Of a stretch of DNA of 64,000 bases, positions 1 through 64,000 are shown in pieces (the stretch's first letter is position 1; every line of letters starts with the position of its first letter). The position numbers and the translations under genes were made by a program. Source of the DNA: an uncultured Nitrososphaerales archaeon (GTDB lineage: Archaea; Thermoproteota; Nitrososphaeria; Nitrososphaerales; Nitrososphaeraceae); contig CAWJCY010000013.1 in the NCBI GenBank assembly GCA_963841565.1, positions 32,001-96,000 of the forward strand, read 5' to 3'. The notes beneath the pieces were generated by a model. That model had not been told where the DNA came from and did no database searches. It saw nothing but the letters and a program-made list of their open reading frames with translations.

Positions 1-10
1 GCAACCACGG

Positions 11-412
11 ATGCTGCCTGGTGGTTCCTACTTAATCCCTAATATCATCTACGCTACCAACAAGAGAATCATTGTATTTGAACAACATTCATCAGATCTC
101 GGTGGGGGCAAAGTAAGTATTCCATATGATATGATGGCCAGTATAAAATTAGAAGAAGGACCATACTCTACTTTGGCAGTCAAATTTGAATTGTCAGCGT
201 TAAGTAACGTGGCCGGACTGGGCATGATTCACGGAATAGTGGGAGGAAGAAATCGTAACGAAAGGATTATTGTTGCAATTCCTAAAGCGAAAGCTGAAGA
301 ATTAATTGAGGCAATACTTTTTGCAATTCGTAGAAATAGTGTCAGAATTAGACTCCCCACATTTGAGCGACATAAAAGTTGGAGGCGTGAAGTAGAATGC
401 AGGCTAAGGTAA
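11..412 (+). CDS. PH-domain-like (bPH) hypothetical protein, probably 5'-partial
   Basis: IYATNKRIIVF...IPYDMMASIKLEEG pattern typical of prokaryotic PH-fold proteins; frame is open to the window edge. Confidence 0.55.
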   Translation: MLPGGSYLIPNIIYATNKRIIVFEQHSSDLGGGKVSIPYDMMASIKLEEGPYSTLAVKFELSALSNVAGLGMIHGIVGGRNRNERIIVAIPKAKAEELIEAILFAIRRNSVRIRLPTFERHKSWRREVECRLR

Positions 413-663
413 ATTTTGATCGTTAAATGATCATGAGCCAATTATTGAGTTCGCAAAGTTGAGCCATTTGACAAAAGTAAATAGCGGGTTATTTGCTTCT
501 TTCACAAGACAGTTACTGAAGGTGAAACATTGCGGAATCACATTGAAAATTGGAATCATTCTAAAGACAAGTTACTGATAACCATTTAAGATTGGAAATG
601 TAATGACAAGAAGCTTTAGGCGACTAATGAAGGTCTAGACTTGTACAAGAATCTATTTTTAGA

Positions 664-1011
664 CTAACTAACTGTTTCTTCTATACTTGAACTCTTTAGG
701 ACACCAGAAAGATCCTTAGATATAGTATCAATTACTCGACTTACCTCTTCCTTGCTCTCTGCTTGATATATGGCGAGAGCCAATACCTCTATTTCTTTCT
801 GCAGAGCATTTATCATTTTTGATTCAAGCTCAAAAAACCGATAAAAGTTGGCAAGTTCTTCAGCAAGTGTTATACAAAGAGGGATTATAACTTCGCTTGA
901 CGCATTCTTTCCTACTAGGCCCTTGAATTGCTCAACCAAATTATTGACAGCCTGACGCCTCTGTATGAAAATTTGCGCTAATGTCTCATTCGTAGATTCT
1001 ACTTGACCCAT
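664..1011 (-). CDS. hypothetical helical protein
   Basis: 115-aa ORF with ATG start and amphipathic helical composition. Confidence 0.55.
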   Translation of the reverse strand: MGQVESTNETLAQIFIQRRQAVNNLVEQFKGLVGKNASSEVIIPLCITLAEELANFYRFFELESKMINALQKEIEVLALAIYQAESKEEVSRVIDTISKDLSGVLKSSSIEETVS

Positions 1012-1092
1012 ATATCATTACCCCTTAAATCTAATAAAGAAGAGCAACCTTACTTAAGGTTTCTTCTGTTTGGGAATACATCATTAATCTGC

Positions 1093-1479
1093 TCATTCTT
1101 TGGATTGCTTTGCTTTCACAATAGGAAATATTTTTTTTAATATGATGTTGTCATGATCCGAACGAGTGTCGAAGGATACCATTAAGACTGGATAATCATT
1201 ATTTTCGGTGTATATAGTGGCACGTTTAAGGTTTTCATATAGTGTGAATGAATAAATCACCTTACCGAGCTTCGATTCCATTTCCATCCTACTATTCATT
1301 CTCATTACAGTATCAATGGAGTATATCTCTGACTCTGTCTGATTCAAGTAGGGAACAAGACCGTCTCGGTATTTAACAGCTACTTGCTTGCCATATTTGT
1401 CGGCGATACCTACAAATCTTATAGAGTCATCGGATTGGATAATCTGGTTGCAGAGATCATCTAGTTCGGTGCCGGTCAT
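1093..1479 (-). CDS. DUF6659-like (roadblock/profilin-like) thaumarchaeal protein
   Basis: C..I...D.SIRFVGIADKYGK...R.GL.PYL...E and LGKVIYSFTLYE..KRATI...LMVSFD pattern. Confidence 0.75.
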   Translation of the reverse strand: MTGTELDDLCNQIIQSDDSIRFVGIADKYGKQVAVKYRDGLVPYLNQTESEIYSIDTVMRMNSRMEMESKLGKVIYSFTLYENLKRATIYTENNDYPVLMVSFDTRSDHDNIILKKIFPIVKAKQSKE

Positions 1480-1544
1480 TCAACTACCATTTGTGTGGCG
1501 CATTTAATAAATGAATATAAACTAATTCCTCGGAATAAGTCATA

Positions 1545-1874
1545 TTGAAAAAGGTAGACGCAATCGTAAGAGCAGAGAGAATGCCTCTTATAAAGGAGCG
1601 TCTAAGGAATATGGGTGTAGCAGGGATGACCATATCAACTGTGATGGGTTGGAGCAAGACTAGGGAGCTTCACCTCCAGTGGAGAGGTCAACCTGTATCT
1701 TATGACTTAATCCAGAGGGCCAAATTTGAATTAGTCCTTCCTGATTCCCAAGTCAAAGAAGTCGTAGAGGCTATAATAGAATCTGCAAGATCCGGGAAGA
1801 ATGGTGAACAAGGAGATGGAATAATTTTTGTCTCAAATGTTGATCATATAATGAATGTCAAGTATTTGGGATAA
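1545..1874 (+). CDS. glnB: P-II nitrogen regulatory protein
   Basis: MKKVDAIVR, GVAGMTISTVMG, T-loop WRG, KFELV, GDGIIFVS; TTG start. Confidence 0.92.
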   Translation: MKKVDAIVRAERMPLIKERLRNMGVAGMTISTVMGWSKTRELHLQWRGQPVSYDLIQRAKFELVLPDSQVKEVVEAIIESARSGKNGEQGDGIIFVSNVDHIMNVKYLG

Positions 1875-2004
1875 TGAATTAGCGTTAGATTATGTTACCT
1901 TATTGACTGCTCGTTTTTGATGTTAGCCGGGCCTGCCTCTTCGTACACCCTTATTCTAAATACAATCCTAGAGTAAATTCATTGATGGCAAAATTAGTTA
2001 AATG

Positions 2005-2341
2005 TTATGGGAAGGGGACACCTGTTGTAGAGGGGATCTTAGATTCAATGTCACCACTTTCCTTCTCCTCTTTCTCTTCTTCATTGTTGCCGCCGTTGTC
2101 ATTATCATCGTTATTGCTATCTTTTTCATCACTGTCATCTGTAACAGAAGAATCCTCGGATGAGCGTGAGGACGAAGTTGAGGGTGAACAATCCACTAGC
2201 GAACCAACATCTCTATCACAAGATGAGGATGATTGAGCTTGAACTTCGGGAGTACAGCGCTGAGGCGATTTAACCCTACAGGAACAAGCACAAGTAACAT
2301 TACGATTATTACTAGGGATGACTTACAGCCTTTTTCTTCAT
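2005..2341 (-). pseudogene. small secreted acidic protein with C-terminal PFP, frameshifted
   Basis: ATG at 2341 (MKKKA), hydrophobic SSLVIIVMLLVLVPVGL in a second frame, then PEVQAQSSSSCDRDVGSLVDC... D/E/N-rich tail ...TTGVPFP in the 2005..2196 ORF frame. Confidence 0.5.
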
Positions 2342-3021
2342 TGTGCATCTCGCGCAATTGGTTTTACAACCTTATTTTTAAGACCATTGTTATTTGATTT
2401 AAGTACTTGTCTACGTTAACATTATAATATAATATAATTCTGCTCAATTTTATTTCGCGCACCCAATCTTGTCTGATGTCTCTAATCGACTTCTGGCTCT
2501 CGCAATGACCATTTGGTTTAACAAGACTCTAACATTTCCAAAACACTAAAATCTTTTACATCCAGCTAAGCGCAAATTGAATCCACTATAATGAAAAGCA
2601 ACTCCATAGAAACTTATTGCCCCCTCATAGGCGTTGAGATTTAAGCACTATTTTCTATATGTTCCTTGATCTTAAGCTTATCTTACCTTTCCAGATATAA
2701 GTATTGAATATGGCAATTTTTGGAATGTGCAATTGGAATAGCATTATCTATAATGATATCCTTTGATCTTAAAACTGGAGAAGGGTTCGCGTTTAATTCG
2801 ATTGCTTGTGTGTTTAGGCGTTACCAGAATATTGTAATTTAGTTAGACCCAATACACCATCACTAGAGTGCGAATCCCAAATGCAATTACCACTTGAAAA
2901 CATTGCAGTAAAAGTGTTAGCTAAGTTTATAACTAATACACAGTGCCTAACGGACCAAATATCGATTGTAGGAAGGGCATTTGCTCTTCCAAGCAGCAGA
3001 GAAGATTAATTACATTCTTAT

Positions 3022-3333
3022 ATGTACTCGTATGACAAAGCAAACATGGAGAACAAATCAAGACTTGCGGTTGAAACTTTCTCGGCCGATACTGACTATT
3101 CTGCTCAAAGCCTTGCAGAGGAGAGTGATTTTAGAAATAGGTACATGCAGGAATTAAAAAAGAAAAGACAACATGGTTTCAATAACTATTTTGGTATTGA
3201 CGAGCTTCTCGAGGAAAGGAGACAAGTGAACCAACAACAAATGAAGACTCCTGGTCGTCGAGGAGAGATAATAAAACATGAGGAAATTGACAAGGAGATA
3301 TTAAGACGATTAAAAAACGAAACACAAATTTAA
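3022..3333 (+). CDS. hypothetical charged protein
   Basis: 103-aa ORF, ATG start, protein-like composition. Confidence 0.6.
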   Translation: MYSYDKANMENKSRLAVETFSADTDYSAQSLAEESDFRNRYMQELKKKRQHGFNNYFGIDELLEERRQVNQQQMKTPGRRGEIIKHEEIDKEILRRLKNETQI

Positions 3334-3611
3334 TCTGAGAACTTTCTGTGTCTTGTTTTACTCCTGTAGTTTAGGAATCTTAAACCTCTAGGCCATATCC
3401 TCTCAAAATCTGCTAAATGCCAAGATGGAAATTTTCATATTCATTCTCGAGTAAACTGCAAATGACCACTGGACTGAACATCTGAAGATCACCAAGATCT
3501 ATATGTGAAGGTTAAGTAATGTTTCTCGCAACTATATAATTTCGCTAATCATATTATGTCAGTTTTGCTCTTTCTCCAACTTTGTATATTTATCCAAGCA
3601 TATAATTAAGT

Positions 3612-5369
3612 TCAGTTGCGTTTCACAAGCACTGCGTCTCCAGAATCCATGCTCTGCCAAACCACGTCAAATCCTAATATTGAAACGAGTTCGGCATGAC
3701 AGACTTCGGGGATAGAATTTTCAGATAGGATGGCACATGCCTCAGTAAATTTTGTAGTACTAGTTAAGAGCTTTGCTAACGCTTTTGCCTTTGACTTTAA
3801 TAAAAACCACGAATCTATTCTCAAATACTCCTCGGCGTTGTCTCTGAATGCAATTGCCATAGCAATTTCAATTGGTACTTGATATGTTTCCGAAATTTCT
3901 TCAATAGAGATAACATCTTTAGTGCCGTCAAATCTTATCCTTAGATCTGAAGTAGAAATATTTGATTCAATTTGCTGTTTGTCAATTGATTTTAAATATT
4001 CTTGTAACTTCTTAACAGGAACTGACGCTTTCCTGAAAAATATGACTCTGCTATTCGATAGGCCATTAATTGACGGATTGAAGAGCTTAGAACATGAAAG
4101 CTCTTCGTCCACCGCAACAAATAGATCGACGTTACTATTACGGAGAATATCGCTAATTTTTTGAAATTTTTTTTCCAGGTACTCTTTAGTCCAAAATCCT
4201 ACAATCTCCAGATATACCTTTCGACCATACTTCTCAAACAAGAAATCAGGGATAAATGCAACGCCATTGCCGACAATTAGGGGATCAGGCTCTCTCTTAA
4301 TTTTCCATCTATTGGCAAGGTGTTCGAACCTAATTGCAAATTTTTCTTCGAGGGAACTGTCATAGTATGAAGATGATGGTCGACTATTGATACTGCTACC
4401 TAGGTAATTCTGAGATGGTTCCCTCAATTTGAGTTGCTGAAAATCTGCAGATGAAGCTTTAAATTCGTATATCTTCTTGCCAGACATTGTCTTTCTAACT
4501 ATAGACGCATTCAATTGCCACCATGAAGATGAAATGATGAACGGAATGAGTTTCGCTATGGATGTTCCATATCTATCGGTCATCTTAAATAGGCTGACAG
4601 GACCATCAATTGAACACATCAACTTGCTATCGTGGACACTATTATCTTTCATATTGGCATGAACTAGATGCTCTCTACTCTTTTCGGAACTAAGATATTT
4701 GGCATCAGGGCTCTCACTCCCAGTCACCTGCTCCTTCAAACTGTACATTAAACCTAGACGTTTCACTTTTCTCAGAATATTCTTCCAACTTGCCCCTCCT
4801 TTTACGCTGAACTCTAACCTAGTACACGTGAAAAGCAAAGTCTGCAGTAGCGACAGATCGTACCACCCTAATAATTCTTCAGAACTGACAGAATCGAACA
4901 ATTCTAGGATCAAATTTTCATTGAGGTCGCTCCACATTGATTGCATTATGGAAGCCGGTGAATTCATGGTCCTCGATGAGATCGCACTTAGAATCTCGTC
5001 ACGGCGAGACTGGGTAAGTCCAAAACCACGTCTTGACGATTCCTCCCATAAAAGCCTCCGAATGTCGGCAGGATATGCTATGCTCTCGCAATTCCCTTCC
5101 CGTTGGCCTATGGTTGTAATGAACTTACATCTTCTTTCCAGTAAAGTTGCAAGTCCCCTTACAAGTCTATAGTCATCAAAATTTCTTTCCAATAGTGAAA
5201 TCCTTTCGTTTAGAGTCTTCTTCATTTCCTTATTAGCAGCTGATTCTTCGAATTCATTAATCATTATTCTCGCAAGCTCTAAATGTCCAGACCTATTCTC
5301 TCCACAACTAAAGAGGGGAATTATCTCTCCCTTTCTTGTCTTTACTCTCAGTAATTGACTAGGCAGCAT
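3612..5369 (-). CDS. bax1: DUF790 family endonuclease (Bax1-like, XPB partner)
   Basis: MLPSQLLR start, YRLVRGLATLLERRC, DGPVSLFKMTDRYGTSIAKL, YDSSLEEKF, REPDPL, FIPDF...YLEIVGFWTKEYLEKK nuclease motifs. Confidence 0.88.
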   Translation of the reverse strand: MLPSQLLRVKTRKGEIIPLFSCGENRSGHLELARIMINEFEESAANKEMKKTLNERISLLERNFDDYRLVRGLATLLERRCKFITTIGQREGNCESIAYPADIRRLLWEESSRRGFGLTQSRRDEILSAISSRTMNSPASIMQSMWSDLNENLILELFDSVSSEELLGWYDLSLLQTLLFTCTRLEFSVKGGASWKNILRKVKRLGLMYSLKEQVTGSESPDAKYLSSEKSREHLVHANMKDNSVHDSKLMCSIDGPVSLFKMTDRYGTSIAKLIPFIISSSWWQLNASIVRKTMSGKKIYEFKASSADFQQLKLREPSQNYLGSSINSRPSSSYYDSSLEEKFAIRFEHLANRWKIKREPDPLIVGNGVAFIPDFLFEKYGRKVYLEIVGFWTKEYLEKKFQKISDILRNSNVDLFVAVDEELSCSKLFNPSINGLSNSRVIFFRKASVPVKKLQEYLKSIDKQQIESNISTSDLRIRFDGTKDVISIEEISETYQVPIEIAMAIAFRDNAEEYLRIDSWFLLKSKAKALAKLLTSTTKFTEACAILSENSIPEVCHAELVSILGFDVVWQSMDSGDAVLVKRN

Positions 5370-5824
5370 TTCTTAATTGTATAAACTGACAAAGATCAGC
5401 CATTATGTTGAGCATAATTAACCTTATAAAAATGGTCGTTCCCCACCAATTTAAATTTTTTTCAACATATTTAGAATATGGAGAAAGAATATTGGAAATT
5501 AAGTTGGTTCTCTGTCGTGTTTGTTCTTTAAGATCTTATTCATTCCTTTCTCCAAGTTCCACGACGCTAACATCTCACCTACATACTATGGTATTAACCA
5601 AAAGTTTTGTTCTTTTCATCCCAGAATACTTGATCGCTGTGGTAAATGAACGATATCTGATCATTGCTAATAATGTCTGTCCCACTCCGGCACTGGAGCC
5701 AATTGCAAAGTGCGTTAATGAAAATGAACAAGTGCGGTCGTGGAGTAAATTAATATTAAAATTTGAAGGATCCAGCTGTCTTGCAATCGGAAAAAAGGCT
5801 TGGGAGGCCTCTACTTCAGTCTTA

Positions 5825-6533
5825 TTACCTTCCTATACACAGACCACTTGGATTACTTGTCTCACAGCTGTTGTCTACATACTGATTTGCATTGATATTT
5901 GTTGGTAGTCCGTTTGCATTGTTAAGGTCAATTACATTCTCAAGTACGTTATTTGCTGATATTGTATTCTGTATGCTCTGTCCATCAAGAAATACTCCAT
6001 TCTGACTTCCAACTACATTGTTCATTCCTATGTTGGACTGTTGTGAGTTGACAAATGTTATTCCTGCTAGCAAGTTTCCATTCATAAGGTTTGAGTCTAT
6101 AGCAGCACCTGTACTTGAGTGAGATGCTACACCTATACTATTACCTTGTATGATGTTTTGTTGTACTTGTGCATTTTCAGCTCCTGTCATAAATGTACCT
6201 ATCTGGTTGTTAGATAGTATGACAGAATTAATCGCAAATCCAGTTGCTCCAGTAAGAAGTACTCCTGCTTGGAAGTTGCTGATTGAACCAGGTCCATTTA
6301 CTACTACATTATCAACATTTGGTACCATAATTCCAACTTTAGAGTCTGTCCTGTCCAGGTCCTGTGATTGAGAATCCATTCATGTTAATTACTGTGTTTG
6401 GACCACCTACTATGATACCATCTCCACTGCAGTTAAGATTTGCAGTTAGATTTACTACTCCGCTTACGACTTGTCCACATGCTGCGTTAGTTGATGCTTC
6501 TGGAGTCCCACCACCTTGTTGTTGTGCAGCCGC
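5825..6533. repeat. dispersed ~0.7-kb repeat, copy 1 of 3 (others 15447..16154 direct, 60479..61149 inverted)
   Basis: manual alignment to copy 2 gives about 8 substitutions plus 1 indel. Confidence 0.95.
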
Positions 6534-6644
6534 GGTTGGAATATTTACCGCAATGATGCTCAAGGTCAAGAGGGCAACCATTCCTGATGCTACAATTATT
6601 GATGAAATCCTCCGACTTCTTTTATTAGTTCTACCTTGCTCCAT
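5825..6644 (-). pseudogene. secreted right-handed parallel beta-helix (NosD/pectin-lyase-like) protein, copy 1, with a 1-nt insertion near 6345
   Basis: ORFs 6339..6644 and 5825..6379 join on removing one base (agagTctgtc here vs agagctgtc in copy 2); signal peptide, CGQVV...LNC cap, N/G-rich repeats. The frameshift may be a sequencing error. Confidence 0.85.
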
Positions 6645-6671
6645 TCCTAATCGAAGAATGATGTAGTATTA

Positions 6672-6689
6672 GTATTATTTATGTGGATG
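6672..6689 (-). promoter_or_regulatory. conserved promoter element CATCCACATAAATAATAC of beta-helix copy 1
   Basis: same motif lies 27-28 nt upstream of the ATG in all three copies and contains a TATA-like core. Confidence 0.7.
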
Positions 6690-7315
6690 TATGAACTGTG
6701 CCCAAATTATGATTAATTCGTTTTGATCATAAATTTTGCCTTTAGCTGTTATTCGTAAAAGATTCCAGGTACATTATACAATTCTATAACTATAATCTAC
6801 TAGTTCCCCTATCGTAGCGGAATTTCGACAATATTCATGTAGCGAAGAACCATTTAGACAATTACCATATTTATCACGGTAAGATGTGAGTCGATTGCTC
6901 ATCAGGAGAACTTATCAGTGCGCAGATTTCATGGTTATTAGTTCAGGGACAAAGGCGCTTACACCGAATTGAACCAGAATTAATTTTTTTTAGCCTATCT
7001 CTATGAAATCGTGGTTGATACCCATTGCCCAGGCCTGTGCAAGGCTTGTCAAGTAAAAGAATGAGTTAATTCTTTTACGAATGATTCTAGAGATTTGTTA
7101 TAAACCTCTGACAATACTCACAGAATGAGATATTTTAAGTGATATTGATTCGCAGACCAATTGTCTTAGACTATTGTGAACCTCTGGTATGGCGAACGAA
7201 TTAGAACAAATTACTTCAATTGGATATCATCTATCAAGCTCACCGCCGCGTCTTCGAGTTCTTCTCTTCATGCAGTACAGAAACATTTTATTCTACCCTC
7301 ACTTTCATTTAGCTA

Positions 7316-8377
7316 ATGCCTATTTCAAAAAACTGAAGCTCATCATAGTTTCCATCGGAGTCATAGTAGTGGCTGGAAGTGTTTTGTTACTGCTCTATAC
7401 GGAGTATAACATTACGTTCAATTCACCATCTGCAGAAGAGAGCAGACCTATAAGAATAGCGTGTTCTGAACCTTGGGTAGGCTACGTCCCAATTATATTG
7501 GCCGTGGACAGATTCTTCAAGGAGAATAACGTCAAGGTGGAATTGATACAACCTGAGAATCAGACTACAACAGAAGAGTCATTTCTTAATGGATCAGTCG
7601 ATGGGCTATGCAGCATATTTACAACCACCATCTTTCAGAATTCAGAAGGAGTAAATTCTAGATTAGTATGGGTGTTGGATTACTCGGGTACCGGTGATGT
7701 TATCCTAGGTCCAAAGAATATGACAGTTAAAGATTTAAAGGGAAAAAAAATTGGGGTTGAAGGCCTTAATACATATTCTCATATTTTTGTATTACAAACC
7801 TTGGCCAAGGCTGGTTTATTTGAAAAGGACGTTCAATTTGCAAATATAGCCACCCAGGATATGGTAAAGGCTCTTAACGCCAAACGAATTGACGCAGGTC
7901 ATACGTTCGGACCAGCAAAAATTGCTGGTATTGCGGGGTGGGTATGATATTCTAGCGACTGCCGAAGATGCACCAGCGATTATCGCAGACGTTCTCCTTT
8001 TTAATTCCAAAGTAGTTGAGACAAGACCAGAAGCTGTAGAAGCTGTAGTAAAGTCGATTAATCAAGGAAAGGAATACTTTGATCGTAACAGGGAGCACGC
8101 ATACGTGCTTCTTTCAGATTTTTATAATATGACGACAGAAGAAGTACAAGATGGGTTTGAAGGGATACAGGTTCTTGGATTAGAAGATAATATTAAAGCA
8201 ATGAACCGATCGAGTTCAAATGTTCGCAACTTTACAACATTGTATGAATCAGGTAATATTATAGCCAATTACTTACTAGAAAAAGGTCAAATACGACAAA
8301 TACCGAATTTCGATGATATCATAGATCCGAAATTCATTTATGCTATTTCTAGAAACGAAACAATCCATGATGGTTAA
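7316..8377 (+). CDS. NitT/TauT (NMT1/SsuA-like) solute-binding protein, frameshifted
   Basis: N-terminal anchor, PWVGYVPIILA, LDYSGTGDVI, DLKGKKIG, IDAGHTF; ORFs 7189..7947 and 7889..8377 join near 7940; probable start MPISKK at 7316 needs one more A in an A-run. Confidence 0.8.
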
Positions 8378-8384
8378 CTGATTT

Positions 8385-10268
8385 ATGCAAATTCGATCAA
8401 GACTCTTCATTATCATGATATCTCTTGTTACGGCAGCTATTGTAGTTCCTTCAATTATAGCACTGAATACTTTCACAAAGAGTTTGGAAACCGAAATAAC
8501 TGAAGAACTTAAGATAAGTGCTCTAAACTCTATGGATAAATTGTCTAGACTCATGTTCGAACGCCTTGCAGACCTGAGATTTCTCACCTACCCAAGTAAC
8601 ACTGTAGTAACTAATTCTGACGATAATATCACTTTAGGGGAAAAGGTGGAATACCTGAGACAAATAGAAAAAGCAAATAAGGCATATGCCTCCATCTCAA
8701 TATACAACGCAAGCGGTATAAAAATTGGCGATACGCGAAGTATCGACATTGGTGTAAACGATTCGGGAGAACCATTTTACAAGAATGCCGCTAATGGCAC
8801 TTACTATCACGATAGTGTCCCCACCTATTCTAGGAGTTTGGGTCAATACGTAATTCATTTCTCTGGTCCTCTCTACAATGTCTACAACAATGAAACAGAA
8901 GGAGTCATGGTTCTAAAGTTTCCGCTCAACAAAATAAATGAGATTATGCTTGAGGCAGGCGGGACGATATCAAGTGATGCAAATATAGAATTAGTTTCTG
9001 ACGACGGACTGCTAATCTACTCAAACAATGATCCAAAGGCTGTTTTACAAAAAAAAGTAACAGAATTGAAGATACTGGACAAACTTCAGAATTCGACCAA
9101 TAGGGTAGAGTCTGAAATAGAAGCTGGCGACAACGGTGGTGGAGAGGTTACGGATACAATATTTATCGGCAGTAATGAACCTGGATTCTTGGATTATAGA
9201 GGAAACAACTGGTCACTAATCCTTGGTATAAGCACAGAAGATGCATTTAGGAACGTTGCGCTGCTTAGGAACCAGTTTATTGTTGTAGCAGTCATTATCT
9301 TGTCCATCTCTACCTTCCTAGTTTTTCTATTTGCAAGAAGCATTTCTAGACCAATAATAAAGCTGAGAGACGTTACGAATGAGGTTAGTAAGGGCAACCT
9401 TGGGATGAAGGTGGATATCCAAAAAAGCGGCGGTGACGAACTCATACAACTGTCATCAAGCCTCGAAAACATGAGGAAGACCATATTAGCCAGAACCGAA
9501 GAGGTCTTACGAGCAAATGAAGAGCTCAAATTAAAAGATAGATTGAAAGACGAATTCATTAACGTAGCCGCGCACGAGTTGCGGACACCCATACAACCAA
9601 TATTAGGGCTATGTGAAGTTCTTCGTTCCATAATAAGAAAAGGTAGTACTAGGAGTTCAAAAAGCGAAGAAGAAGAGCAGCTGTTAGATATTATTGTTAA
9701 GAATGCAAAGAGATTGCGTGGACTTGCTCAGGAGATATTAGATGTAACTCGAATCGAGAGTAAGGGGTTTGACTTGAATCTGGAATCCTTTGATCTTGTC
9801 GCATTGTTATCCAATATTGTGACGGACAATAGAGAGCAAATATCCAAACTTGAACGAAACATAAGTATAACATTTGAGTTTGAAGGGGAATACGAAAGAG
9901 GAGGAACAAATACAATTTTTGTGTACGCTGATAAGGAAAAAATTACTCAGGTCATTTCTAATTTGTTTGGAAATGCTGTTAAATTTACGAAGGATGGAAG
10001 TATATCAGTTAAAGTCAGCATAAATAAAGAAAATAATGAGGCTGTAATATGCATTAAAGATACTGGCCAGGGGATCGATCCGAGTATAGTGCCTCATTTA
10101 TTTACGAAGTTTAGCTCTAAATCCTTCGAAGGGATTGGATTGGGATTGTTTATTGCAAAGAATATAGTCCAAGCTCATGGAGGACGAATATGGGCTGAAA
10201 ATAATCCTGATGGTAAAGGTGCTGCGTTTTTCTTTACTTTACCGTTGTCACCACCATCCCAGTCCTAA
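8385..10268 (+). CDS. membrane sensor histidine kinase (TM-Cache-TM-HAMP-HisKA-HATPase)
   Basis: two TM helices, ISRPIIKL..DEL HAMP, AAHELRTPIQPI H-box, NLFGNAVKF, IKDTGQGI, GIGLGLFI. Confidence 0.95.
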   Translation: MQIRSRLFIIMISLVTAAIVVPSIIALNTFTKSLETEITEELKISALNSMDKLSRLMFERLADLRFLTYPSNTVVTNSDDNITLGEKVEYLRQIEKANKAYASISIYNASGIKIGDTRSIDIGVNDSGEPFYKNAANGTYYHDSVPTYSRSLGQYVIHFSGPLYNVYNNETEGVMVLKFPLNKINEIMLEAGGTISSDANIELVSDDGLLIYSNNDPKAVLQKKVTELKILDKLQNSTNRVESEIEAGDNGGGEVTDTIFIGSNEPGFLDYRGNNWSLILGISTEDAFRNVALLRNQFIVVAVIILSISTFLVFLFARSISRPIIKLRDVTNEVSKGNLGMKVDIQKSGGDELIQLSSSLENMRKTILARTEEVLRANEELKLKDRLKDEFINVAAHELRTPIQPILGLCEVLRSIIRKGSTRSSKSEEEEQLLDIIVKNAKRLRGLAQEILDVTRIESKGFDLNLESFDLVALLSNIVTDNREQISKLERNISITFEFEGEYERGGTNTIFVYADKEKITQVISNLFGNAVKFTKDGSISVKVSINKENNEAVICIKDTGQGIDPSIVPHLFTKFSSKSFEGIGLGLFIAKNIVQAHGGRIWAENNPDGKGAAFFFTLPLSPPSQS

Positions 10269-11053
10269 ACAAGAAACTATAAAGGTTAACAGAGGATGCC
10301 ATAAAAAATCTAGCAATCCTATATCATTACTATTGGGTTTCAAATATCATGTTTTCCCCTTACTTCCTTATTGCTATAAGATTTATCATCTGTCGACATC
10401 CTAGTTTTGCAATATCTAGGCAGTTTGGAATATTAAACACACAGATGCTTCGAAAGAGCGTAGTGAAAAGATACTTCAGTTAAAGAAGTACTAAATAAGC
10501 AAACTGTCTGAGCATAAACAAGGAGGGTGATATGTGTGAGGCAGCTAATAGGAACATAGAGATTGTATAAATGACTTCATTTTTCAACTAGTCTGTAGAC
10601 ATAATTAATGAATTACCAATTAATGAGCGGGACGCAATCGGGCCCAGGATAAAGATTGATACGAGCTTAAACAAGTAAGATATAGAAAATATTGGCCAAG
10701 AATATCCAATAATAAACATCAGTTTGTCTTGGAGGTATACATTACATAGACTTGTTGAGGAGATTCTTGTGCGGGAATAAAAACATCCCTTGACATACCA
10801 GACCAATATTAAGAGGTATCGAATACAACTCGTTCCAAGAGTCCCATATCATGCAAATATTTGATTCTTTTAGAATCTTTCATCAATTCTACTAAGTCAA
10901 CACATTCTTACGTTTTCTTCAATCGCGATAGGCCAGATACTCGGTAACTGAAATTTACAATACGATACGTAATTTGATGTGAGAAGTTAGTCTGCGATTG
11001 TATCTCCTCTTCTGCTCTCATAGTATTTCCAAATATAATTCACAAATACCGTA

Positions 11054-11647
11054 CTAATAGATTTCTTTGAGTTTTTCATCAATATATTCCTTGAAGTCGG
11101 AGTGGTTGAAAATGGAGAAACACTTCACTTTATCCTTCACAGAATTGTGCGGAACCTCTCTGTCTATTACTAGCACAACTCCGGTAGTTGAGTAACCTTC
11201 ACTTCTTACTGCCTCTATGGCTTGAACCACACTATTGCCTTTAGTCATTACATCGTCCACGACCACGACGGGATCAGCGAGATACCCTTCTACTTTTTTT
11301 CCGCTTCCATGAGTTTTAACGTTTCTTCTAACTATGAACTGCTTAATTCCCTCGGAACTGCTTCTCCTAAGACTACTTATTATTATTATTGCAGTTGATA
11401 TTGGGATAGCGCCCATCTCTAACCCACCTACTGATTTTGCATTAAATTCTTTAGAAATGATGTCGTATAGCAATTCACCGATAAGCGTGGCTCCAACTGG
11501 ATCTGTCAAAACCATTTTTAAATCATAGTAAAAATTACTCCTCTCACCGCTTGATAGAACTATCGGCTGACTAGAGACAATTATCCCATTTCTTTTAATA
11601 ATCTCCATCAGCACTTTTCTTTTCAGTTGACTTTCTATAAAATTCAA
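11054..11647 (-). CDS. pyrE: orotate phosphoribosyltransferase
   Basis: LSSGERSNFYYDL, GGLEMGAIPI, VRR..KTHG, PRPP loop VVVDDVMTKGNS, VIDR. Confidence 0.85.
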   Translation of the reverse strand: MNFIESQLKRKVLMEIIKRNGIIVSSQPIVLSSGERSNFYYDLKMVLTDPVGATLIGELLYDIISKEFNAKSVGGLEMGAIPISTAIIIISSLRRSSSEGIKQFIVRRNVKTHGSGKKVEGYLADPVVVVDDVMTKGNSVVQAIEAVRSEGYSTTGVVLVIDREVPHNSVKDKVKCFSIFNHSDFKEYIDEKLKEIY

Positions 11648-12056
11648 CCGATGGGTTCTCAGATAACGAACATAGAGCTTTCTTTATAAGTGTAGTGGAT
11701 TGAACTTCAATCAGTGTAATCATACACTTTTTTTAGCATTAATTTATTATTCTATTTGGTATTGCTTCTAGAATAGCCATGGCTCAAGGAATTATTCATC
11801 CTATATAGCACGCAGAAACTGAACCTTCTGAATCAAATAAAATAGCTCTTAGCTTTTAATGAACCTCTTATTGTGTTTGCCTGTCAACCAAGAAGTTAAA
11901 CAAGGGACGCGCAGTTCCAGAAAATTTATTTCTATTCTTCACAATAGGTATTGCAAGTTACATTGCTTACTTTGTACAAGACAGAAGGCCTAACTGATGT
12001 TCTATTTCAATGGGTCGGTTGGCACGATAGACACAGAAAAGTACTTTGAGAAAAAA

Positions 12057-12482
12057 CTATTGTAATTCGGCTTGAATCCTTTTCACTAATTCCTCTGTCT
12101 CTATAGGTTTCTTAATGAAGCAATCTATTTCAATTTGAGGGAACAATTCTCGTAAGGATCGGTAGTACACTTCAAATGCAGTGATAAAACACACCTTTGC
12201 TTTCTTGTCTAACTTCTCCAATTTCTCATATAATTGAAAGCCGTTCATTTTTGGCATCTTGATATCAAGTAGAAGTAAATTATACACACCCATCTTAAAA
12301 TTGGCCAGTGCTTCAGAAGGATCATTAAACGCGTCGACCCTGTAACCCTTACCTTCTAAACCCATTTTAAAAGTTGCAGTTACATCTGGCTCATCATCCA
12401 CTAAGAGGATTCTTTTGCTTTCCGTTGACGCACTGGTGGACAATGTGGATGAAAACTGTAAAGAAGAGGTTTCCTCCTGCAT
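12057..12482 (-). CDS. single-domain response regulator (receiver)
   Basis: ILLVDDE, LLDIKMPKMNG, FITA, IKKP. Confidence 0.93.
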   Translation of the reverse strand: MQEETSSLQFSSTLSTSASTESKRILLVDDEPDVTATFKMGLEGKGYRVDAFNDPSEALANFKMGVYNLLLLDIKMPKMNGFQLYEKLEKLDKKAKVCFITAFEVYYRSLRELFPQIEIDCFIKKPIETEELVKRIQAELQ

Positions 12483-12775
12483 ATTTACGCCAGTATTAGT
12501 ACAATTGTTAGTCCAGGATAAATAAGTTTAGGACATTCAGGTAAATAATTGCCAAGAACGACACGGTCAATAAGTTATCTTACAGGGAGATAAATTTCAG
12601 TCTAATAACACCAAAATTGAATTTATGCTCATGGACATTAAATAGACCATACCTTGACAAAGGGAATTGATTTGTTTGTTTGAGTATATTCCGCATCCCC
12701 TGTTTATTCGACGTCTCATCCATGTTTTTCCTATCCTTTAGGATCAAAGTGAAACGTTTCAAAACACAATAGTCA

Positions 12776-13372
12776 TTATCTCTTTTCTGACTGAGCTTCT
12801 CTACCTAAAACTAGTAACAAATTGATACCCGTCGCAGGAAATTTTCTCACTCCAAGCAATAGTTCATTAACCAACCCCTCCAATGGCCTGTCCTTAAATC
12901 TTGGGCCAAGCTCTAATAGCCATGATTTTGCTTTTTCAAAACCTTCAACTTTTTCGAGGGCTTTGCGAAGGCGTGTTTGATTAGTAACTAATGGAATCAA
13001 AGCATACAAGTACTCACTTATATATCGACTACCTTGAACGGTAATAGAGTACGATTCGAATTCTGTACCTTGATAAAAGGGGATACCTCTATGGAGCAAA
13101 GACGCTTCCTCCAACTCCTGTAATCGTGCTGACACATCACCCAGCCTCCTCGAAACAGGCTTTGCCGAAATCGGTAAGACATAAGGGACGTCTCCAATCA
13201 GGATTTTGATAGAATCAGGAAAAACAGTCCCGCTAGATTGACTTGAAGCTTGAGTTTGAAGCTGATTATCTGCATGTTGATGCTCTATACGAAAATATCG
13301 TTCTTCAGATGCAAGGTATATGAGGACAGCCGATTGAAAATCTGAATACTTAGACGCCTGATAAGTTGTCAA
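12776..13372 (-). CDS. hypothetical protein with probable winged-helix segment
   Basis: VSARLQELEEASLL...YSITVQG resembles a wHTH recognition helix plus wing. Confidence 0.5.
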   Translation of the reverse strand: MTTYQASKYSDFQSAVLIYLASEERYFRIEHQHADNQLQTQASSQSSGTVFPDSIKILIGDVPYVLPISAKPVSRRLGDVSARLQELEEASLLHRGIPFYQGTEFESYSITVQGSRYISEYLYALIPLVTNQTRLRKALEKVEGFEKAKSWLLELGPRFKDRPLEGLVNELLLGVRKFPATGINLLLVLGREAQSEKR

Positions 13373-14588
13373 ATCATATCTACCTATCCTTTTCTCTTAC
13401 TATACTGAGGAGCTCTATCTTATACGTGTCGATCCTCCTCGAATCAAAAAATGAACGATTTGAGGTTCTATCTATTCACGAGATGAATACCTCAACCGAA
13501 TGTAGAGATGTAAGCACATTAAAAAATTGAATACTTTAGCAAAGATCCCAAATATAGGAAGTAATAGTAAATTCTTTCTTAAGGTATATAGGGTGTTCAC
13601 CTCTTTTGTGAATCTGAAAATCACCATTGGCTAAAATCTACCTATTTGATTGGCGATGGCGTCAGATGGGTTGCTAATCCTCAACTACAATAAAAGGAGA
13701 TATCTCCAGTAAACGATAAAACAATGGAAAAGGACCATATCTATGGAAATATTCGACAAGCATAATATTGCGATGAGTGCATATTTCGTTGTAATGTTTG
13801 TTATCCCTCGATCGGGAGAAGTTGCGTTTCATGCTACAGTTTCTTAGACACGAAGTACTCAAATGAGATGAATTGGCAAGAAACATAGACTTGAGTTCAT
13901 GATCCACTCCATGGACAAGAAAGTCATCGGGCAGGAATTTATACCCCACTAGAGACGACAATAGCGTGTGGATTGGGGATGTATCAAAGACTGCCAGTAA
14001 ACCAGTGAATGTAGCGATACCCTTTGGCTACTACAGGAGCTCAGTATCCAATCAAATAGCGTAACCATTCGGAGAGCCATTGACAGTTCAGTTTGTACGA
14101 GAAGTATCAATAAATCTCGTGAAGCCCCATAGAGGAACGCATGTGAACTCTGAAAGTACTGATTTTGCTAGCAATTCTCTCCGTTTATTACAAATAACGG
14201 GGATCTGTTTACTGTAACTATACCGTAAATGCTGGTGCGGTGAAATGAGGCAACGCTAAGTGGAAGAAGATGAAGATTAAGAATGGAGCTAATGGCGACC
14301 AAACTGACACCTATTAATGGTCATTATACTGACTTTTTTGTTAGAATTTGCCTGATGATATTTTTCTTTGAAATACTGTAATCCTCAAGAATAATGAATG
14401 AAGTCATTTAGTCCTGAGATTTGAAAGTGGAATTTCCAGTTAGCCACGACGATGATTTTAGCTCCTTGGATTACATCTAAAAAAAACTTTTATTTAGAAT
14501 TAGATTGTTATAGTCTATCAGATTGAGCGATCGCCGAGATCTTTCCAAGGGACAAAAGGAGTATATCGAGGCGGGAAGCGGAGCTGGA

Positions 14589-14699
14589 ATGGCGACATCT
14601 TCTAGAGCAGTCTGCGACTACTGTGATGAAGGGAGACATAACGAATGCAATACAGAATCAAAATGCTATTGTGCAAAGAACGGACATAGGATGCTTTGA
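14589..14699 (+). CDS. 36-aa Cys/His-rich microprotein (not in ORF track)
   Basis: MATSSRAVCDYCDEGRHNECNTESKCYCAKNGHRML*. Confidence 0.55.
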   Translation: MATSSRAVCDYCDEGRHNECNTESKCYCAKNGHRML

Positions 14700-15446
14700 G
14701 AGAATCATTGTTATCGCTAACTTGATGATATATAATCTCGTCAGGATTCTTACGATCTTATTTCTTTGTTCATCATCACAGGCTCAATAATTAGCGTGAT
14801 ATATTCGGCCGAACAAGCACGTATAATTTCATTGCTAACGCTCCTCCCATCTTCCTAGTCGTTGCCATTAATTTGATCGTGTGGGTTTCTCTTCTCCGAT
14901 GTTATATATTCTCACTTAATGGGTCGCTTTTTGTATGTCCCTTTAAACCAACGCTAAATGAATGGTACAAGAAGAAGGAGTCAAAAACATTAATGAAAAA
15001 TCAAAAGTAAGATAATTGAATAACGCTTTTGATACCAAAAAATGAACTATTTTTCAAAGATTATGTAGGAGGGATCAGTCTCGATATGATAATGATTGTC
15101 ATTCTGAGTAGTAGATATCTAAATTTTTCCAGGAAGGGCTGTGTAATCTAATTAGGAAATTCGGTTCAGGTCTTTATTAGAATCGACTCTGATCCCGACA
15201 CAGGATCATCAGAAATCTCTGAGTGCAACTAAATCATTAACACAATCTGTATCACTTACCGAACAGGAATTAGCTGAAGGCCATTTTATAATTGGGTCAA
15301 AAGATAAGATTAGGACATGTATTTTCCTTTGGTGACGCAATCTTCGCTTTCTCGGTAACCTTCATGGCATATCAATTTTGATATAATAATCATTGAAGAC
15401 GGTCAAAAAAGGGAGAGATTGACCTTATACAGGTTAGTGGATTAAA

Positions 15447-16259
15447 TTACCTTCCTATACACAGACCACTTGGATTACTTGTCTCACAGCTGTTGTCTAC
15501 ATACTGATTTGCATTGATATTTGTTGGTAGTCCGTTTGCATTGTTAAGGTCAATTACATTCTCAAGTACGTTATTGGCTGATATTGTATTCTGTTTGCTC
15601 TGTCCATCAAGAAATACTCCATTCTGACTTCCAACTACATTGTTCATTGCTATACTTGACTGTTGTGAGTTGACAAATGTTATTCCTGCTAGCAAGTTTC
15701 CATTCATAAGGTTTGAGTCTATAGCAGCACCTGTACTTGAGTGAGATGCTACACCTATACTATTACCTTGTATGATGTTTTGTTGTACTTGTGCATTTTC
15801 AGCTCCTGTCATAAATGTACCTATCTGGTTGTTAGATAGTATGACAGAATTAATCGCAAATCCAGTTGCTCCAGTAAGAAGTGCTCCTGCTTGGAAGTTG
15901 CTGATTGAACCAGGTCCATTTACTACTACATTATCAACATTTGGTACCATTATTCCAACTTTAGAGCTGTCCTGTCCAGGTCCTGTGATTGAGAATCCAT
16001 TCATGTTAATTACTGTGTTTGGACCACCTACTATGATACCATCTCCACTGCAGTTAAGATTTGCAGTTAGATTTACTACTCCGCTTACGACTTGTCCACA
16101 TGCTGCGTTAGTTGATGCTTCTGGAGTCCCACCACCTTGTTGTTGTGCAGCCGCAGGTGTTGCTATACCTATTGTCAGTGTGCTCAATGTGATTAGCGTG
16201 ACCAATATTGATGCCGCTATCATGGATGATATACTACTACGCTTGCCTTCTAGTTCCAT
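15447..16259 (-). CDS. secreted right-handed parallel beta-helix protein, copy 2 (intact)
   Basis: signal peptide ending AAA-QQQ, N/G-rich beta-coil repeats, terminal Cys pairs, C-terminus CETSNPSGLCIGR. Confidence 0.9.
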   Translation of the reverse strand: MELEGKRSSISSMIAASILVTLITLSTLTIGIATPAAAQQQGGGTPEASTNAACGQVVSGVVNLTANLNCSGDGIIVGGPNTVINMNGFSITGPGQDSSKVGIMVPNVDNVVVNGPGSISNFQAGALLTGATGFAINSVILSNNQIGTFMTGAENAQVQQNIIQGNSIGVASHSSTGAAIDSNLMNGNLLAGITFVNSQQSSIAMNNVVGSQNGVFLDGQSKQNTISANNVLENVIDLNNANGLPTNINANQYVDNSCETSNPSGLCIGR

Positions 16260-16287
16260 TTCTTAATCAACCAGAATCAAAGAATCT

Positions 16288-16305
16288 GTATTATATATAT
16301 GGATG
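16288..16305 (-). promoter_or_regulatory. conserved promoter element CATCCATATATATAATAC of beta-helix copy 2
   Basis: identical 18-mer upstream of copy 3, and 2 mismatches to copy 1. Confidence 0.75.
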
Positions 16306-16469
16306 CATGCACAGTACTAAATCTATTATTGATTGCATTTGATTATAAATATTCATTCAAGTTATTGACGATAAGGCTTTACTAGTAAAATTACTTCTTC
16401 TACTGTAACAATGTTATACCATTTGACCACTAAAATACCGTGTGGGAAATGAACCAAGTTACAAATTGA

Positions 16470-16754
16470 ATGACATTTATTTTAAATTCAAGGAATATCA
16501 TCGGTGTTGTTCTTATTGCAGACAAAATCGTAACTAATCAAACTGATGAATTGAATTTTTATTTTGCTGAAAATCTAATTTCAGTCCTGGACAATATCAT
16601 GATTGGTTCATCGGATGGTAAGAATAATGCCGTGGCTGTAGAGGTTACTGATACAAAGTATTTAAACAGGCTTACGATATTTCGTAAAGGTAATTTTGTA
16701 AAATTGCCTCAATCAAGCGAATCCGAGAGGGTCTGTAATTTAGGTTCAGGTTGA
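16470..16754 (+). CDS. hypothetical protein
   Basis: 94-aa ORF with ATG start; no recognisable motif. Confidence 0.35.
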   Translation: MTFILNSRNIIGVVLIADKIVTNQTDELNFYFAENLISVLDNIMIGSSDGKNNAVAVEVTDTKYLNRLTIFRKGNFVKLPQSSESERVCNLGSG

Positions 16755-16899
16755 CAGAATGGGCTTAAAATATGTAAAAAGAAACTTTGTGTGATTATGG
16801 TCAGATTGTCTCTACCAAAACAACAAACTAATTGTTAACGAACAATTGATCCTTGTTTACACCCTCCCTCCTCTTCGTGTAATACATTAATTATATTAT

Positions 16900-17370
16900 A
16901 TGCATGCTGACTCTTTCAAATGCATAAGCTCAGATCGACTCGAAATAATTATCAGAGAAAGAATCACCTCGCTTAAAGAGGAGATAGAAATTGCCACAAA
17001 TTCAAGTCTAAATATGTTAGAGATACAAAATCTTAGAGAGGAAGTCCACTTTTTAGAATGGTCTTCACAACATATCCAATTAATTACAACCCATAATGAT
17101 ATTCAAAAGGTAGTACATAAAGAAACAAATAATCAACAGGAGTTAGAAGATACCGTTCAATTCGAACAGCTTTTAAGAGATAGAATTCATAGTTTGATCT
17201 TGACTCCAGATTTTAATCATAACCGGAAGAAAGCTAATAGTCTCAGAAACGAGAAAAATACATTGGAATGCGTATTAGGTCATTTGTCAACTCTGAAATA
17301 TGACGAATTGCCTTCAAGCCCAAGTGAAATGATGGAAGTGAATAGGGCCTTTGTTCATGCAAAGAATTGA
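16900..17370 (+). CDS. hypothetical coiled-coil protein with internal duplication
   Basis: IIRERITSL...NLREEVHFLEW is echoed by LLRDRIHSL...SLRNEKNTLEC. Confidence 0.6.
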   Translation: MHADSFKCISSDRLEIIIRERITSLKEEIEIATNSSLNMLEIQNLREEVHFLEWSSQHIQLITTHNDIQKVVHKETNNQQELEDTVQFEQLLRDRIHSLILTPDFNHNRKKANSLRNEKNTLECVLGHLSTLKYDELPSSPSEMMEVNRAFVHAKN

Positions 17371-17684
17371 TAGAAATGTCCAATGGAGCGAATGACCAAG
17401 GCACAGATTTTGTCATTTTTCCAAAAACCAAGTCAGTTTGACTGATACACAATCAATATTTTCCGTGTCATCATGAGTTTTTACAGTCCCGCTAGCCGTT
17501 GGAATTATTAGCCATTGTGCCAAAGGATGGTCGATACGGAATACATTACTGACCCAAGATTTACTTCGTCCAATTAAACTCAAGTATTTATAGTTAAATC
17601 GATTATAGTTGCATACAACCTAAGTGACATTTACTGCCCTCTTATTCGGACGAGATATTTTCCAAATCACGTTGTGCCCGCGAT

Positions 17685-18104
17685 TTAAAAGAGTCGTCTA
17701 TGCTCTGCCATCATACACCTATTAAAAACAACGTCTAAGCCGTTCTCATTAGCTTTTTTCTCTGCATCATCATTATAGATCCCTTCCTGCATCCATATTA
17801 CCTTAATTTGATCCTTTTTGTGGATTGCATCGTCAACTACAGAAGGCACATCTTCTGATTTTCTGAAAATGTCCACAATGTCCACTCTGTCCGGAATTTC
17901 AGATACTGTAGAATATGATTTTCGCCCTAAAACTTCGGGAACTGTTGGATTCACTGGAATCACTTTATATCCATGCTGAATAAGATATTTTGGTACAAAA
18001 TGCCCTGCTTTCTGTTCATTTATTGACATACCCACTACTGCAATATTTTTCAATTCGTAAATTTTCTTCAGTTGTGAATCTGTATGAGAATCTTGTTTCA
18101 TCAT
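17685..18104 (-). CDS. CoA-binding protein (YccU family)
   Basis: IAVVGMS, YKVIPVNP, VDIVDIFR, IWMQEG, NRCM. Confidence 0.93.
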   Translation of the reverse strand: MMKQDSHTDSQLKKIYELKNIAVVGMSINEQKAGHFVPKYLIQHGYKVIPVNPTVPEVLGRKSYSTVSEIPDRVDIVDIFRKSEDVPSVVDDAIHKKDQIKVIWMQEGIYNDDAEKKANENGLDVVFNRCMMAEHRRLF

Positions 18105-18529
18105 ATATCTAAATTAGTGTTCATACAATAAAATAATTACGATAACTTCCAAGGTAAATGACAAGTATAGGCTCTAAATATGTTGAGCTGCCTTCCATTT
18201 ATCTTAACCTTTCAGTGCGCGCTCGTTCGATCCTATGCAATAACATTAATGAAGAGGATAGGTCCTTAACAAATTGACAAACGTTGCTTCCACACTGCTC
18301 CTATTTATATAGGTGTAGAAAAGAAACTAATTATTGTTGACAATACGAGGTAACAACTACGCGGTACTATTCATTTTATTGATAATGCATCATACCCAGA
18401 ATCAAAACAATACATAAACAAAAGCATTAAAATCCAATACTAAAAGACCACCCCAGACTTTAGAAAAATTATCTTCGTCTAAATCAATTGTCATTACATT
18501 TCTCAATTCTACTTCACGCTAATTGACGC

Positions 18530-19306
18530 TCAACAAAAGATATACTCTCTCAACGGCGGCCCAGGGATATTATTAGTATTCACTAATTTCCATCGATTAG
18601 CCTGGAGAACACCATCGATCTCACATTCTGATATATTCTCCGTCCTGTCTTCAATAACAATATCGGCCATCAGTCGTTCCTCGTCATCAGAATGCCCAAG
18701 ACCAAGAGCATGTCCTATCTCATGCTTTGCTATCTGCTCTATAATTTCATTATTAAATCCATAGTCTAATACATCGTCAGAAATTGTTATTTTGACATTG
18801 TCTACGAGTCCTTGATTTGTAAATCTAAATTGGGTCCAACCCGCAGTTGGTATTACCTTTAGGTCATCATCTATATCACTTTTGAAATTGTATTCTCGGT
18901 TTCCATTTTCGATACTTCTCAGACTGTCGAATGTTATTTGAATATCTGGAGCACGAGAGGATTTCTCTACTTTTCTCAGTTCCAACCCGTCGATATTAGA
19001 ATCCCACTCTTCTACCGCGTCTTCTACTGCAAGTTTTGTTGATTCATCTACCTTAACAGTTTCTACCAACGCATATGTAAGGATTCTGTCAGCTATCGCG
19101 TTTGACCAAGAGCAACATATTTCTAATATATCTAAACTTTGGGGACTTTCATTGTTCTCGTTTGTACCAATGTACTGTAACTGACCACCAGCGTAATAGT
19201 CATCGTAACCAAAAGATAGTTTAACAGAATTGATAGAGAAAATGAGAATTGTACCAAATAACATTGCCAAGGAAAAAGTTACAACACGTGGATCCTTCAA
19301 GGTCAC
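18530..19306 (-). CDS. secreted matrixin-like (metzincin) metalloprotease
   Basis: signal peptide; HEIGHALGLGHS zinc motif followed by LM Met-turn. Confidence 0.88.
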   Translation of the reverse strand: MTLKDPRVVTFSLAMLFGTILIFSINSVKLSFGYDDYYAGGQLQYIGTNENNESPQSLDILEICCSWSNAIADRILTYALVETVKVDESTKLAVEDAVEEWDSNIDGLELRKVEKSSRAPDIQITFDSLRSIENGNREYNFKSDIDDDLKVIPTAGWTQFRFTNQGLVDNVKITISDDVLDYGFNNEIIEQIAKHEIGHALGLGHSDDEERLMADIVIEDRTENISECEIDGVLQANRWKLVNTNNIPGPPLREYIFC

Positions 19307-19708
19307 ACTAAGTCATTGAACTCAGAGCAAAATAAAGAGCTTGCGGCACCTATGCTGAATGTATTTTTGATTGATTACTAACTTTGTCGATAAGTGCTTC
19401 TTAAATCATTAGCGTACTCAGCCATTTAAGGATTGGTGGATGTAGTCCCATTGGTTCATGAATGAATGTTAGCCAATTCGGGTGTTTCTAGAAGGATCAT
19501 AAACATTCAGCTCACCTAAATAAAATTCATTTCACATTTTGTTACAAAACTCATGTTGGCCAGCTCGAATCTCATCGCAACTTCTCTCAAATACTATTTA
19601 AAATTAGTCAACTGATAGAAAATATTTGGTGCATCGTAATTAGAATACAAAATACATTTGCATGTGGATGACAAATGTATTCTATCGAACAAACATCTCC
19701 AAAGAATA

Positions 19709-20152
19709 CTACTTTACCACCAGCACTGGGGAATGTGAATAAGAGATGATACCCGATGCTACACTCCCTAGCACTATTTTACTGAGTCCGGTCCTCCCTC
19801 TTGTCCCGATGACGATTAGATCGATACCTTCTTTTTCTGCATATTCTAGTATTACATAGTCAACAGGCCTTTGACTATTGACGAGCTCAGTTCTTAGTTC
19901 AATTTTGTTCTGCCTTGCTCTTTGAGTAAATGATTCGAACCATGTCTTTGCTTTTTCCATTTCAGAAAGTCCGGCCCCTACTTCGATCGCTTCTAGTTGA
20001 GAAACACGGGATTTTGCTGGCAAGTAGGCGACAGTAACCGCAATCAACTTGGCCATATATTTAATCGAAATTTCCATTGCGTATTCAGTCGCCCTCAATG
20101 AATGGTTTGAACCGTCTATGCCAACAAGTACCTTGGAAACGCCCCCTTTCAT
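19709..20152 (-). CDS. universal stress protein
   Basis: VLVGIDGSNHS, DLIVIGTRGRTG, LGSVA, PVLVVK. Confidence 0.93.
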   Translation of the reverse strand: MKGGVSKVLVGIDGSNHSLRATEYAMEISIKYMAKLIAVTVAYLPAKSRVSQLEAIEVGAGLSEMEKAKTWFESFTQRARQNKIELRTELVNSQRPVDYVILEYAEKEGIDLIVIGTRGRTGLSKIVLGSVASGIISYSHSPVLVVK

Positions 20153-20288
20153 TGCTGTCCTTCTGATAACAGATATTTATTAAAGGTTGACTCTCGACAA
20201 TACGATCGTATTATTACCTATAAGAATTAGTGTAAATGGTTAGTATTACTCTCACATTCAGACTTCACATGTTTTTATGGAGTTCCCC

Positions 20289-20419
20289 TCAAAGACAATG
20301 AATGCACCATAATTGGATTATTTGTTTCTCGTCTCCAGTGGCCTTCAGAATTGTACTGTAAGCTCGGGGCTGGTTCGTCCACACTTATCACATTTGCCCT
20401 GGTAGTTAATTTCATTCAT
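20289..20419 (-). pseudogene. putative ~43-aa zinc-ribbon microprotein, frameshifted
   Basis: MNEINYQGKCDKCGRTSPELT / ILKATGDEKQIIQLWCIHCL* in two frames; span is 131 nt, one short of in-frame. Confidence 0.4.
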
Positions 20420-20983
20420 CTAATCCATAACCAAAAGGAGTTCTTTATTTCTTTCAATTTACATGATTCAATTTCATAGTGTTGCGAATTTGATTGCCTT
20501 AGAAGAATCCGTGCGTCAATGAAGATGTCCTCTTCATCAGTGTCACTTACCTTAACCCTTAAAGAGACAACACATAACTTAGAAGCATCTGTTTTTGGCT
20601 CTGCATTGTAGTGAATACTTATCCATATCCATAATAATCACTTGTCGCACAAGAGGTAATCGGTATAGTTTTCATGATTTGGAATTAGCATTTATTTTAT
20701 TGCTACACATCATATCACTTGGCAAATTAAACATTTGTCTCATGATCCTGACAAGTCGCAGAGAAAATATTGAGAATGCGCGAATACCAATTTGCCATAT
20801 TAGTGATTACTTTTTTTTATTTCGATTCATTAAATATTTATCCGGCGGTCGGAGTCATACACGAATCTGATTATTCCTCTAAAAATTGCAGTCATTCCAA
20901 TAGTCAAGTCGAAACTAAGATTGGAGAGCCCCACGGTTTCTTGTTTAGCAAATTAATTATACTAGCTTAGCTGCTGTTAGTTT

Positions 20984-21166
20984 ATGAAAACTTTAGCATG
21001 TCGAGAGGCAGGTTTTGATTGTGACTACATCGTTACTGGCGAAACAGAAGAAGAAATATTTCGGAAGGGAGGGGAACACGCTACGAAGGATCATGGAATG
21101 AAAGAAGAAGATATTACTCCAGAATTCAAAGAAAAGCTCAGAGGACTAATTCGCACAGCTGGATAA
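20984..21166 (+). CDS. DUF1059 small metal-binding protein
   Basis: MKTLACREAGFDCDY...GETEEE...EHA..DHG. Confidence 0.88.
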   Translation: MKTLACREAGFDCDYIVTGETEEEIFRKGGEHATKDHGMKEEDITPEFKEKLRGLIRTAG

Positions 21167-21239
21167 AAGGCTCTGTGCTAAGTGATGCATACATTCAGCT
21201 ATTCTGTGTAGTGATAACGTGATACATTAAGAACTGAAG

Positions 21240-21524
21240 ATGGTCGACAAAATCAAATGTGCGCATATACTTGTAAATAAGCATAGTGAAGCACTTCAAA
21301 TCCTTGAAAGGATAAAAAAAGGAGAAAGCTTTGCCGATCTGGCAAGGGAACTGTCTATAGATAGGGGGAGCGGAAAGCGTGGCGGAGATTTAGGACTTTT
21401 TGGCAGGGGACAGATGGTAAAACCGTTTGAAGAGGCAGCATTCAAACTAAAGAAAGGAGAAATGACTAATGAGCCAGTGCGAACCCAATTCGGTTATCAC
21501 ATTATAAAAAGAGCTGGAAATTAG
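21240..21524 (+). CDS. parvulin-type peptidyl-prolyl isomerase
   Basis: CAHILV, FADLARELS.D, GGDLG.F.RGQMVKPFEEAAF, PVRTQFGYHIIK. Confidence 0.95.
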   Translation: MVDKIKCAHILVNKHSEALQILERIKKGESFADLARELSIDRGSGKRGGDLGLFGRGQMVKPFEEAAFKLKKGEMTNEPVRTQFGYHIIKRAGN

Positions 21525-22126
21525 AAAATAACAACTAGTCGATGGCCATCGGAATGTAATTTTAGAAGAGAAAGGCGAAAATAGAACTCCCATAAGGGAG
21601 AGAATTATTTGATATTGGAAGCAGGGTGCAGGTAGTATTCAATACTACTCTTGCTATGTGCGAAATCAGAATTAATCATATAATATCTTGTCTACGGAAG
21701 TACACTAAATAATATCGCTAAATTGGTAAATTAGTAGTACCTATCTAATACACCATTAGAAAAATCCAGACTTGAGATGAGAAATCTACCTCTAGTTAGA
21801 ACCTCCTTCACCATTTTAAGTATGAGCTGGAGAAACCTTCCAGGTAACTGCGTAGAACGCCATTCAATGTATTAACGAACTCTAGAGTAAAACAATAGTA
21901 ATAAATGAGCTTTGGGGCGATATTACGCCTGTCGAGCTGTAGAGATCTGGTAATGAAAAAGATCCATGCTCTACCTATGTCCAGAAAATGTCAAATTTAG
22001 AAAAAAGATATATTGTTTTCCACATTAATGTATTATTAATCCTTTAGATCAAGTAATATAAAGATAAAATGTTTGGTTTTACCTAAGAGGAAATGGTTTA
22101 TAAAAATATAAAAGAAAAAATCGCTA

Positions 22127-22243
22127 TTATGGAGACGAAGGTTTTTTCCTTTCCCCTCTGCCAGAATGAGCAATTTTTCTATGTTTCTTTAGTCTTTCTT
22201 GCTCAGTAAATTTCATTCCACACTCCTTGCAAGGAAAAGACAA
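22127..22243 (-). CDS. 38-aa single C2H2 zinc-finger microprotein (not in ORF track)
   Basis: TTG start; MSFPCKECGMKFTEQERLKKHRKIAHSGRGERKKPSSP* matches F-x-C-x2-C-x3-F-x5-L-x2-H-x4-H. Confidence 0.8.
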   Translation of the reverse strand: MSFPCKECGMKFTEQERLKKHRKIAHSGRGERKKPSSP

Positions 22244-22961
22244 ATTCAGCTCCACTCTCGCCGTTCGAGTTCTGTTTTCTACTTAAAAAATTTGATATTT
22301 TCATTCTTAAACATTACTTCCTCCTATGTACCGTCTGACATTATTTTAAGTACCAGATTATTTATGCCATGCTTAACTTAGTTAATGAAACGGAACTTTC
22401 GCAAAGTTAATATGCTGAGTTGAAGATAATGCTCAGTTTTTAGGGAGCGATTTTAGAAGTCTAATATCTGTAGATATTTTTTGGGTATTTGAGCTCTAGC
22501 CCTGCTAACAATCAAATGAAAATTGGTCTCCTAACCATTAGTGAGAAATAGCAGACATCAAATCACTTTGCTTTCCATAATTAGAAACTTACTAATAGAA
22601 CTAATTGTTAGTAAAGACAAGTTCGCATCTTCTTGATCATTTGAAATAACAGATCAGGTTCAAAAATATCGTGAAAGCGATAGAGCAATGCTACGTAGCT
22701 AACAAAGAATCCAGAATTGTCTAACGGATTAGTTTGTTTTGCATTCTGTTTTTAGAGATCTCTTTATTGGTCCTCTATCCTTGCTAAAGTAGTTAGTTGT
22801 ATCGAACTACGTAATCCCTCTTTGGATTCCGTGTTAACTGGCGCTGCCAGCCATTCACTTCTGATTAAAATTCTGTGGCCTAGCATTGAACCGATCCTCT
22901 TTTATCTCAGATTCGTGTCCCTTCCAACAGCAAAATGTATCCATATTTAGATTCGAATCAG

Positions 22962-23369
22962 TCAATTGACTCGATGAATGGCAATGATTGTCAAGTGTGC
23001 ATACTCACTATCTTTTCCCATCGATGATTGGATTGATTGGGAATATAGCATTTGTGAACCTCTTAGCTCAACTAGACTTTCTAGAGCATTCAACACAAGT
23101 AAGGTTTGAACTGATTCGGCAGTATCTAATGAATTCAAATATTCGATTTGTCCCGTGGAGTTTTACTGAGCCAACTCGCTCAGTACTGGATAGTTGGCTA
23201 ACAACTCATCCACCATAAGATCTATTGTGCGGTTACCACCTGCGGAGTTTTGTGCCTGAATTTCCAACCCGCCTTGTCCACTTATTGGATCGAATTGGAT
23301 AGCTACTGCGGCAAACACAAAGCAGCTCATTAGCGCCGCAAGGGATCCGATTGTCTTATTCACATTCAT
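22962..23369 (-). pseudogene. secreted hypothetical protein with in-frame TAA at 23163-23165
   Basis: signal peptide MNVNKTIGSLAALMSCFVFAAVA; frame continues past the stop as NSTGQIEYLNSLDTAESVQTLLVLNALESLVEL... Confidence 0.5.
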
Positions 23370-23393
23370 ACGTAATCATCATCATTATCATTA

Positions 23394-23682
23394 TCATGAT
23401 ATTCGACATCCATCCCCATACCAGCCAGCCTTGTAACCGTCTCTCCAATTCTTTGTGTGAGACGTGTGTCCCCCGCAGTAATCATGCTCCGTCTGACAGT
23501 CTATTTTTCCCAAATGATATCCGTCACACAAATTCTGAGTATGCAATGCTCCGACACTTTCCACATTTTTACTTTGAGTAAGCGTGGCAGAAGCCAGCTG
23601 GTTCGTTGACACAATTGGACTAAACAATAACGGGAACTAGAGCAGTTGCGGTCACATAACCTGCAGTATACTTTTTTATCAC
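23394..23682 (-). pseudogene. small secreted Cys/His/Gly-rich protein, frameshifted in the signal peptide
   Basis: GTG IKKYTAGYVTATALV joins LLFSPIV...; repeated DGY..G motif (DGYHLG, DGYKAGW) and 4 Cys. Confidence 0.5.
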
Positions 23683-23783
23683 ATTGTTCCCGTGATTAGT
23701 TATATTTAAATATTCTATGAGAGTTGTGCCCTTAGCCTTAGATCACAACTCTATAGACCGATATTGCTGGCGAATGAGAACAT

Positions 23784-24278
23784 TTGCAAGAAATATATTT
23801 CGAGGTTACTCAACAAGGATTGGCATTGACAGCTATAAACTCACACGATTTATCCAGCGAGCCAATTCGCAAGTTCTTTGGAGACAGAAATTTTGCATTC
23901 TTATCTACTATTAATAAAGATGGCTCACCTCAGGTGACCCCGACTTGGATAGATATGGATGTAGAGCATGGGCTCATCCTAATTAATACGGCAGTTGGAA
24001 GACTGAAGCAAAAAAATGTGTCAAGGGATCCTCGGATATCAATATCGATGATTGATGGAAGGGACAACCCTTACAGTATGGTTACCATCAAAGGGAAAGT
24101 GATAGAACAATCAAAGAGTGGAGCAAACGAACATATTGATAAGCTTGCGAGAAAATACCTGAATACCGACAAATATCCGGCTCACTCTCCCAAAGTAACT
24201 AGGATAATCTTAAAAATTAGACCTGAAAAGATTTCGTATCTACCACCAAGATATACTCAGTACCTTAAGAGCGATTAA
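23784..24278 (+). CDS. PPOX-class F420-dependent oxidoreductase
   Basis: FAFLSTINKDGSPQVTPTW, NTAVGRLKQKNVSRDPRIS, HIDKLARKYL; true start may be downstream. Confidence 0.9.
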   Translation: MQEIYFEVTQQGLALTAINSHDLSSEPIRKFFGDRNFAFLSTINKDGSPQVTPTWIDMDVEHGLILINTAVGRLKQKNVSRDPRISISMIDGRDNPYSMVTIKGKVIEQSKSGANEHIDKLARKYLNTDKYPAHSPKVTRIILKIRPEKISYLPPRYTQYLKSD

Positions 24279-24420
24279 ACGATTCGATCCGCTCCACACA
24301 ATAATAAAAATGATGACAATAGGAGTTTTCAATTAATGTCTCTATTGCCAAAATCCTATAACCCCGATCTCCTTGAACAGAAAGAATGATGCGATGTAAA
24401 TGCAGCTAATTTTTTAGGAA

Positions 24421-24450
24421 GTGCATTAATGTGCATCAATGTGCACATTT
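24421..24450. repeat. three tandem 10-mers GTGCATTAAT/GTGCATCAAT/GTGCACATTT
   Basis: direct reading; intergenic. Confidence 0.5.
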
Positions 24451-24727
24451 AGAGATACAAGTTCAAGTACTGTGTTAACACAATTGCTTACACCTGGTGA
24501 ATAAGCGTAGAATGGTCGATGTTATTTCATATCGATGTGGGCGTGATATCATTGTGCTAAATCTTGTTATGCATCGCAAGTAAAGTATTGAAAATCAAGT
24601 TGGAAAGCCTATGAAGCGCAAACTTGGGACCACATTAAGTCAGTTGAACCTAAAGACGAAGCATTCCCATAGGAGGAATTTGAATCCTATGGCGATACTA
24701 GAAGTGGCTGAAAGTACACATCAGACT

Positions 24728-25507
24728 TTAAGCCTTTTGGCCTACAAAAATAGAATTAGGATATGAAAAATAGATTTCGTTTCCTTCAAAATGACTATCT
24801 AGCCCGAGTATGTTATTCTTTGTATCTTCAATAAATAATTGGCGAATTTTGTCAACATTAGTAGGATCGGGAAATGAGGTCTGAAGATGATCTTCAAGTC
24901 CAATTTTCATCCTATAAAACCCTCGTTTTAGAATTGGTATTCCCACTCTTTGGAATAGTTCTTCAAATTCGGATATAGTTAGAGATCTTACATGTGACGG
25001 ATCTCGGAGATGTTCTAGTTGATTATATTGAATTGCTTTCTCAGGAGGTGGGGTTGGATCGATTACTACAACTTTTCCTCCGATAGTACAAACTCTGTTC
25101 ATTTCGATGAGGGCTGAAAGGGGATTCAACAAATGATGAAAACTAAACTTGGTAATGACGATAGAAAATGAATTTGATGCGTACGGGAATGTTTTTGTTA
25201 TATCCCCCATATCCCATCTTACGTTGTCTAACTTGTTCGTTATCTGCAGGTTTTTGGCTTGCTCAATCATTGCGGGCGTTATGTCAATTCCAGTTACTTG
25301 TCTACATATCTTTGCGAATTCAATAGTTAGTGAGCCCGTGCCAGAGGCCACGTCTAGTACGATATCATTTTCGGTTGGTTGGAGGAGAGTTTGGATTCTC
25401 TCAAACACTTCCCCAATATATTGACTAGATTTTTTAGCGAATGGCACAGCTTGCTTAGTGAATTGATCGATAATCAAATATCTATGATCGTATACCGGAT
25501 TGTCCAT
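24728..25507 (-). CDS. class I SAM-dependent methyltransferase (UbiE-like)
   Basis: VLDVASGTG, GIDITPAMI, FSFHH, EMNRV...GG, RDPSH. Confidence 0.9.
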   Translation of the reverse strand: MDNPVYDHRYLIIDQFTKQAVPFAKKSSQYIGEVFERIQTLLQPTENDIVLDVASGTGSLTIEFAKICRQVTGIDITPAMIEQAKNLQITNKLDNVRWDMGDITKTFPYASNSFSIVITKFSFHHLLNPLSALIEMNRVCTIGGKVVVIDPTPPPEKAIQYNQLEHLRDPSHVRSLTISEFEELFQRVGIPILKRGFYRMKIGLEDHLQTSFPDPTNVDKIRQLFIEDTKNNILGLDSHFEGNEIYFSYPNSIFVGQKA

Positions 25508-26423
25508 AATACCATCCCTTAAATCAAAGATATAATCTCTTGTATTGTTACCAAACCCAATTAGCAGATGGAGAAAGCGATATTGCGTCCGTTAGTTTCC
25601 GACACCAAATAGAGGGGCACAAAGGTTATCACCAATAATACAAGAAGAAACGACGACCAAGATAAGTGATCACTCTAGACGCATTTACAATCTATAAAAA
25701 GCAATGCAGGTGGACCTAGAGCAAACATGGTACCTCTAAGAAGGCAGGCGGCCAGAGAATTTGTCTAATCTCATGAGCGTGTTGGTCGCCTGTCCCTCAA
25801 CCCTGTGCAGGTTTTATTTTGCCAGACTTTGTAGTCATTGTTTGCTTTGCGCTTTAGTATAAAAGACATTCCGGAACTTGGTTATTCTTATTAAGAATAG
25901 GTTCGTATATCGCAGCACTACATTAAGCGTTCGTCTGTCAGATTATAGGATTCTGGGTCAGAGTCTCTTTTATTAGGTGAAAATGCGCTTTGTAATGCTC
26001 GTTGCAGTGACGGTTTGTACATGTTGGACACTAAGCGGTAAGTTTGTTAAAACAATGTCAATGCCGCAAAAATTGTTTCAATTATTAATTTCAAATCTAT
26101 AAACACACTCTGTAACCATTCATTACTTCAATTGTTGTGTTATGCCAGTTGCAAGTTGACTCATTCTAGTTTTCCTTTTATCCACTCGTTCACATCGTGG
26201 ACTTCAAATTCAAATTCAAATTCTACTTACCTGTTTGCTTCGTAGACTTGGACAGATGAACTGCTACTCCAATTCAGGGTAGCTTCTGGTCGGATTTCGT
26301 GATCAATATCTGGTCAACCATAGTAACTCTTTCTATGAACCTAAAACAAACGCCTAACGGAGTTGACTCGTATCCATGATAAGTAGTTAGATTATTTAAA
26401 GTGCGTATCACAATGGGGTCTGA

Positions 26424-26909
26424 ATGACTTCAAACCGACACAAGAATCCTATTCCGACTGTTGACATCATAATTGAACAGAATTCAAGAATTCTAATGAT
26501 AAGAAGGAAGAACGAACCCTACAAGGGGTGCTTAGCGCTTCCAGGAGGGTTCGTAAACGAAGGAGAAAGAATTGAAGATGCCGCGAGGCGAGAGGCAAAT
26601 GAAGAAACGTCCCTTAACATTGGCCTAAGAGAGATTCTTGGAGTTTACTCTGATCCAAAAAGGGATCCAAGAGGACATTTGATGTCAACTGTATTTGTTG
26701 CAATACTTCCCGTTGGTAACGATACCGAACCTGTGCAGGCATCAGCTCAGGACGATGCAGAAGAGATATATTGGATCTATTTAGACGCTCTCGACAACAG
26801 TAATATAGCTTTTGATCACAAGAAGATTCTTTTTGACTATAAAGTTTGGAAACAGTATAACGGCACATTCTGGTCGTCAAAAAGCGTTACTAACACTAAA
26901 GCCGGTTGA
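26424..26909 (+). CDS. NUDIX hydrolase (ADP-ribose pyrophosphatase-like)
   Basis: Nudix box GGFVNEGERIEDAARREANEETSL; RDPRGH; AFDH. Confidence 0.92.
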   Translation: MTSNRHKNPIPTVDIIIEQNSRILMIRRKNEPYKGCLALPGGFVNEGERIEDAARREANEETSLNIGLREILGVYSDPKRDPRGHLMSTVFVAILPVGNDTEPVQASAQDDAEEIYWIYLDALDNSNIAFDHKKILFDYKVWKQYNGTFWSSKSVTNTKAG

Positions 26910-27535
26910 GCCACCTAGATTAACCTGTACTAAAGATTTTTGGATCAAGATACTACCAAAAAAGAGATTAATAGTGAAATGAATAATAATGACATTAACG
27001 TGCCGCTATGATCCATAGTATGAGCAGAATTCTATTATAGACAGTAATATGTTCTAACATGAACTCTTACTACGGAAAAGCCATAACTTTGTAATCACAG
27101 GTGTATATATTTGTAAACCATTTGTAATGTGTTATTATCTTGGGTGCTTTTAATTTATTTAAATATCTTGAAATATTTGAGACGGCGAAGTAACTCTTGA
27201 ACCTTAGAGACATAGGGAGCCCATGTTGTATTCGATATTGAGGGAGCAGAAAGTCATTTCACCTCAATAAGGGGCACTCATGATTAAGCCCCCTTTGATT
27301 AGTGATGGATTCCTTAGCTTCCACCAAATAGAATGCGGCTAAAGGTGATTAAATAAAATTCTCTGATTTAAATTTCAGTTATAAGATAATTGTCTTCTCA
27401 AGATTGAGAAATTGTTGGTGGTGATAATAAGACACATTTCCAACCAGAAATAACGCATAACATATTGGTACCACCCTAATATAATATAGCGGCTCAAATA
27501 CCTGAATGACTACTGGTATTATGCACATAGTCATT

Positions 27536-29068
27536 CTAATCGAAATTTGCAATTAGATATTGTTCAAATTTGATCGTTTCATTTTTTCCTAACAAAATGT
27601 CGTCATGAAAGATTGCCTTTTTCCCTTTAGATACATAAATCTTGAGAATGGACGAATCCCTTAGTAATTCCGCAACCAAGTCAGGTCCCTTTGCTAACAT
27701 CCCCCTCTCACCTAGAGCATACAAGGTATAATTATTATCATTGCCTTTTTCCAGCTTTGGATTCTCAAACACCAAGTCATATCTGTTTATTCTATCTTCA
27801 ATAACCAGCCTCAATTTTCCAATCTTGTCATCAATTTCCGCTTTCAAAACATATCTATCAAGACTTTCTATCTCGATACTACTCCCAATCTGTGCTTCCG
27901 CATTATCACTAGCGGTATGATGGGAATTTCCATCCGCCTTTCGAGTCCATATCATCCCTTCCTCTGCTACAACTATTCTAAACTTGCCTTGCGCCCCAGA
28001 TATCTTAAGATGTGAATCAATTGTGCTCTGAAGTCCTGCTGAAGTCATTGGTTTAGTGGGTCCTCTGAACCACTGATTCGAACCTTCATCAAAATCTTCA
28101 AGACCACTGTAATGTACTATGTAACATTCCTTGGCGTTCCACCTTCTGACGAGATCATATGCTTCGGTGACCGAGATCATGCCTGTTTCAGGGTGCGGGT
28201 TATAAGTTTCAGCCCCAAGAATTAGTAAATCTGGATTCCAAAATACACTTTCTTTAGCTTCTGGGAGGGACAAAAAATCCCATCCTATAATTATCTTCAT
28301 ATTCAGAATGTTTACAACATAGATAACAGAGTCATCCGAAGACTCATTCCCGTGGTATGCTTGAAAAGCGATTATCGAAAATGGTCCCACATTGAAATAT
28401 TCGTTGGGAGTTACAACTTGGAAGTCTACGTACTTTTCAATATTATTCTTTGTCAAAGGGGTGCGCGACAATAAATCATCAATTATATGTTTCTCGCATG
28501 CACGCGTACAATAGACTCTAATTTTGCTCCTCGCTACATTCTCTGCGATTGAGGACTGCCGTTGAATAAGTTTGGGAAGGTCACTTATATGATCCTTATG
28601 TGAATGAGAAATTAGTAAAGCGTCAAAAAGACGAGCGTCTTCTTTTCGTAGAGCTGGATCCTGCGTTTGAGAGCTGCGCGAAGAGAGTAGCAATGGGGAA
28701 CCTATCGCTGGACTAGGATGTAAGCTCGGCTGACCGTGATTTCTCTCTGAGCGATATTTTTCTATCCCTAGGTCTGAAAGTCCTTTTTCAACACTACTAA
28801 TTACGCCTTCGCCGAGATCGAAGAGGATATGAAAGTCTGAATCAAAAGTATTCTGTTTGGTTTCTTGGATTATTATTGAACAAGATGTATTTGCGTCACT
28901 CCTAGATTGTACTATCTCTGCATATCTTTCAGATGTCTCTTGAGTACCCAAACGGCTCTTATCAGGTATGACTCCATTAATTCTGACGATTACCTCTTTT
29001 TGACTTAATTGATTATCACCGGAAGATTGAGCAAGATTCTTAATATTTTTGTCATACGATGGAATCAT
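27536..29068 (-). CDS. metallo-beta-lactamase-fold hydrolase with extra C-terminal domain
   Basis: ILFDLGEG, ISHSHKDH, AYHG, IGWD, IVHYSG. Confidence 0.82.
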   Translation of the reverse strand: MIPSYDKNIKNLAQSSGDNQLSQKEVIVRINGVIPDKSRLGTQETSERYAEIVQSRSDANTSCSIIIQETKQNTFDSDFHILFDLGEGVISSVEKGLSDLGIEKYRSERNHGQPSLHPSPAIGSPLLLSSRSSQTQDPALRKEDARLFDALLISHSHKDHISDLPKLIQRQSSIAENVARSKIRVYCTRACEKHIIDDLLSRTPLTKNNIEKYVDFQVVTPNEYFNVGPFSIIAFQAYHGNESSDDSVIYVVNILNMKIIIGWDFLSLPEAKESVFWNPDLLILGAETYNPHPETGMISVTEAYDLVRRWNAKECYIVHYSGLEDFDEGSNQWFRGPTKPMTSAGLQSTIDSHLKISGAQGKFRIVVAEEGMIWTRKADGNSHHTASDNAEAQIGSSIEIESLDRYVLKAEIDDKIGKLRLVIEDRINRYDLVFENPKLEKGNDNNYTLYALGERGMLAKGPDLVAELLRDSSILKIYVSKGKKAIFHDDILLGKNETIKFEQYLIANFD

Positions 29069-29558
29069 ATTCTATAAATGCAACAAATGATTTATAACTA
29101 TTATAGGTTGTCAATTGCGAAAATTAGAGATTCAGATCAATGGTTTCTGGTTAATTCAAAAGCATTTCTAACCAACAAATATCATGAATTATCTGGCAAC
29201 CTTCAAATGTGGCTCAAATGCCATTACTGATCTGAAGGATTACTGTTCGAGTTTAAAGCTTGCCAAAAATTAGTTGGAGAATAATTAGTTTTTTGATGAG
29301 CACTTTGTCAATAGAAATAGTTATAAAACTCAAATATGGAATATGAGCGAAATCTGAATAATTTCCGAGACAATGACACGCAGAAAAGGTGCAGAGATAT
29401 TTGTTGAATTCGTCCAAAACCACACTAGTCATGTTCGTCCTACCTCTCTTTTCAGCCCCACTTTGATAATACTAGCGATATCAGATCATACTAGACCCCA
29501 CCAAGAAACAGAATCACAGTAGAGGAAAGTTACCTGTGCTTTCATACTCTTGAGCGCA

Positions 29559-29795
29559 TTACTCCCGCCCGTATAATTCCTTGTCAAAGGACAAAATCGC
29601 AAGAATCAACGCTGTAACAGCGAATATTCCTGCAATTGTGTAAAATTGCCATGGCACTGTAGGAGCAGAAGCTGGCAGTGCGTAAGAGAATACAAATGCA
29701 ACAAAAAAGAGCACAGCGACCACGATACCACCAACAAGTCTCCAAACTGACCGGTCGAACCTTTTAAGGAATCTAATTTTAGAATATATATTCAT
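29559..29795 (-). CDS. small two-TM membrane protein
   Basis: two hydrophobic segments; ATG start. Confidence 0.6.
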   Translation of the reverse strand: MNIYSKIRFLKRFDRSVWRLVGGIVVAVLFFVAFVFSYALPASAPTVPWQFYTIAGIFAVTALILAILSFDKELYGRE

Positions 29796-30643
29796 TCATT
29801 TGCCTCGAGCTTATTCACGAGTAATAGCTAAAATTTAATGTTGAGATCACGAAATCAAAAACCCTCACCTCATAGCTGACGACTGACAAACTAGACTAGT
29901 AGAGATTCGCTAATAGCTAAATTTGTTAACATACAGGTCGGTCGCAATTCAGCCATTAGATCAGTGTTACTTTGATGTTCGATTTATAGACTGAAGGGAG
30001 AGAAAGTGAGATAATCTATGGGACCGGTTAATTTGCCAAGTGTACTTGTTGATACAAATACTCGAATCAATATGCATACCGAAAATTGGAGAATGATGAG
30101 TCCAGCTCAGACTTCAAACTCTGAAAGGGTGGTTCGAGACTACTCACCACAATTCAAAGGACGATCGTGCTGTAGAATACTTCAGAGGCTTATGGTATGC
30201 GGCTCGCTGAACTGAAATTCATCGATAAGGGGATCACAAACATGTCATAGGACCAAGGCATTGGGGATGGGCATGTAGAGAGGGAAGTGAAAATAAATAA
30301 ACTCTGAGAATTAATTTATGACGTCGACCAAAGAGAAAGTATCCAAGTCTTTCGACTGATAATGTCTTAGCGCTTAAATGAGATAAGAATTACTCTAAAA
30401 TCTTGAATCCTACTAGTATCATTATTCTTATTTCGTAATCAACGGTAGAAGTTCTTTCTACAAGGTTTACTTGAAGTTGACATTATTAACAAATGGTATA
30501 ATTTCAGTCTTTTCAGTTATTCAATCAACGTCATTGAATTTTTAGAAAGCCTACAAGTGAACTTCTTACAAATTTCTTCATTTTCACTAGATCACGCTGA
30601 TATGGGTTACACATGATGAAAGTTTTTATAAGTCCCATCTGAC

Positions 30644-31804
30644 TTGGTAATATTGGTAAACCTGGGACTGTTTTTCGTTATTGTTGCGAGTATTGTGACC
30701 TCATTTATGTCGTACTCGACAAGTCAATTTCAAAATTCTCATTTTTCCACGGAAGCTTTGTCAGTAAACCAAGCTCTGGCACAACCAGATGGAGACGGTT
30801 CGTCCGAGCCCACTGACTTGGGAGAAGCTGACAATCAGCAGACTGAAAATGAGAATGGTCCTGAACCTCCAGGCGATTCAGGTGGGTCCCCTTCAGAGGA
30901 TCTGGTCGTTCCACCTAGCGACGGGTGCCCTACAGATTTTGTATTGGACCCAACGACAGGGGAGTGCGATTCGACTTTAGGTCCTTGCCCAGAAGGCGAG
31001 ACCAGGGGGCAGGCTGGATTTTGTGCAGTAATGCCTGAAAATTGCCCTCCTGGTATGTATATCAATGAGGATCCTCTTTGCGAGCCCTGCCCAACTGTAG
31101 GTGATGTTCCCAGCGAGTGTACTGCTCCAGAACCAGAGCCAGAACCAGAGCCAGTAACGCAACCAGAACCAGAGCCAGAACCAGAGTCAGTAACGCAACC
31201 AGAACCAGAGCCAGAACCAGAGTCAGTAACGCAACCAGAGCCTCTGCCCAATCTAAATAACACTACAAATCCTGGTAATGCGTCTATCATTACTATTAAC
31301 AATGCTATAGCACAAGCATTTTCTAGTACGACTTATAACACCAATGTTCTACAACAATTGGCACAGAACACCCTCCTTGTGGGTGAGGAAACAATCCCTC
31401 TGCAAGGTATGATTAAGGCAAATGATTCAAGACTACTTTCTACATTTGATCCGTTTAGACTAATAGGTGGTAGCGCAATAGTTTACCTTCCGACTAGCAA
31501 TCTTTCTTCCTCATCCTCATCTTTTCCTACCAGTACTTCATTTGTAACGACTCCTAGTAACCTTCAGCTAATAGCATTCGATGATGATACTCAGCAGTAT
31601 GTTACTCTCCCATCCATGAAGATGTCCATCCTGGAAAACTCTTATAAGACCGTTCTAGGAGCGGCGTTTCAAGGTACTAATCCATTTACCGGAGAGCAAG
31701 TTACTGTAGACAATATCAAAGCACTATTTTTGCTTAATGAATCTAATCAAACAATCTCCCTTGGATATGGTAGTAGCGTTGCTCTGCTGACGATAGTAAG
31801 GTAA
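30644..31804 (+). CDS. secreted protein with Cys-rich module and Pro/Glu repeat linker
   Basis: signal peptide, acidic region, 8 Cys (CP repeats), PEPEPEPE(P/S)VTQ x3, C-terminal globular domain. Confidence 0.8.
   Translation: MVILVNLGLFFVIVASIVTSFMSYSTSQFQNSHFSTEALSVNQALAQPDGDGSSEPTDLGEADNQQTENENGPEPPGDSGGSPSEDLVVPPSDGCPTDFVLDPTTGECDSTLGPCPEGETRGQAGFCAVMPENCPPGMYINEDPLCEPCPTVGDVPSECTAPEPEPEPEPVTQPEPEPEPESVTQPEPEPEPESVTQPEPLPNLNNTTNPGNASIITINNAIAQAFSSTTYNTNVLQQLAQNTLLVGEETIPLQGMIKANDSRLLSTFDPFRLIGGSAIVYLPTSNLSSSSSSFPTSTSFVTTPSNLQLIAFDDDTQQYVTLPSMKMSILENSYKTVLGAAFQGTNPFTGEQVTVDNIKALFLLNESNQTISLGYGSSVALLTIVR
31127..31243 (+). repeat. 36-bp in-frame tandem repeat x3 plus partial unit
   Basis: CCAGAACCAGAGCCAGAACCAGAG(C/T)CAGTAACGCAA at 31127, 31163 and 31199. 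Confidence 0.95.
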
Positions 31805-31929
31805 ATAGTCGACAAGAAACCTAATTACGTTCTCTTCCTATGGAACAGCCTCACACACGCCTGTCGTACACAAAAAAGATAAAGCACAGGGATCAGCGAT
31901 CATTTTTATACTACCTAAAATAATTTCTG

Positions 31930-32196
31930 CTAGTGATCGAATCGATCCTTCTCTTTACCAAATGAACGGAACAGCATCCCACTAAAGACCAATATTGCCG
32001 TTAAAGCAGAGCCTACAATAGCCCTCTCGAGGGGAATTGAGGCAAGTATAGAAATCATTAAGAAGGTTATTGCCCCAGCCGCAAGGCTTATGGGTAGCCA
32101 AGTCTTTATCGCAGATGAAGACCTAATCACCCTGTTTCTTTGGTTATTTAGTTCTCTATCCCAATATATTGATTGCACCTGATGTGCCGTAACCAA
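31930..32196 (-). CDS. small two-TM membrane protein
   Basis: two hydrophobic helices; start uncertain. Confidence 0.5.
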   Translation of the reverse strand: MVTAHQVQSIYWDRELNNQRNRVIRSSSAIKTWLPISLAAGAITFLMISILASIPLERAIVGSALTAILVFSGMLFRSFGKEKDRFDH

Positions 32197-32240
32197 TATT
32201 CCATCAAATATTTTTAAGGAAAGATAGGATTACAATATTA

Positions 32241-32987
32241 TTGTCACTTGAATCTCGAATCGAAATTCATACCGTGAAGAAGGTAAATCTTAAGGGAGGT
32301 ACTCTTATTGATGGTTTCCCAAGCGGAGGATTAACAAATTCAATAGCCTCAATGTGTTTCATGAATTTAGTACTCAACGATCTTGTATCGGTAATGGATT
32401 CACCAGGTTTTCCACCAATATCTATGGTCTATGAAGGAATCGGAAATTTTCCTACTAGAATTTATGCAAACGAGAATCTCAAAGTTGCCTTTCTAATCTC
32501 TGAACTGAAGGTAGATACGTCTATCTATTATTATGTTTCAAGAACAATATTACGATGGGCTAGAGAAAATGAATGCGAACTAGTGATTAGCGCAGGGACA
32601 GTACTTGATGAAGAATCAAACGGTTCACAAGAGGGACATGCAATTGATAGTGTATACGGAGTGGCAAGCACGAAAAGGGCTAGAGACCGAATTAGAAACA
32701 CTGAGATGATACGAGAGTTACCTAGCGGGGCGGTAAGTGGAATACCTGCATTGCTGTTGAATGAAGGAATTGTCAAGAAATTTGATGTCATTGTTTTGTT
32801 AGGGAAAACTATTCAAGATACTTCGGAATTTGGGCCTGCTGCATCCGCTTCAGAAGCCATCATGAGACTGGTACCGGGGCTTTCTTGCGATACCGGATCC
32901 TTACTTACCAAGGCACAAACATTTGAACAAAATTCAAGAAGGGTCAGGTCTGACCGTAAAGATTCTGCTATAAATCTGTATCGATAG
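32241..32987 (+). CDS. PAC2 family proteasome assembly chaperone-like protein
   Basis: LIDGFPSGGL..SIA, SPGFPP, PTRIY, GAVSGIPALLL; C-terminal LYR resembles an HbYX motif. Confidence 0.85.
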   Translation: MSLESRIEIHTVKKVNLKGGTLIDGFPSGGLTNSIASMCFMNLVLNDLVSVMDSPGFPPISMVYEGIGNFPTRIYANENLKVAFLISELKVDTSIYYYVSRTILRWARENECELVISAGTVLDEESNGSQEGHAIDSVYGVASTKRARDRIRNTEMIRELPSGAVSGIPALLLNEGIVKKFDVIVLLGKTIQDTSEFGPAASASEAIMRLVPGLSCDTGSLLTKAQTFEQNSRRVRSDRKDSAINLYR

Positions 32988-33500
32988 AAATGTGGCAATG
33001 GCAACTGGTCTTCTCCTTCACTTTTGCCTTTTCATTGCCACCTATTGATCTCTTACCGACTGTTAGGGCAAAAAGCAGGCTAGACTTAATACCTCCATTG
33101 ATAATCCATTATATCAACCTATATTGCAGAATTCTCAGATATAAGAATTAAATTCCTTAGAATTGCTTATATTTCTTCAATTTATCCCAAAATTTTGTGA
33201 AAGTCTTGGTAGCCTCGTCTGTTGCAAGTTCCCATACCAATACATATCGGAGTCTTTTCTTGACAATATGACAGATTCATCCTTGATTATTGGAAGGAAA
33301 GCGATAGTTACCTAACTTTATCTCATATCATAATCAATGTTATGCAACTCCGGACCTTCAGCTATCACACGGAACATTCGCTAATTCTATGTCGCCCCTA
33401 ACCCTTTAGTTGTCGAATTTATTCTTAGCATGCATCCAAGCAGAACAAACTACCGCAATCATTATAAGATCTGAACAATACGAAGAAATTTGTTAATTTG

Positions 33501-35208
33501 ATGAATAGCAGTAATAGTGTAAGAAGAGGTGAATTATCATTGCTTATTCCAACGATAATTGCATTTAGTTTTGCAATTGCATTGTCATTTTCAGCTTTGC
33601 AGGACTATGGTATCCTTCCCGCATCACACTCATTATCCGTTGCAGTCTGCGTTTGTTTTTGCTCAGACAACTGATGAACCTGTACTTAGATATTCTGATG
33701 ATGTTGGTAATCCCGTATTCAATCGGCCGGGTTTTACAGCCGAAGTAGCAGCCGATGGCCTGTCTTTACCCACTGCCATGGCCTTCTTATCACAAAATGA
33801 CATCCTAGTCTTAGAAAAAGATAAGGGGACTGTCATGAGGGTTATAGACGGGGAAGTACAACCTCAGCCTTTGTTGGATGTCAGCGTGGCAACTGAAGTA
33901 GAAAGATGCATGTGCGGAATTGCCATTTCACAAAACAATGAGACAGGTAAGACGTACGTCTTCTTGTACTATACCGAAGCTCAGGGTGGGGATGGAGGTG
34001 CTCCAATAGGAAATCGGTTATATAGATACGAACTTGAAAATGGGCAGTCAGGAGGCGTGACAGGAGCTGCCAACATTGACTCCACTTCTGAGGCACCGGC
34101 GAGTTCTCCTTCGACAGCCAAACTGGTTAACCCTATACTGCTACTGGATCTACCTGCAGTTCCTGGTCCTAGACACAACGGTGGCGCAATCACAATTGGA
34201 CCTGATAATAACTTGTATATCCCAATTGGAGATACAGACAAAGTGACAGGAGGAACAACACAAACACAGAACAATGATGAACTTCCCGCTGACGGGTCAG
34301 GAGGTATATTAAGAGTAACACAGGACGGTGAACCAGTTATAGACCCAAGCACTGGAAGTTACATCTTGGGAGACGACTATCCTCTTAATTTGTATTATGC
34401 GTACGGCATACGTAACAGTTTCGGAATTGGTTTTGATCCTATTACAGGAAATCTTTGGGATTCAGAGAATGGTCCGGGGTATGGTGATGAGATAAACCTA
34501 ATATACCCAGGCTTCAATAGCGGTTGGAATCAAATTCAAGGAGTTTGGCAACGTGGGGAAGGAGACCCTCGAGAAGGTCAGAGCGCCATTGCTTCTGTCC
34601 AACCTGAAGGACTTGTTGATTTCGATGGTAAAGGACAATATCAACATCCAAAACTGACATTCCTCTATACAATCGGTCCGACCGCACTCAAATTCCTAGA
34701 TTCCGCTAAATATGGTGCTGGGTATCAGAACGATCTTTTTCTGGGAGATATACATGCGGGACATTTATATCATTTCAGCCTTAATGAGGATAGGACAGAA
34801 CTCTTGCTTCCTGAACCTCTAATTGACAGAGTAGCAGATACAGACGGCGAATCTGGTTCAGAAGCCATACTTTTTGCTACTGGATTTGCAGGCATATCAG
34901 ATATTGAAGTGAGTCCTTTCGATGGATATATGTACGTGGTCTCCTTGGGACAGGGCAAGATCTTCAGGATATTACCTACTGCAGATTTGGATATGTCTGC
35001 ATCTGGGGATTCTATTCCAACAATTCCTCTTACCTCTTCGGAGACAACTCTGCCTCCTGTAGGAGATGAGACGGTTGAAGATAACGAAGAAAATAACAAT
35101 GAACAAGTTTCAGACGGATCAGATGATGACGGGGAAGGCAACAACAACGACGATAGCGAAAATGGTGGCGGTGGTGGCGACGAGGCAGGTAGCGAAGACG
35201 AACAGTGA
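33501..35208 (+). CDS. PQQ-dependent glucose/sorbosone dehydrogenase family protein, frameshift after the signal peptide
   Basis: GLSLPTAMAF, HNGG, YAYGIRNSFGIGFDP, ENGP...DEIN, GFNSGW; acidic tail; signal peptide from ATG 33501 lies in another frame until about 33640. Confidence 0.88.
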
Positions 35209-35824
35209 TGAAAGATTGGTTTTCGAACATCAAACATAAGGACTGAGGGATTCTTGAAAATAAAGGAATTATCAGGCGATATCTCGACCATGAAGTAGGC
35301 ATGTATCGCAAGATAACTGAAATCTATTTTTCGTGAGTTACTGAAACCCTGACATCCGCTGACAGGTTAGAAATCGTTTAAGTTCTCAAATCACTAAGGA
35401 TGTTTCATCATCAGTAAGAAATTCGTGTAAAGACCAATTTAGGGAAATTATTTACAATTCGTAGTTAATATTCCATACTCCATGCCACCTTCTGGGTAAA
35501 ATCTTAATCTAGTTCAATCTGCTTCTCTAGCATACTGCCAATAAGTTCGGGTCATATGAGATACAATTGCAATAATTTGGTCGAGTCCCCGTTTGTTACA
35601 AATCTTGGCACTAGTGATTGAAATGACCGAGACATGCAAAAAATCTTGAGATCATAATGAAATAGCCCTCCATCAAAAAAGCCTACGAACATCTCATTAG
35701 GACATGGAAAACACAACTTCTGCAAATCCTGCAATTCATAGTTTGAATAAGAAGTTACTTTACTGTCTTCACTTCATATCGATCTCCCCAGAAAGTTTTT
35801 ATCATTCATATTCTTGCTAATGAT

Positions 35825-36586
35825 ATGATTCAAACTTCTTTCTTTGTCGGCCTCTTCGTTCTTGGTATATCGACTTTGTTGTTAACGTTTTCATTCACTC
35901 TCGCACAATCCTTTAGTCCTTTATTTCTAAATGAGTCACTAGCACTGCAAGATGGAGGATCATTATATTCTGGAAGTCAAAACGAGGGGCTAGAAGATCA
36001 ACAGGGACCTGTTGTAGGCGTCTCTTCTGTGCAGTGTCCTCCGAACCAACATAACGTAGGATCCACCATTCAATGTGAATGGGACAACTGTGGATCGGCA
36101 ACACCACCTATGTATCGGAATACTCAGACCGGAAGATGTGTCACTGATTGTAGTGAAGTCGGTCAGTTCTGGGTGAAGCAAGGCAATATATGCGTACTTA
36201 GCGAGGCGAGTAACACGACCTCAACTCAAAGCCCTTCAGCTGCTAGCTCTGTCTCTAACCGAGAGGGGAATGGAAGTGGAACAATGGAATTTGGAAATGG
36301 AACAATTCAAACTGGAGCTAGTAGTGAGCGTCTTTCAGACAACGCTTCGAAGAGCAGCATAACTTCCAACCTATCGTCATCACCTTCAACTATTTCGCAA
36401 TCAATCGCTAGTCTAGCCGGTGAACCTGCATTACCTTATGCTTGTTTCTCAAACTCATTTACGTGTTATTGTGATGGGACTGAGGACTGCAAGCAGCTAA
36501 CTTCATCGGGAGAGTGTAAGGCTGAGGTTAAAACTGTCGAGGGTAAGCCAGGATTAGGTGAGTGTGATTGGAATACAAAATCTTGA
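35825..36586 (+). CDS. secreted protein with two Cys-rich modules and Ser/Thr linker
   Basis: signal peptide; 6-Cys N module, S/T-rich linker, 6-Cys C module. Confidence 0.75.
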   Translation: MIQTSFFVGLFVLGISTLLLTFSFTLAQSFSPLFLNESLALQDGGSLYSGSQNEGLEDQQGPVVGVSSVQCPPNQHNVGSTIQCEWDNCGSATPPMYRNTQTGRCVTDCSEVGQFWVKQGNICVLSEASNTTSTQSPSAASSVSNREGNGSGTMEFGNGTIQTGASSERLSDNASKSSITSNLSSSPSTISQSIASLAGEPALPYACFSNSFTCYCDGTEDCKQLTSSGECKAEVKTVEGKPGLGECDWNTKS

Positions 36587-37117
36587 CTACTTATTCAATG
36601 CTTTGCAACTCATGATAGTTTGTTTGTATTTGTCGATCAAGTTTAAGATTCGTGAAAGCAGTAACATCTGACCAGTTTTTATAGAATTGTCCTTACTGAA
36701 GTAATGATACGAGATCCGCCATTTAAATAGACAAGGAACTCGCTTTTTTTTACAGTGACAATTGAATTTGGGAATTCAACGTCTTATTCTGCTATTGCGA
36801 ATTTTGGAAAGATTTCAGGATTTAGTCCTATTAATTTGGCGTCAATACTATACTACCAATCGCTTACATGAGGTTCGACAATTACGTATGACTCTCATAA
36901 GGGATGACGAAGGATTGTTAAGTGAAGATGACTAACCGTCACTGATTGAATCTAGTGTTTAATTGAATGGTTAGTACAGCATGAAAAATGCAGTTTTCCA
37001 GGCGTAGCCTATTTTTTGGAATTATTGTTGTAATCACGATAGCCTTTCCGATCATATATCAGCAAAAACAATATCATGGATTGAATCGAGAAAGCCGACC
37101 TTGCTCTTGCAATAGCC

Positions 37118-37486
37118 TTGGGGCTGTCACTTTATGCAGAAATTCTTTGGCCAATTCATGAAATAGTGCTACTATTAGTCGTGCCATCGGTTCAGTCATT
37201 GGCAGATGCGTTGTCTCTATCCGCCTATGCTCCACTAGGATACTACGTCTTTTCAACATACCTTCGCTATTACATGCAATTTCATTTTAGTCATCTACTT
37301 ATGATTGCTGCTATAATTGCAAGTGCGATATTCATACTTCTCTTAACAGAATGGGAGATAGGGCTGAGGGTGACAGATTACTGGCACGTAACAGCCACGG
37401 CCGTTGAAGGTAAAATGCCAACCTTTTCTTGGAATAATACGACGGAGGAAGACGGATTTTCGGGTTGTAGTGAAAATCAGCTTTAG
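37118..37486 (+). CDS. hypothetical membrane protein (possibly a fragment)
   Basis: hydrophobic segments; boundaries uncertain. Confidence 0.35.
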   Translation: MGLSLYAEILWPIHEIVLLLVVPSVQSLADALSLSAYAPLGYYVFSTYLRYYMQFHFSHLLMIAAIIASAIFILLLTEWEIGLRVTDYWHVTATAVEGKMPTFSWNNTTEEDGFSGCSENQL

Positions 37487-37922
37487 CTTCATGAGACTTC
37501 AAATGAAATGGGAAGTACGGTTGAGTGGGCTATCGAATATGATACTAAACTACCACATTCCAAAGTCGGCTTCGGGATTCCAAATAAATCACAGATGTAT
37601 CATTAATTTCTTTAAGTATTGTACTACCAATATCAACAGGTGCGTCGGCGGCGGTTCAAATAAAACAATAACGTTAGGGCATGATCGACAGCGGCAAAGA
37701 ACTAGTAGGCAGAAAATCTCGACGAGCCAACCAACAGCCACATCAATATTCCATTAATATCTCGCTAATTCTCAAGAAAAATAAAGAAAAAACCTGAATC
37801 GATCTTGTACCCGAATGGCTCCTAATATTTCAACGCCAATTTCATTCTACATCTTAGCTTCAAATTGCTCAGTATCTATCTATTTCTCAACAGGGGATTG
37901 TTGTCAACTAGTTCATAATACT

Positions 37923-39639
37923 TTATTTGCCGAATAACTGATCACATAGTTCCTTACTAGCACCTTCGACACATTGATTGTACATGTCACCGAAGAGATC
38001 ACCGCTGAAGGGATCTTTCTGTGAAAACGGTAATTGTGGCAGCTGTTCAAGAGGTCCCTGTTCCCGAAGTGTCTGTTCACTTTGAAGTTTCCCCAATTTC
38101 AATGGAACGGTGATTTCTTGACCGTCTCTGATTAGCCGAATTTGTACGTTATCCCCAACTTTTTTAGTGTCCAAGTAAGACTGGATATCCTGGATTGTGT
38201 TAACATCCATTTCGTCTATCCCGACAACAATATCTCCCCCAAGTTTAATGTCACTACCGTTAATGTTGGCAACTTTGTATCCACCTCTAATCCCAGCCAA
38301 ATCAGCCGGTCCACCAGAAATTATATCTTCTATGAGGAAGCCCATTTGGGATTGTGTAAGATTCATTCTTTCGGCCAATTCCGGTGTCATATTAATGCCG
38401 TTTATTCCCAAAGCAGGTCTCTCTGGTTGCTGTACTGGTCCTCGGTTTGGTTGGGACATGTCTTCACCTCCCTGATTTGGTCTAGCAGCAAGTATCAAAT
38501 CGATATGTTCGGTCTTTCCGTCTCTAACAACTGATAACTCAATACTGTCACCAACTGCCTTTTGTTCTTCCAAGTAAGAAAGGAGGTCTTCCATGGCTCT
38601 AACACTTTGGTTGTCGATTGCAACAATTAAATCCCCTCCTAGTCTTATATCCTGTCCATCCACAGATGTAAGCACATCTCCTCCTCGTATTCCGGCTTTG
38701 TCAGCAGGACTATCAGCTGTTATATCTACAACAAGAATTCCCTTTGTATCATTCAAATGCGATGCATTTGAGATTTCAGGGGATAGTGTGATTCCGGAGA
38801 TACCCATGTAAGGATGCTGGTAAGAACCGTTTTTCAATAGGGATGATACTACTTTTTGAACCATACTTGACGGGATTGCAAATCCCACTCCTGAGTAAAC
38901 TCCCGTATTTGAGAAAATCGCCGTGTTCATACCCACCATTTCTCCCTTAGAATTGAGCAATGGTCCACCTGAATTACCTGGATTTATTGCTGCATCAGTC
39001 TGAATTATGTTCGATATTGAATATCCGGTGATGTCATTGGGCAAGACTCGTCCCATCTGGCTTATGACCCCGGAAGTCAAGGTCCCACTGAGACCGAATG
39101 GATTGCCAATTGCAATAACTTGCTCTCCCACCTGTAAGGCTGATGAATTTGCAGCTTTTAGCGGCGGAATCCGTTTTTGAAAGCCATCATCAGTTATTTC
39201 TAAAACGGCAATATCCGAATAAGGATCTTTTCCAATTACTTTAGCAGTATAGGAATCCCCATCTACAAACGTAACTTCAACACTATTAGGATCAGAAATC
39301 ACATGATAGTTGGTGATGATGTGTCCGTCCTGATCATATACAAACCCTGAACCTAGAGCGACATCATCATGAGGGATCAGTTCCCCATTTCTTATTACAA
39401 GACTATTATTAACAGGACTAGTACCTAGTTACTTGTACAACAGAATTTTCGGTCTTGTTAAAGATTTCTGGCATTGTTAATGCCTCTGAAGTTGAGCTTG
39501 ATGACGATAACGAATTAGTGCTAACATTGTTACTCGAGCTTTCATTAGCGTGTTGGGCCATTACTTCCGTTGAAGCTATCCCAAAAAACAGAGTGGTCGC
39601 CAAAATGGCTATTATGGAGATCCAAAAATAATTGTGCAT
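37923..39639 (-). CDS. htrA: HtrA/DegP-like serine protease with two PDZ domains, 1-nt insertion near 39425
   Basis: GSGFVYD...ITNYHV read upstream of ORF 37923..39302, SDIAVL, TDAAINPGNSGGPL, two PDZ domains; signal peptide in ORF 39418..39639. Confidence 0.92.
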
Positions 39640-40264
39640 GTGGGGTAGTAACGCATTCTGTTATTTATATGTTGACAATTATGTCATAAAACATGTGTCT
39701 GAATGTCAATTAATACATATATTCATTATATCCGTTTGAACATGAAAGGCTATTATTTTCGAACAACTTTGAAGTATGGATTGAGGTTGGATCCTGGATT
39801 GATTAATATCCTATTAGTTTAGGATAAATGTGAAGAAAGTCAGTCCTTGGCTTCATACATAAATTTTTTGTCAAGGTCATCAACCGTAAAATGAATGTCA
39901 TTCTGAGATTATTAATTCTGATTATCTAATTAGATGTTAATTCTCATCCTTCTAAATCAATCTTTTCAGTTATTGACGAATACGGTTGAACCTAATGCAT
40001 ATCTATGAGAAAAGGTGCTTTCTATTTTGTACCAATTCTCTGTAAGGTAAATTTCTAATATTGAAAAGACTCGCATAGTTTGATGAACTGGCAGCTGCCA
40101 GGATCTCTAGTATTGCTTTGATTTAAATTCTTGATATACTAGAGTCTCAGCCTTTAGTATAAAGGCGTCAGAACACTCGAGCAGCAATCTGATGGCGGTC
40201 AACATATGAGTCAGAAATGAGCTGGTAGACGGAATTCAATTGAAACGGCACGCCGTGGAGTGTA

Positions 40265-41613
40265 TTACTTCATGGACTTATGCAACGTAATGACGAACAC
40301 GACCATCACAATTACCACAAGCCAGCCTGAAAGGCCCACCGAAAGGTTCAATATTTTTAACGTAAGCAAAGATGTGAATTGGAAAACAAAGTTGGAAACC
40401 GAATTTTGTTGAGCAAGAATGACGTCCCCCAATGCGCGTAAACCTAACGATAAAACGATTAGTAATATTGGTATTTTATTGAGATTAGTAAATTGGACCG
40501 TTTTCCCGATGATTGGAGGAAGCATAAGGGGTAGATATAACGAAATAGTAATTCCGATAAACCCTATTGCAATTGTATGTATTGCGATGTCGTATAAGGC
40601 AAATCGATATACTTCATAATCCTGTCCGTACGTAATACCAAGAAGTATTGCCACAAAAATACCCAACAGGAGCAGAAGAAATGATATCTTTATGTGTAGA
40701 CCTGTAAGATTATACCTTACCTTTTTTTCTCCTTGGACAAGATTGATGATGTCCGAATTATCGAATCCACCAAATGCATAAATTGATAGTATAAAGGCAA
40801 CAACAGACGCGAAAAAAAACATGTTAAAGACCAAATGAAGTTTCAATAATTCGGTATCAAAGAGTATAGAAAGTAAACCTGTGATAACACAGCTTGATAT
40901 TAGGATAAGAGAGGAAAGACCTACGATACTTCGAGGTCTAATGAATCCAAGGAATGATGGAAGGGTCTTGTATTCAATTCCAAATATCATGATTATAGGA
41001 AATAGTAACCACAATTCGATGTGACTTAAGGGGTAAGCAATTGTTAGTCTTGCCTTTGTGATATCTTTTTCCGAGTAAATAAGACCAGACATCTGTGCAA
41101 GCTCGATCATATTCATGGTCAGCAATGTCGTGACAGATAACGCAATGAAATAGTCAGATAGTCTTAGCCGTTTCGGTCTTATCTTCAGCATCAAGAAATA
41201 ATAGTTACAAAGATCGATATCCCAGCAACTCTCAGAGCGGTGATCACTAACATTATGAAAAAAAACTTGTCAGGCAGTATCGAAGGTTGCAACAGAGTTA
41301 CTACTTGAGCGATTAGGGAGAAAAATACAAGGAGAAAAGAAAGATACGCATATTTTACAGATGGGAGTGAGACGTTTCTAAATCTAGGAACTATCATGTA
41401 CCCAACACCCATTATGAGTAAAATCAGAAATCCGTCGATCTGAAGTATTCTGTGTTGTTGGAATAATTAACCAAACCAATTAGGCACGCCGATATCAAGT
41501 AGTGTCATCATCCATGCTGCTCCTATGAACGAACCTACAAACAGAATGATCACGGCTGAAACAATGAAAGGCTTACTCAAATAGCTGATTTTGATGGTGT
41601 TGATGCTTGGCAA
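40265..41613 (-). pseudogene. multi-pass membrane protein, NnrS-like; in-frame stop plus frameshift
   Basis: H.ILQIDGF.ILLIMGVGYMIVPRF, HIELWL, DIAIHTIAIGFIG His motifs; TAA near 41468 and frameshift near 41195. Confidence 0.55.
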
Positions 41614-42204
41614 AAACTATAGTACTTTTTTGTTGTTTTTAGGACTATTTAATATTACACGAACCTAAAGCAATCCGAAATACCAATAGGATTTATGGTC
41701 CAATGAGGGTAGGGCTCTAAATTTCTTGTGCCATCTGTTATTTCATAGGTGGGGAGTATAATCTGATTTATGTCTTTTAAGATGATACTGTACAATAAGG
41801 ACTACGCAACAAGTAACGGGATCTAAAATGTCCGGTGGTTTAATTCAAGCTGGAATCAGTTCTTGCGATCAAATGAGATGATTTCGTAACAATTCGCCGA
41901 ATTTGAGGATTGTTAAAGTTCGACCAAGAAAGCAAAAAGCAATTTTAGTTTGGATACTAACTAATTTCTTCATTTCTAAAGTCAACACACACATTTGTGC
42001 TTTTGAACCATCTGCCCCATTCCTCCTCCAGAAACCAACAGGCTTCCTATGTCTGCAGCCTTCCTCCAGATGTGCTTTCAGCAATAGATGATTCCTCCCT
42101 CCAATCTAACGATTGTTCTTTTCTAGGTTGAGTAACAAGATACTGAGCATGAACGTGAACAAAAATCATTTATAATTTTGATTAAGGTCTACTTGACTAT
42201 GACT

Positions 42205-42585
42205 CTAATCAGATATCTTACTGGTGATAGGTAGTTCTTGTTCCTCATCTAGTTCATTACCTTGTTTTGCCCGTTTTCGCCGCCTCTTCCTTACTTCATT
42301 GAGGACCTCGCGAATGGTTTCTTCCGAGACCTTAGCAATTTTTGCGTCACACTCTATCCCTTTTGCATCCAATACCTCTTCGGTGACAGAAATCATTTCC
42401 GTCTTGTTGACTTTTTCCTCCTGTGTTAACAGATTCAGACTCATAAACCGGAAGAATGCAAATTCACTCATTATCTTGTTTGACCCAATAAAATATAGTG
42501 GGCTTCGATCTTTTATGGTTTTCTTGAAGAGTATTTCAATTATTTTGTACATATAGCCCATTACAAATCGGAGTCCTGGTCGCAA
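42205..42585 (-). CDS. hypothetical protein
   Basis: charged C-terminal half; true start probably an internal Met. Confidence 0.45.
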   Translation of the reverse strand: MRPGLRFVMGYMYKIIEILFKKTIKDRSPLYFIGSNKIMSEFAFFRFMSLNLLTQEEKVNKTEMISVTEEVLDAKGIECDAKIAKVSEETIREVLNEVRKRRRKRAKQGNELDEEQELPITSKISD

Positions 42586-42710
42586 ATCAGACTAGTCTAA
42601 AACCAGGAGCTGTGAATTCTCTCCATATAAGAAAAAATTCTAAAGGTGAGAAAGGAATAGAATATCCGGTCTTAACCGGTCCCTCGCTAAATTTATCTCT
42701 ATACTCGTAC

Positions 42711-43175
42711 TCAGGGCGTTATTGTTACTGGACTGGACATTTCTGCCTTTCCTTCGCCAATTTCGGCTGTTTTATCTCTAATAAAATCCCAAAAGTGCTT
42801 CTCGAACGCGTGTGCCCTATAAATTTCAGCCAGAGCAACCGGAATTGTAGCTAGTCCTGCTGTCGCGACTCCCCATATGGCTGTTGGCACAATTATGTCT
42901 TTACCCCATGCGCCAGTTCTCAGAATTAGGTCGTAGTTACCCTTGGTTCCGCTTATCATTACTTCTACATCTCTTATATTACCCACAACTATACTACCTT
43001 TGCTACCTTTATGCGCCTTCAAGTTCCAATAGCCGGAAGCAGTGGAAGCAGTGGAAGGTTCAGTCTCTTCATGAATAATATCTAGCTTTATTTCCTGCAA
43101 ATGCTTCTTTATGAGTTCCCAAAGTCGTTCGACTTCTACGTTTTTCAAAGTTACGTGTTCTTGTCTCACAACCAC
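42711..43175 (-). CDS. hypothetical protein with one hydrophobic segment
   Basis: 154-aa ORF with strongly protein-like composition. Confidence 0.7.
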   Translation of the reverse strand: MVVRQEHVTLKNVEVERLWELIKKHLQEIKLDIIHEETEPSTASTASGYWNLKAHKGSKGSIVVGNIRDVEVMISGTKGNYDLILRTGAWGKDIIVPTAIWGVATAGLATIPVALAEIYRAHAFEKHFWDFIRDKTAEIGEGKAEMSSPVTITP

Positions 43176-43536
43176 CTCTCTCGAAAGTCCCTATTATACC
43201 TTTATGCAGTCCAGTTAAGCTCTAATATTTAAAAACTTATAGAACAAATCTTAAAAAATATCAATTAACTTTCAGATACTTCTTTTGGCCCTTGCAAATC
43301 AATTACCTTTCATGGGTCGCGTATATAGCAAAGTTGGATACCATGCCACTAAAGATTCTTTTTATCCTATCAAGTTGTGTGGTGTTCCAAAGTTAAGCCT
43401 CTCTTCCTTTTTCATTGGCAATATTCAAATGACGTCTGAAAGAGTCTCGTGCTGCGATCTCCGTTCTGAAGCCAGTTGTAGTACTACTTTACGTCCGTCC
43501 CCTATATAGAAAGTACCCACTGGTTCTGCTCCTTGC

Positions 43537-43594
43537 TCTTATTCTCTTTGAAGTTGGGTCTTGATTCTTATTCTCTTTGAAGTTGGGTCTTGAT
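43537..43594. repeat. perfect 29-bp tandem duplication
   Basis: TCTTATTCTCTTTGAAGTTGGGTCTTGAT at 43537 and 43566. Confidence 0.92.
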
Positions 43595-43893
43595 CGATGT
43601 CTTAGGCTGACTTGGCAAATCATCTTGTTGTATTGCTCCTGATGGTTTTGGTAGGCAGTTAGCGCGAGCAAATGCATTTGGTCCTAATATACTGGCTAAA
43701 TTACTTTCGCTAGTATACCTAGAGACGGACTTGATGTTGCCCTTGGAGTAGTCGCACCACCAAAATAAGTACTTTGATTGTGATAACCTACTTTTACACA
43801 TTCTCCCAACTTTAGCAAAGTTTGCCATTTCCAAATCAAATACATTAAGAGAAGGCAAAGAATAAACAAATTTTTCTCCCGTGACACCACAAT

Positions 43894-44625
43894 CTAAATG
43901 ACTAATGGCGTGTAGTGCCAGTTGGATAAAAAAGTCGACTTGACATCCTTATTTCTTTTATGAGGTGTGGTGACTATCAATGCTACACCCATAAGGATTA
44001 CAATCATTGCGATTACAGTAGTGCTTGTAATTGATTCGTGAAGTAATAACCAACCTAGAATCACGGCGATAACAGGGCTAACATAAGCAAATGTGTTGGC
44101 TAACGATGGGGTGGTTTTCCTCAATAGCCAATAAAAATCAGTGAAGCCAACTACTGTGACTATAAGAATTAGATAAACCAAAGCAATTGAGGATTGCCAT
44201 GATATATCAGATACCTCAAGGTTTCGATATTCGCCCAGGGAAAGTCTTATCGCAGTGAGCATTAACCCTCCAGTAATCATTATCATTCCGGAGGACGCAA
44301 GAACACTTACTGGCAATCTTGATTTCGTCGAGTAAAGAGAACCGAGGGCCCACTACACTGACTTATTATTAGAGCCGTCGTCCCCACAGGACTCAACTCT
44401 CCAGTACTTAGAGAAGGTGCAACAAGAAGCATCAAACCACCAAATCCGGTACAAAGCCCTATTATCATTCGTTTCGATAAACGCCTCTTGAAAATTAGAA
44501 GTGCAAGAATAGCAACCCATAACGGAACAGTCGAATTCAAAAGTCCGGTGATCCCTGATGGAAGATATTGAGCTCCCCATGTCAGAATGCCCTGTAGGGA
44601 CGGAAGTCCTACTTCTTCCTGTCAA
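43894..44625 (-). pseudogene. EamA/DMT family transporter, 5'-truncated and frameshifted
   Basis: SSGITGLLNSTVPLWV, GLCTGFGG, YWLLR, TFAYVSPVIAVILGWLLLHE across ORFs 44307..44540 and 43894..44316. Confidence 0.8.
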
Positions 44626-44691
44626 TAGAATACATATACCTCATGATCAGATCAATAACAATAATAGTATTGAAGTATTCCTACTATTAGA

Positions 44692-45054
44692 TTGATAGTA
44701 AGACTAGATCTTTCTAGAGTCCCTAGCACCTTGAAATCTGTTATTATCGATCGATTAAAATTTACAGAACAAAAACAACCGGAATCAAATCAACCGGATA
44801 TAGTAATTATGCAAGGTGAAAGTGAAAGTGAAAATGGCATCAATGATGTAAAAAGAAAAATAAAGGATATCTTGATTCAAATTAAGATTCGCGACTTTGT
44901 AACAATCACGGATCCGGTAGACCACCACAAGATCCTGATAGTTGGAAAGAAGGATGCAGAAAGACTAGACTCATTTCATTGCAATCATTGTGGGATGGAA
45001 TTCATTGACGAAATTCAACTGGGAATTCATCAGAGGCTCCATTTCCCTTTTTAA
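44692..45054 (+). CDS. protein with C-terminal C2H2 zinc finger
   Basis: FHCNHCGMEFIDEIQLGIHQRLH. Confidence 0.75.
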   Translation: MIVRLDLSRVPSTLKSVIIDRLKFTEQKQPESNQPDIVIMQGESESENGINDVKRKIKDILIQIKIRDFVTITDPVDHHKILIVGKKDAERLDSFHCNHCGMEFIDEIQLGIHQRLHFPF

Positions 45055-45293
45055 ATTTCCCTCGTGACGTGTTCATACTAAGTTTCATTATCAGATTTTG
45101 TTTGTGAGATCGTATTGAATACTTTCTCTTTTCTCGCCTGATATTGGGGAAAGTAATTCTCAACTATCTGCTAGGATGACATTAAATTGACATGGGTAGT
45201 ATCCTCTTGTAGATTTCATAGCAGGTTTTATTCATTTACCAGTAGTGAATTAGTCTCTATGTGAGATTCCTATCTTTAAGATCTTCCGCCTAT

Positions 45294-45668
45294 TCAATTC
45301 GCCCCAGACAAGATAATATTGCTAGAGTTTTGATATTGTTCTAAAAATGTTCTCATTGTGTTAATGTAACCTTCCATAAAGTCATTGCATGCCGTTATGC
45401 CCTCTAAATCATAGTTCAATGCTTTGCTTGAGCATGTATTTAGTATAGTGTTTAACACCTGTTCAATATTCATGTCTTGATTTGACAGTCTGTCTGCTCT
45501 TTCTAGTTGTATATCAATCTGGGCCACATCCTCTGAGGTCATATTTTTAGGATTTCCTAAGTCAAAGTCATAGAGCTTACCGAGACTCGGAGAAAATACA
45601 AATAAACCAAATATCAAGGCTACAGCAAGCATAACGATCCCAGCAACTAATGTCAGTTTTTTCTTCAT
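45294..45668 (-). CDS. membrane-anchored or secreted hypothetical protein
   Basis: MKKK plus hydrophobic helix; Cys pair. Confidence 0.7.
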   Translation of the reverse strand: MKKKLTLVAGIVMLAVALIFGLFVFSPSLGKLYDFDLGNPKNMTSEDVAQIDIQLERADRLSNQDMNIEQVLNTILNTCSSKALNYDLEGITACNDFMEGYINTMRTFLEQYQNSSNIILSGAN

Positions 45669-46651
45669 TATCGTTTAGCTCCTTCTGCATTCTATTGTAT
45701 ATTTTAAGATATCTATACCTCGGTTTAGTGGTACGGTATTCCATACTATCTCAGTCATATTTCAAACTCTAAAGTCCTCGAAGGTCTTTAGCGTGCTCAT
45801 TCAGTTGTCTTCAACTTACATTCGCAGCTTACATTACCTTAGTCTGAGTAACACCAATTAATGATCCAAATCACATTCTGCTCGCACATAAGGACTTTTA
45901 TGATCCTAAATCAAAACTCCTGCTTAACATGAATAGAAATAATTATCTGAATTATGTTTTCTTTCACTCTAGACACATCTTCGATGGGAACATTGGGTGC
46001 AATATCGATATTTACGTGGGTATTTTTCATTCAAGATCAGTAAAATCAGCACTTTGTGAATGGGAATTCGTTCTACTTAATAATGAATTTACTTGGCCTT
46101 GTAGTGACATGGTAATGCTTTGTCCACGGCTTTTGCAGCCTATTTTCGTCGATAAATCTCTCTGGTAACAGCACAGAAATCAAAAATTTCCCTCAGTGGG
46201 ATGATTCCATAATTATCAGGGCTTGCAACTAGTGTCTTCAACCTGAATGCAACATACTCTATGAATCAGTCGTAGCGCATTTTAATCAATTACCACAAAG
46301 GTGTTCTATTAGTATCCAGTTTCTTGTCATAGAGCGAAACCTGATAAGTTGCTCAATGTGTAGTTAAATTATTCATCTGTTAACGTTATTTCATATTATG
46401 TGTTTAAATTTTTCAATAATGAATACTGATGGAATTTAGCTGATGTGCAAACTAATCTTTCGTAAAGGCTGATGAAAATATATTACTCAAGAAGAATAGA
46501 GAGGAAGATAACGATAAGGTAGAAGAATCAGGGGAAGATGATTAGAGGAATAAGTGATGTAATATCGTTGCAGAAAGGTTAAGAATACCGAGTGCTACCA
46601 TAATACCACTTCATTCACATCTGTCTGCATACATGAAGATTTCACAAAAAA

Positions 46652-46690
46652 TGGTGTGCTTATGGAGCCACATGGCTCCATAGCACACCA
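46652..46690. repeat. near-perfect 39-nt inverted repeat followed by a T-tract on the minus strand
   Basis: TGGTGTGCT-T-ATGGAGCCA-CA-TGGCTCCAT-AGCACACCA, preceded by AAAAAA on the plus strand. Confidence 0.85.
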
Positions 46691-46990
46691 ACGACAGAAG
46701 GTAACGCAATCCATACACCTTTGACACACACACTTTCAATTTGTCTGCAAAGATACCCTTTGTGGTCGATTTACAATTGTTTGAGAACCGGTGCCAATAC
46801 AGCCTGGATTAACCTTATCTTTAGTCTTCTCTGCAGATTGTGACTCGAAGGCCCCGATCACCCGGTTTTTGAACATATACGTTTGCTAACACGTGTTCGG
46901 TATCGCCTTCTTCCTAGACGTCGAAGTAAGTTGCCACTTTTTTGTTCTTAGCTCAGAAGTAACAAAGTCTTGAATGTGAAAGTGTTAAGA

Positions 46991-47004
46991 TATCACTAGT
47001 GATA
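46991..47004. promoter_or_regulatory. perfect 14-bp palindrome about 95 nt upstream of xpb, possible operator
   Basis: TATCACTAGTGATA. Confidence 0.4.
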
Positions 47005-47099
47005 GTTTTGTAAAATGGTTAGGTTGGCAATTAGTGTAGTCATATTAGTAACTTAACCATTATTAGTCTAACTCGGTCCTGAATGGATAGCATAAGGAT

Positions 47100-48464
47100 A
47101 TGGTTTGGTTATCATATGATAGAGGGACAATAGTAATAAGGGGACTAATGCACATCCCTTTCGCTACATTAGACCCTAGAACCAATTCTCTTAGAGCGCA
47201 AGCATTAAACTACTATGATATTATCCGCTATCTGCGTGAAAGTGATATAGAGTACACCGACCAGGTTTTCGAACTCATACCTTCTCCCCATTTCATTGTA
47301 AAAGATGTTTCGTTGAGGGATTATCAGCAAAAGGCCCTGAATAGATGGAAAAAAGTGGGTATGAGAGGCTGTATTGTGCTTCCAACAGGTGCGGGCAAGA
47401 CGATATTAGGAATCAAATCTATTGAAACTGTAAATTCTGCAGTGTTAGTAGTAGTACCTACATTGGATCTAATGCATCAATGGACTGAAGTAATATCAAG
47501 CTACATAACAAATACATCGATCGGAAATCTAGGTGGCGGATCCGAAGAAATAGAGGCAATAACTGTAGCTACCTATGACTCTGCCTACATCAGAGCACCA
47601 AGTCTTGGCAACAGATTCTCTTTTGTAATATTTGATGAGGTGCATCATCTGGCCGCGCCAGGCTATAGATCTATAGCTGAACAACTGGCAGCCCCATACA
47701 GGTTAGGTCTTACTGCGACGATTGAAAGGGAAGATAAATTACATTTGGACTTTCCAAAATTAGTTGGTGGTGGAGTAGTCTTCGAAATCCACCCAACCGA
47801 GCTTGCCAAGAGCAGACATCTTGCGTCCTATGAAATCAAGAGGATGCAAGTCGAGTTGACCCCTCAGGAGCAGAACGAATATCATAAGAACTTCGGAACA
47901 TACCAACTCTGCCTTAAGAAACTGGGAATTCGGATGCACTATCATGGCTCATTTAGAAGATTGATTATGATGTCGACTAAGAATAAGGTAGCGCGAGAAG
48001 CCTTGCTTGCCAGAAATAAGGCAATGGATATCGCCCTAAACAGTCAATCAAAGTTGAAGGTATTGCGGAATATACTTGCGGAGAATAGCGGTGTGAAGAC
48101 TATAATTTTTACTCAACACAACAGCTTGGTCTATTCAATTGCCAATGAGTTTTTGATTCCTGCAATAACTCATAGAACAGACAAATTAGAAAGAAAGGAT
48201 GTATTATTAGGCTTCAAAGAGGGACGTTATTTGGCCATAGTTACATCGAAAGTATTGGATGAAGGAGTGGATGTACCTGATGCAAAACTAGGCATCATAG
48301 TTAGCGGGACAGGGAGTGGAAGAGAATATATTCAACGACTCGGTAGGCTTTTGAGACCAAAGCTGGCTAGTACTGACGGTCCCGATCAAAAAGCCAAACT
48401 GATCGAAATCATATCATCAAATACTCGTGAAACAGGTACCAGCGAAAGAAGGAAAAAGCTCTAA
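47100..48464 (+). CDS. xpb: XPB/Rad25-like SF2 DNA helicase
   Basis: LRDYQ, LPTGAGKT, DEVHH, LGLTAT.ERED (RED motif), VLDEGVDVP, QRLGRLLR; one more A in the A-run near 48455 would extend it to TAG at 48541. Confidence 0.92.
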   Translation: MVWLSYDRGTIVIRGLMHIPFATLDPRTNSLRAQALNYYDIIRYLRESDIEYTDQVFELIPSPHFIVKDVSLRDYQQKALNRWKKVGMRGCIVLPTGAGKTILGIKSIETVNSAVLVVVPTLDLMHQWTEVISSYITNTSIGNLGGGSEEIEAITVATYDSAYIRAPSLGNRFSFVIFDEVHHLAAPGYRSIAEQLAAPYRLGLTATIEREDKLHLDFPKLVGGGVVFEIHPTELAKSRHLASYEIKRMQVELTPQEQNEYHKNFGTYQLCLKKLGIRMHYHGSFRRLIMMSTKNKVAREALLARNKAMDIALNSQSKLKVLRNILAENSGVKTIIFTQHNSLVYSIANEFLIPAITHRTDKLERKDVLLGFKEGRYLAIVTSKVLDEGVDVPDAKLGIIVSGTGSGREYIQRLGRLLRPKLASTDGPDQKAKLIEIISSNTRETGTSERRKKL

Positions 48465-49231
48465 CTCGAATTAATCAAAAAAGGAAAAAAGAACAGGATA
48501 ATGAAGATGACGAATATTTGATGCATGAGACAGTAGTGTAGGGACATAAGCAGGCATTGGGACTGATCTTATTGGTGAAGCCCCGGTGTTAGATTGTTTA
48601 GGAATTAAAATCATCGATTGTTATTTCTAGGAGCTCCTGAATCAGTCTTCAAACACCTCTCTTGATTGCTCAATCAAATGTAACAGAATTGGCCTAATGG
48701 CGCCCTTTGAAGGGATCTTACATATAGAAACAATGTAAATATTAAATACCTCTTTCATTAGCTATTTGTCTGTACACATACTATGAAGGTGATACTAGCT
48801 AGCGAGACATATCCTCTATAACATCATCTTGTCTTGGACAATCTAAGATACTCCACCTTATTGGGAACAAATAGTGGAATCCATAACTTGATGGTTAATA
48901 AAGAGGTGATAGGGACTATCTGATGCCTTGGATTCATGCTGATACCATGGATCATTAATATTCCTAAAGTTGAAGCTGTAGATTGGTTCCGCTCTTTGGG
49001 TTTTTCAGAATGCAATTGTTTGTTGCTTGTTGAAGTATTAGAATGCGTCAATAGCAATTACAATGGAACAGAACTATTGAGCTTAGTCGAAGACCAAGCA
49101 TAAAATGACTGCCAACTACGTGTGAATACAATTGCTGCCCTTCGCTACGATAGCAGTTCGGTACGATAAAATGACAGTTGGCTGGAAAGATTTTTAGTTG
49201 CTTATTGCGCTATTATAGTGCGGGTTAAAAA

Positions 49232-50296
49232 TTGAATCTAATTTGGTCAGAGTTTGTGAAGGCAAGACCAAAGTTAACATTGAAATCTGCATCGATGTTA
49301 ATATTGGTGAGTTTCATCTTGCTTCCGAATACATTTATCGTTAGCACATTCAATTTAACTGATTTATATACCGATCAGCCTAGAAGGCATAGCTACGCAT
49401 TTGCAACATTAGACAGCGAAACAAATTCATTGACGTCTTCGACTTCGGCTAATCTGGACACCGGTCCTGGAAGTATAGAATATAACGCTAGGTATTTTTG
49501 TGGCACAATTGTTGGCCAGGACGGTCCTCTTAGGCCAGGACGCTATAATTCAGACATAAATATCTTCAATCGGCAGTTATATCCAATTTCTTTTCTCTGG
49601 AACGCAGTTCCCTCTTCAACCCTACAAATGAGCAAAGAAGTTGGTGGACCATCCGGTGATTCCAAACCTTTTACCGCCGATACAAGTTACAAGTTGCACA
49701 CTTTAGCGCCCGGGGATTCCATTAGCCTAAGCTGCAGGGATTTTGTTCCTTCTTTTTCGTTATACTCCAATACCACGGACGGTATCGATAGATTCATTGA
49801 AGGAGTATCCACTATAAGCATTGATCTAGATCCATCAATTCAAGCTGCAATAACCTCCTCCTCTACAGGGGTGGTCGTATCTCAACCTTCTGGCGAAGGA
49901 ACAAGCGAACCGAGTACTAATGTATTGAGTGTTGATGCTATCTACACAGTAAATGCACTAGAAGTACCCAGCAGAGAGATTGTATTGCAACTAGTCGAGT
50001 ACACCATAAATAAACAGGATGCAGATGGAAAATTGCCTATGGAAATAATTTCCACACCACTCAGTATAACGGTACCTATAAGGACAAATGAGACCGTGAA
50101 TCCTGATACACAAGTTAAAGACATTCTAGCAAGAGAGTATTCCTTAAATGCAACAGAAAAACAAAGTCTTGACATCACCATAAGAAATCTTAGTCTGGGC
50201 GTTGGGGCATTGGATGATAATCATGCTATTTCTCTGCAGCGAATAAATGCCTATCAACCGGCTCCTCCTTCAGCTGCTAATTCCACTTCACCATAA
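49232..50296 (+). CDS. secreted protein of unknown function
   Basis: signal peptide; YNARYFCG...PGRYNSDINIFN...LAPGDSISLSC...EG...VDAIYT beta-rich pattern. Confidence 0.75.
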   Translation: MNLIWSEFVKARPKLTLKSASMLILVSFILLPNTFIVSTFNLTDLYTDQPRRHSYAFATLDSETNSLTSSTSANLDTGPGSIEYNARYFCGTIVGQDGPLRPGRYNSDINIFNRQLYPISFLWNAVPSSTLQMSKEVGGPSGDSKPFTADTSYKLHTLAPGDSISLSCRDFVPSFSLYSNTTDGIDRFIEGVSTISIDLDPSIQAAITSSSTGVVVSQPSGEGTSEPSTNVLSVDAIYTVNALEVPSREIVLQLVEYTINKQDADGKLPMEIISTPLSITVPIRTNETVNPDTQVKDILAREYSLNATEKQSLDITIRNLSLGVGALDDNHAISLQRINAYQPAPPSAANSTSP

Positions 50297-50453
50297 TATT
50301 ATGAAACCTAGATTACTACAAGCTTTGGAATATCTGAACACGTGCATCAGATATTCTACTATTTCTAATCTCATGTTCAAGTACATCATATTTGAGAATA
50401 GGAGGGTTTAATTCCTGTCGTGGTATTTGTCACTTTGTTCATAAATTGAGATT

Positions 50454-50999
50454 CTAATCATTTCTACTGCAGCAAATAAGGTAGGCAATGAGTGTGCCCG
50501 CATTTTCAACTTTCTTTTCTTTAATTAAATCTTTCAATTGACATACGGTTAATGTCTCAATGTCAGTGATTACTTCTGTGGTTTCGTATCTTGGCTTGTC
50601 CTTAGTTAGGTCTGTTGCTTTGAAAAGGTGGACCAGTTGCATTGATTTGCTTACTGAAGGATGGTAACTGTATACGTGTTCTATTACCTTTGCAGAGTAT
50701 CCTGTTTCTTCTAACAATTCTCGCTTTGCAGTCGTTATCATATTCTCTCCAGGGTCCATGTGTCCTGCGGGGAATTCTAGTAGAATCTTTTGTAGAGGAT
50801 ACCTAAATTGTTTAATCATGACCAAAGTATTATCATCAAGAAATGGCACAATTAAGACAACATCGGGAGATTTGTACCAGGTATACTCTATCGTATTTCC
50901 ACTGTTCGATACTTGAACTTTGTCCTGGTATAGCGTTATCCATCGATTTTCAAAAATTCTGTTATTTTCGAGTGTTTTCCAGTTATTTGATATATTCAA
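50454..50999 (-). CDS. NUDIX hydrolase (NudF/ADP-ribose pyrophosphatase-like)
   Basis: QFRYP, LEFPAG, AKRELLEETG. Confidence 0.92.
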   Translation of the reverse strand: MNISNNWKTLENNRIFENRWITLYQDKVQVSNSGNTIEYTWYKSPDVVLIVPFLDDNTLVMIKQFRYPLQKILLEFPAGHMDPGENMITTAKRELLEETGYSAKVIEHVYSYHPSVSKSMQLVHLFKATDLTKDKPRYETTEVITDIETLTVCQLKDLIKEKKVENAGTLIAYLICCSRND

Positions 51000-51303
51000 G
51001 CCAACATTACTTTTTCCTTAACATGTTTAAATATATCACTCAAGGTTGATCACAGAGGGAAATTCAGTCGTTTGCACATTCTCCGATTCTTAGAATTAAA
51101 ATACCATTTGATAAGCTGTTACCAAGTTATTAGTTAGGCCTGAGAAAATAGGAGATTATCACTGAGCTATCAGCCAAGTTAATCGTGAAACTTGTCAGAT
51201 TATTTATACTCTCGTACAACTGCGTCACATCAGTTCCAAATAAGGAAATCCAACTTTAACTATCTGCGGGCGGATCACATCTACATAAATCTATTGACCC
51301 ATC

Positions 51304-51675
51304 TTACTTGTTTATCAATACCTTCGAATATGCATCTATGAATCTTTTTGCGTACATGTTAGCATTCTTCTCTGACCCTCGGTGCACCCCGCCTCTGGAT
51401 CTCAGATGATGGTAGAACTCGTGAAGTACTACAAAAGGATTGTAAAATATGTCCGAATTCATAGCGTAAATCCTATTTTCATTTTGAACATATACAGCAT
51501 ATACAGTCTTCCTCTTTCCCTTGATAGTGCCTACTACTATTTCTGGAGGACGGATATTGTACAGGCTGCTCAGATCTGATAGCGCTTGTTCAGTGTCTTT
51601 GTTAAGAATCTTCCGTACAATTCTTGCCATGCTCTTTTCGTCTAATAAAATACTTAATGAAGGAGTATCGGGCAT
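51304..51675 (-). CDS. small HExxH zinc-metallopeptidase-like protein
   Basis: VVLHEFYHH...SEKNANMYA; ATG at 51675 (MPDTP) preferred over the 51849 start. Confidence 0.6.
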   Translation of the reverse strand: MPDTPSLSILLDEKSMARIVRKILNKDTEQALSDLSSLYNIRPPEIVVGTIKGKRKTVYAVYVQNENRIYAMNSDIFYNPFVVLHEFYHHLRSRGGVHRGSEKNANMYAKRFIDAYSKVLINK

Positions 51676-52210
51676 ATTTATGCTATACGATTGCGTCAGT
51701 ATTTTAATATGCTTTCGTATATCGAAATGGATTGCATACTTTATGCATAAAGCCTTGCCTTCTAGATGGCCTATCATCATCCTCATTGGAAACTCAGTGC
51801 TATTCACTGTACGACCAGTTACTCTATTAAGGACCCATTTAGAATTCAAGAATAGTATTGGTCCACTTCGTCTATATGTCTAGATAAAACACAATTCCCG
51901 CTTGCGCTGGGTTGATAAGTATGACTATTGGTACTACGAATACCTCCGCAACTGGTATTTGTCTGCGGTTGCCTCTGAATCTTATAGGAAAGTCTGATAT
52001 AACTCCAGATTTAATCGGTTTTTTTTCTAGCGAAACCTAGCGGTTCATGTGTAAGGGAAGGAACCTATCATTAATTTTCAACAAACGCTGTCCTCATCTA
52101 ATTGCCTCAGATGGCCTGACCCTAACCTTGGAGCAATTGATTCAATTGAAGGATTCACTGGATAGATGATCCAAGTTATATTTCTCTACATGGTATGAAT
52201 AATATACGGT

Positions 52211-52768
52211 ATGTCTGACAACCAATACATTTCAGAAAAAAAGGATGAAATGCCTCTCCCACCTGAACTGCTGCCTGGAGAGGTTGTTACACAAGAAATG
52301 ACTCCTGTGGAAAAAATGATTCCACTTGAGGCAAGCATTGAGTCAACAGTTACCGAGGGAAAACTTCCAAAACCGGAATCTGAATTAAAACAAGAAAAGC
52401 ATCGCCTTAGGAAAATGACTCGGATGCGACAAACAAGCGCAAAGTTAGGTCAATTATTGAAGCAAGTCAAGAGAAATGAAGCTGAGATTTATGAAATCAG
52501 GAAGTCGATAGAGTCCTTAGATCGTATGGAGAGGATAGCTGCTAGAAGCAACTTGCAGCTATTGAAACAACTTCTGTTGCGGCTTGCTCAATTGCACAAC
52601 CAAGTGATGCGAATTCAGAAAGACTTTCGCAGAATGAGGACATCCACAGCGTCGAGGACCAGAACTCGAAAAATCAAGGCGTCAGGTGGTAAAACTACTC
52701 GCAAAATGAAATCTAAAAAACGCGGATCATCTCTTCTTGCTAAAACTAGAAGGAGGACAACCAGATAG
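52211..52768 (+). CDS. coiled-coil protein with very basic C-terminal tail
   Basis: acidic Pro-rich N-terminus, heptad region, R/K/T/S-rich tail. Confidence 0.7.
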   Translation: MSDNQYISEKKDEMPLPPELLPGEVVTQEMTPVEKMIPLEASIESTVTEGKLPKPESELKQEKHRLRKMTRMRQTSAKLGQLLKQVKRNEAEIYEIRKSIESLDRMERIAARSNLQLLKQLLLRLAQLHNQVMRIQKDFRRMRTSTASRTRTRKIKASGGKTTRKMKSKKRGSSLLAKTRRRTTR

Positions 52769-53562
52769 CAACAATTAGCAGTTCTGTTAGTTGTATAAGC
52801 AGACTGATTCAACACAGAAGTCTAGACTAGTACTAAAACACAACATTTTTGGATTCATTATCAGGGTCGTGCATTTAATAGATGGTAGGGGTACGGCCAT
52901 CCAATTTCTGAACATTTTGCAGTGACTGAGCACCATTGATTATGATGCAAGAATACTGCAACGTCAGCTTTCATATAGTAACGTCACTGTGATAAAGAAA
53001 AGGTGAGTGGGCCGAGAAGCAGATAAACTCATGCTAATCTGTAAGCCATTTACTCCTCCAACCCCATAGATTTGTGGATTTTCTCAAACTCAATATCTGC
53101 CCACAGTCCCAAAACAGCCGCAAAATGATATCCTTTGATGGTCAGATGACCTGATCCCCTCAAATGGATCACCTAAATGGATCTAGCATTGGTGGCCCAA
53201 ATGTTCTTCATGTATTAAGAAAAAGTGGTATTAACGCATTAGCGTTGACTGCCGGTATAATTTCTTCATAATCCAAGGCACATGCTCAAATCAATTAAAC
53301 AATTCAAATATCGAAGCATAAAAGTAAGAATTATTCAAACGGCAGGAAATTAGCCCGCCGCCGGGTCATGGTTGATCTAGCCAGAATAATCCCAATAACC
53401 GGGAATACGATATGCATTATTCAATAAAAGAGTTACATATCTAAGCATAGCCCGTATTGGGATACATTTACTATCACGAAGAGGGTCGCTGTTGTCTGCA
53501 TTTGGTAATATGTAATATACATACGTCGTATCTAAGTTAGTGATACTGCAAACATAATATTA

Positions 53563-53742
53563 CTAAGGATACTTCTGATCTTTCTTTTCATCATCGGAGT
53601 CATGACGTGTCCCATGTGTTTTTATGAATCTTAATAAATCACTGGAATGATGGTCTTCAACCATATAGTAGTTCTTTAGATTTTCAATTGTTTGATCATC
53701 GTAATGACTTCTACTATCCCCTTTTTTCTTCTCCGTTCTCAA
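53563..53742 (-). CDS. 59-aa hydrophilic small protein (not in ORF track)
   Basis: TTG start; MRTEKKKGDSRSHYDDQTIENLKNYYMVEDHHSSDLLRFIKTHGTRHDSDDEKKDQKYP*. Confidence 0.45.
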   Translation of the reverse strand: MRTEKKKGDSRSHYDDQTIENLKNYYMVEDHHSSDLLRFIKTHGTRHDSDDEKKDQKYP

Positions 53743-53951
53743 TATATTATTAAGTAATCAGATAAAATAAAAAACTATCGGATAATATTTTATGTATTAT
53801 TCTATATATTTAGTACACGAATTTAAATTTGGTCAGAAACTGGCGTAACTGCTGTCATAAATGCCTGATAATTTATTTCTAAAATAAAGTTGTTTGCTAG
53901 ATTCGTAGAGTTAAATTAAAATACATCAATTAAGGAAAAGGAGGCTTCACT

Positions 53952-54354
53952 ATGGGAAAGGGTTGCGACAGTAATGATGGTGGTGATGAGCAAAAGTATA
54001 GTACTAGAATTGAAATGGATGTGGATAATAAACGTATTCATGATGATGGTGACAATACTAATGGTAGTAACTCCATAGAGGACCCTGCAGCCACAAGTGT
54101 TGATGCATTAGATAACTGTACTACTGCATTTGTGGAGAGGTTGGATTCGGGCAGAAAGCAGTAATCACCTAATGAATTTGGATTTACCCATCATTTTACT
54201 GGAATTCATTAAGGATAACCGTACAATATTATATGATTGGAATTTAGAATCTGAGATAGATGTGGAAATCAAAGAAGCTGTTCCATTTCGTACATCATGC
54301 ATCCTAGATGAGTGTTCACGCGTAGGATTTACTACATCCTTAACAAATGTGTAA
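53952..54354 (+). pseudogene. fragmented hypothetical gene
   Basis: overlapping ORFs 53952..54164 and 54130..54354 on the same strand, GGAGG upstream. Confidence 0.35.
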
Positions 54355-54648
54355 GAGCCGGTTAGTAGTTATCAAGAATTATCTGTAGACGATATTGTCA
54401 ATAATTTGACTACTATGATTAGGATAGATGCAAAGATTAGCCTATTCATTTTCTGCGATTTAGCTCATCTATCTATTCCGTTGATTCTTCTATCTTGTCA
54501 CTAGGTGAAGGGCCAAGCGGAGATTCAGGGGCGAATATCCTCCTTGTCTTCCCAACTTATAAAATGAGAAAATATGATAAAACAATCCTATCCTAACAAG
54601 GCTGAGCCATCGCTTAAGTAAAAATCGCTAGTGATTCCTACAAAGTTT

Positions 54649-55099
54649 TTAATCGTTCAGACGGTTCACTATCTCTATTTTAGATAATTCAGCCAAGGGA
54701 GCTGCGTATTCGTAAACAATTTGATCACTACTTATTTTCCTCATTATGCCCCTTATTTCCGTGACTTCTATCTGCTTTTTTATTCGTTGAAATCGCCACA
54801 TAGACTGACCTATCACAATTTTGAATCTCATATTTCCAGATTCGTAATCCTTCTTTTCTAAGGTCCAGTATTCAGATTCTTGAGTATTTTCATCAATTTT
54901 TGGATTTAGATTCAGAAAATGCGCAACTATTCTTTCAGATCTTCCATCGTATTCGATCAAAAATATCCTTTTATCATTAACAAACTCCAGACGTATCATG
55001 TCGGCCATAAAACTTTCGTCGCCTGAGTACCTGAATTTCTATCTTCGGGTTCGCTTGGGTCTCTTCATTTTGGGACATTATTGATTGGCTACCAGCCAT
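54649..55099 (-). CDS. hypothetical protein, probable frameshift near 55025
   Basis: ORF 54649..55008 plus upstream ATG 55099 segment (MAGSQSIMSQNEETQANPKIEIQVL) in the adjacent frame. Confidence 0.55.
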
Positions 55100-55415
55100 T
55101 TAAAGAATGACTAGCCTATTAAAAAAAGTATTCAGGAAAGTCATTTAGGGGAGCTAGAGGATTTATCAATAAATCCAAATTCTTTTGTGCAGTTACAGAT
55201 AAGAATCAGGGAGGTTAAGTTAAAGTAATGCTTACAAATTTACTCAGTTCAGAAGGTCATAATCACTGCAAGAAAGGACGAAACGCCGTTTAGATGATAA
55301 AGATGGCCTCCAATTCTCTGCTCATCCTTTAGTTTAGGCTATTTTTTACTGTGAATGCATTTATTTTAGTATTTTAGCGGATATCCTTAACTGACAGTAA
55401 ATCAAAAAGGGCACT

Positions 55416-56042
55416 ATGGTACAAGACAAGCAAAGACAAAAAAATGACGAAATTTTACACAGTTCTAACAATACACATGCAAAAAGAAAGGCTTTGAAGG
55501 ATATAATCATTATTGGAGGGGTAATATTGTTGGCATGGTACCTCACAGCATATGTTTTTTCGTCAGTAATACCACAATGGGCCATGACATACATAAAAAT
55601 TGCAGAGATTTTAATTATAGGTTATTTTTTTGTGGAAATAGTAAGCAATTTGGTATTCCGCCTGACTTCCAATTATTTTGGAGATACTGCACATTCTATC
55701 AAAGTTTTCATAAGAATAGCTAGTGCTATTGTAATCGCTGCAATCATTATTTCATACCTCAGTAAAGACCCACTAGTAGCAGCTTCCATAACTACAATCA
55801 CAGGGTTGGTGATAGGGTTTGCCTCGCAATCACTTATTGGAAACCTAATAGCTGGTTTGTATTTAGCCAGCACAAGGCCATTCAAAGTTGGAGACAACAT
55901 AACGGTATTTGGAAACACTGGCCTGATATATGAAATAGGCCTCCTGTATAGCAGGCTCCTGTCTGACACAGGCGATATAATCATTGCATCCAATAATTCA
56001 CTGGTATCAGCTACGATTAAAGTTCACAAGAAAGAAATTTGA
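55416..56042 (+). CDS. mscS: small-conductance mechanosensitive channel (short form)
   Basis: TM helices, GLVIGFASQSLIGNLIAG, RPFKVGD, IGLLYS. Confidence 0.88.
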   Translation: MVQDKQRQKNDEILHSSNNTHAKRKALKDIIIIGGVILLAWYLTAYVFSSVIPQWAMTYIKIAEILIIGYFFVEIVSNLVFRLTSNYFGDTAHSIKVFIRIASAIVIAAIIISYLSKDPLVAASITTITGLVIGFASQSLIGNLIAGLYLASTRPFKVGDNITVFGNTGLIYEIGLLYSRLLSDTGDIIIASNNSLVSATIKVHKKEI

Positions 56043-56740
56043 AGAGAATATTCTCAGCTACGACCAGTGGAGTAGGGGGGTATAACTAATATTTTGGAGA
56101 TACCCTCAACCTACTTCTATTATTCCTAAGAATATCGATTGAGCTATCGCCTCAGGTTGTGGGAGTTCTCGTAGATGGGGTACCCAAGGCTAGCGTATAT
56201 CTCATCGTCTAGATTAGGTTCAGAAATTGTACCTCATAGAAGATGCATAGAGAATTCTTGAAATAATTGAGGCCTTCAAGAATCTTGGATTGTAAGTGTT
56301 GTCCTCATAGCATATTGTCAAGCATATCTAATCAATGTCGTAGAATCTTCTTTCAAAACCAGATTATCTAACTCAGGACTACTTTTTACATCACTGTTTG
56401 TGTTCGTCGTTTAAGAAATGCTTAATTAGAGTTCGGATAAAATAAGTCGAAAAATAAGAATCGAGAAAAATTATAATTATGAAAACTTTAGGACTCTTAT
56501 TATCATTTGTGTGCTCATGTGTAAGCTATCGTTGTATAAGGCAATGTAAGTGAAGGTGGACCTGATCGATTGACGCTTTTCTAAAAGAGATTACCTCCAG
56601 GTATGGAGATTGGCAAGACTCCGTACTTGCATTATGTCTGCTGACCCAATTTTAGAACGAAGTCAGTTCAGAGCAGCCATTCAGTGACTGGCACGGAAGT
56701 CTCAGATTTACTAAAACGCCATTGCAAATCAAGTTTTAGT

Positions 56741-57415
56741 CTATTTGTGGATCAATCTACCATGGTATGTGAGATGCTCCTCAATACTCTTATTGGACCT
56801 AAGGGAATGATCGTGACCTACCATTATATGCTGACAGACCGAATTCCCATCATACTGTAGTATCACTCCAGTTTCCTTGTTCCTGATGGTATGCAGGTTA
56901 TCCACATATTCCAAACATCCAGGTCTGTAGAATAGTTTGGGTAAATTTTGAACGTCACCATCAACATCTAAAATATTCTCTTCATTCTTGTCCAGATTGC
57001 GTCTTATAGTAGGGAGGCAATACCCATGCGCTTGTGTAACGCTGGTATTAATCTTGTGAAGGAGATCCAAATGGAACAGATCCCAATTTGTAGCTGTGGG
57101 TAAAATGTATTCATCAGAATCTAAGACGATTAGTACATCAATGCCGAGCTTTCTGCATTCATCAAAATACTTTTGTCGCTTCTCCATTTCCACTAATCCA
57201 CTTGTTGCTAGATATCTTACGGGATATTGGAAGCTCTTGACAAGATCTAGGCATTGTTGATCTGAAAGCTCTCCTTCCGCCGGGTATTCCTTAAACTTGC
57301 CATCTACGGCAATTAGATAGTCTAATGGATAAGTCTGGAGTGAGTAAAGGCAGCGAGTTAACGAATGTACATCTTGATAGAAACACAGTCCTATTCCTAT
57401 CGATAAATTATTCAT
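56741..57415 (-). CDS. GT-A fold (GT2-like) glycosyltransferase
   Basis: LTRCLYSL, IAVDG, EKRQ, LIVLDSDE DxD motif. Confidence 0.7.
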   Translation of the reverse strand: MNNLSIGIGLCFYQDVHSLTRCLYSLQTYPLDYLIAVDGKFKEYPAEGELSDQQCLDLVKSFQYPVRYLATSGLVEMEKRQKYFDECRKLGIDVLIVLDSDEYILPTATNWDLFHLDLLHKINTSVTQAHGYCLPTIRRNLDKNEENILDVDGDVQNLPKLFYRPGCLEYVDNLHTIRNKETGVILQYDGNSVCQHIMVGHDHSLRSNKSIEEHLTYHGRLIHK

Positions 57416-58360
57416 ATGTCGAATGCCACCTACAATTTGGGAAATTTTCCATTTACAATGGAATGATATAAGTGTTTGTAATACTTAAACGGATCCAGAT
57501 GATATGCTCATCCAACCACTAAGAGGCACTAAATGTAATCTTTCATGTCACGCGACCAGACCACTTAGGCCCAACTAATTTTTACCAATTATGTTGATTT
57601 TTTCTAATGAGCGAATGGATCATTTCGTCGGATTGCCAATCCTGTCTTAAATTTCCTATTTGTTCGTGTTCCCTTGGTATTTGAGCGAGGACATGTTAGT
57701 TCTTTTACTAATTAATGAAGTAGCTCCTAATATTAGTTGATGACCTGCCTATTGATTAGACCTATTTTCCTTCACGAATATGTTGTGGGCTAGAGTATCC
57801 TGCGTCTCTATTCAGGTAGTAGGATTTCGAGGAGCACTAGTACCCGAGATAATCGAAATTAAATTCGTATTGGAGAATGTCCCTGAGTATGGTGAGATGA
57901 TCTGTCTTGAAACATTCAAACTAGATTTGTAAAATTCTATTTCTAGATCATAGTATCTGACGTCATCAAGAGTAGCAGAATCATTTAGTATTAAAAGAAT
58001 CCTCACTACCAGCTATGAATAAACTTCATAAGTGCAACACCAATAATAGCAAAAGTTATAGTGCCACAATTAGGATAGGCGAAGACAAATTTGGTCTGTT
58101 AAGAACACTCACTAATTCAAATAATGGAATCGATCTTACCTAAAATCGGTCTTTTGATTAGTATATATTCAGAGTAAATCCATTTATCCAAAATCCCAAC
58201 TATTAGCTAGCTTTTGCTTTCAAGCGTATCTACTTGACAAGCGCTAGGTTGCACTAGATGGAGCATCAGTCAATGAAGGATACAATAATGAATCGTAACA
58301 ATGTACCATATGTGTTGTTAGAAAGACTCAAATAATATGGTATGAAGCCAAAAATTGTAG

Positions 58361-59407
58361 ATGACATCAAGTTCAATCCACTCCTTTAATCTAGACACCA
58401 CAGAGCCCCAAGCCGTTTGCAAAGGCGGTAACAGAACAATAGTCAGTAGTGATAACTTCCCAGTCCTCAAGGGGATGGCATTGTATCTGTTGCGTTTGGA
58501 AAAAGGTGGCATACGTGAGCCCCACTGGCATCCTAATGCAGCAGAATTGAGTTACTGTGTCAGAGGGAAGGCGATTATGACAATATTTGGCCCCGATGCT
58601 TCCGTTGACACTTTTACTGTAGATCGAGGAGAGATTGTATTTGTGCCACGTGGCTATATCCACCATATTGAAAATATAGGATTGGAGGAAGCAAAGTTCG
58701 TGCTTGCATTTAACCACGAGAAACCCGAAGATCTAGGGATTACCGGTTCGCTTGGCTCCATGCCCAATAGGATCCTTGATAAGACGTTTAACCAACATTC
58801 AAATTTTTTCAGTCAGTTTAATTATGGATCCTCCAAGGATATCTTGATCGGATCTAGACAGGATTTACAGTTATCAACGGAGGCCAGGGATGAGCTTAGT
58901 CGAAGGATCCCAAATAACCACAAATTTAATCTCGATGGGATTCCGCCTCAAATTCAGAATGGAGGCGGTACAGTTTCTTTGGGCAATGCTAGTAATTTTT
59001 CCATCCTAAGCGGCCTTGCTTGCTATTCTCTATTTCTTAGGCCCGGCGGGATTAGAGAACCACATTGGCACCCTAACGCAGCTGAATTAGACTATGTGGT
59101 TGAAGGTATAGCAAAAATGGTAATTCTAAGTCCAGGCGGGAATGTTGATTCATTTGAAGTAAAAGCAGGAGAAATCGTGTTTATTCCTTCTGGATACCTT
59201 CACTATATAGAAAACGCTGATGCAGAAAAAATGACTCAGTTTGTGGTATTCTTTGGCCATGAACGACCAGAAGACATAGGCATTTCTGGATCCCTGAGCG
59301 CATATTCAAATGAGGTTTTGGCCGCCATAATAGGTACCGATCCAAAAATTTTTGATTCACTTACTAGGCATGATGAAGATGTTTTTATCGTATCAGGGGG
59401 TGCCTAA
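58361..59407 (+). CDS. oxalate decarboxylase-like bicupin
   Basis: two copies of GGIREPHWHPNAAEL and P.GY.H.IEN metal-binding motifs. Confidence 0.85.
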   Translation: MTSSSIHSFNLDTTEPQAVCKGGNRTIVSSDNFPVLKGMALYLLRLEKGGIREPHWHPNAAELSYCVRGKAIMTIFGPDASVDTFTVDRGEIVFVPRGYIHHIENIGLEEAKFVLAFNHEKPEDLGITGSLGSMPNRILDKTFNQHSNFFSQFNYGSSKDILIGSRQDLQLSTEARDELSRRIPNNHKFNLDGIPPQIQNGGGTVSLGNASNFSILSGLACYSLFLRPGGIREPHWHPNAAELDYVVEGIAKMVILSPGGNVDSFEVKAGEIVFIPSGYLHYIENADAEKMTQFVVFFGHERPEDIGISGSLSAYSNEVLAAIIGTDPKIFDSLTRHDEDVFIVSGGA

Positions 59408-60225
59408 GAATTATGTATGTTATTTCAGATAAGTCATTGTAAACATCGGATAAATCATGTCGTGACAAACTCTACTTTAATTGACCCTTGAACAGATCAT
59501 GTCAGCTAAATTATCTGGTCACATTGCATTGTTTTTCAGATTATAACAAGACCCTTAATAGAAATAATTACAGAGTATGGAAAGTCGTTGATTCAGAAGG
59601 GACCGTTATCTAATAGGTATGTATTCTTGCTATGGAAATTCTGCCGATCACGGTCTAAATAATTTAAAGGATGGAATATAGTTCTTAGCTAGTTAATGGC
59701 TTTGTATCATCGTATTTCGTATCTATATTTAGTGCTGATGCCAGCCTTTCTCCAAGTACGTCTGAGATGAATTATTGGGAGATAATCTATCGAATTTCTG
59801 GCTCAACACTGCCTGGTAACTTGTGATTGATTCGTTGTCATCTTAATGAATATGCTTATTGCCGAATAGAAGGGGTATTGTCTTAGTTCGCAAGTCGGTA
59901 CTAGAGATTATTCAGAATCTTTTGAATTTGATTAGTGATAATACGAATATTCTGGAAGGTATAAAGCAGATGGACGCATGCATAAGTAGTGAAGATGAAG
60001 GGAAGGCGGTATTACGGCTGTCATGATACTATAACAGCACTGTAGTTCCATTCTTAATGCCTTCCCTTCATGTCTTACAAAAAGGGACTGTCGAGCAGTT
60101 CAGTGAAGCTAGATATGATCTTTTTTAATTCATCTATTAATTGTACTAGCAGTCAGTTCCATTCAATAATTTAAAAAAATAGTGAAGGTTGAATGCACCA
60201 ATTATTGGGTTCAGTACAATTAATA

Positions 60226-60243
60226 CATCCATATATATAATAC
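60226..60243 (+). promoter_or_regulatory. conserved promoter element CATCCATATATATAATAC of beta-helix copy 3
   Basis: identical to the copy-2 element; 27 nt upstream of the ATG. Confidence 0.75.
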
Positions 60244-60270
60244 GGATACTACAGATATTTTGATTTCGGA

Positions 60271-61149
60271 ATGGAACTAGAAAGGAAACGAAGTATTCTA
60301 TCTATAGCAGGAAGCGGGCTAGCATTGCTAACTTTATTGACTTTGAGTAGTGTGACGATGAGCGTTATGTCAGCAACAGCACAGCAACAAGAGCAAGGTA
60401 GCATGACCACAGGAGCTGATGAATTGTCATTTACTTCACTCTCTGAGCAACAGGCAGTAGCTTCACAGACACAGGAACCATCAACTAACGCAGCATGTGG
60501 ACAAGTCGTAAGCGGAGTAGTAAATCTAACTGCAAATCTTAACTGCAGTGGAGATGGTATCATAGTAGGTGATCCAAACACAGTAATTAACATGAATGGA
60601 TTCTCAATCACAGGACCTGGACAGGACAGCTCTAAAGTTGGAATTATGGTACCAAATGTTGATAATGTAGTAGTAAATGGACCTGGTTCAATAAGCAACT
60701 TCCAAGCAGGAGTACTTCTTACTGGAGCAACTGGATTTGCGATTAATTCTGTCATACTATCTAACAACCAGATAGGTACATTTATGACAGGAGCTGAAAA
60801 TGCACAAGTACAACAAAACATCATACAAGGTAATAGTATAGGTGTAGCATCTCACTCAAGTACAGGTGCTGCTATAGACTCAAACCTTATGAATGGAAAC
60901 TTGCTAGCAGGAATAACATTTGTCAACTCACAACAGTCAAGTATAGCAATGAACAATGTAGTTGGAAGTCAGAATGGAGTATTTCTTGATGGACAGAGCA
61001 TACAGAATACAATATCAGCCAATAACGTACTTGAGAATGTAATTGACCTTAACAATGCAAACGGACTACCAATAAACATCAATGCAAATCAGTATGTAGA
61101 CAACAGCTGTGAGACAAGTAATCCAAGTGGTCTGTGTATAGGAAGGTAG
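60271..61149 (+). CDS. secreted right-handed parallel beta-helix protein, copy 3 (intact, longer N-terminal linker)
   Basis: core 60479..61149 is nearly identical to copies 1 and 2 in inverted orientation. Confidence 0.9.
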   Translation: MELERKRSILSIAGSGLALLTLLTLSSVTMSVMSATAQQQEQGSMTTGADELSFTSLSEQQAVASQTQEPSTNAACGQVVSGVVNLTANLNCSGDGIIVGDPNTVINMNGFSITGPGQDSSKVGIMVPNVDNVVVNGPGSISNFQAGVLLTGATGFAINSVILSNNQIGTFMTGAENAQVQQNIIQGNSIGVASHSSTGAAIDSNLMNGNLLAGITFVNSQQSSIAMNNVVGSQNGVFLDGQSIQNTISANNVLENVIDLNNANGLPININANQYVDNSCETSNPSGLCIGR

Positions 61150-61158
61150 TAAAGTACA

Positions 61159-61193
61159 GGAGAGCAAAGAGCCTCCACTTCTTTAATTTTTTA
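61159..61193 (+). terminator. putative terminator after beta-helix copy 3
   Basis: GGAG...CTCC short stem followed by T-rich TTCTTTAATTTTTT. Confidence 0.4.
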
Positions 61194-61666
61194 TCAACTC
61201 GATAAGAACTGATGTTAAAAAAGATTAGTGATAGAAGAGAATCTGACCAATCATCATTGGATTAAATAATTCACTTAGAACATATTTGAAAATAATCATT
61301 GGGTAAAAGGGTACTAAGGATCAAATAATCTTCTGCTTTTAATTGTAACTTTTGTTTTGTTGTCATTGTCCAAAGGTGAATGTTTGAAAACGAAATCTGC
61401 TTTTTGAACGAAGTGAGTGATATGAATTTGATCTTACGACTGACATGTTTTACCCCTCAAAAACGTAACGGTATGAGAGCAAATAGTTGAGCGTCATCAA
61501 GGAACCCTCATCTCGTCAGGTAGTAAATAGTGCAAAGCTAAAAGGACGTAGAAAAGAGAAAGTACTATAAATAATGCTCAAATTGAAGCAAGAATACAAT
61601 TTTTGATGACCAGGTAGAGTTCAAATTTGATTAATAGATGAATATTTTTTCCCGAAGTCGTAAGCC

Positions 61667-62981
61667 CTAGTTACACAAGATGCTAGGAGCTGTAACAACC
61701 ATACCATACTTCTCATCAACAAGTCGGGCTAGCTTTTGTGGAAAGTTTTGTTTATGCCGCGAATTCGAGTTGTGTGAGTAGCTTAATCCATTTAGCATCA
61801 TTTCGAAGCTGCCAACAATGATTAGCTTTTCCTTGGAACGAGAAATCGCTACGTTCAGGTCTTGTAGCGAACCAAGTGCGCCGACCAATCTTTCTGGATT
61901 GTTTCGGACTAAGGAGAAAATTACAATATCTGCTTGTGTGCCCAGCGCACCAGTCGTTGTCAAGACTCTAGTCTCAATGTCAAGATGCTGAAGATATTTT
62001 GATATCGTCCGTCTTTGTTCTGTATATCGTGTCACTATAGAGATCGACTTTGAGGGAGCTACTCTTTTGATTTCACAACAGATCCGAACACAGGCTTTCG
62101 CTTCTACTTCATTATACCATGAGCTAGGTCCTCCCATCTCTTCGTTGCCATTCAGATTAACCCAAGTAATAACTTCTTCTGGATTAAGAATTTCCTTATA
62201 ATTCTTATCAATAGCATATTCCGCTCCAAACCTCCTACTTGCTATTTCAGGGGCCGAATTCAAACCACCATAATCAGCAAATTCATCCACTAACATTGCT
62301 AGCCTATCAGGGAGTCGATGGGTAGTAAAGAGTGTGTCATACTTCGCACATTTAAGTACCCATTCCATTGCACTAAGATCATAGTCTGCTAGCCCTATAG
62401 GTCTTGATTGTTTGGGATCGCCCACAACAGTAGCTATGATTCCACACTTAGATGCAAGTTCGATTATATTGTTGGTTTCATAAGAAATATTTTCCTTCAT
62501 AAGATGAATACCTAACTGATTGATTCCAAGAGCAAAAGGAGACAAAAGATGTTCCAGTCTTTCAATACCTGCTTCATCAATGATCATATTTTCAAATTTT
62601 ATCGAGGTGGACAGTCGTTTGAGCGATTGGGTTGTGCAAATCACGATTTTTTTCGCTCTGACGAATTCAATGTTATTGCTAAAAGGTATGGGGAGTCTAG
62701 GATCAGCTCCAGGCGCGTATCCACTTCTGACGCATAAGAATTTTGATCCTTCAGGACCTAAAACTATACTCAATTCCCTTGCGAATTCGTTGGCTGCCGA
62801 ATTGGTAAAGGCTACCAAGAGCATATTCTTGGCATATCCTTCGCAAATCATTTTAACTGCAAGAAAGTCTACCCGTAGTCGTCTTTCCACATCCTGCTGG
62901 TCCGATTACGCCCGCCACTCCTCCTGATTTGACACGCCAGTTCAATATTCTAGATTGATCTGGATTGAGTTTTATCGTCAT
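61667..62981 (-). CDS. SF1B (Upf1/Dna2-like) helicase, 1-nt insertion near 62868
   Basis: ATG 62981 gives MTIKLNPDQ (Q motif) and GPAGCGKTT (Walker A), then joins ORF 61667..62890: AFTNSAAN, IIDEAG, VGDPKQ, NEVEA, LNVAISRSK. Confidence 0.88.
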
Positions 62982-64000
62982 ACCAAAAGCTCCGGCGGAA
63001 TAAGCATCTCAGCGGCTAATTTGTGAAATTGATGAATAGGTCGAAGCATGCTTCGGGTAAGGTTGAGCTCATCCCTAAGTAGGATTAAAGGAAAATGAAA
63101 TAGTTGCCTCTTAGCCCTTTGTACGGCGATCTTAGATCTAAAGCTAAGTGTGATTTTACTATTCCTGACCTCCATCACGCTAGCCTGCTCATTGATACAA
63201 GAAAGAAGTGACTTACTTGGTTCCATTCCTATTATTCTTACAATCCTACGTGGCTCAAGCGGAATGTTATCGTCAGTCCTCGAAAGTATAACTTTTTCAT
63301 CAATATTAAAATCATAAGAGTACCCTCTAGATAGTATGCCGATTTTCTCCAGCCTACGTAAGGCTTCTTCCTCTCCATGCTTGCTTATCTGCGTATAAAC
63401 CACATGTTTGTGTAGGTGTGTTTCTGCTCTCTCCTTCAGGATCGCATAGCGTTTAGCAAAAAATTGCTTTGTCACTTTTTCATACTGAGCAGGTAACTTG
63501 CCTTCATACGCTAATCTAGCATCGCGTTGGTAGAAAAGACATTCTTTACTCCCCTCTAGGCCTTTATCGCAGACAGGACAGAATTTTGGTCTCTGAACGC
63601 GAACCCTTTCCCCACAAAGGACCATGTGAGCAAATTGTCTATTGGTCTTAATTCTTTCTACTTCCTTCACGATTGTTTCTGTTTTAGGGAAGTACACCCC
63701 ACTGTTGTGTACTATGCATGAAAAATTGTGCCCACTCCAATCGTCTTCGCTGCGACGGTATCTAAAATTTGCAAGTAGAGTATTGGCAATGAGTTGCCAT
63801 TTCTCTCGGCCACTTACAGTATTGCTAAGTTCGTAACTTTTCCAATCTAGCAAACCATATCCACTAGAATACTCTAAAAGTGCGTCGATCCTACCTTCGT
63901 GATGGTCCTTGATATTTGTAATTGTAACTTCTGTTAGGACTCTTGAAGGTCTTTCATGATTCTTCATCAACCTCCGGGTCATTCCTACGACAAGACCATT
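62978..64000 (-). CDS. PD-(D/E)XK nuclease, Cas4/RecB/Dna2-like, 5'-partial
   Basis: E...EGRIDAL...LLDWKS...WQL; CPVC-x8-C cluster; frame is open to the window edge. Confidence 0.8.
   Translation of the reverse strand, partial: NGLVVGMTRRLMKNHERPSRVLTEVTITNIKDHHEGRIDALLEYSSGYGLLDWKSYELSNTVSGREKWQLIANTLLANFRYRRSEDDWSGHNFSCIVHNSGVYFPKTETIVKEVERIKTNRQFAHMVLCGERVRVQRPKFCPVCDKGLEGSKECLFYQRDARLAYEGKLPAQYEKVTKQFFAKRYAILKERAETHLHKHVVYTQISKHGEEEALRRLEKIGILSRGYSYDFNIDEKVILSRTDDNIPLEPRRIVRIIGMEPSKSLLSCINEQASVMEVRNSKITLSFRSKIAVQRAKRQLFHFPLILLRDELNLTRSMLRPIHQFHKLAAEMLIPPELLV

Follow-up and report, generated by a model that had tools for sequence, protein, structure and literature searches.

Evidence for domain-limited concerted evolution of dispersed beta-helix genes in an ammonia-oxidising archaeon

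How can genes dispersed along one genome be nearly identical over the part that encodes the mature protein while the promoter, signal peptide and linker ahead of that part differ from copy to copy? The question arises from a family of beta-helix genes in an archaeon of the soil Nitrososphaeraceae, several of which lie in the window, the 64,000-nt stretch of DNA analysed here. An earlier note had described a triplicated gene with three ORFs. Each of the three copies lies where it had placed them (Table 1), but a genome-wide count, which it had proposed, gave four near-identical copies, not three, the fourth on contig C3, plus two diverged single-copy paralogues on contig C12 (one with 72% identity in nucleotides, the other with 44% in protein). 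Copies 2 and 3 are intact, but copy 1 is split by one extra base. This genome (G000) is a metagenome-derived assembly of 13 contigs and 2.05 Mb at 88% completeness; it has at least four near-identical copies, its relative G003 has eleven sites, and the family is present in 13 of the 13 genomes searched, all from one genus of soil Nitrososphaeraceae. Sequencing runs matching the stretch comprise 22 rows from 13 studies.

Table 1. Positions of the beta-helix gene copies and their features in the window (copy 4 lies on another contig).
Feature	Position	Strand	Remarks
Copy 1	5825..6644	(-)	locus class B; deposited as two overlapping ORFs
Copy 1 ORF, leader and first 50 mature residues	6339-6644	(-)	101 aa
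Copy 1 second ORF	5825-6379	(-)	184 aa
Copy 1 homogenised core	5825..6496	(-)	mature beta-helix domain, STNAACGQ to stop codon
Copy 1 extra base, A on coding strand	6345..6345	(-)	inside AG^CT, codon of conserved Ser98
Copy 1 linker stretch, 37 nt	6497..6533	(-)	AAAQQQGGGTPEA; identical to copy 2 only
Copy 1 promoter-like TATA element CATCCACATAAATAATAC	6672..6689	(-)	ends 27 nt before ATG
Copy 2	15447..16259	(-)	locus class A; intact 270-aa ORF
Copy 2 homogenised core	15447..16117	(-)	from sequence comparison of cores
Copy 2 promoter-like 18-mer CATCCATATATATAATAC	16288..16305	(-)	ends 28 nt before ATG
Copy 3	60271..61149	(+)	locus class C; intact 292-aa ORF, longer linker
Copy 3 homogenised core	60479..61149	(+)	from sequence comparison of cores
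Copy 3 promoter-like 18-mer, same as that of copy 2	60226..60243	(+)	ends 27 nt before ATG
Copy 4 core	contig C3:236182-236853		fourth near-identical copy, 98.4% identity

The shared core spans 671 nt at 98.7-99.0% identity among copies 1-3 (98.4-99.0% among all four), in line with the roughly 670-710 bp at 98-99% reported before. Copy 2 is 98.955% identical to copy 3 and 98.661% identical to copy 1, the latter with one gap; across the four near-identical copies 15 of 672 columns vary, and every copy retains private SNPs. Past the stop codon nearly every column varies and the flanks are unalignable, and at the 5' border similarity is lost beyond about -9 nt, or beyond -37 nt between copies 1 and 2. 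This column-wise variation agrees with the claim that identity ends at the stop codon and at the start of the mature protein, with diverged leaders (MEQGRTNKRSRR in copy 1, MELEGKRSS in copy 2 and MELERKRS in copy 3). The conflicting relationships noted along the gene were also recovered: copies 1 and 2 have the linker AAAQQQGGGTPEA in common, a 37-nt exact match (6497-6533 and 16118-16154), whereas copy 3 has ATGGAACTAGAA in common with copy 2, as well as the promoter-like 18-mer CATCCATATATATAATAC, whose exact matches in the whole 2.05-Mb assembly are at these two copies only. The CATCCACATAAATAATAC variant of copy 1 recurs in G001, G007 and G008 at their class-B locus, and with one base different in G003, the promoter variants being class-specific and kept across species. 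The linker of classes A and B is AAAQQQGGGTPEA in G000 and (P)ATAQQGGGTPPGA in G003, and between these two classes the converted region extends further upstream.

The age of the loci can be read from their surroundings. The whole window is collinear with regions of two sister species (contig C25 of G001 and contig C5 of G003), and in each of the three species the intervals from one locus to the next are ~10 kb and then 38-48 kb; thus, the three loci are older than the species split. Separate trees of leader and core, the test that had been proposed, grouped cores by genome and leaders, for classes B and C, by locus. In the core tree (32 rows) all four G000 copies form one clade (support 94/88), as do four of five G001 copies (88/79) and ten of eleven G003 copies (100/98), and the copies of classes D and E from the fragmented genome G005 pair at 96/93. 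Homogenisation is incomplete, since L050 of G001 and L043 of G003 do not join the clades of their own genomes. The leader tree, built from 330 nt of promoter and leader in 14 rows, recovered class B (5 rows, 99/98) and class C (3 rows, 100/100) across genomes, with support of 29/0 for a class A clade and branches of 0.12-0.62 changes per site between paralogues. AU tests agree with both groupings: they reject, for the leaders, a G000 clade (p 5e-6) and, for the cores, a class-B clade (p 1.5e-49) and a class-C clade (p 3.6e-5).

Synonymous divergence gives the same picture. Core dS is 0.020-0.040 within G000 and 0.07-0.10 between species, against about 0.2-0.6 for neighbouring genes; for ten neighbouring single-copy genes it is 0.20-0.42 versus G001 and 0.17-0.62 versus G003, with bad alignments (orf169, 2 rows; AAA_12 versus L046; c4flank137) left out. 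One of the diverged paralogues (c5, 72% identical) forms its own clade (100/100) with a dS of 0.25, as an ordinary orthologue would, so only sufficiently similar copies take part in conversion. The low between-species dS of the core is not predicted by conversion alone and needs an added constraint or biased correction; a constraint is conceivable because amoA has a similar dS (0.12; ORF 251-1259 versus G008 left out as a bad alignment).

Variants within the core are mosaic. Eleven informative sites, a small sample phased per copy from the assembly alone, join copies 1 and 2 against 3 and 4 at -8 to -1, copies 1 and 4 against 2 and 3 at 151, copies 1 and 2 against 3 and 4 at 215, copies 1 and 4 against 2 and 3 at 461-469, and copies 1 and 2 against 3 and 4 again at 599. 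These are at least four partition switches along the core, maybe about five events, implying tracts shorter than ~200-400 nt. Cross-mapping during polishing could produce part of such a mosaic. Like the linker variants of classes A and B, a 3-nt insertion (NLNC-N-SGDG) marks one genome across locus classes: 8 of 11 G003 copies have it, whereas none of the four G000 copies does. In fragmented relatives, contigs often stop within the core, as expected of a true high-identity repeat.

Thus, the species are younger than the loci but older than the cores, whose variants are mosaic. We conclude, with a probability of roughly 85%, that these are dispersed old paralogues whose mature-domain cores are homogenised by gene conversion while promoter, leader and linker descend ordinarily. 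The earlier proposal of old paralogues under conversion is thereby supported by collinearity, trees, AU tests and a core dS of 0.02-0.04 against 0.20-0.62. From these patterns we infer both how the cores recombine and why they are homogenised. Each locus would retain its own promoter, N-terminal signal or anchor and low-complexity linker, and ~670 bp of mature domain would be overwritten repeatedly from copy to copy by short-tract, non-reciprocal homologous recombination. Tracts would stop where the copies cease to be homologous, on one side at the stop codon and on the other at the first mature residue or shortly before it; this would explain why copies of one genome are 98-99% identical even at synonymous sites. 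What is likely wanted is a single, probably abundant surface domain, the same from several genes that differ in regulation and tethering; a high-dosage or co-assembling product, as previously suggested, may be what drives homogenisation.

What is the extra base that splits copy 1? Copy 4 carries it too, and its linker has a second frame break, read from the alignment and not from a translation. We lean somewhat towards a consensus error of the assembly over a real null allele, inherited and moved between copies by conversion, although the latter is a serious candidate. The same insertion occurs at two of four sites in G000, three of six in G001 and three of eleven in G003, in an identical 26-mer context in the syntenic B-A-C trio and in other copies. 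Seven of the 9 trio copies have it, compared with one of the 12 others (Fisher p 0.002, post hoc). Further frame breaks affect 4 of 8 frameshifted copies (L054, L048, L047 and, by alignment reading, copy 4), but just two (L049 and L042) of the 13 copies that lack the insertion. Candidate frameshifts across G000 also show no excess at AGNCT (34 observed, 39.5 expected); this reference-free scan of ORF pairs joinable by a 1-base deletion (303 events) has low power because many events are merely adjacent genes. However, of 78 polarised single-base indels between the three assemblies, 14 involve an AGCT, against an expectation of 1.6 (p 8.5e-10), and 8 of the 10 AGCT-linked indels outside the beta-helix genes sit in long ORFs, which consensus errors fit better than tolerated mutations do. 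AGCT is moreover an m4C-methylated motif in Thaumarchaeota, including strain MY3, according to two papers (PMC11033074, PMC8919816).

The distribution of the insertion also argues against inheritance. It was found at none of nine sites in six fragmented genomes and on no JGI contig, against 21 with the intact allele. Of the cluster representatives, 120 listed of 227, just five show the diagnostic N-terminus; their contigs measure 19.6-258 kb, and none is from JGI or Logan. The +A form recurs in lineages just 80-81% identical (P0143 and P0151), and in L055, a diverged G001 paralogue, the same AGCT is hit by an insertion of different sequence. Two extensions of the null-allele reading are an on/off switch driven by conversion and a +1 frameshift that is programmed. 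A programmed +1 ribosomal frameshift is unlikely: its product would replace the conserved Ser98-Ser99, half of the frameshifted copies carry the further breaks described above (copy 4's by alignment reading), and the allele is confined to long-contig assemblies. It is a long shot that the extra base at the Ser98 AGCT is real, that conversion toggles differently tethered copies off and on as an archaeal phase switch, and that the AG^CT +1s are an AluI-type restriction-modification signature. For users of such data, 1-base indels concentrated at AGCT in long-contig assemblies of these archaea may mimic pseudogenes.

Could the assembly have produced the likeness itself, by merging or cross-mapping reads so that diverged copies look alike or mosaic? 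A 13-contig metagenome assembly at 88% completeness invites the suspicion, and these assemblies are not error-free since ordinary genes carry 1-base indels. We consider it very improbable: the same pattern is present in three separately assembled genomes as well as in the G005 pair, every copy has kept its private SNPs, copies as diverged as their flanks (83-90% identity) could not cross-map reads, and merging within an assembly cannot give low core divergence between species.

Spread of the core as a cassette that a mobile element or virus carries horizontally, both across loci and across species, would account for borders that coincide with domain limits and for a between-species core dS 4-5 times below that of flanking genes. 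Codon make-up points the same way, the core (ENC 41.5) being an outlier whose GC3 of 0.25 falls under the 1st percentile for a set of 600 long ORFs. But core dS climbs with the relatedness order of the class-B leader tree, from 0.07 for G001 through 0.09 for G003 to 0.14 for G008, and the cores of each genome form their own clade, which together indicate a slowed clock and not recent transfer; amoA dS is similarly low. Nor do the copies' flanks contain a recombinase, inverted repeats or target duplications: none of the latter two was found in common among copies, in keeping with the earlier note, which had seen no mobile-element hallmarks; the flanking genes are ordinary, and the window contains no Rfam match. 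We rate this origin as remote as an artefact. High expression was considered as a cause of the low dS and rejected, the core GC3 running opposite to that of amoA (0.445) and the two main thermosome genes (0.38); an out-of-frame EF1a row was left out of this codon comparison.

Recent duplication by birth and death, which high identity at synonymous sites would resemble, is scarcely credible, since it would have copied promoter, leader and 3' flank too, whereas synteny of these loci holds across three species with neighbour-gene dS of 0.2-0.6, and leaders and promoters differ by 0.12-0.62 changes per site between paralogues yet match their orthologues.

The mature protein has ~220 residues, a right-handed beta-helix with a NosD domain and two conserved cysteine pairs, and is predicted to be small and exported or secreted. 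In an AlphaFold2 model (mean pLDDT 86.9, and above 90 in each 10-residue block from 51 to 260) it is a right-handed parallel beta-helix of ~eight coils. All Foldseek matches were beta-helix proteins (TM 0.24-0.57, identity 9-16%), the best being tailspikes, alginate epimerases and lyases, with NosD (PDB 7osf) at rank 40; a sequence search of the PDB with the family profile gave no matches. The Pfam NosD domain PF05048 scores above threshold (46 bits versus 23.6), but the NosD subfamily profile TIGR04247 (377 positions) scores 28 bits against a cut-off of 300, without a full-length match. The ten flanking ORFs include a DUF790 protein, an NMT1-like binding protein, a sensor kinase, a phosphoribosyltransferase, a matrixin, a bicupin and an AAA_12 helicase; two match no family, and a second piece of the NMT1-like protein is also matchless. 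No nosZ, nosF, nosY or nosL was found among these ten, nine of which match no nos family or nothing, and the tenth (window 7189-7947) is the NMT1-like binding protein. The protein is thus not a true NosD and has the generic PF05048 domain only. The public annotation, 'nitrous oxidase accessory protein NosD', is a domain label and is not evidence for nitrous oxide reduction here; the papers found that mention NosD-domain genes list them just as additional copies. The family, uncharacterised and multi-copy, has a strongly biased codon usage and is a candidate for a major protein of the surface or the secreted fraction.

How does this family compare with known systems? NosD is a periplasmic beta-helix protein of nitrous oxide reductase maturation; our protein shares its right-handed parallel fold and PF05048, but at ~220 mature residues differs from the 377 positions of the TIGR04247 profile. 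In plastid inverted repeats and Y-chromosome palindromes, gene conversion keeps copies identical and divergence between species is slower. The beta-helix copies are similarly alike and diverge more slowly than single-copy sequence, but those are large two-copy structural repeats whereas these are short dispersed genes, and the slow core divergence could equally reflect synonymous-site constraint (ENC 41.5, amoA-like dS). Silent-cassette systems (pilE/pilS, vlsE, msp2) use gene conversion for variation. They too have several copies, some broken, that exchange short tracts with expressed copies; here, however, conversion removes diversity, leaving copies 1-2% apart. Silent-cassette antigenic or phase variation does not describe this family: no single expression site is evident, copies 1-3 each having their own promoter-like element and ATG, and core diversity is 1-2%.

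The closest likeness is to other concerted paralogues. Gene conversion makes the tufA/tufB genes and the rRNA operons evolve in concert. In prokaryotic paralogues, such concerted evolution has been described as long-lasting for 26 genes (PMC6053082), and the same process has been described for the duplicated mtrA of methanogens (PMC4632066). Our literature search returned no report of gene conversion between paralogues in ammonia-oxidising archaea. As in those cases, similarity within a genome exceeds that between orthologues of different genomes, the homogenised segment is confined to the part that remains similar, and the loci are older than their sequence similarity suggests. They differ in that there are at least four dispersed copies here (eleven sites in G003) instead of two, that the unit is one protein domain from which promoter, signal peptide and linker escape, and that the host is an ammonia-oxidising archaeon. 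The family is thus a clean case of domain-limited concerted evolution, though one with precedents, and a clear example of it in ammonia-oxidising archaea.

The beta-helix gene is present in four near-identical copies in assembly GCA_963841565.1, a 2.05-Mb metagenome-assembled genome of 13 contigs (88% completeness) that encodes an archaeal AmoA; the window lies on its contig C13, and close homologues in public records carry the label Nitrososphaeraceae archaeon. The coordinates of the three copies that an earlier note had located in the window were borne out, but its description of the gene as triplicated fell one copy short, as a search of the whole assembly found a fourth copy on another contig, along with two diverged paralogues, one of them here called c5. 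The claimed common core of near 98–99% identity spans 671 nt, beginning at the codons for STNAACGQ and ending with the stop codon, with copy 2 being 98.955% identical to copy 3 and 98.661% identical, with one gap, to copy 1. As had also been claimed, identity is confined to this core: 15 of 672 core columns are variable among the four near-identical copies, and beyond the core nearly all columns are. Copies 1 and 2 have a further 37 nt in common upstream, encoding the linker AAAQQQGGGTPEA, and the exact promoter 18-mer CATCCATATATATAATAC occurs in the whole assembly at copies 2 and 3 only; the earlier note had already reported that this linker and this 18-mer are shared. Each of copies 1–3 has a TATA-like 18-mer ending 27–28 nt before the ATG, and all four copies have a T run within ~50 nt past the stop codon, read directly off the alignment.

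Coordinates of the beta-helix copies, paralogues and associated features
Feature	Position	Strand	Leader class	Leader start	Remarks
Copy 1	window 5825-6644	minus	B	MEQGRTNKRSR	extra A (coding strand) at window 6345
Copy 2	window 15447-16259	minus	A	MELEGKRSSISSMIAAS	core at window 15447-16117
Copy 3	window 60271-61149	plus	C	MELERKRSILSIAGSG	
Copy 4	C3:236182-236853		D	MNQTS..SIMFAIVAMGIVFSVSG	98.4% identical
c5 paralogue	C12:65141-65914 (in the assembly search, 65142-65808)				72% nucleotide identity, single-copy
Second diverged paralogue	C12:86009-86704				44% protein identity, single-copy
Inverted pair, 14 nt	window 60128-60141 / 61630-61643				perfect
NMT1-like binding-protein gene	window 7189-7947 and 7889-8377				ORFs in two frames, extra base near 7934
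AAA_12 helicase gene	window ~62868				extra T inside AG^CT (AAAG[T]CTAC)
Thermosome (Cpn60_TCP1) gene	C6:311554-313042				matched in two pieces, profile 1-134 and 140-490

The copies have no inverted repeats or target duplications in common, in keeping with the reported absence of mobile-element hallmarks. An AT-rich inverted pair flanks copy 3 alone, is absent at the other copies and is probably due to chance. The genes near the copies are ordinary (a DUF790 protein, NMT1-like binding protein, sensor kinase, phosphoribosyltransferase, matrixin, bicupin and AAA_12 helicase), and no Rfam families were found in the window. Just 55% of the window is covered by stop-to-stop ORFs that reach 120 codons or more, with several stretches of 3–4 kb without long ORFs, which could reflect low coding density or indel-broken genes.

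We found the gene family in all 13 of the other genomes searched within the genus and in 21 of 24 at the level of the taxonomic family; 16 genomes representing the order's remaining families gave no match. Across the surveyed genomes there are many matches per genome, and many contigs terminate inside the gene; the copies compared in detail are those of G001 and G003, the two relatives with the most contiguous assemblies. An unpublished genome, G013, contributes single rows to the family survey, leader set, core tree, dS and extra-base counts, and no conclusion rests on it. The leader classes reappear in different species, class E and others, with various leader starts, having no copy in the genome studied here. 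In classes D and E (copy 4 and loci L011, L030, L037, L038 and L041), an N-terminal hydrophobic helix is followed by a low-complexity linker of ~100 residues, with many Asn, Asp and Gln, before the beta-helix domain; the linkers of classes A–C are short. If the linkers act as stalks, one head would sit on stalks of differing length.

The window is collinear with G001 contig C25 and G003 contig C5, and the B-A-C trio keeps its spacing, 10 kb and then 38–48 kb, in the three species. We built a maximum-likelihood core tree from 29 copies and three c5-type outgroup rows, and a leader tree from 330 nt of promoter and leader in 14 rows. Cores grouped by genome and leaders by locus, the pattern anticipated in the earlier note. 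All four cores of the present genome fell together (support 94/88), as did 4 of 5 in G001 (88/79) and 10 of 11 in G003 (100/98). Leaders of class B (five rows, 99/98) and class C (three rows, 100/100) clustered across genomes; class A, with support of 29/0, formed no resolved clade. AU tests rejected a clade of the present genome's leaders (p 5.1e-6) and, for the cores, clades of class B (p 1.5e-49) and class C (p 3.6e-5). Core dS within the genome is 0.020–0.040; that of ten neighbouring single-copy genes, from which four rows were excluded as bad alignments, is 0.20–0.42 against G001 and 0.17–0.62 against G003. The c5 paralogue follows a plain orthologue pattern, with its own clade (100/100) and a dS of 0.25. 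It and the second diverged paralogue, ~20 kb apart here and in G003 and G001, stand outside the homogenisation.

Along the core, the informative sites of the four copies switch at least four times between two incompatible partitions, which implies short conversion tracts, below ~200–400 nt. Some markers are specific to a genome and cross locus classes: the A/B linker reads AAAQQQGGGTPEA in the present genome and (P)ATAQQGGGTPPGA in G003, and a 3-nt insertion (NLNC-N-SGDG) occurs in 8 of 11 G003 copies of several leader classes (L036, L038-L041, L043, L047 and L048) and in none of the four copies here. This insertion is absent from G003 L037 and L046; its spot is CTGCAG, where G001 L049 and G003 L042 have frame-breaking indels. 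Collinearity, trees, AU tests, dS, the mosaic and the genome-specific markers together show old loci with young mosaic cores. We conclude, from sequence comparison, that the family is evolving in concert by gene conversion. The interpretation of the earlier note is thus supported, and its observations largely stood, the exceptions being the copy number and the reading frame of copy 1.

Conversion leaves one feature unexplained, namely the low core dS between species (0.068–0.082 to G001, 0.089–0.097 to G003), four to five times below that of neighbouring genes. Recent transfer would be one source of such similarity, but the order of core divergence, G001 < G003 < G008 (a further relative), is that of relatedness in the class-B leader tree, and the low dS therefore looks like a slowed clock. 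The dS of amoA is similar (0.124 to G003, 0.172 to G008). The cores are also codon-usage outliers, GC3 being this low in 0.3% of 600 long ORFs: the multi-copy core has a GC3 of 0.25 and an ENC of 41.5, a bias opposite in direction to that of amoA (0.445 and 51.6) and the two main thermosome genes (0.38 and 48.6–51.4); the values for c5 are 0.405 and 56.9. The data would be compatible with tight constraint at synonymous positions or with a bias in the correction between copies.

Copy 1, taken in the earlier note as one reading frame, is broken by an extra base inside AGCT at the codon of Ser98, which changes GAC-AGC-TCT-AAA to GAC-AGA-CTC-TAA and leaves, as deposited, two overlapping ORFs of 101 and 184 aa. 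Copy 4 has the identical extra base and, read by eye from the nucleotide alignment, the frame set by its start codon does not match that of its core. The extra base is present at 2 of 4 sites in this genome, 3 of 6 in G001 (one with G in place of A), 3 of 11 in G003 and 0 of 9 in six fragmented genomes. The c5-type paralogue of G001 is broken at the same codon by a related change, GATAGC to GATACAC.

We regard the extra base as somewhat more probably an assembly artefact than a real allele, at roughly 0.6. Ordinary neighbour genes are broken in this assembly too, the NMT1-like gene and the helicase gene, the latter also inside AG^CT. Comparing the window with G001 C25:228001-308000 and G003 C5:190001-270000, we found that 14 of 78 polarised single-base indels in the 64-kb syntenic region touch AGCT, with 1.6 expected (p 8.5e-10), and that, beta-helix genes excluded, the share lying in long ORFs is 8 of 10 for AGCT-linked indels and 27 of 62 for the remainder (p 0.043). 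AGCT is described as an m4C site in Thaumarchaeota, strain MY3 included. In JGI contigs the intact allele was found 21 times, always as a single-frame match, and the insertion allele never; some 167-aa JGI proteins starting at MVPNV are ambiguous. The diagnostic shifted N-terminus was seen in five cluster representatives, all on contigs of 19.6–258 kb, and none comes from JGI or Logan in the 120 of 227 that were listed. A real null allele, a reading we hold only somewhat less probable, is favoured by the presence of the extra base in 7 of 9 syntenic-trio copies versus 1 of 12 others in an identical 26-mer context (Fisher p 0.002, post hoc), by further frame breaks in 4 of 8 extra-base copies, that of copy 4 being read by eye, and by the lack of a general excess of AGNCT among candidate frameshifts in this assembly (34 observed, 39.5 expected). 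Copies 1 and 4 should not be called pseudogenes on the deposited assembly alone.

The AGCT-linked indels include several +1 insertions placed exactly at AG^CT; most of these indels are inside long ORFs, and their concentration could come either from methylation-linked consensus errors or from a real mutational hot spot. The NMT1-like gene is a single ORF in G001 (398 aa) and G003 (375 aa). The extra T of the helicase gene is seen against both relatives, and the 441-aa AAA_12 ORF of G001 matches the present genome in two frames. One of the four thermosome genes, the one on C6, is another broken gene of this assembly.

The protein matched Pfam NosD (PF05048; E 5e-12), but it is not a true NosD, scoring 28 bits with the subfamily model against a cut-off of 300. 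Among 22 aligned family members, C54, C70, C258 and C267 are invariant, as is A-x-H-S within the ASHSS motif, and S98-S99-K100 is conserved. AlphaFold2 predicts a helix at the N-terminus and ~eight coils of right-handed beta-helix (mean pLDDT 86.9, and >90 in each 10-residue block from 51 to 260). Foldseek matches were all generic beta-helix proteins (tailspikes, alginate epimerases/lyases and inulin fructotransferases, with NosD at rank 40), with TM scores of 0.24–0.57 and 9–16% identity, and a PDB sequence search with the family profile gave no match. This is probably an important family of surface proteins.

NosD-domain genes are described in Nitrosocosmicus as clade-specific or extra copies, and the available portions of the two papers make no mention of their conversion (PMC11559005, PMC13577086). 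A literature search for gene conversion in ammonia-oxidising archaea gave no paper on the subject, judging by titles. For this group, the beta-helix family adds a new case of an established process, concerted evolution being already documented in prokaryotes (PMC6053082, PMC4632066).
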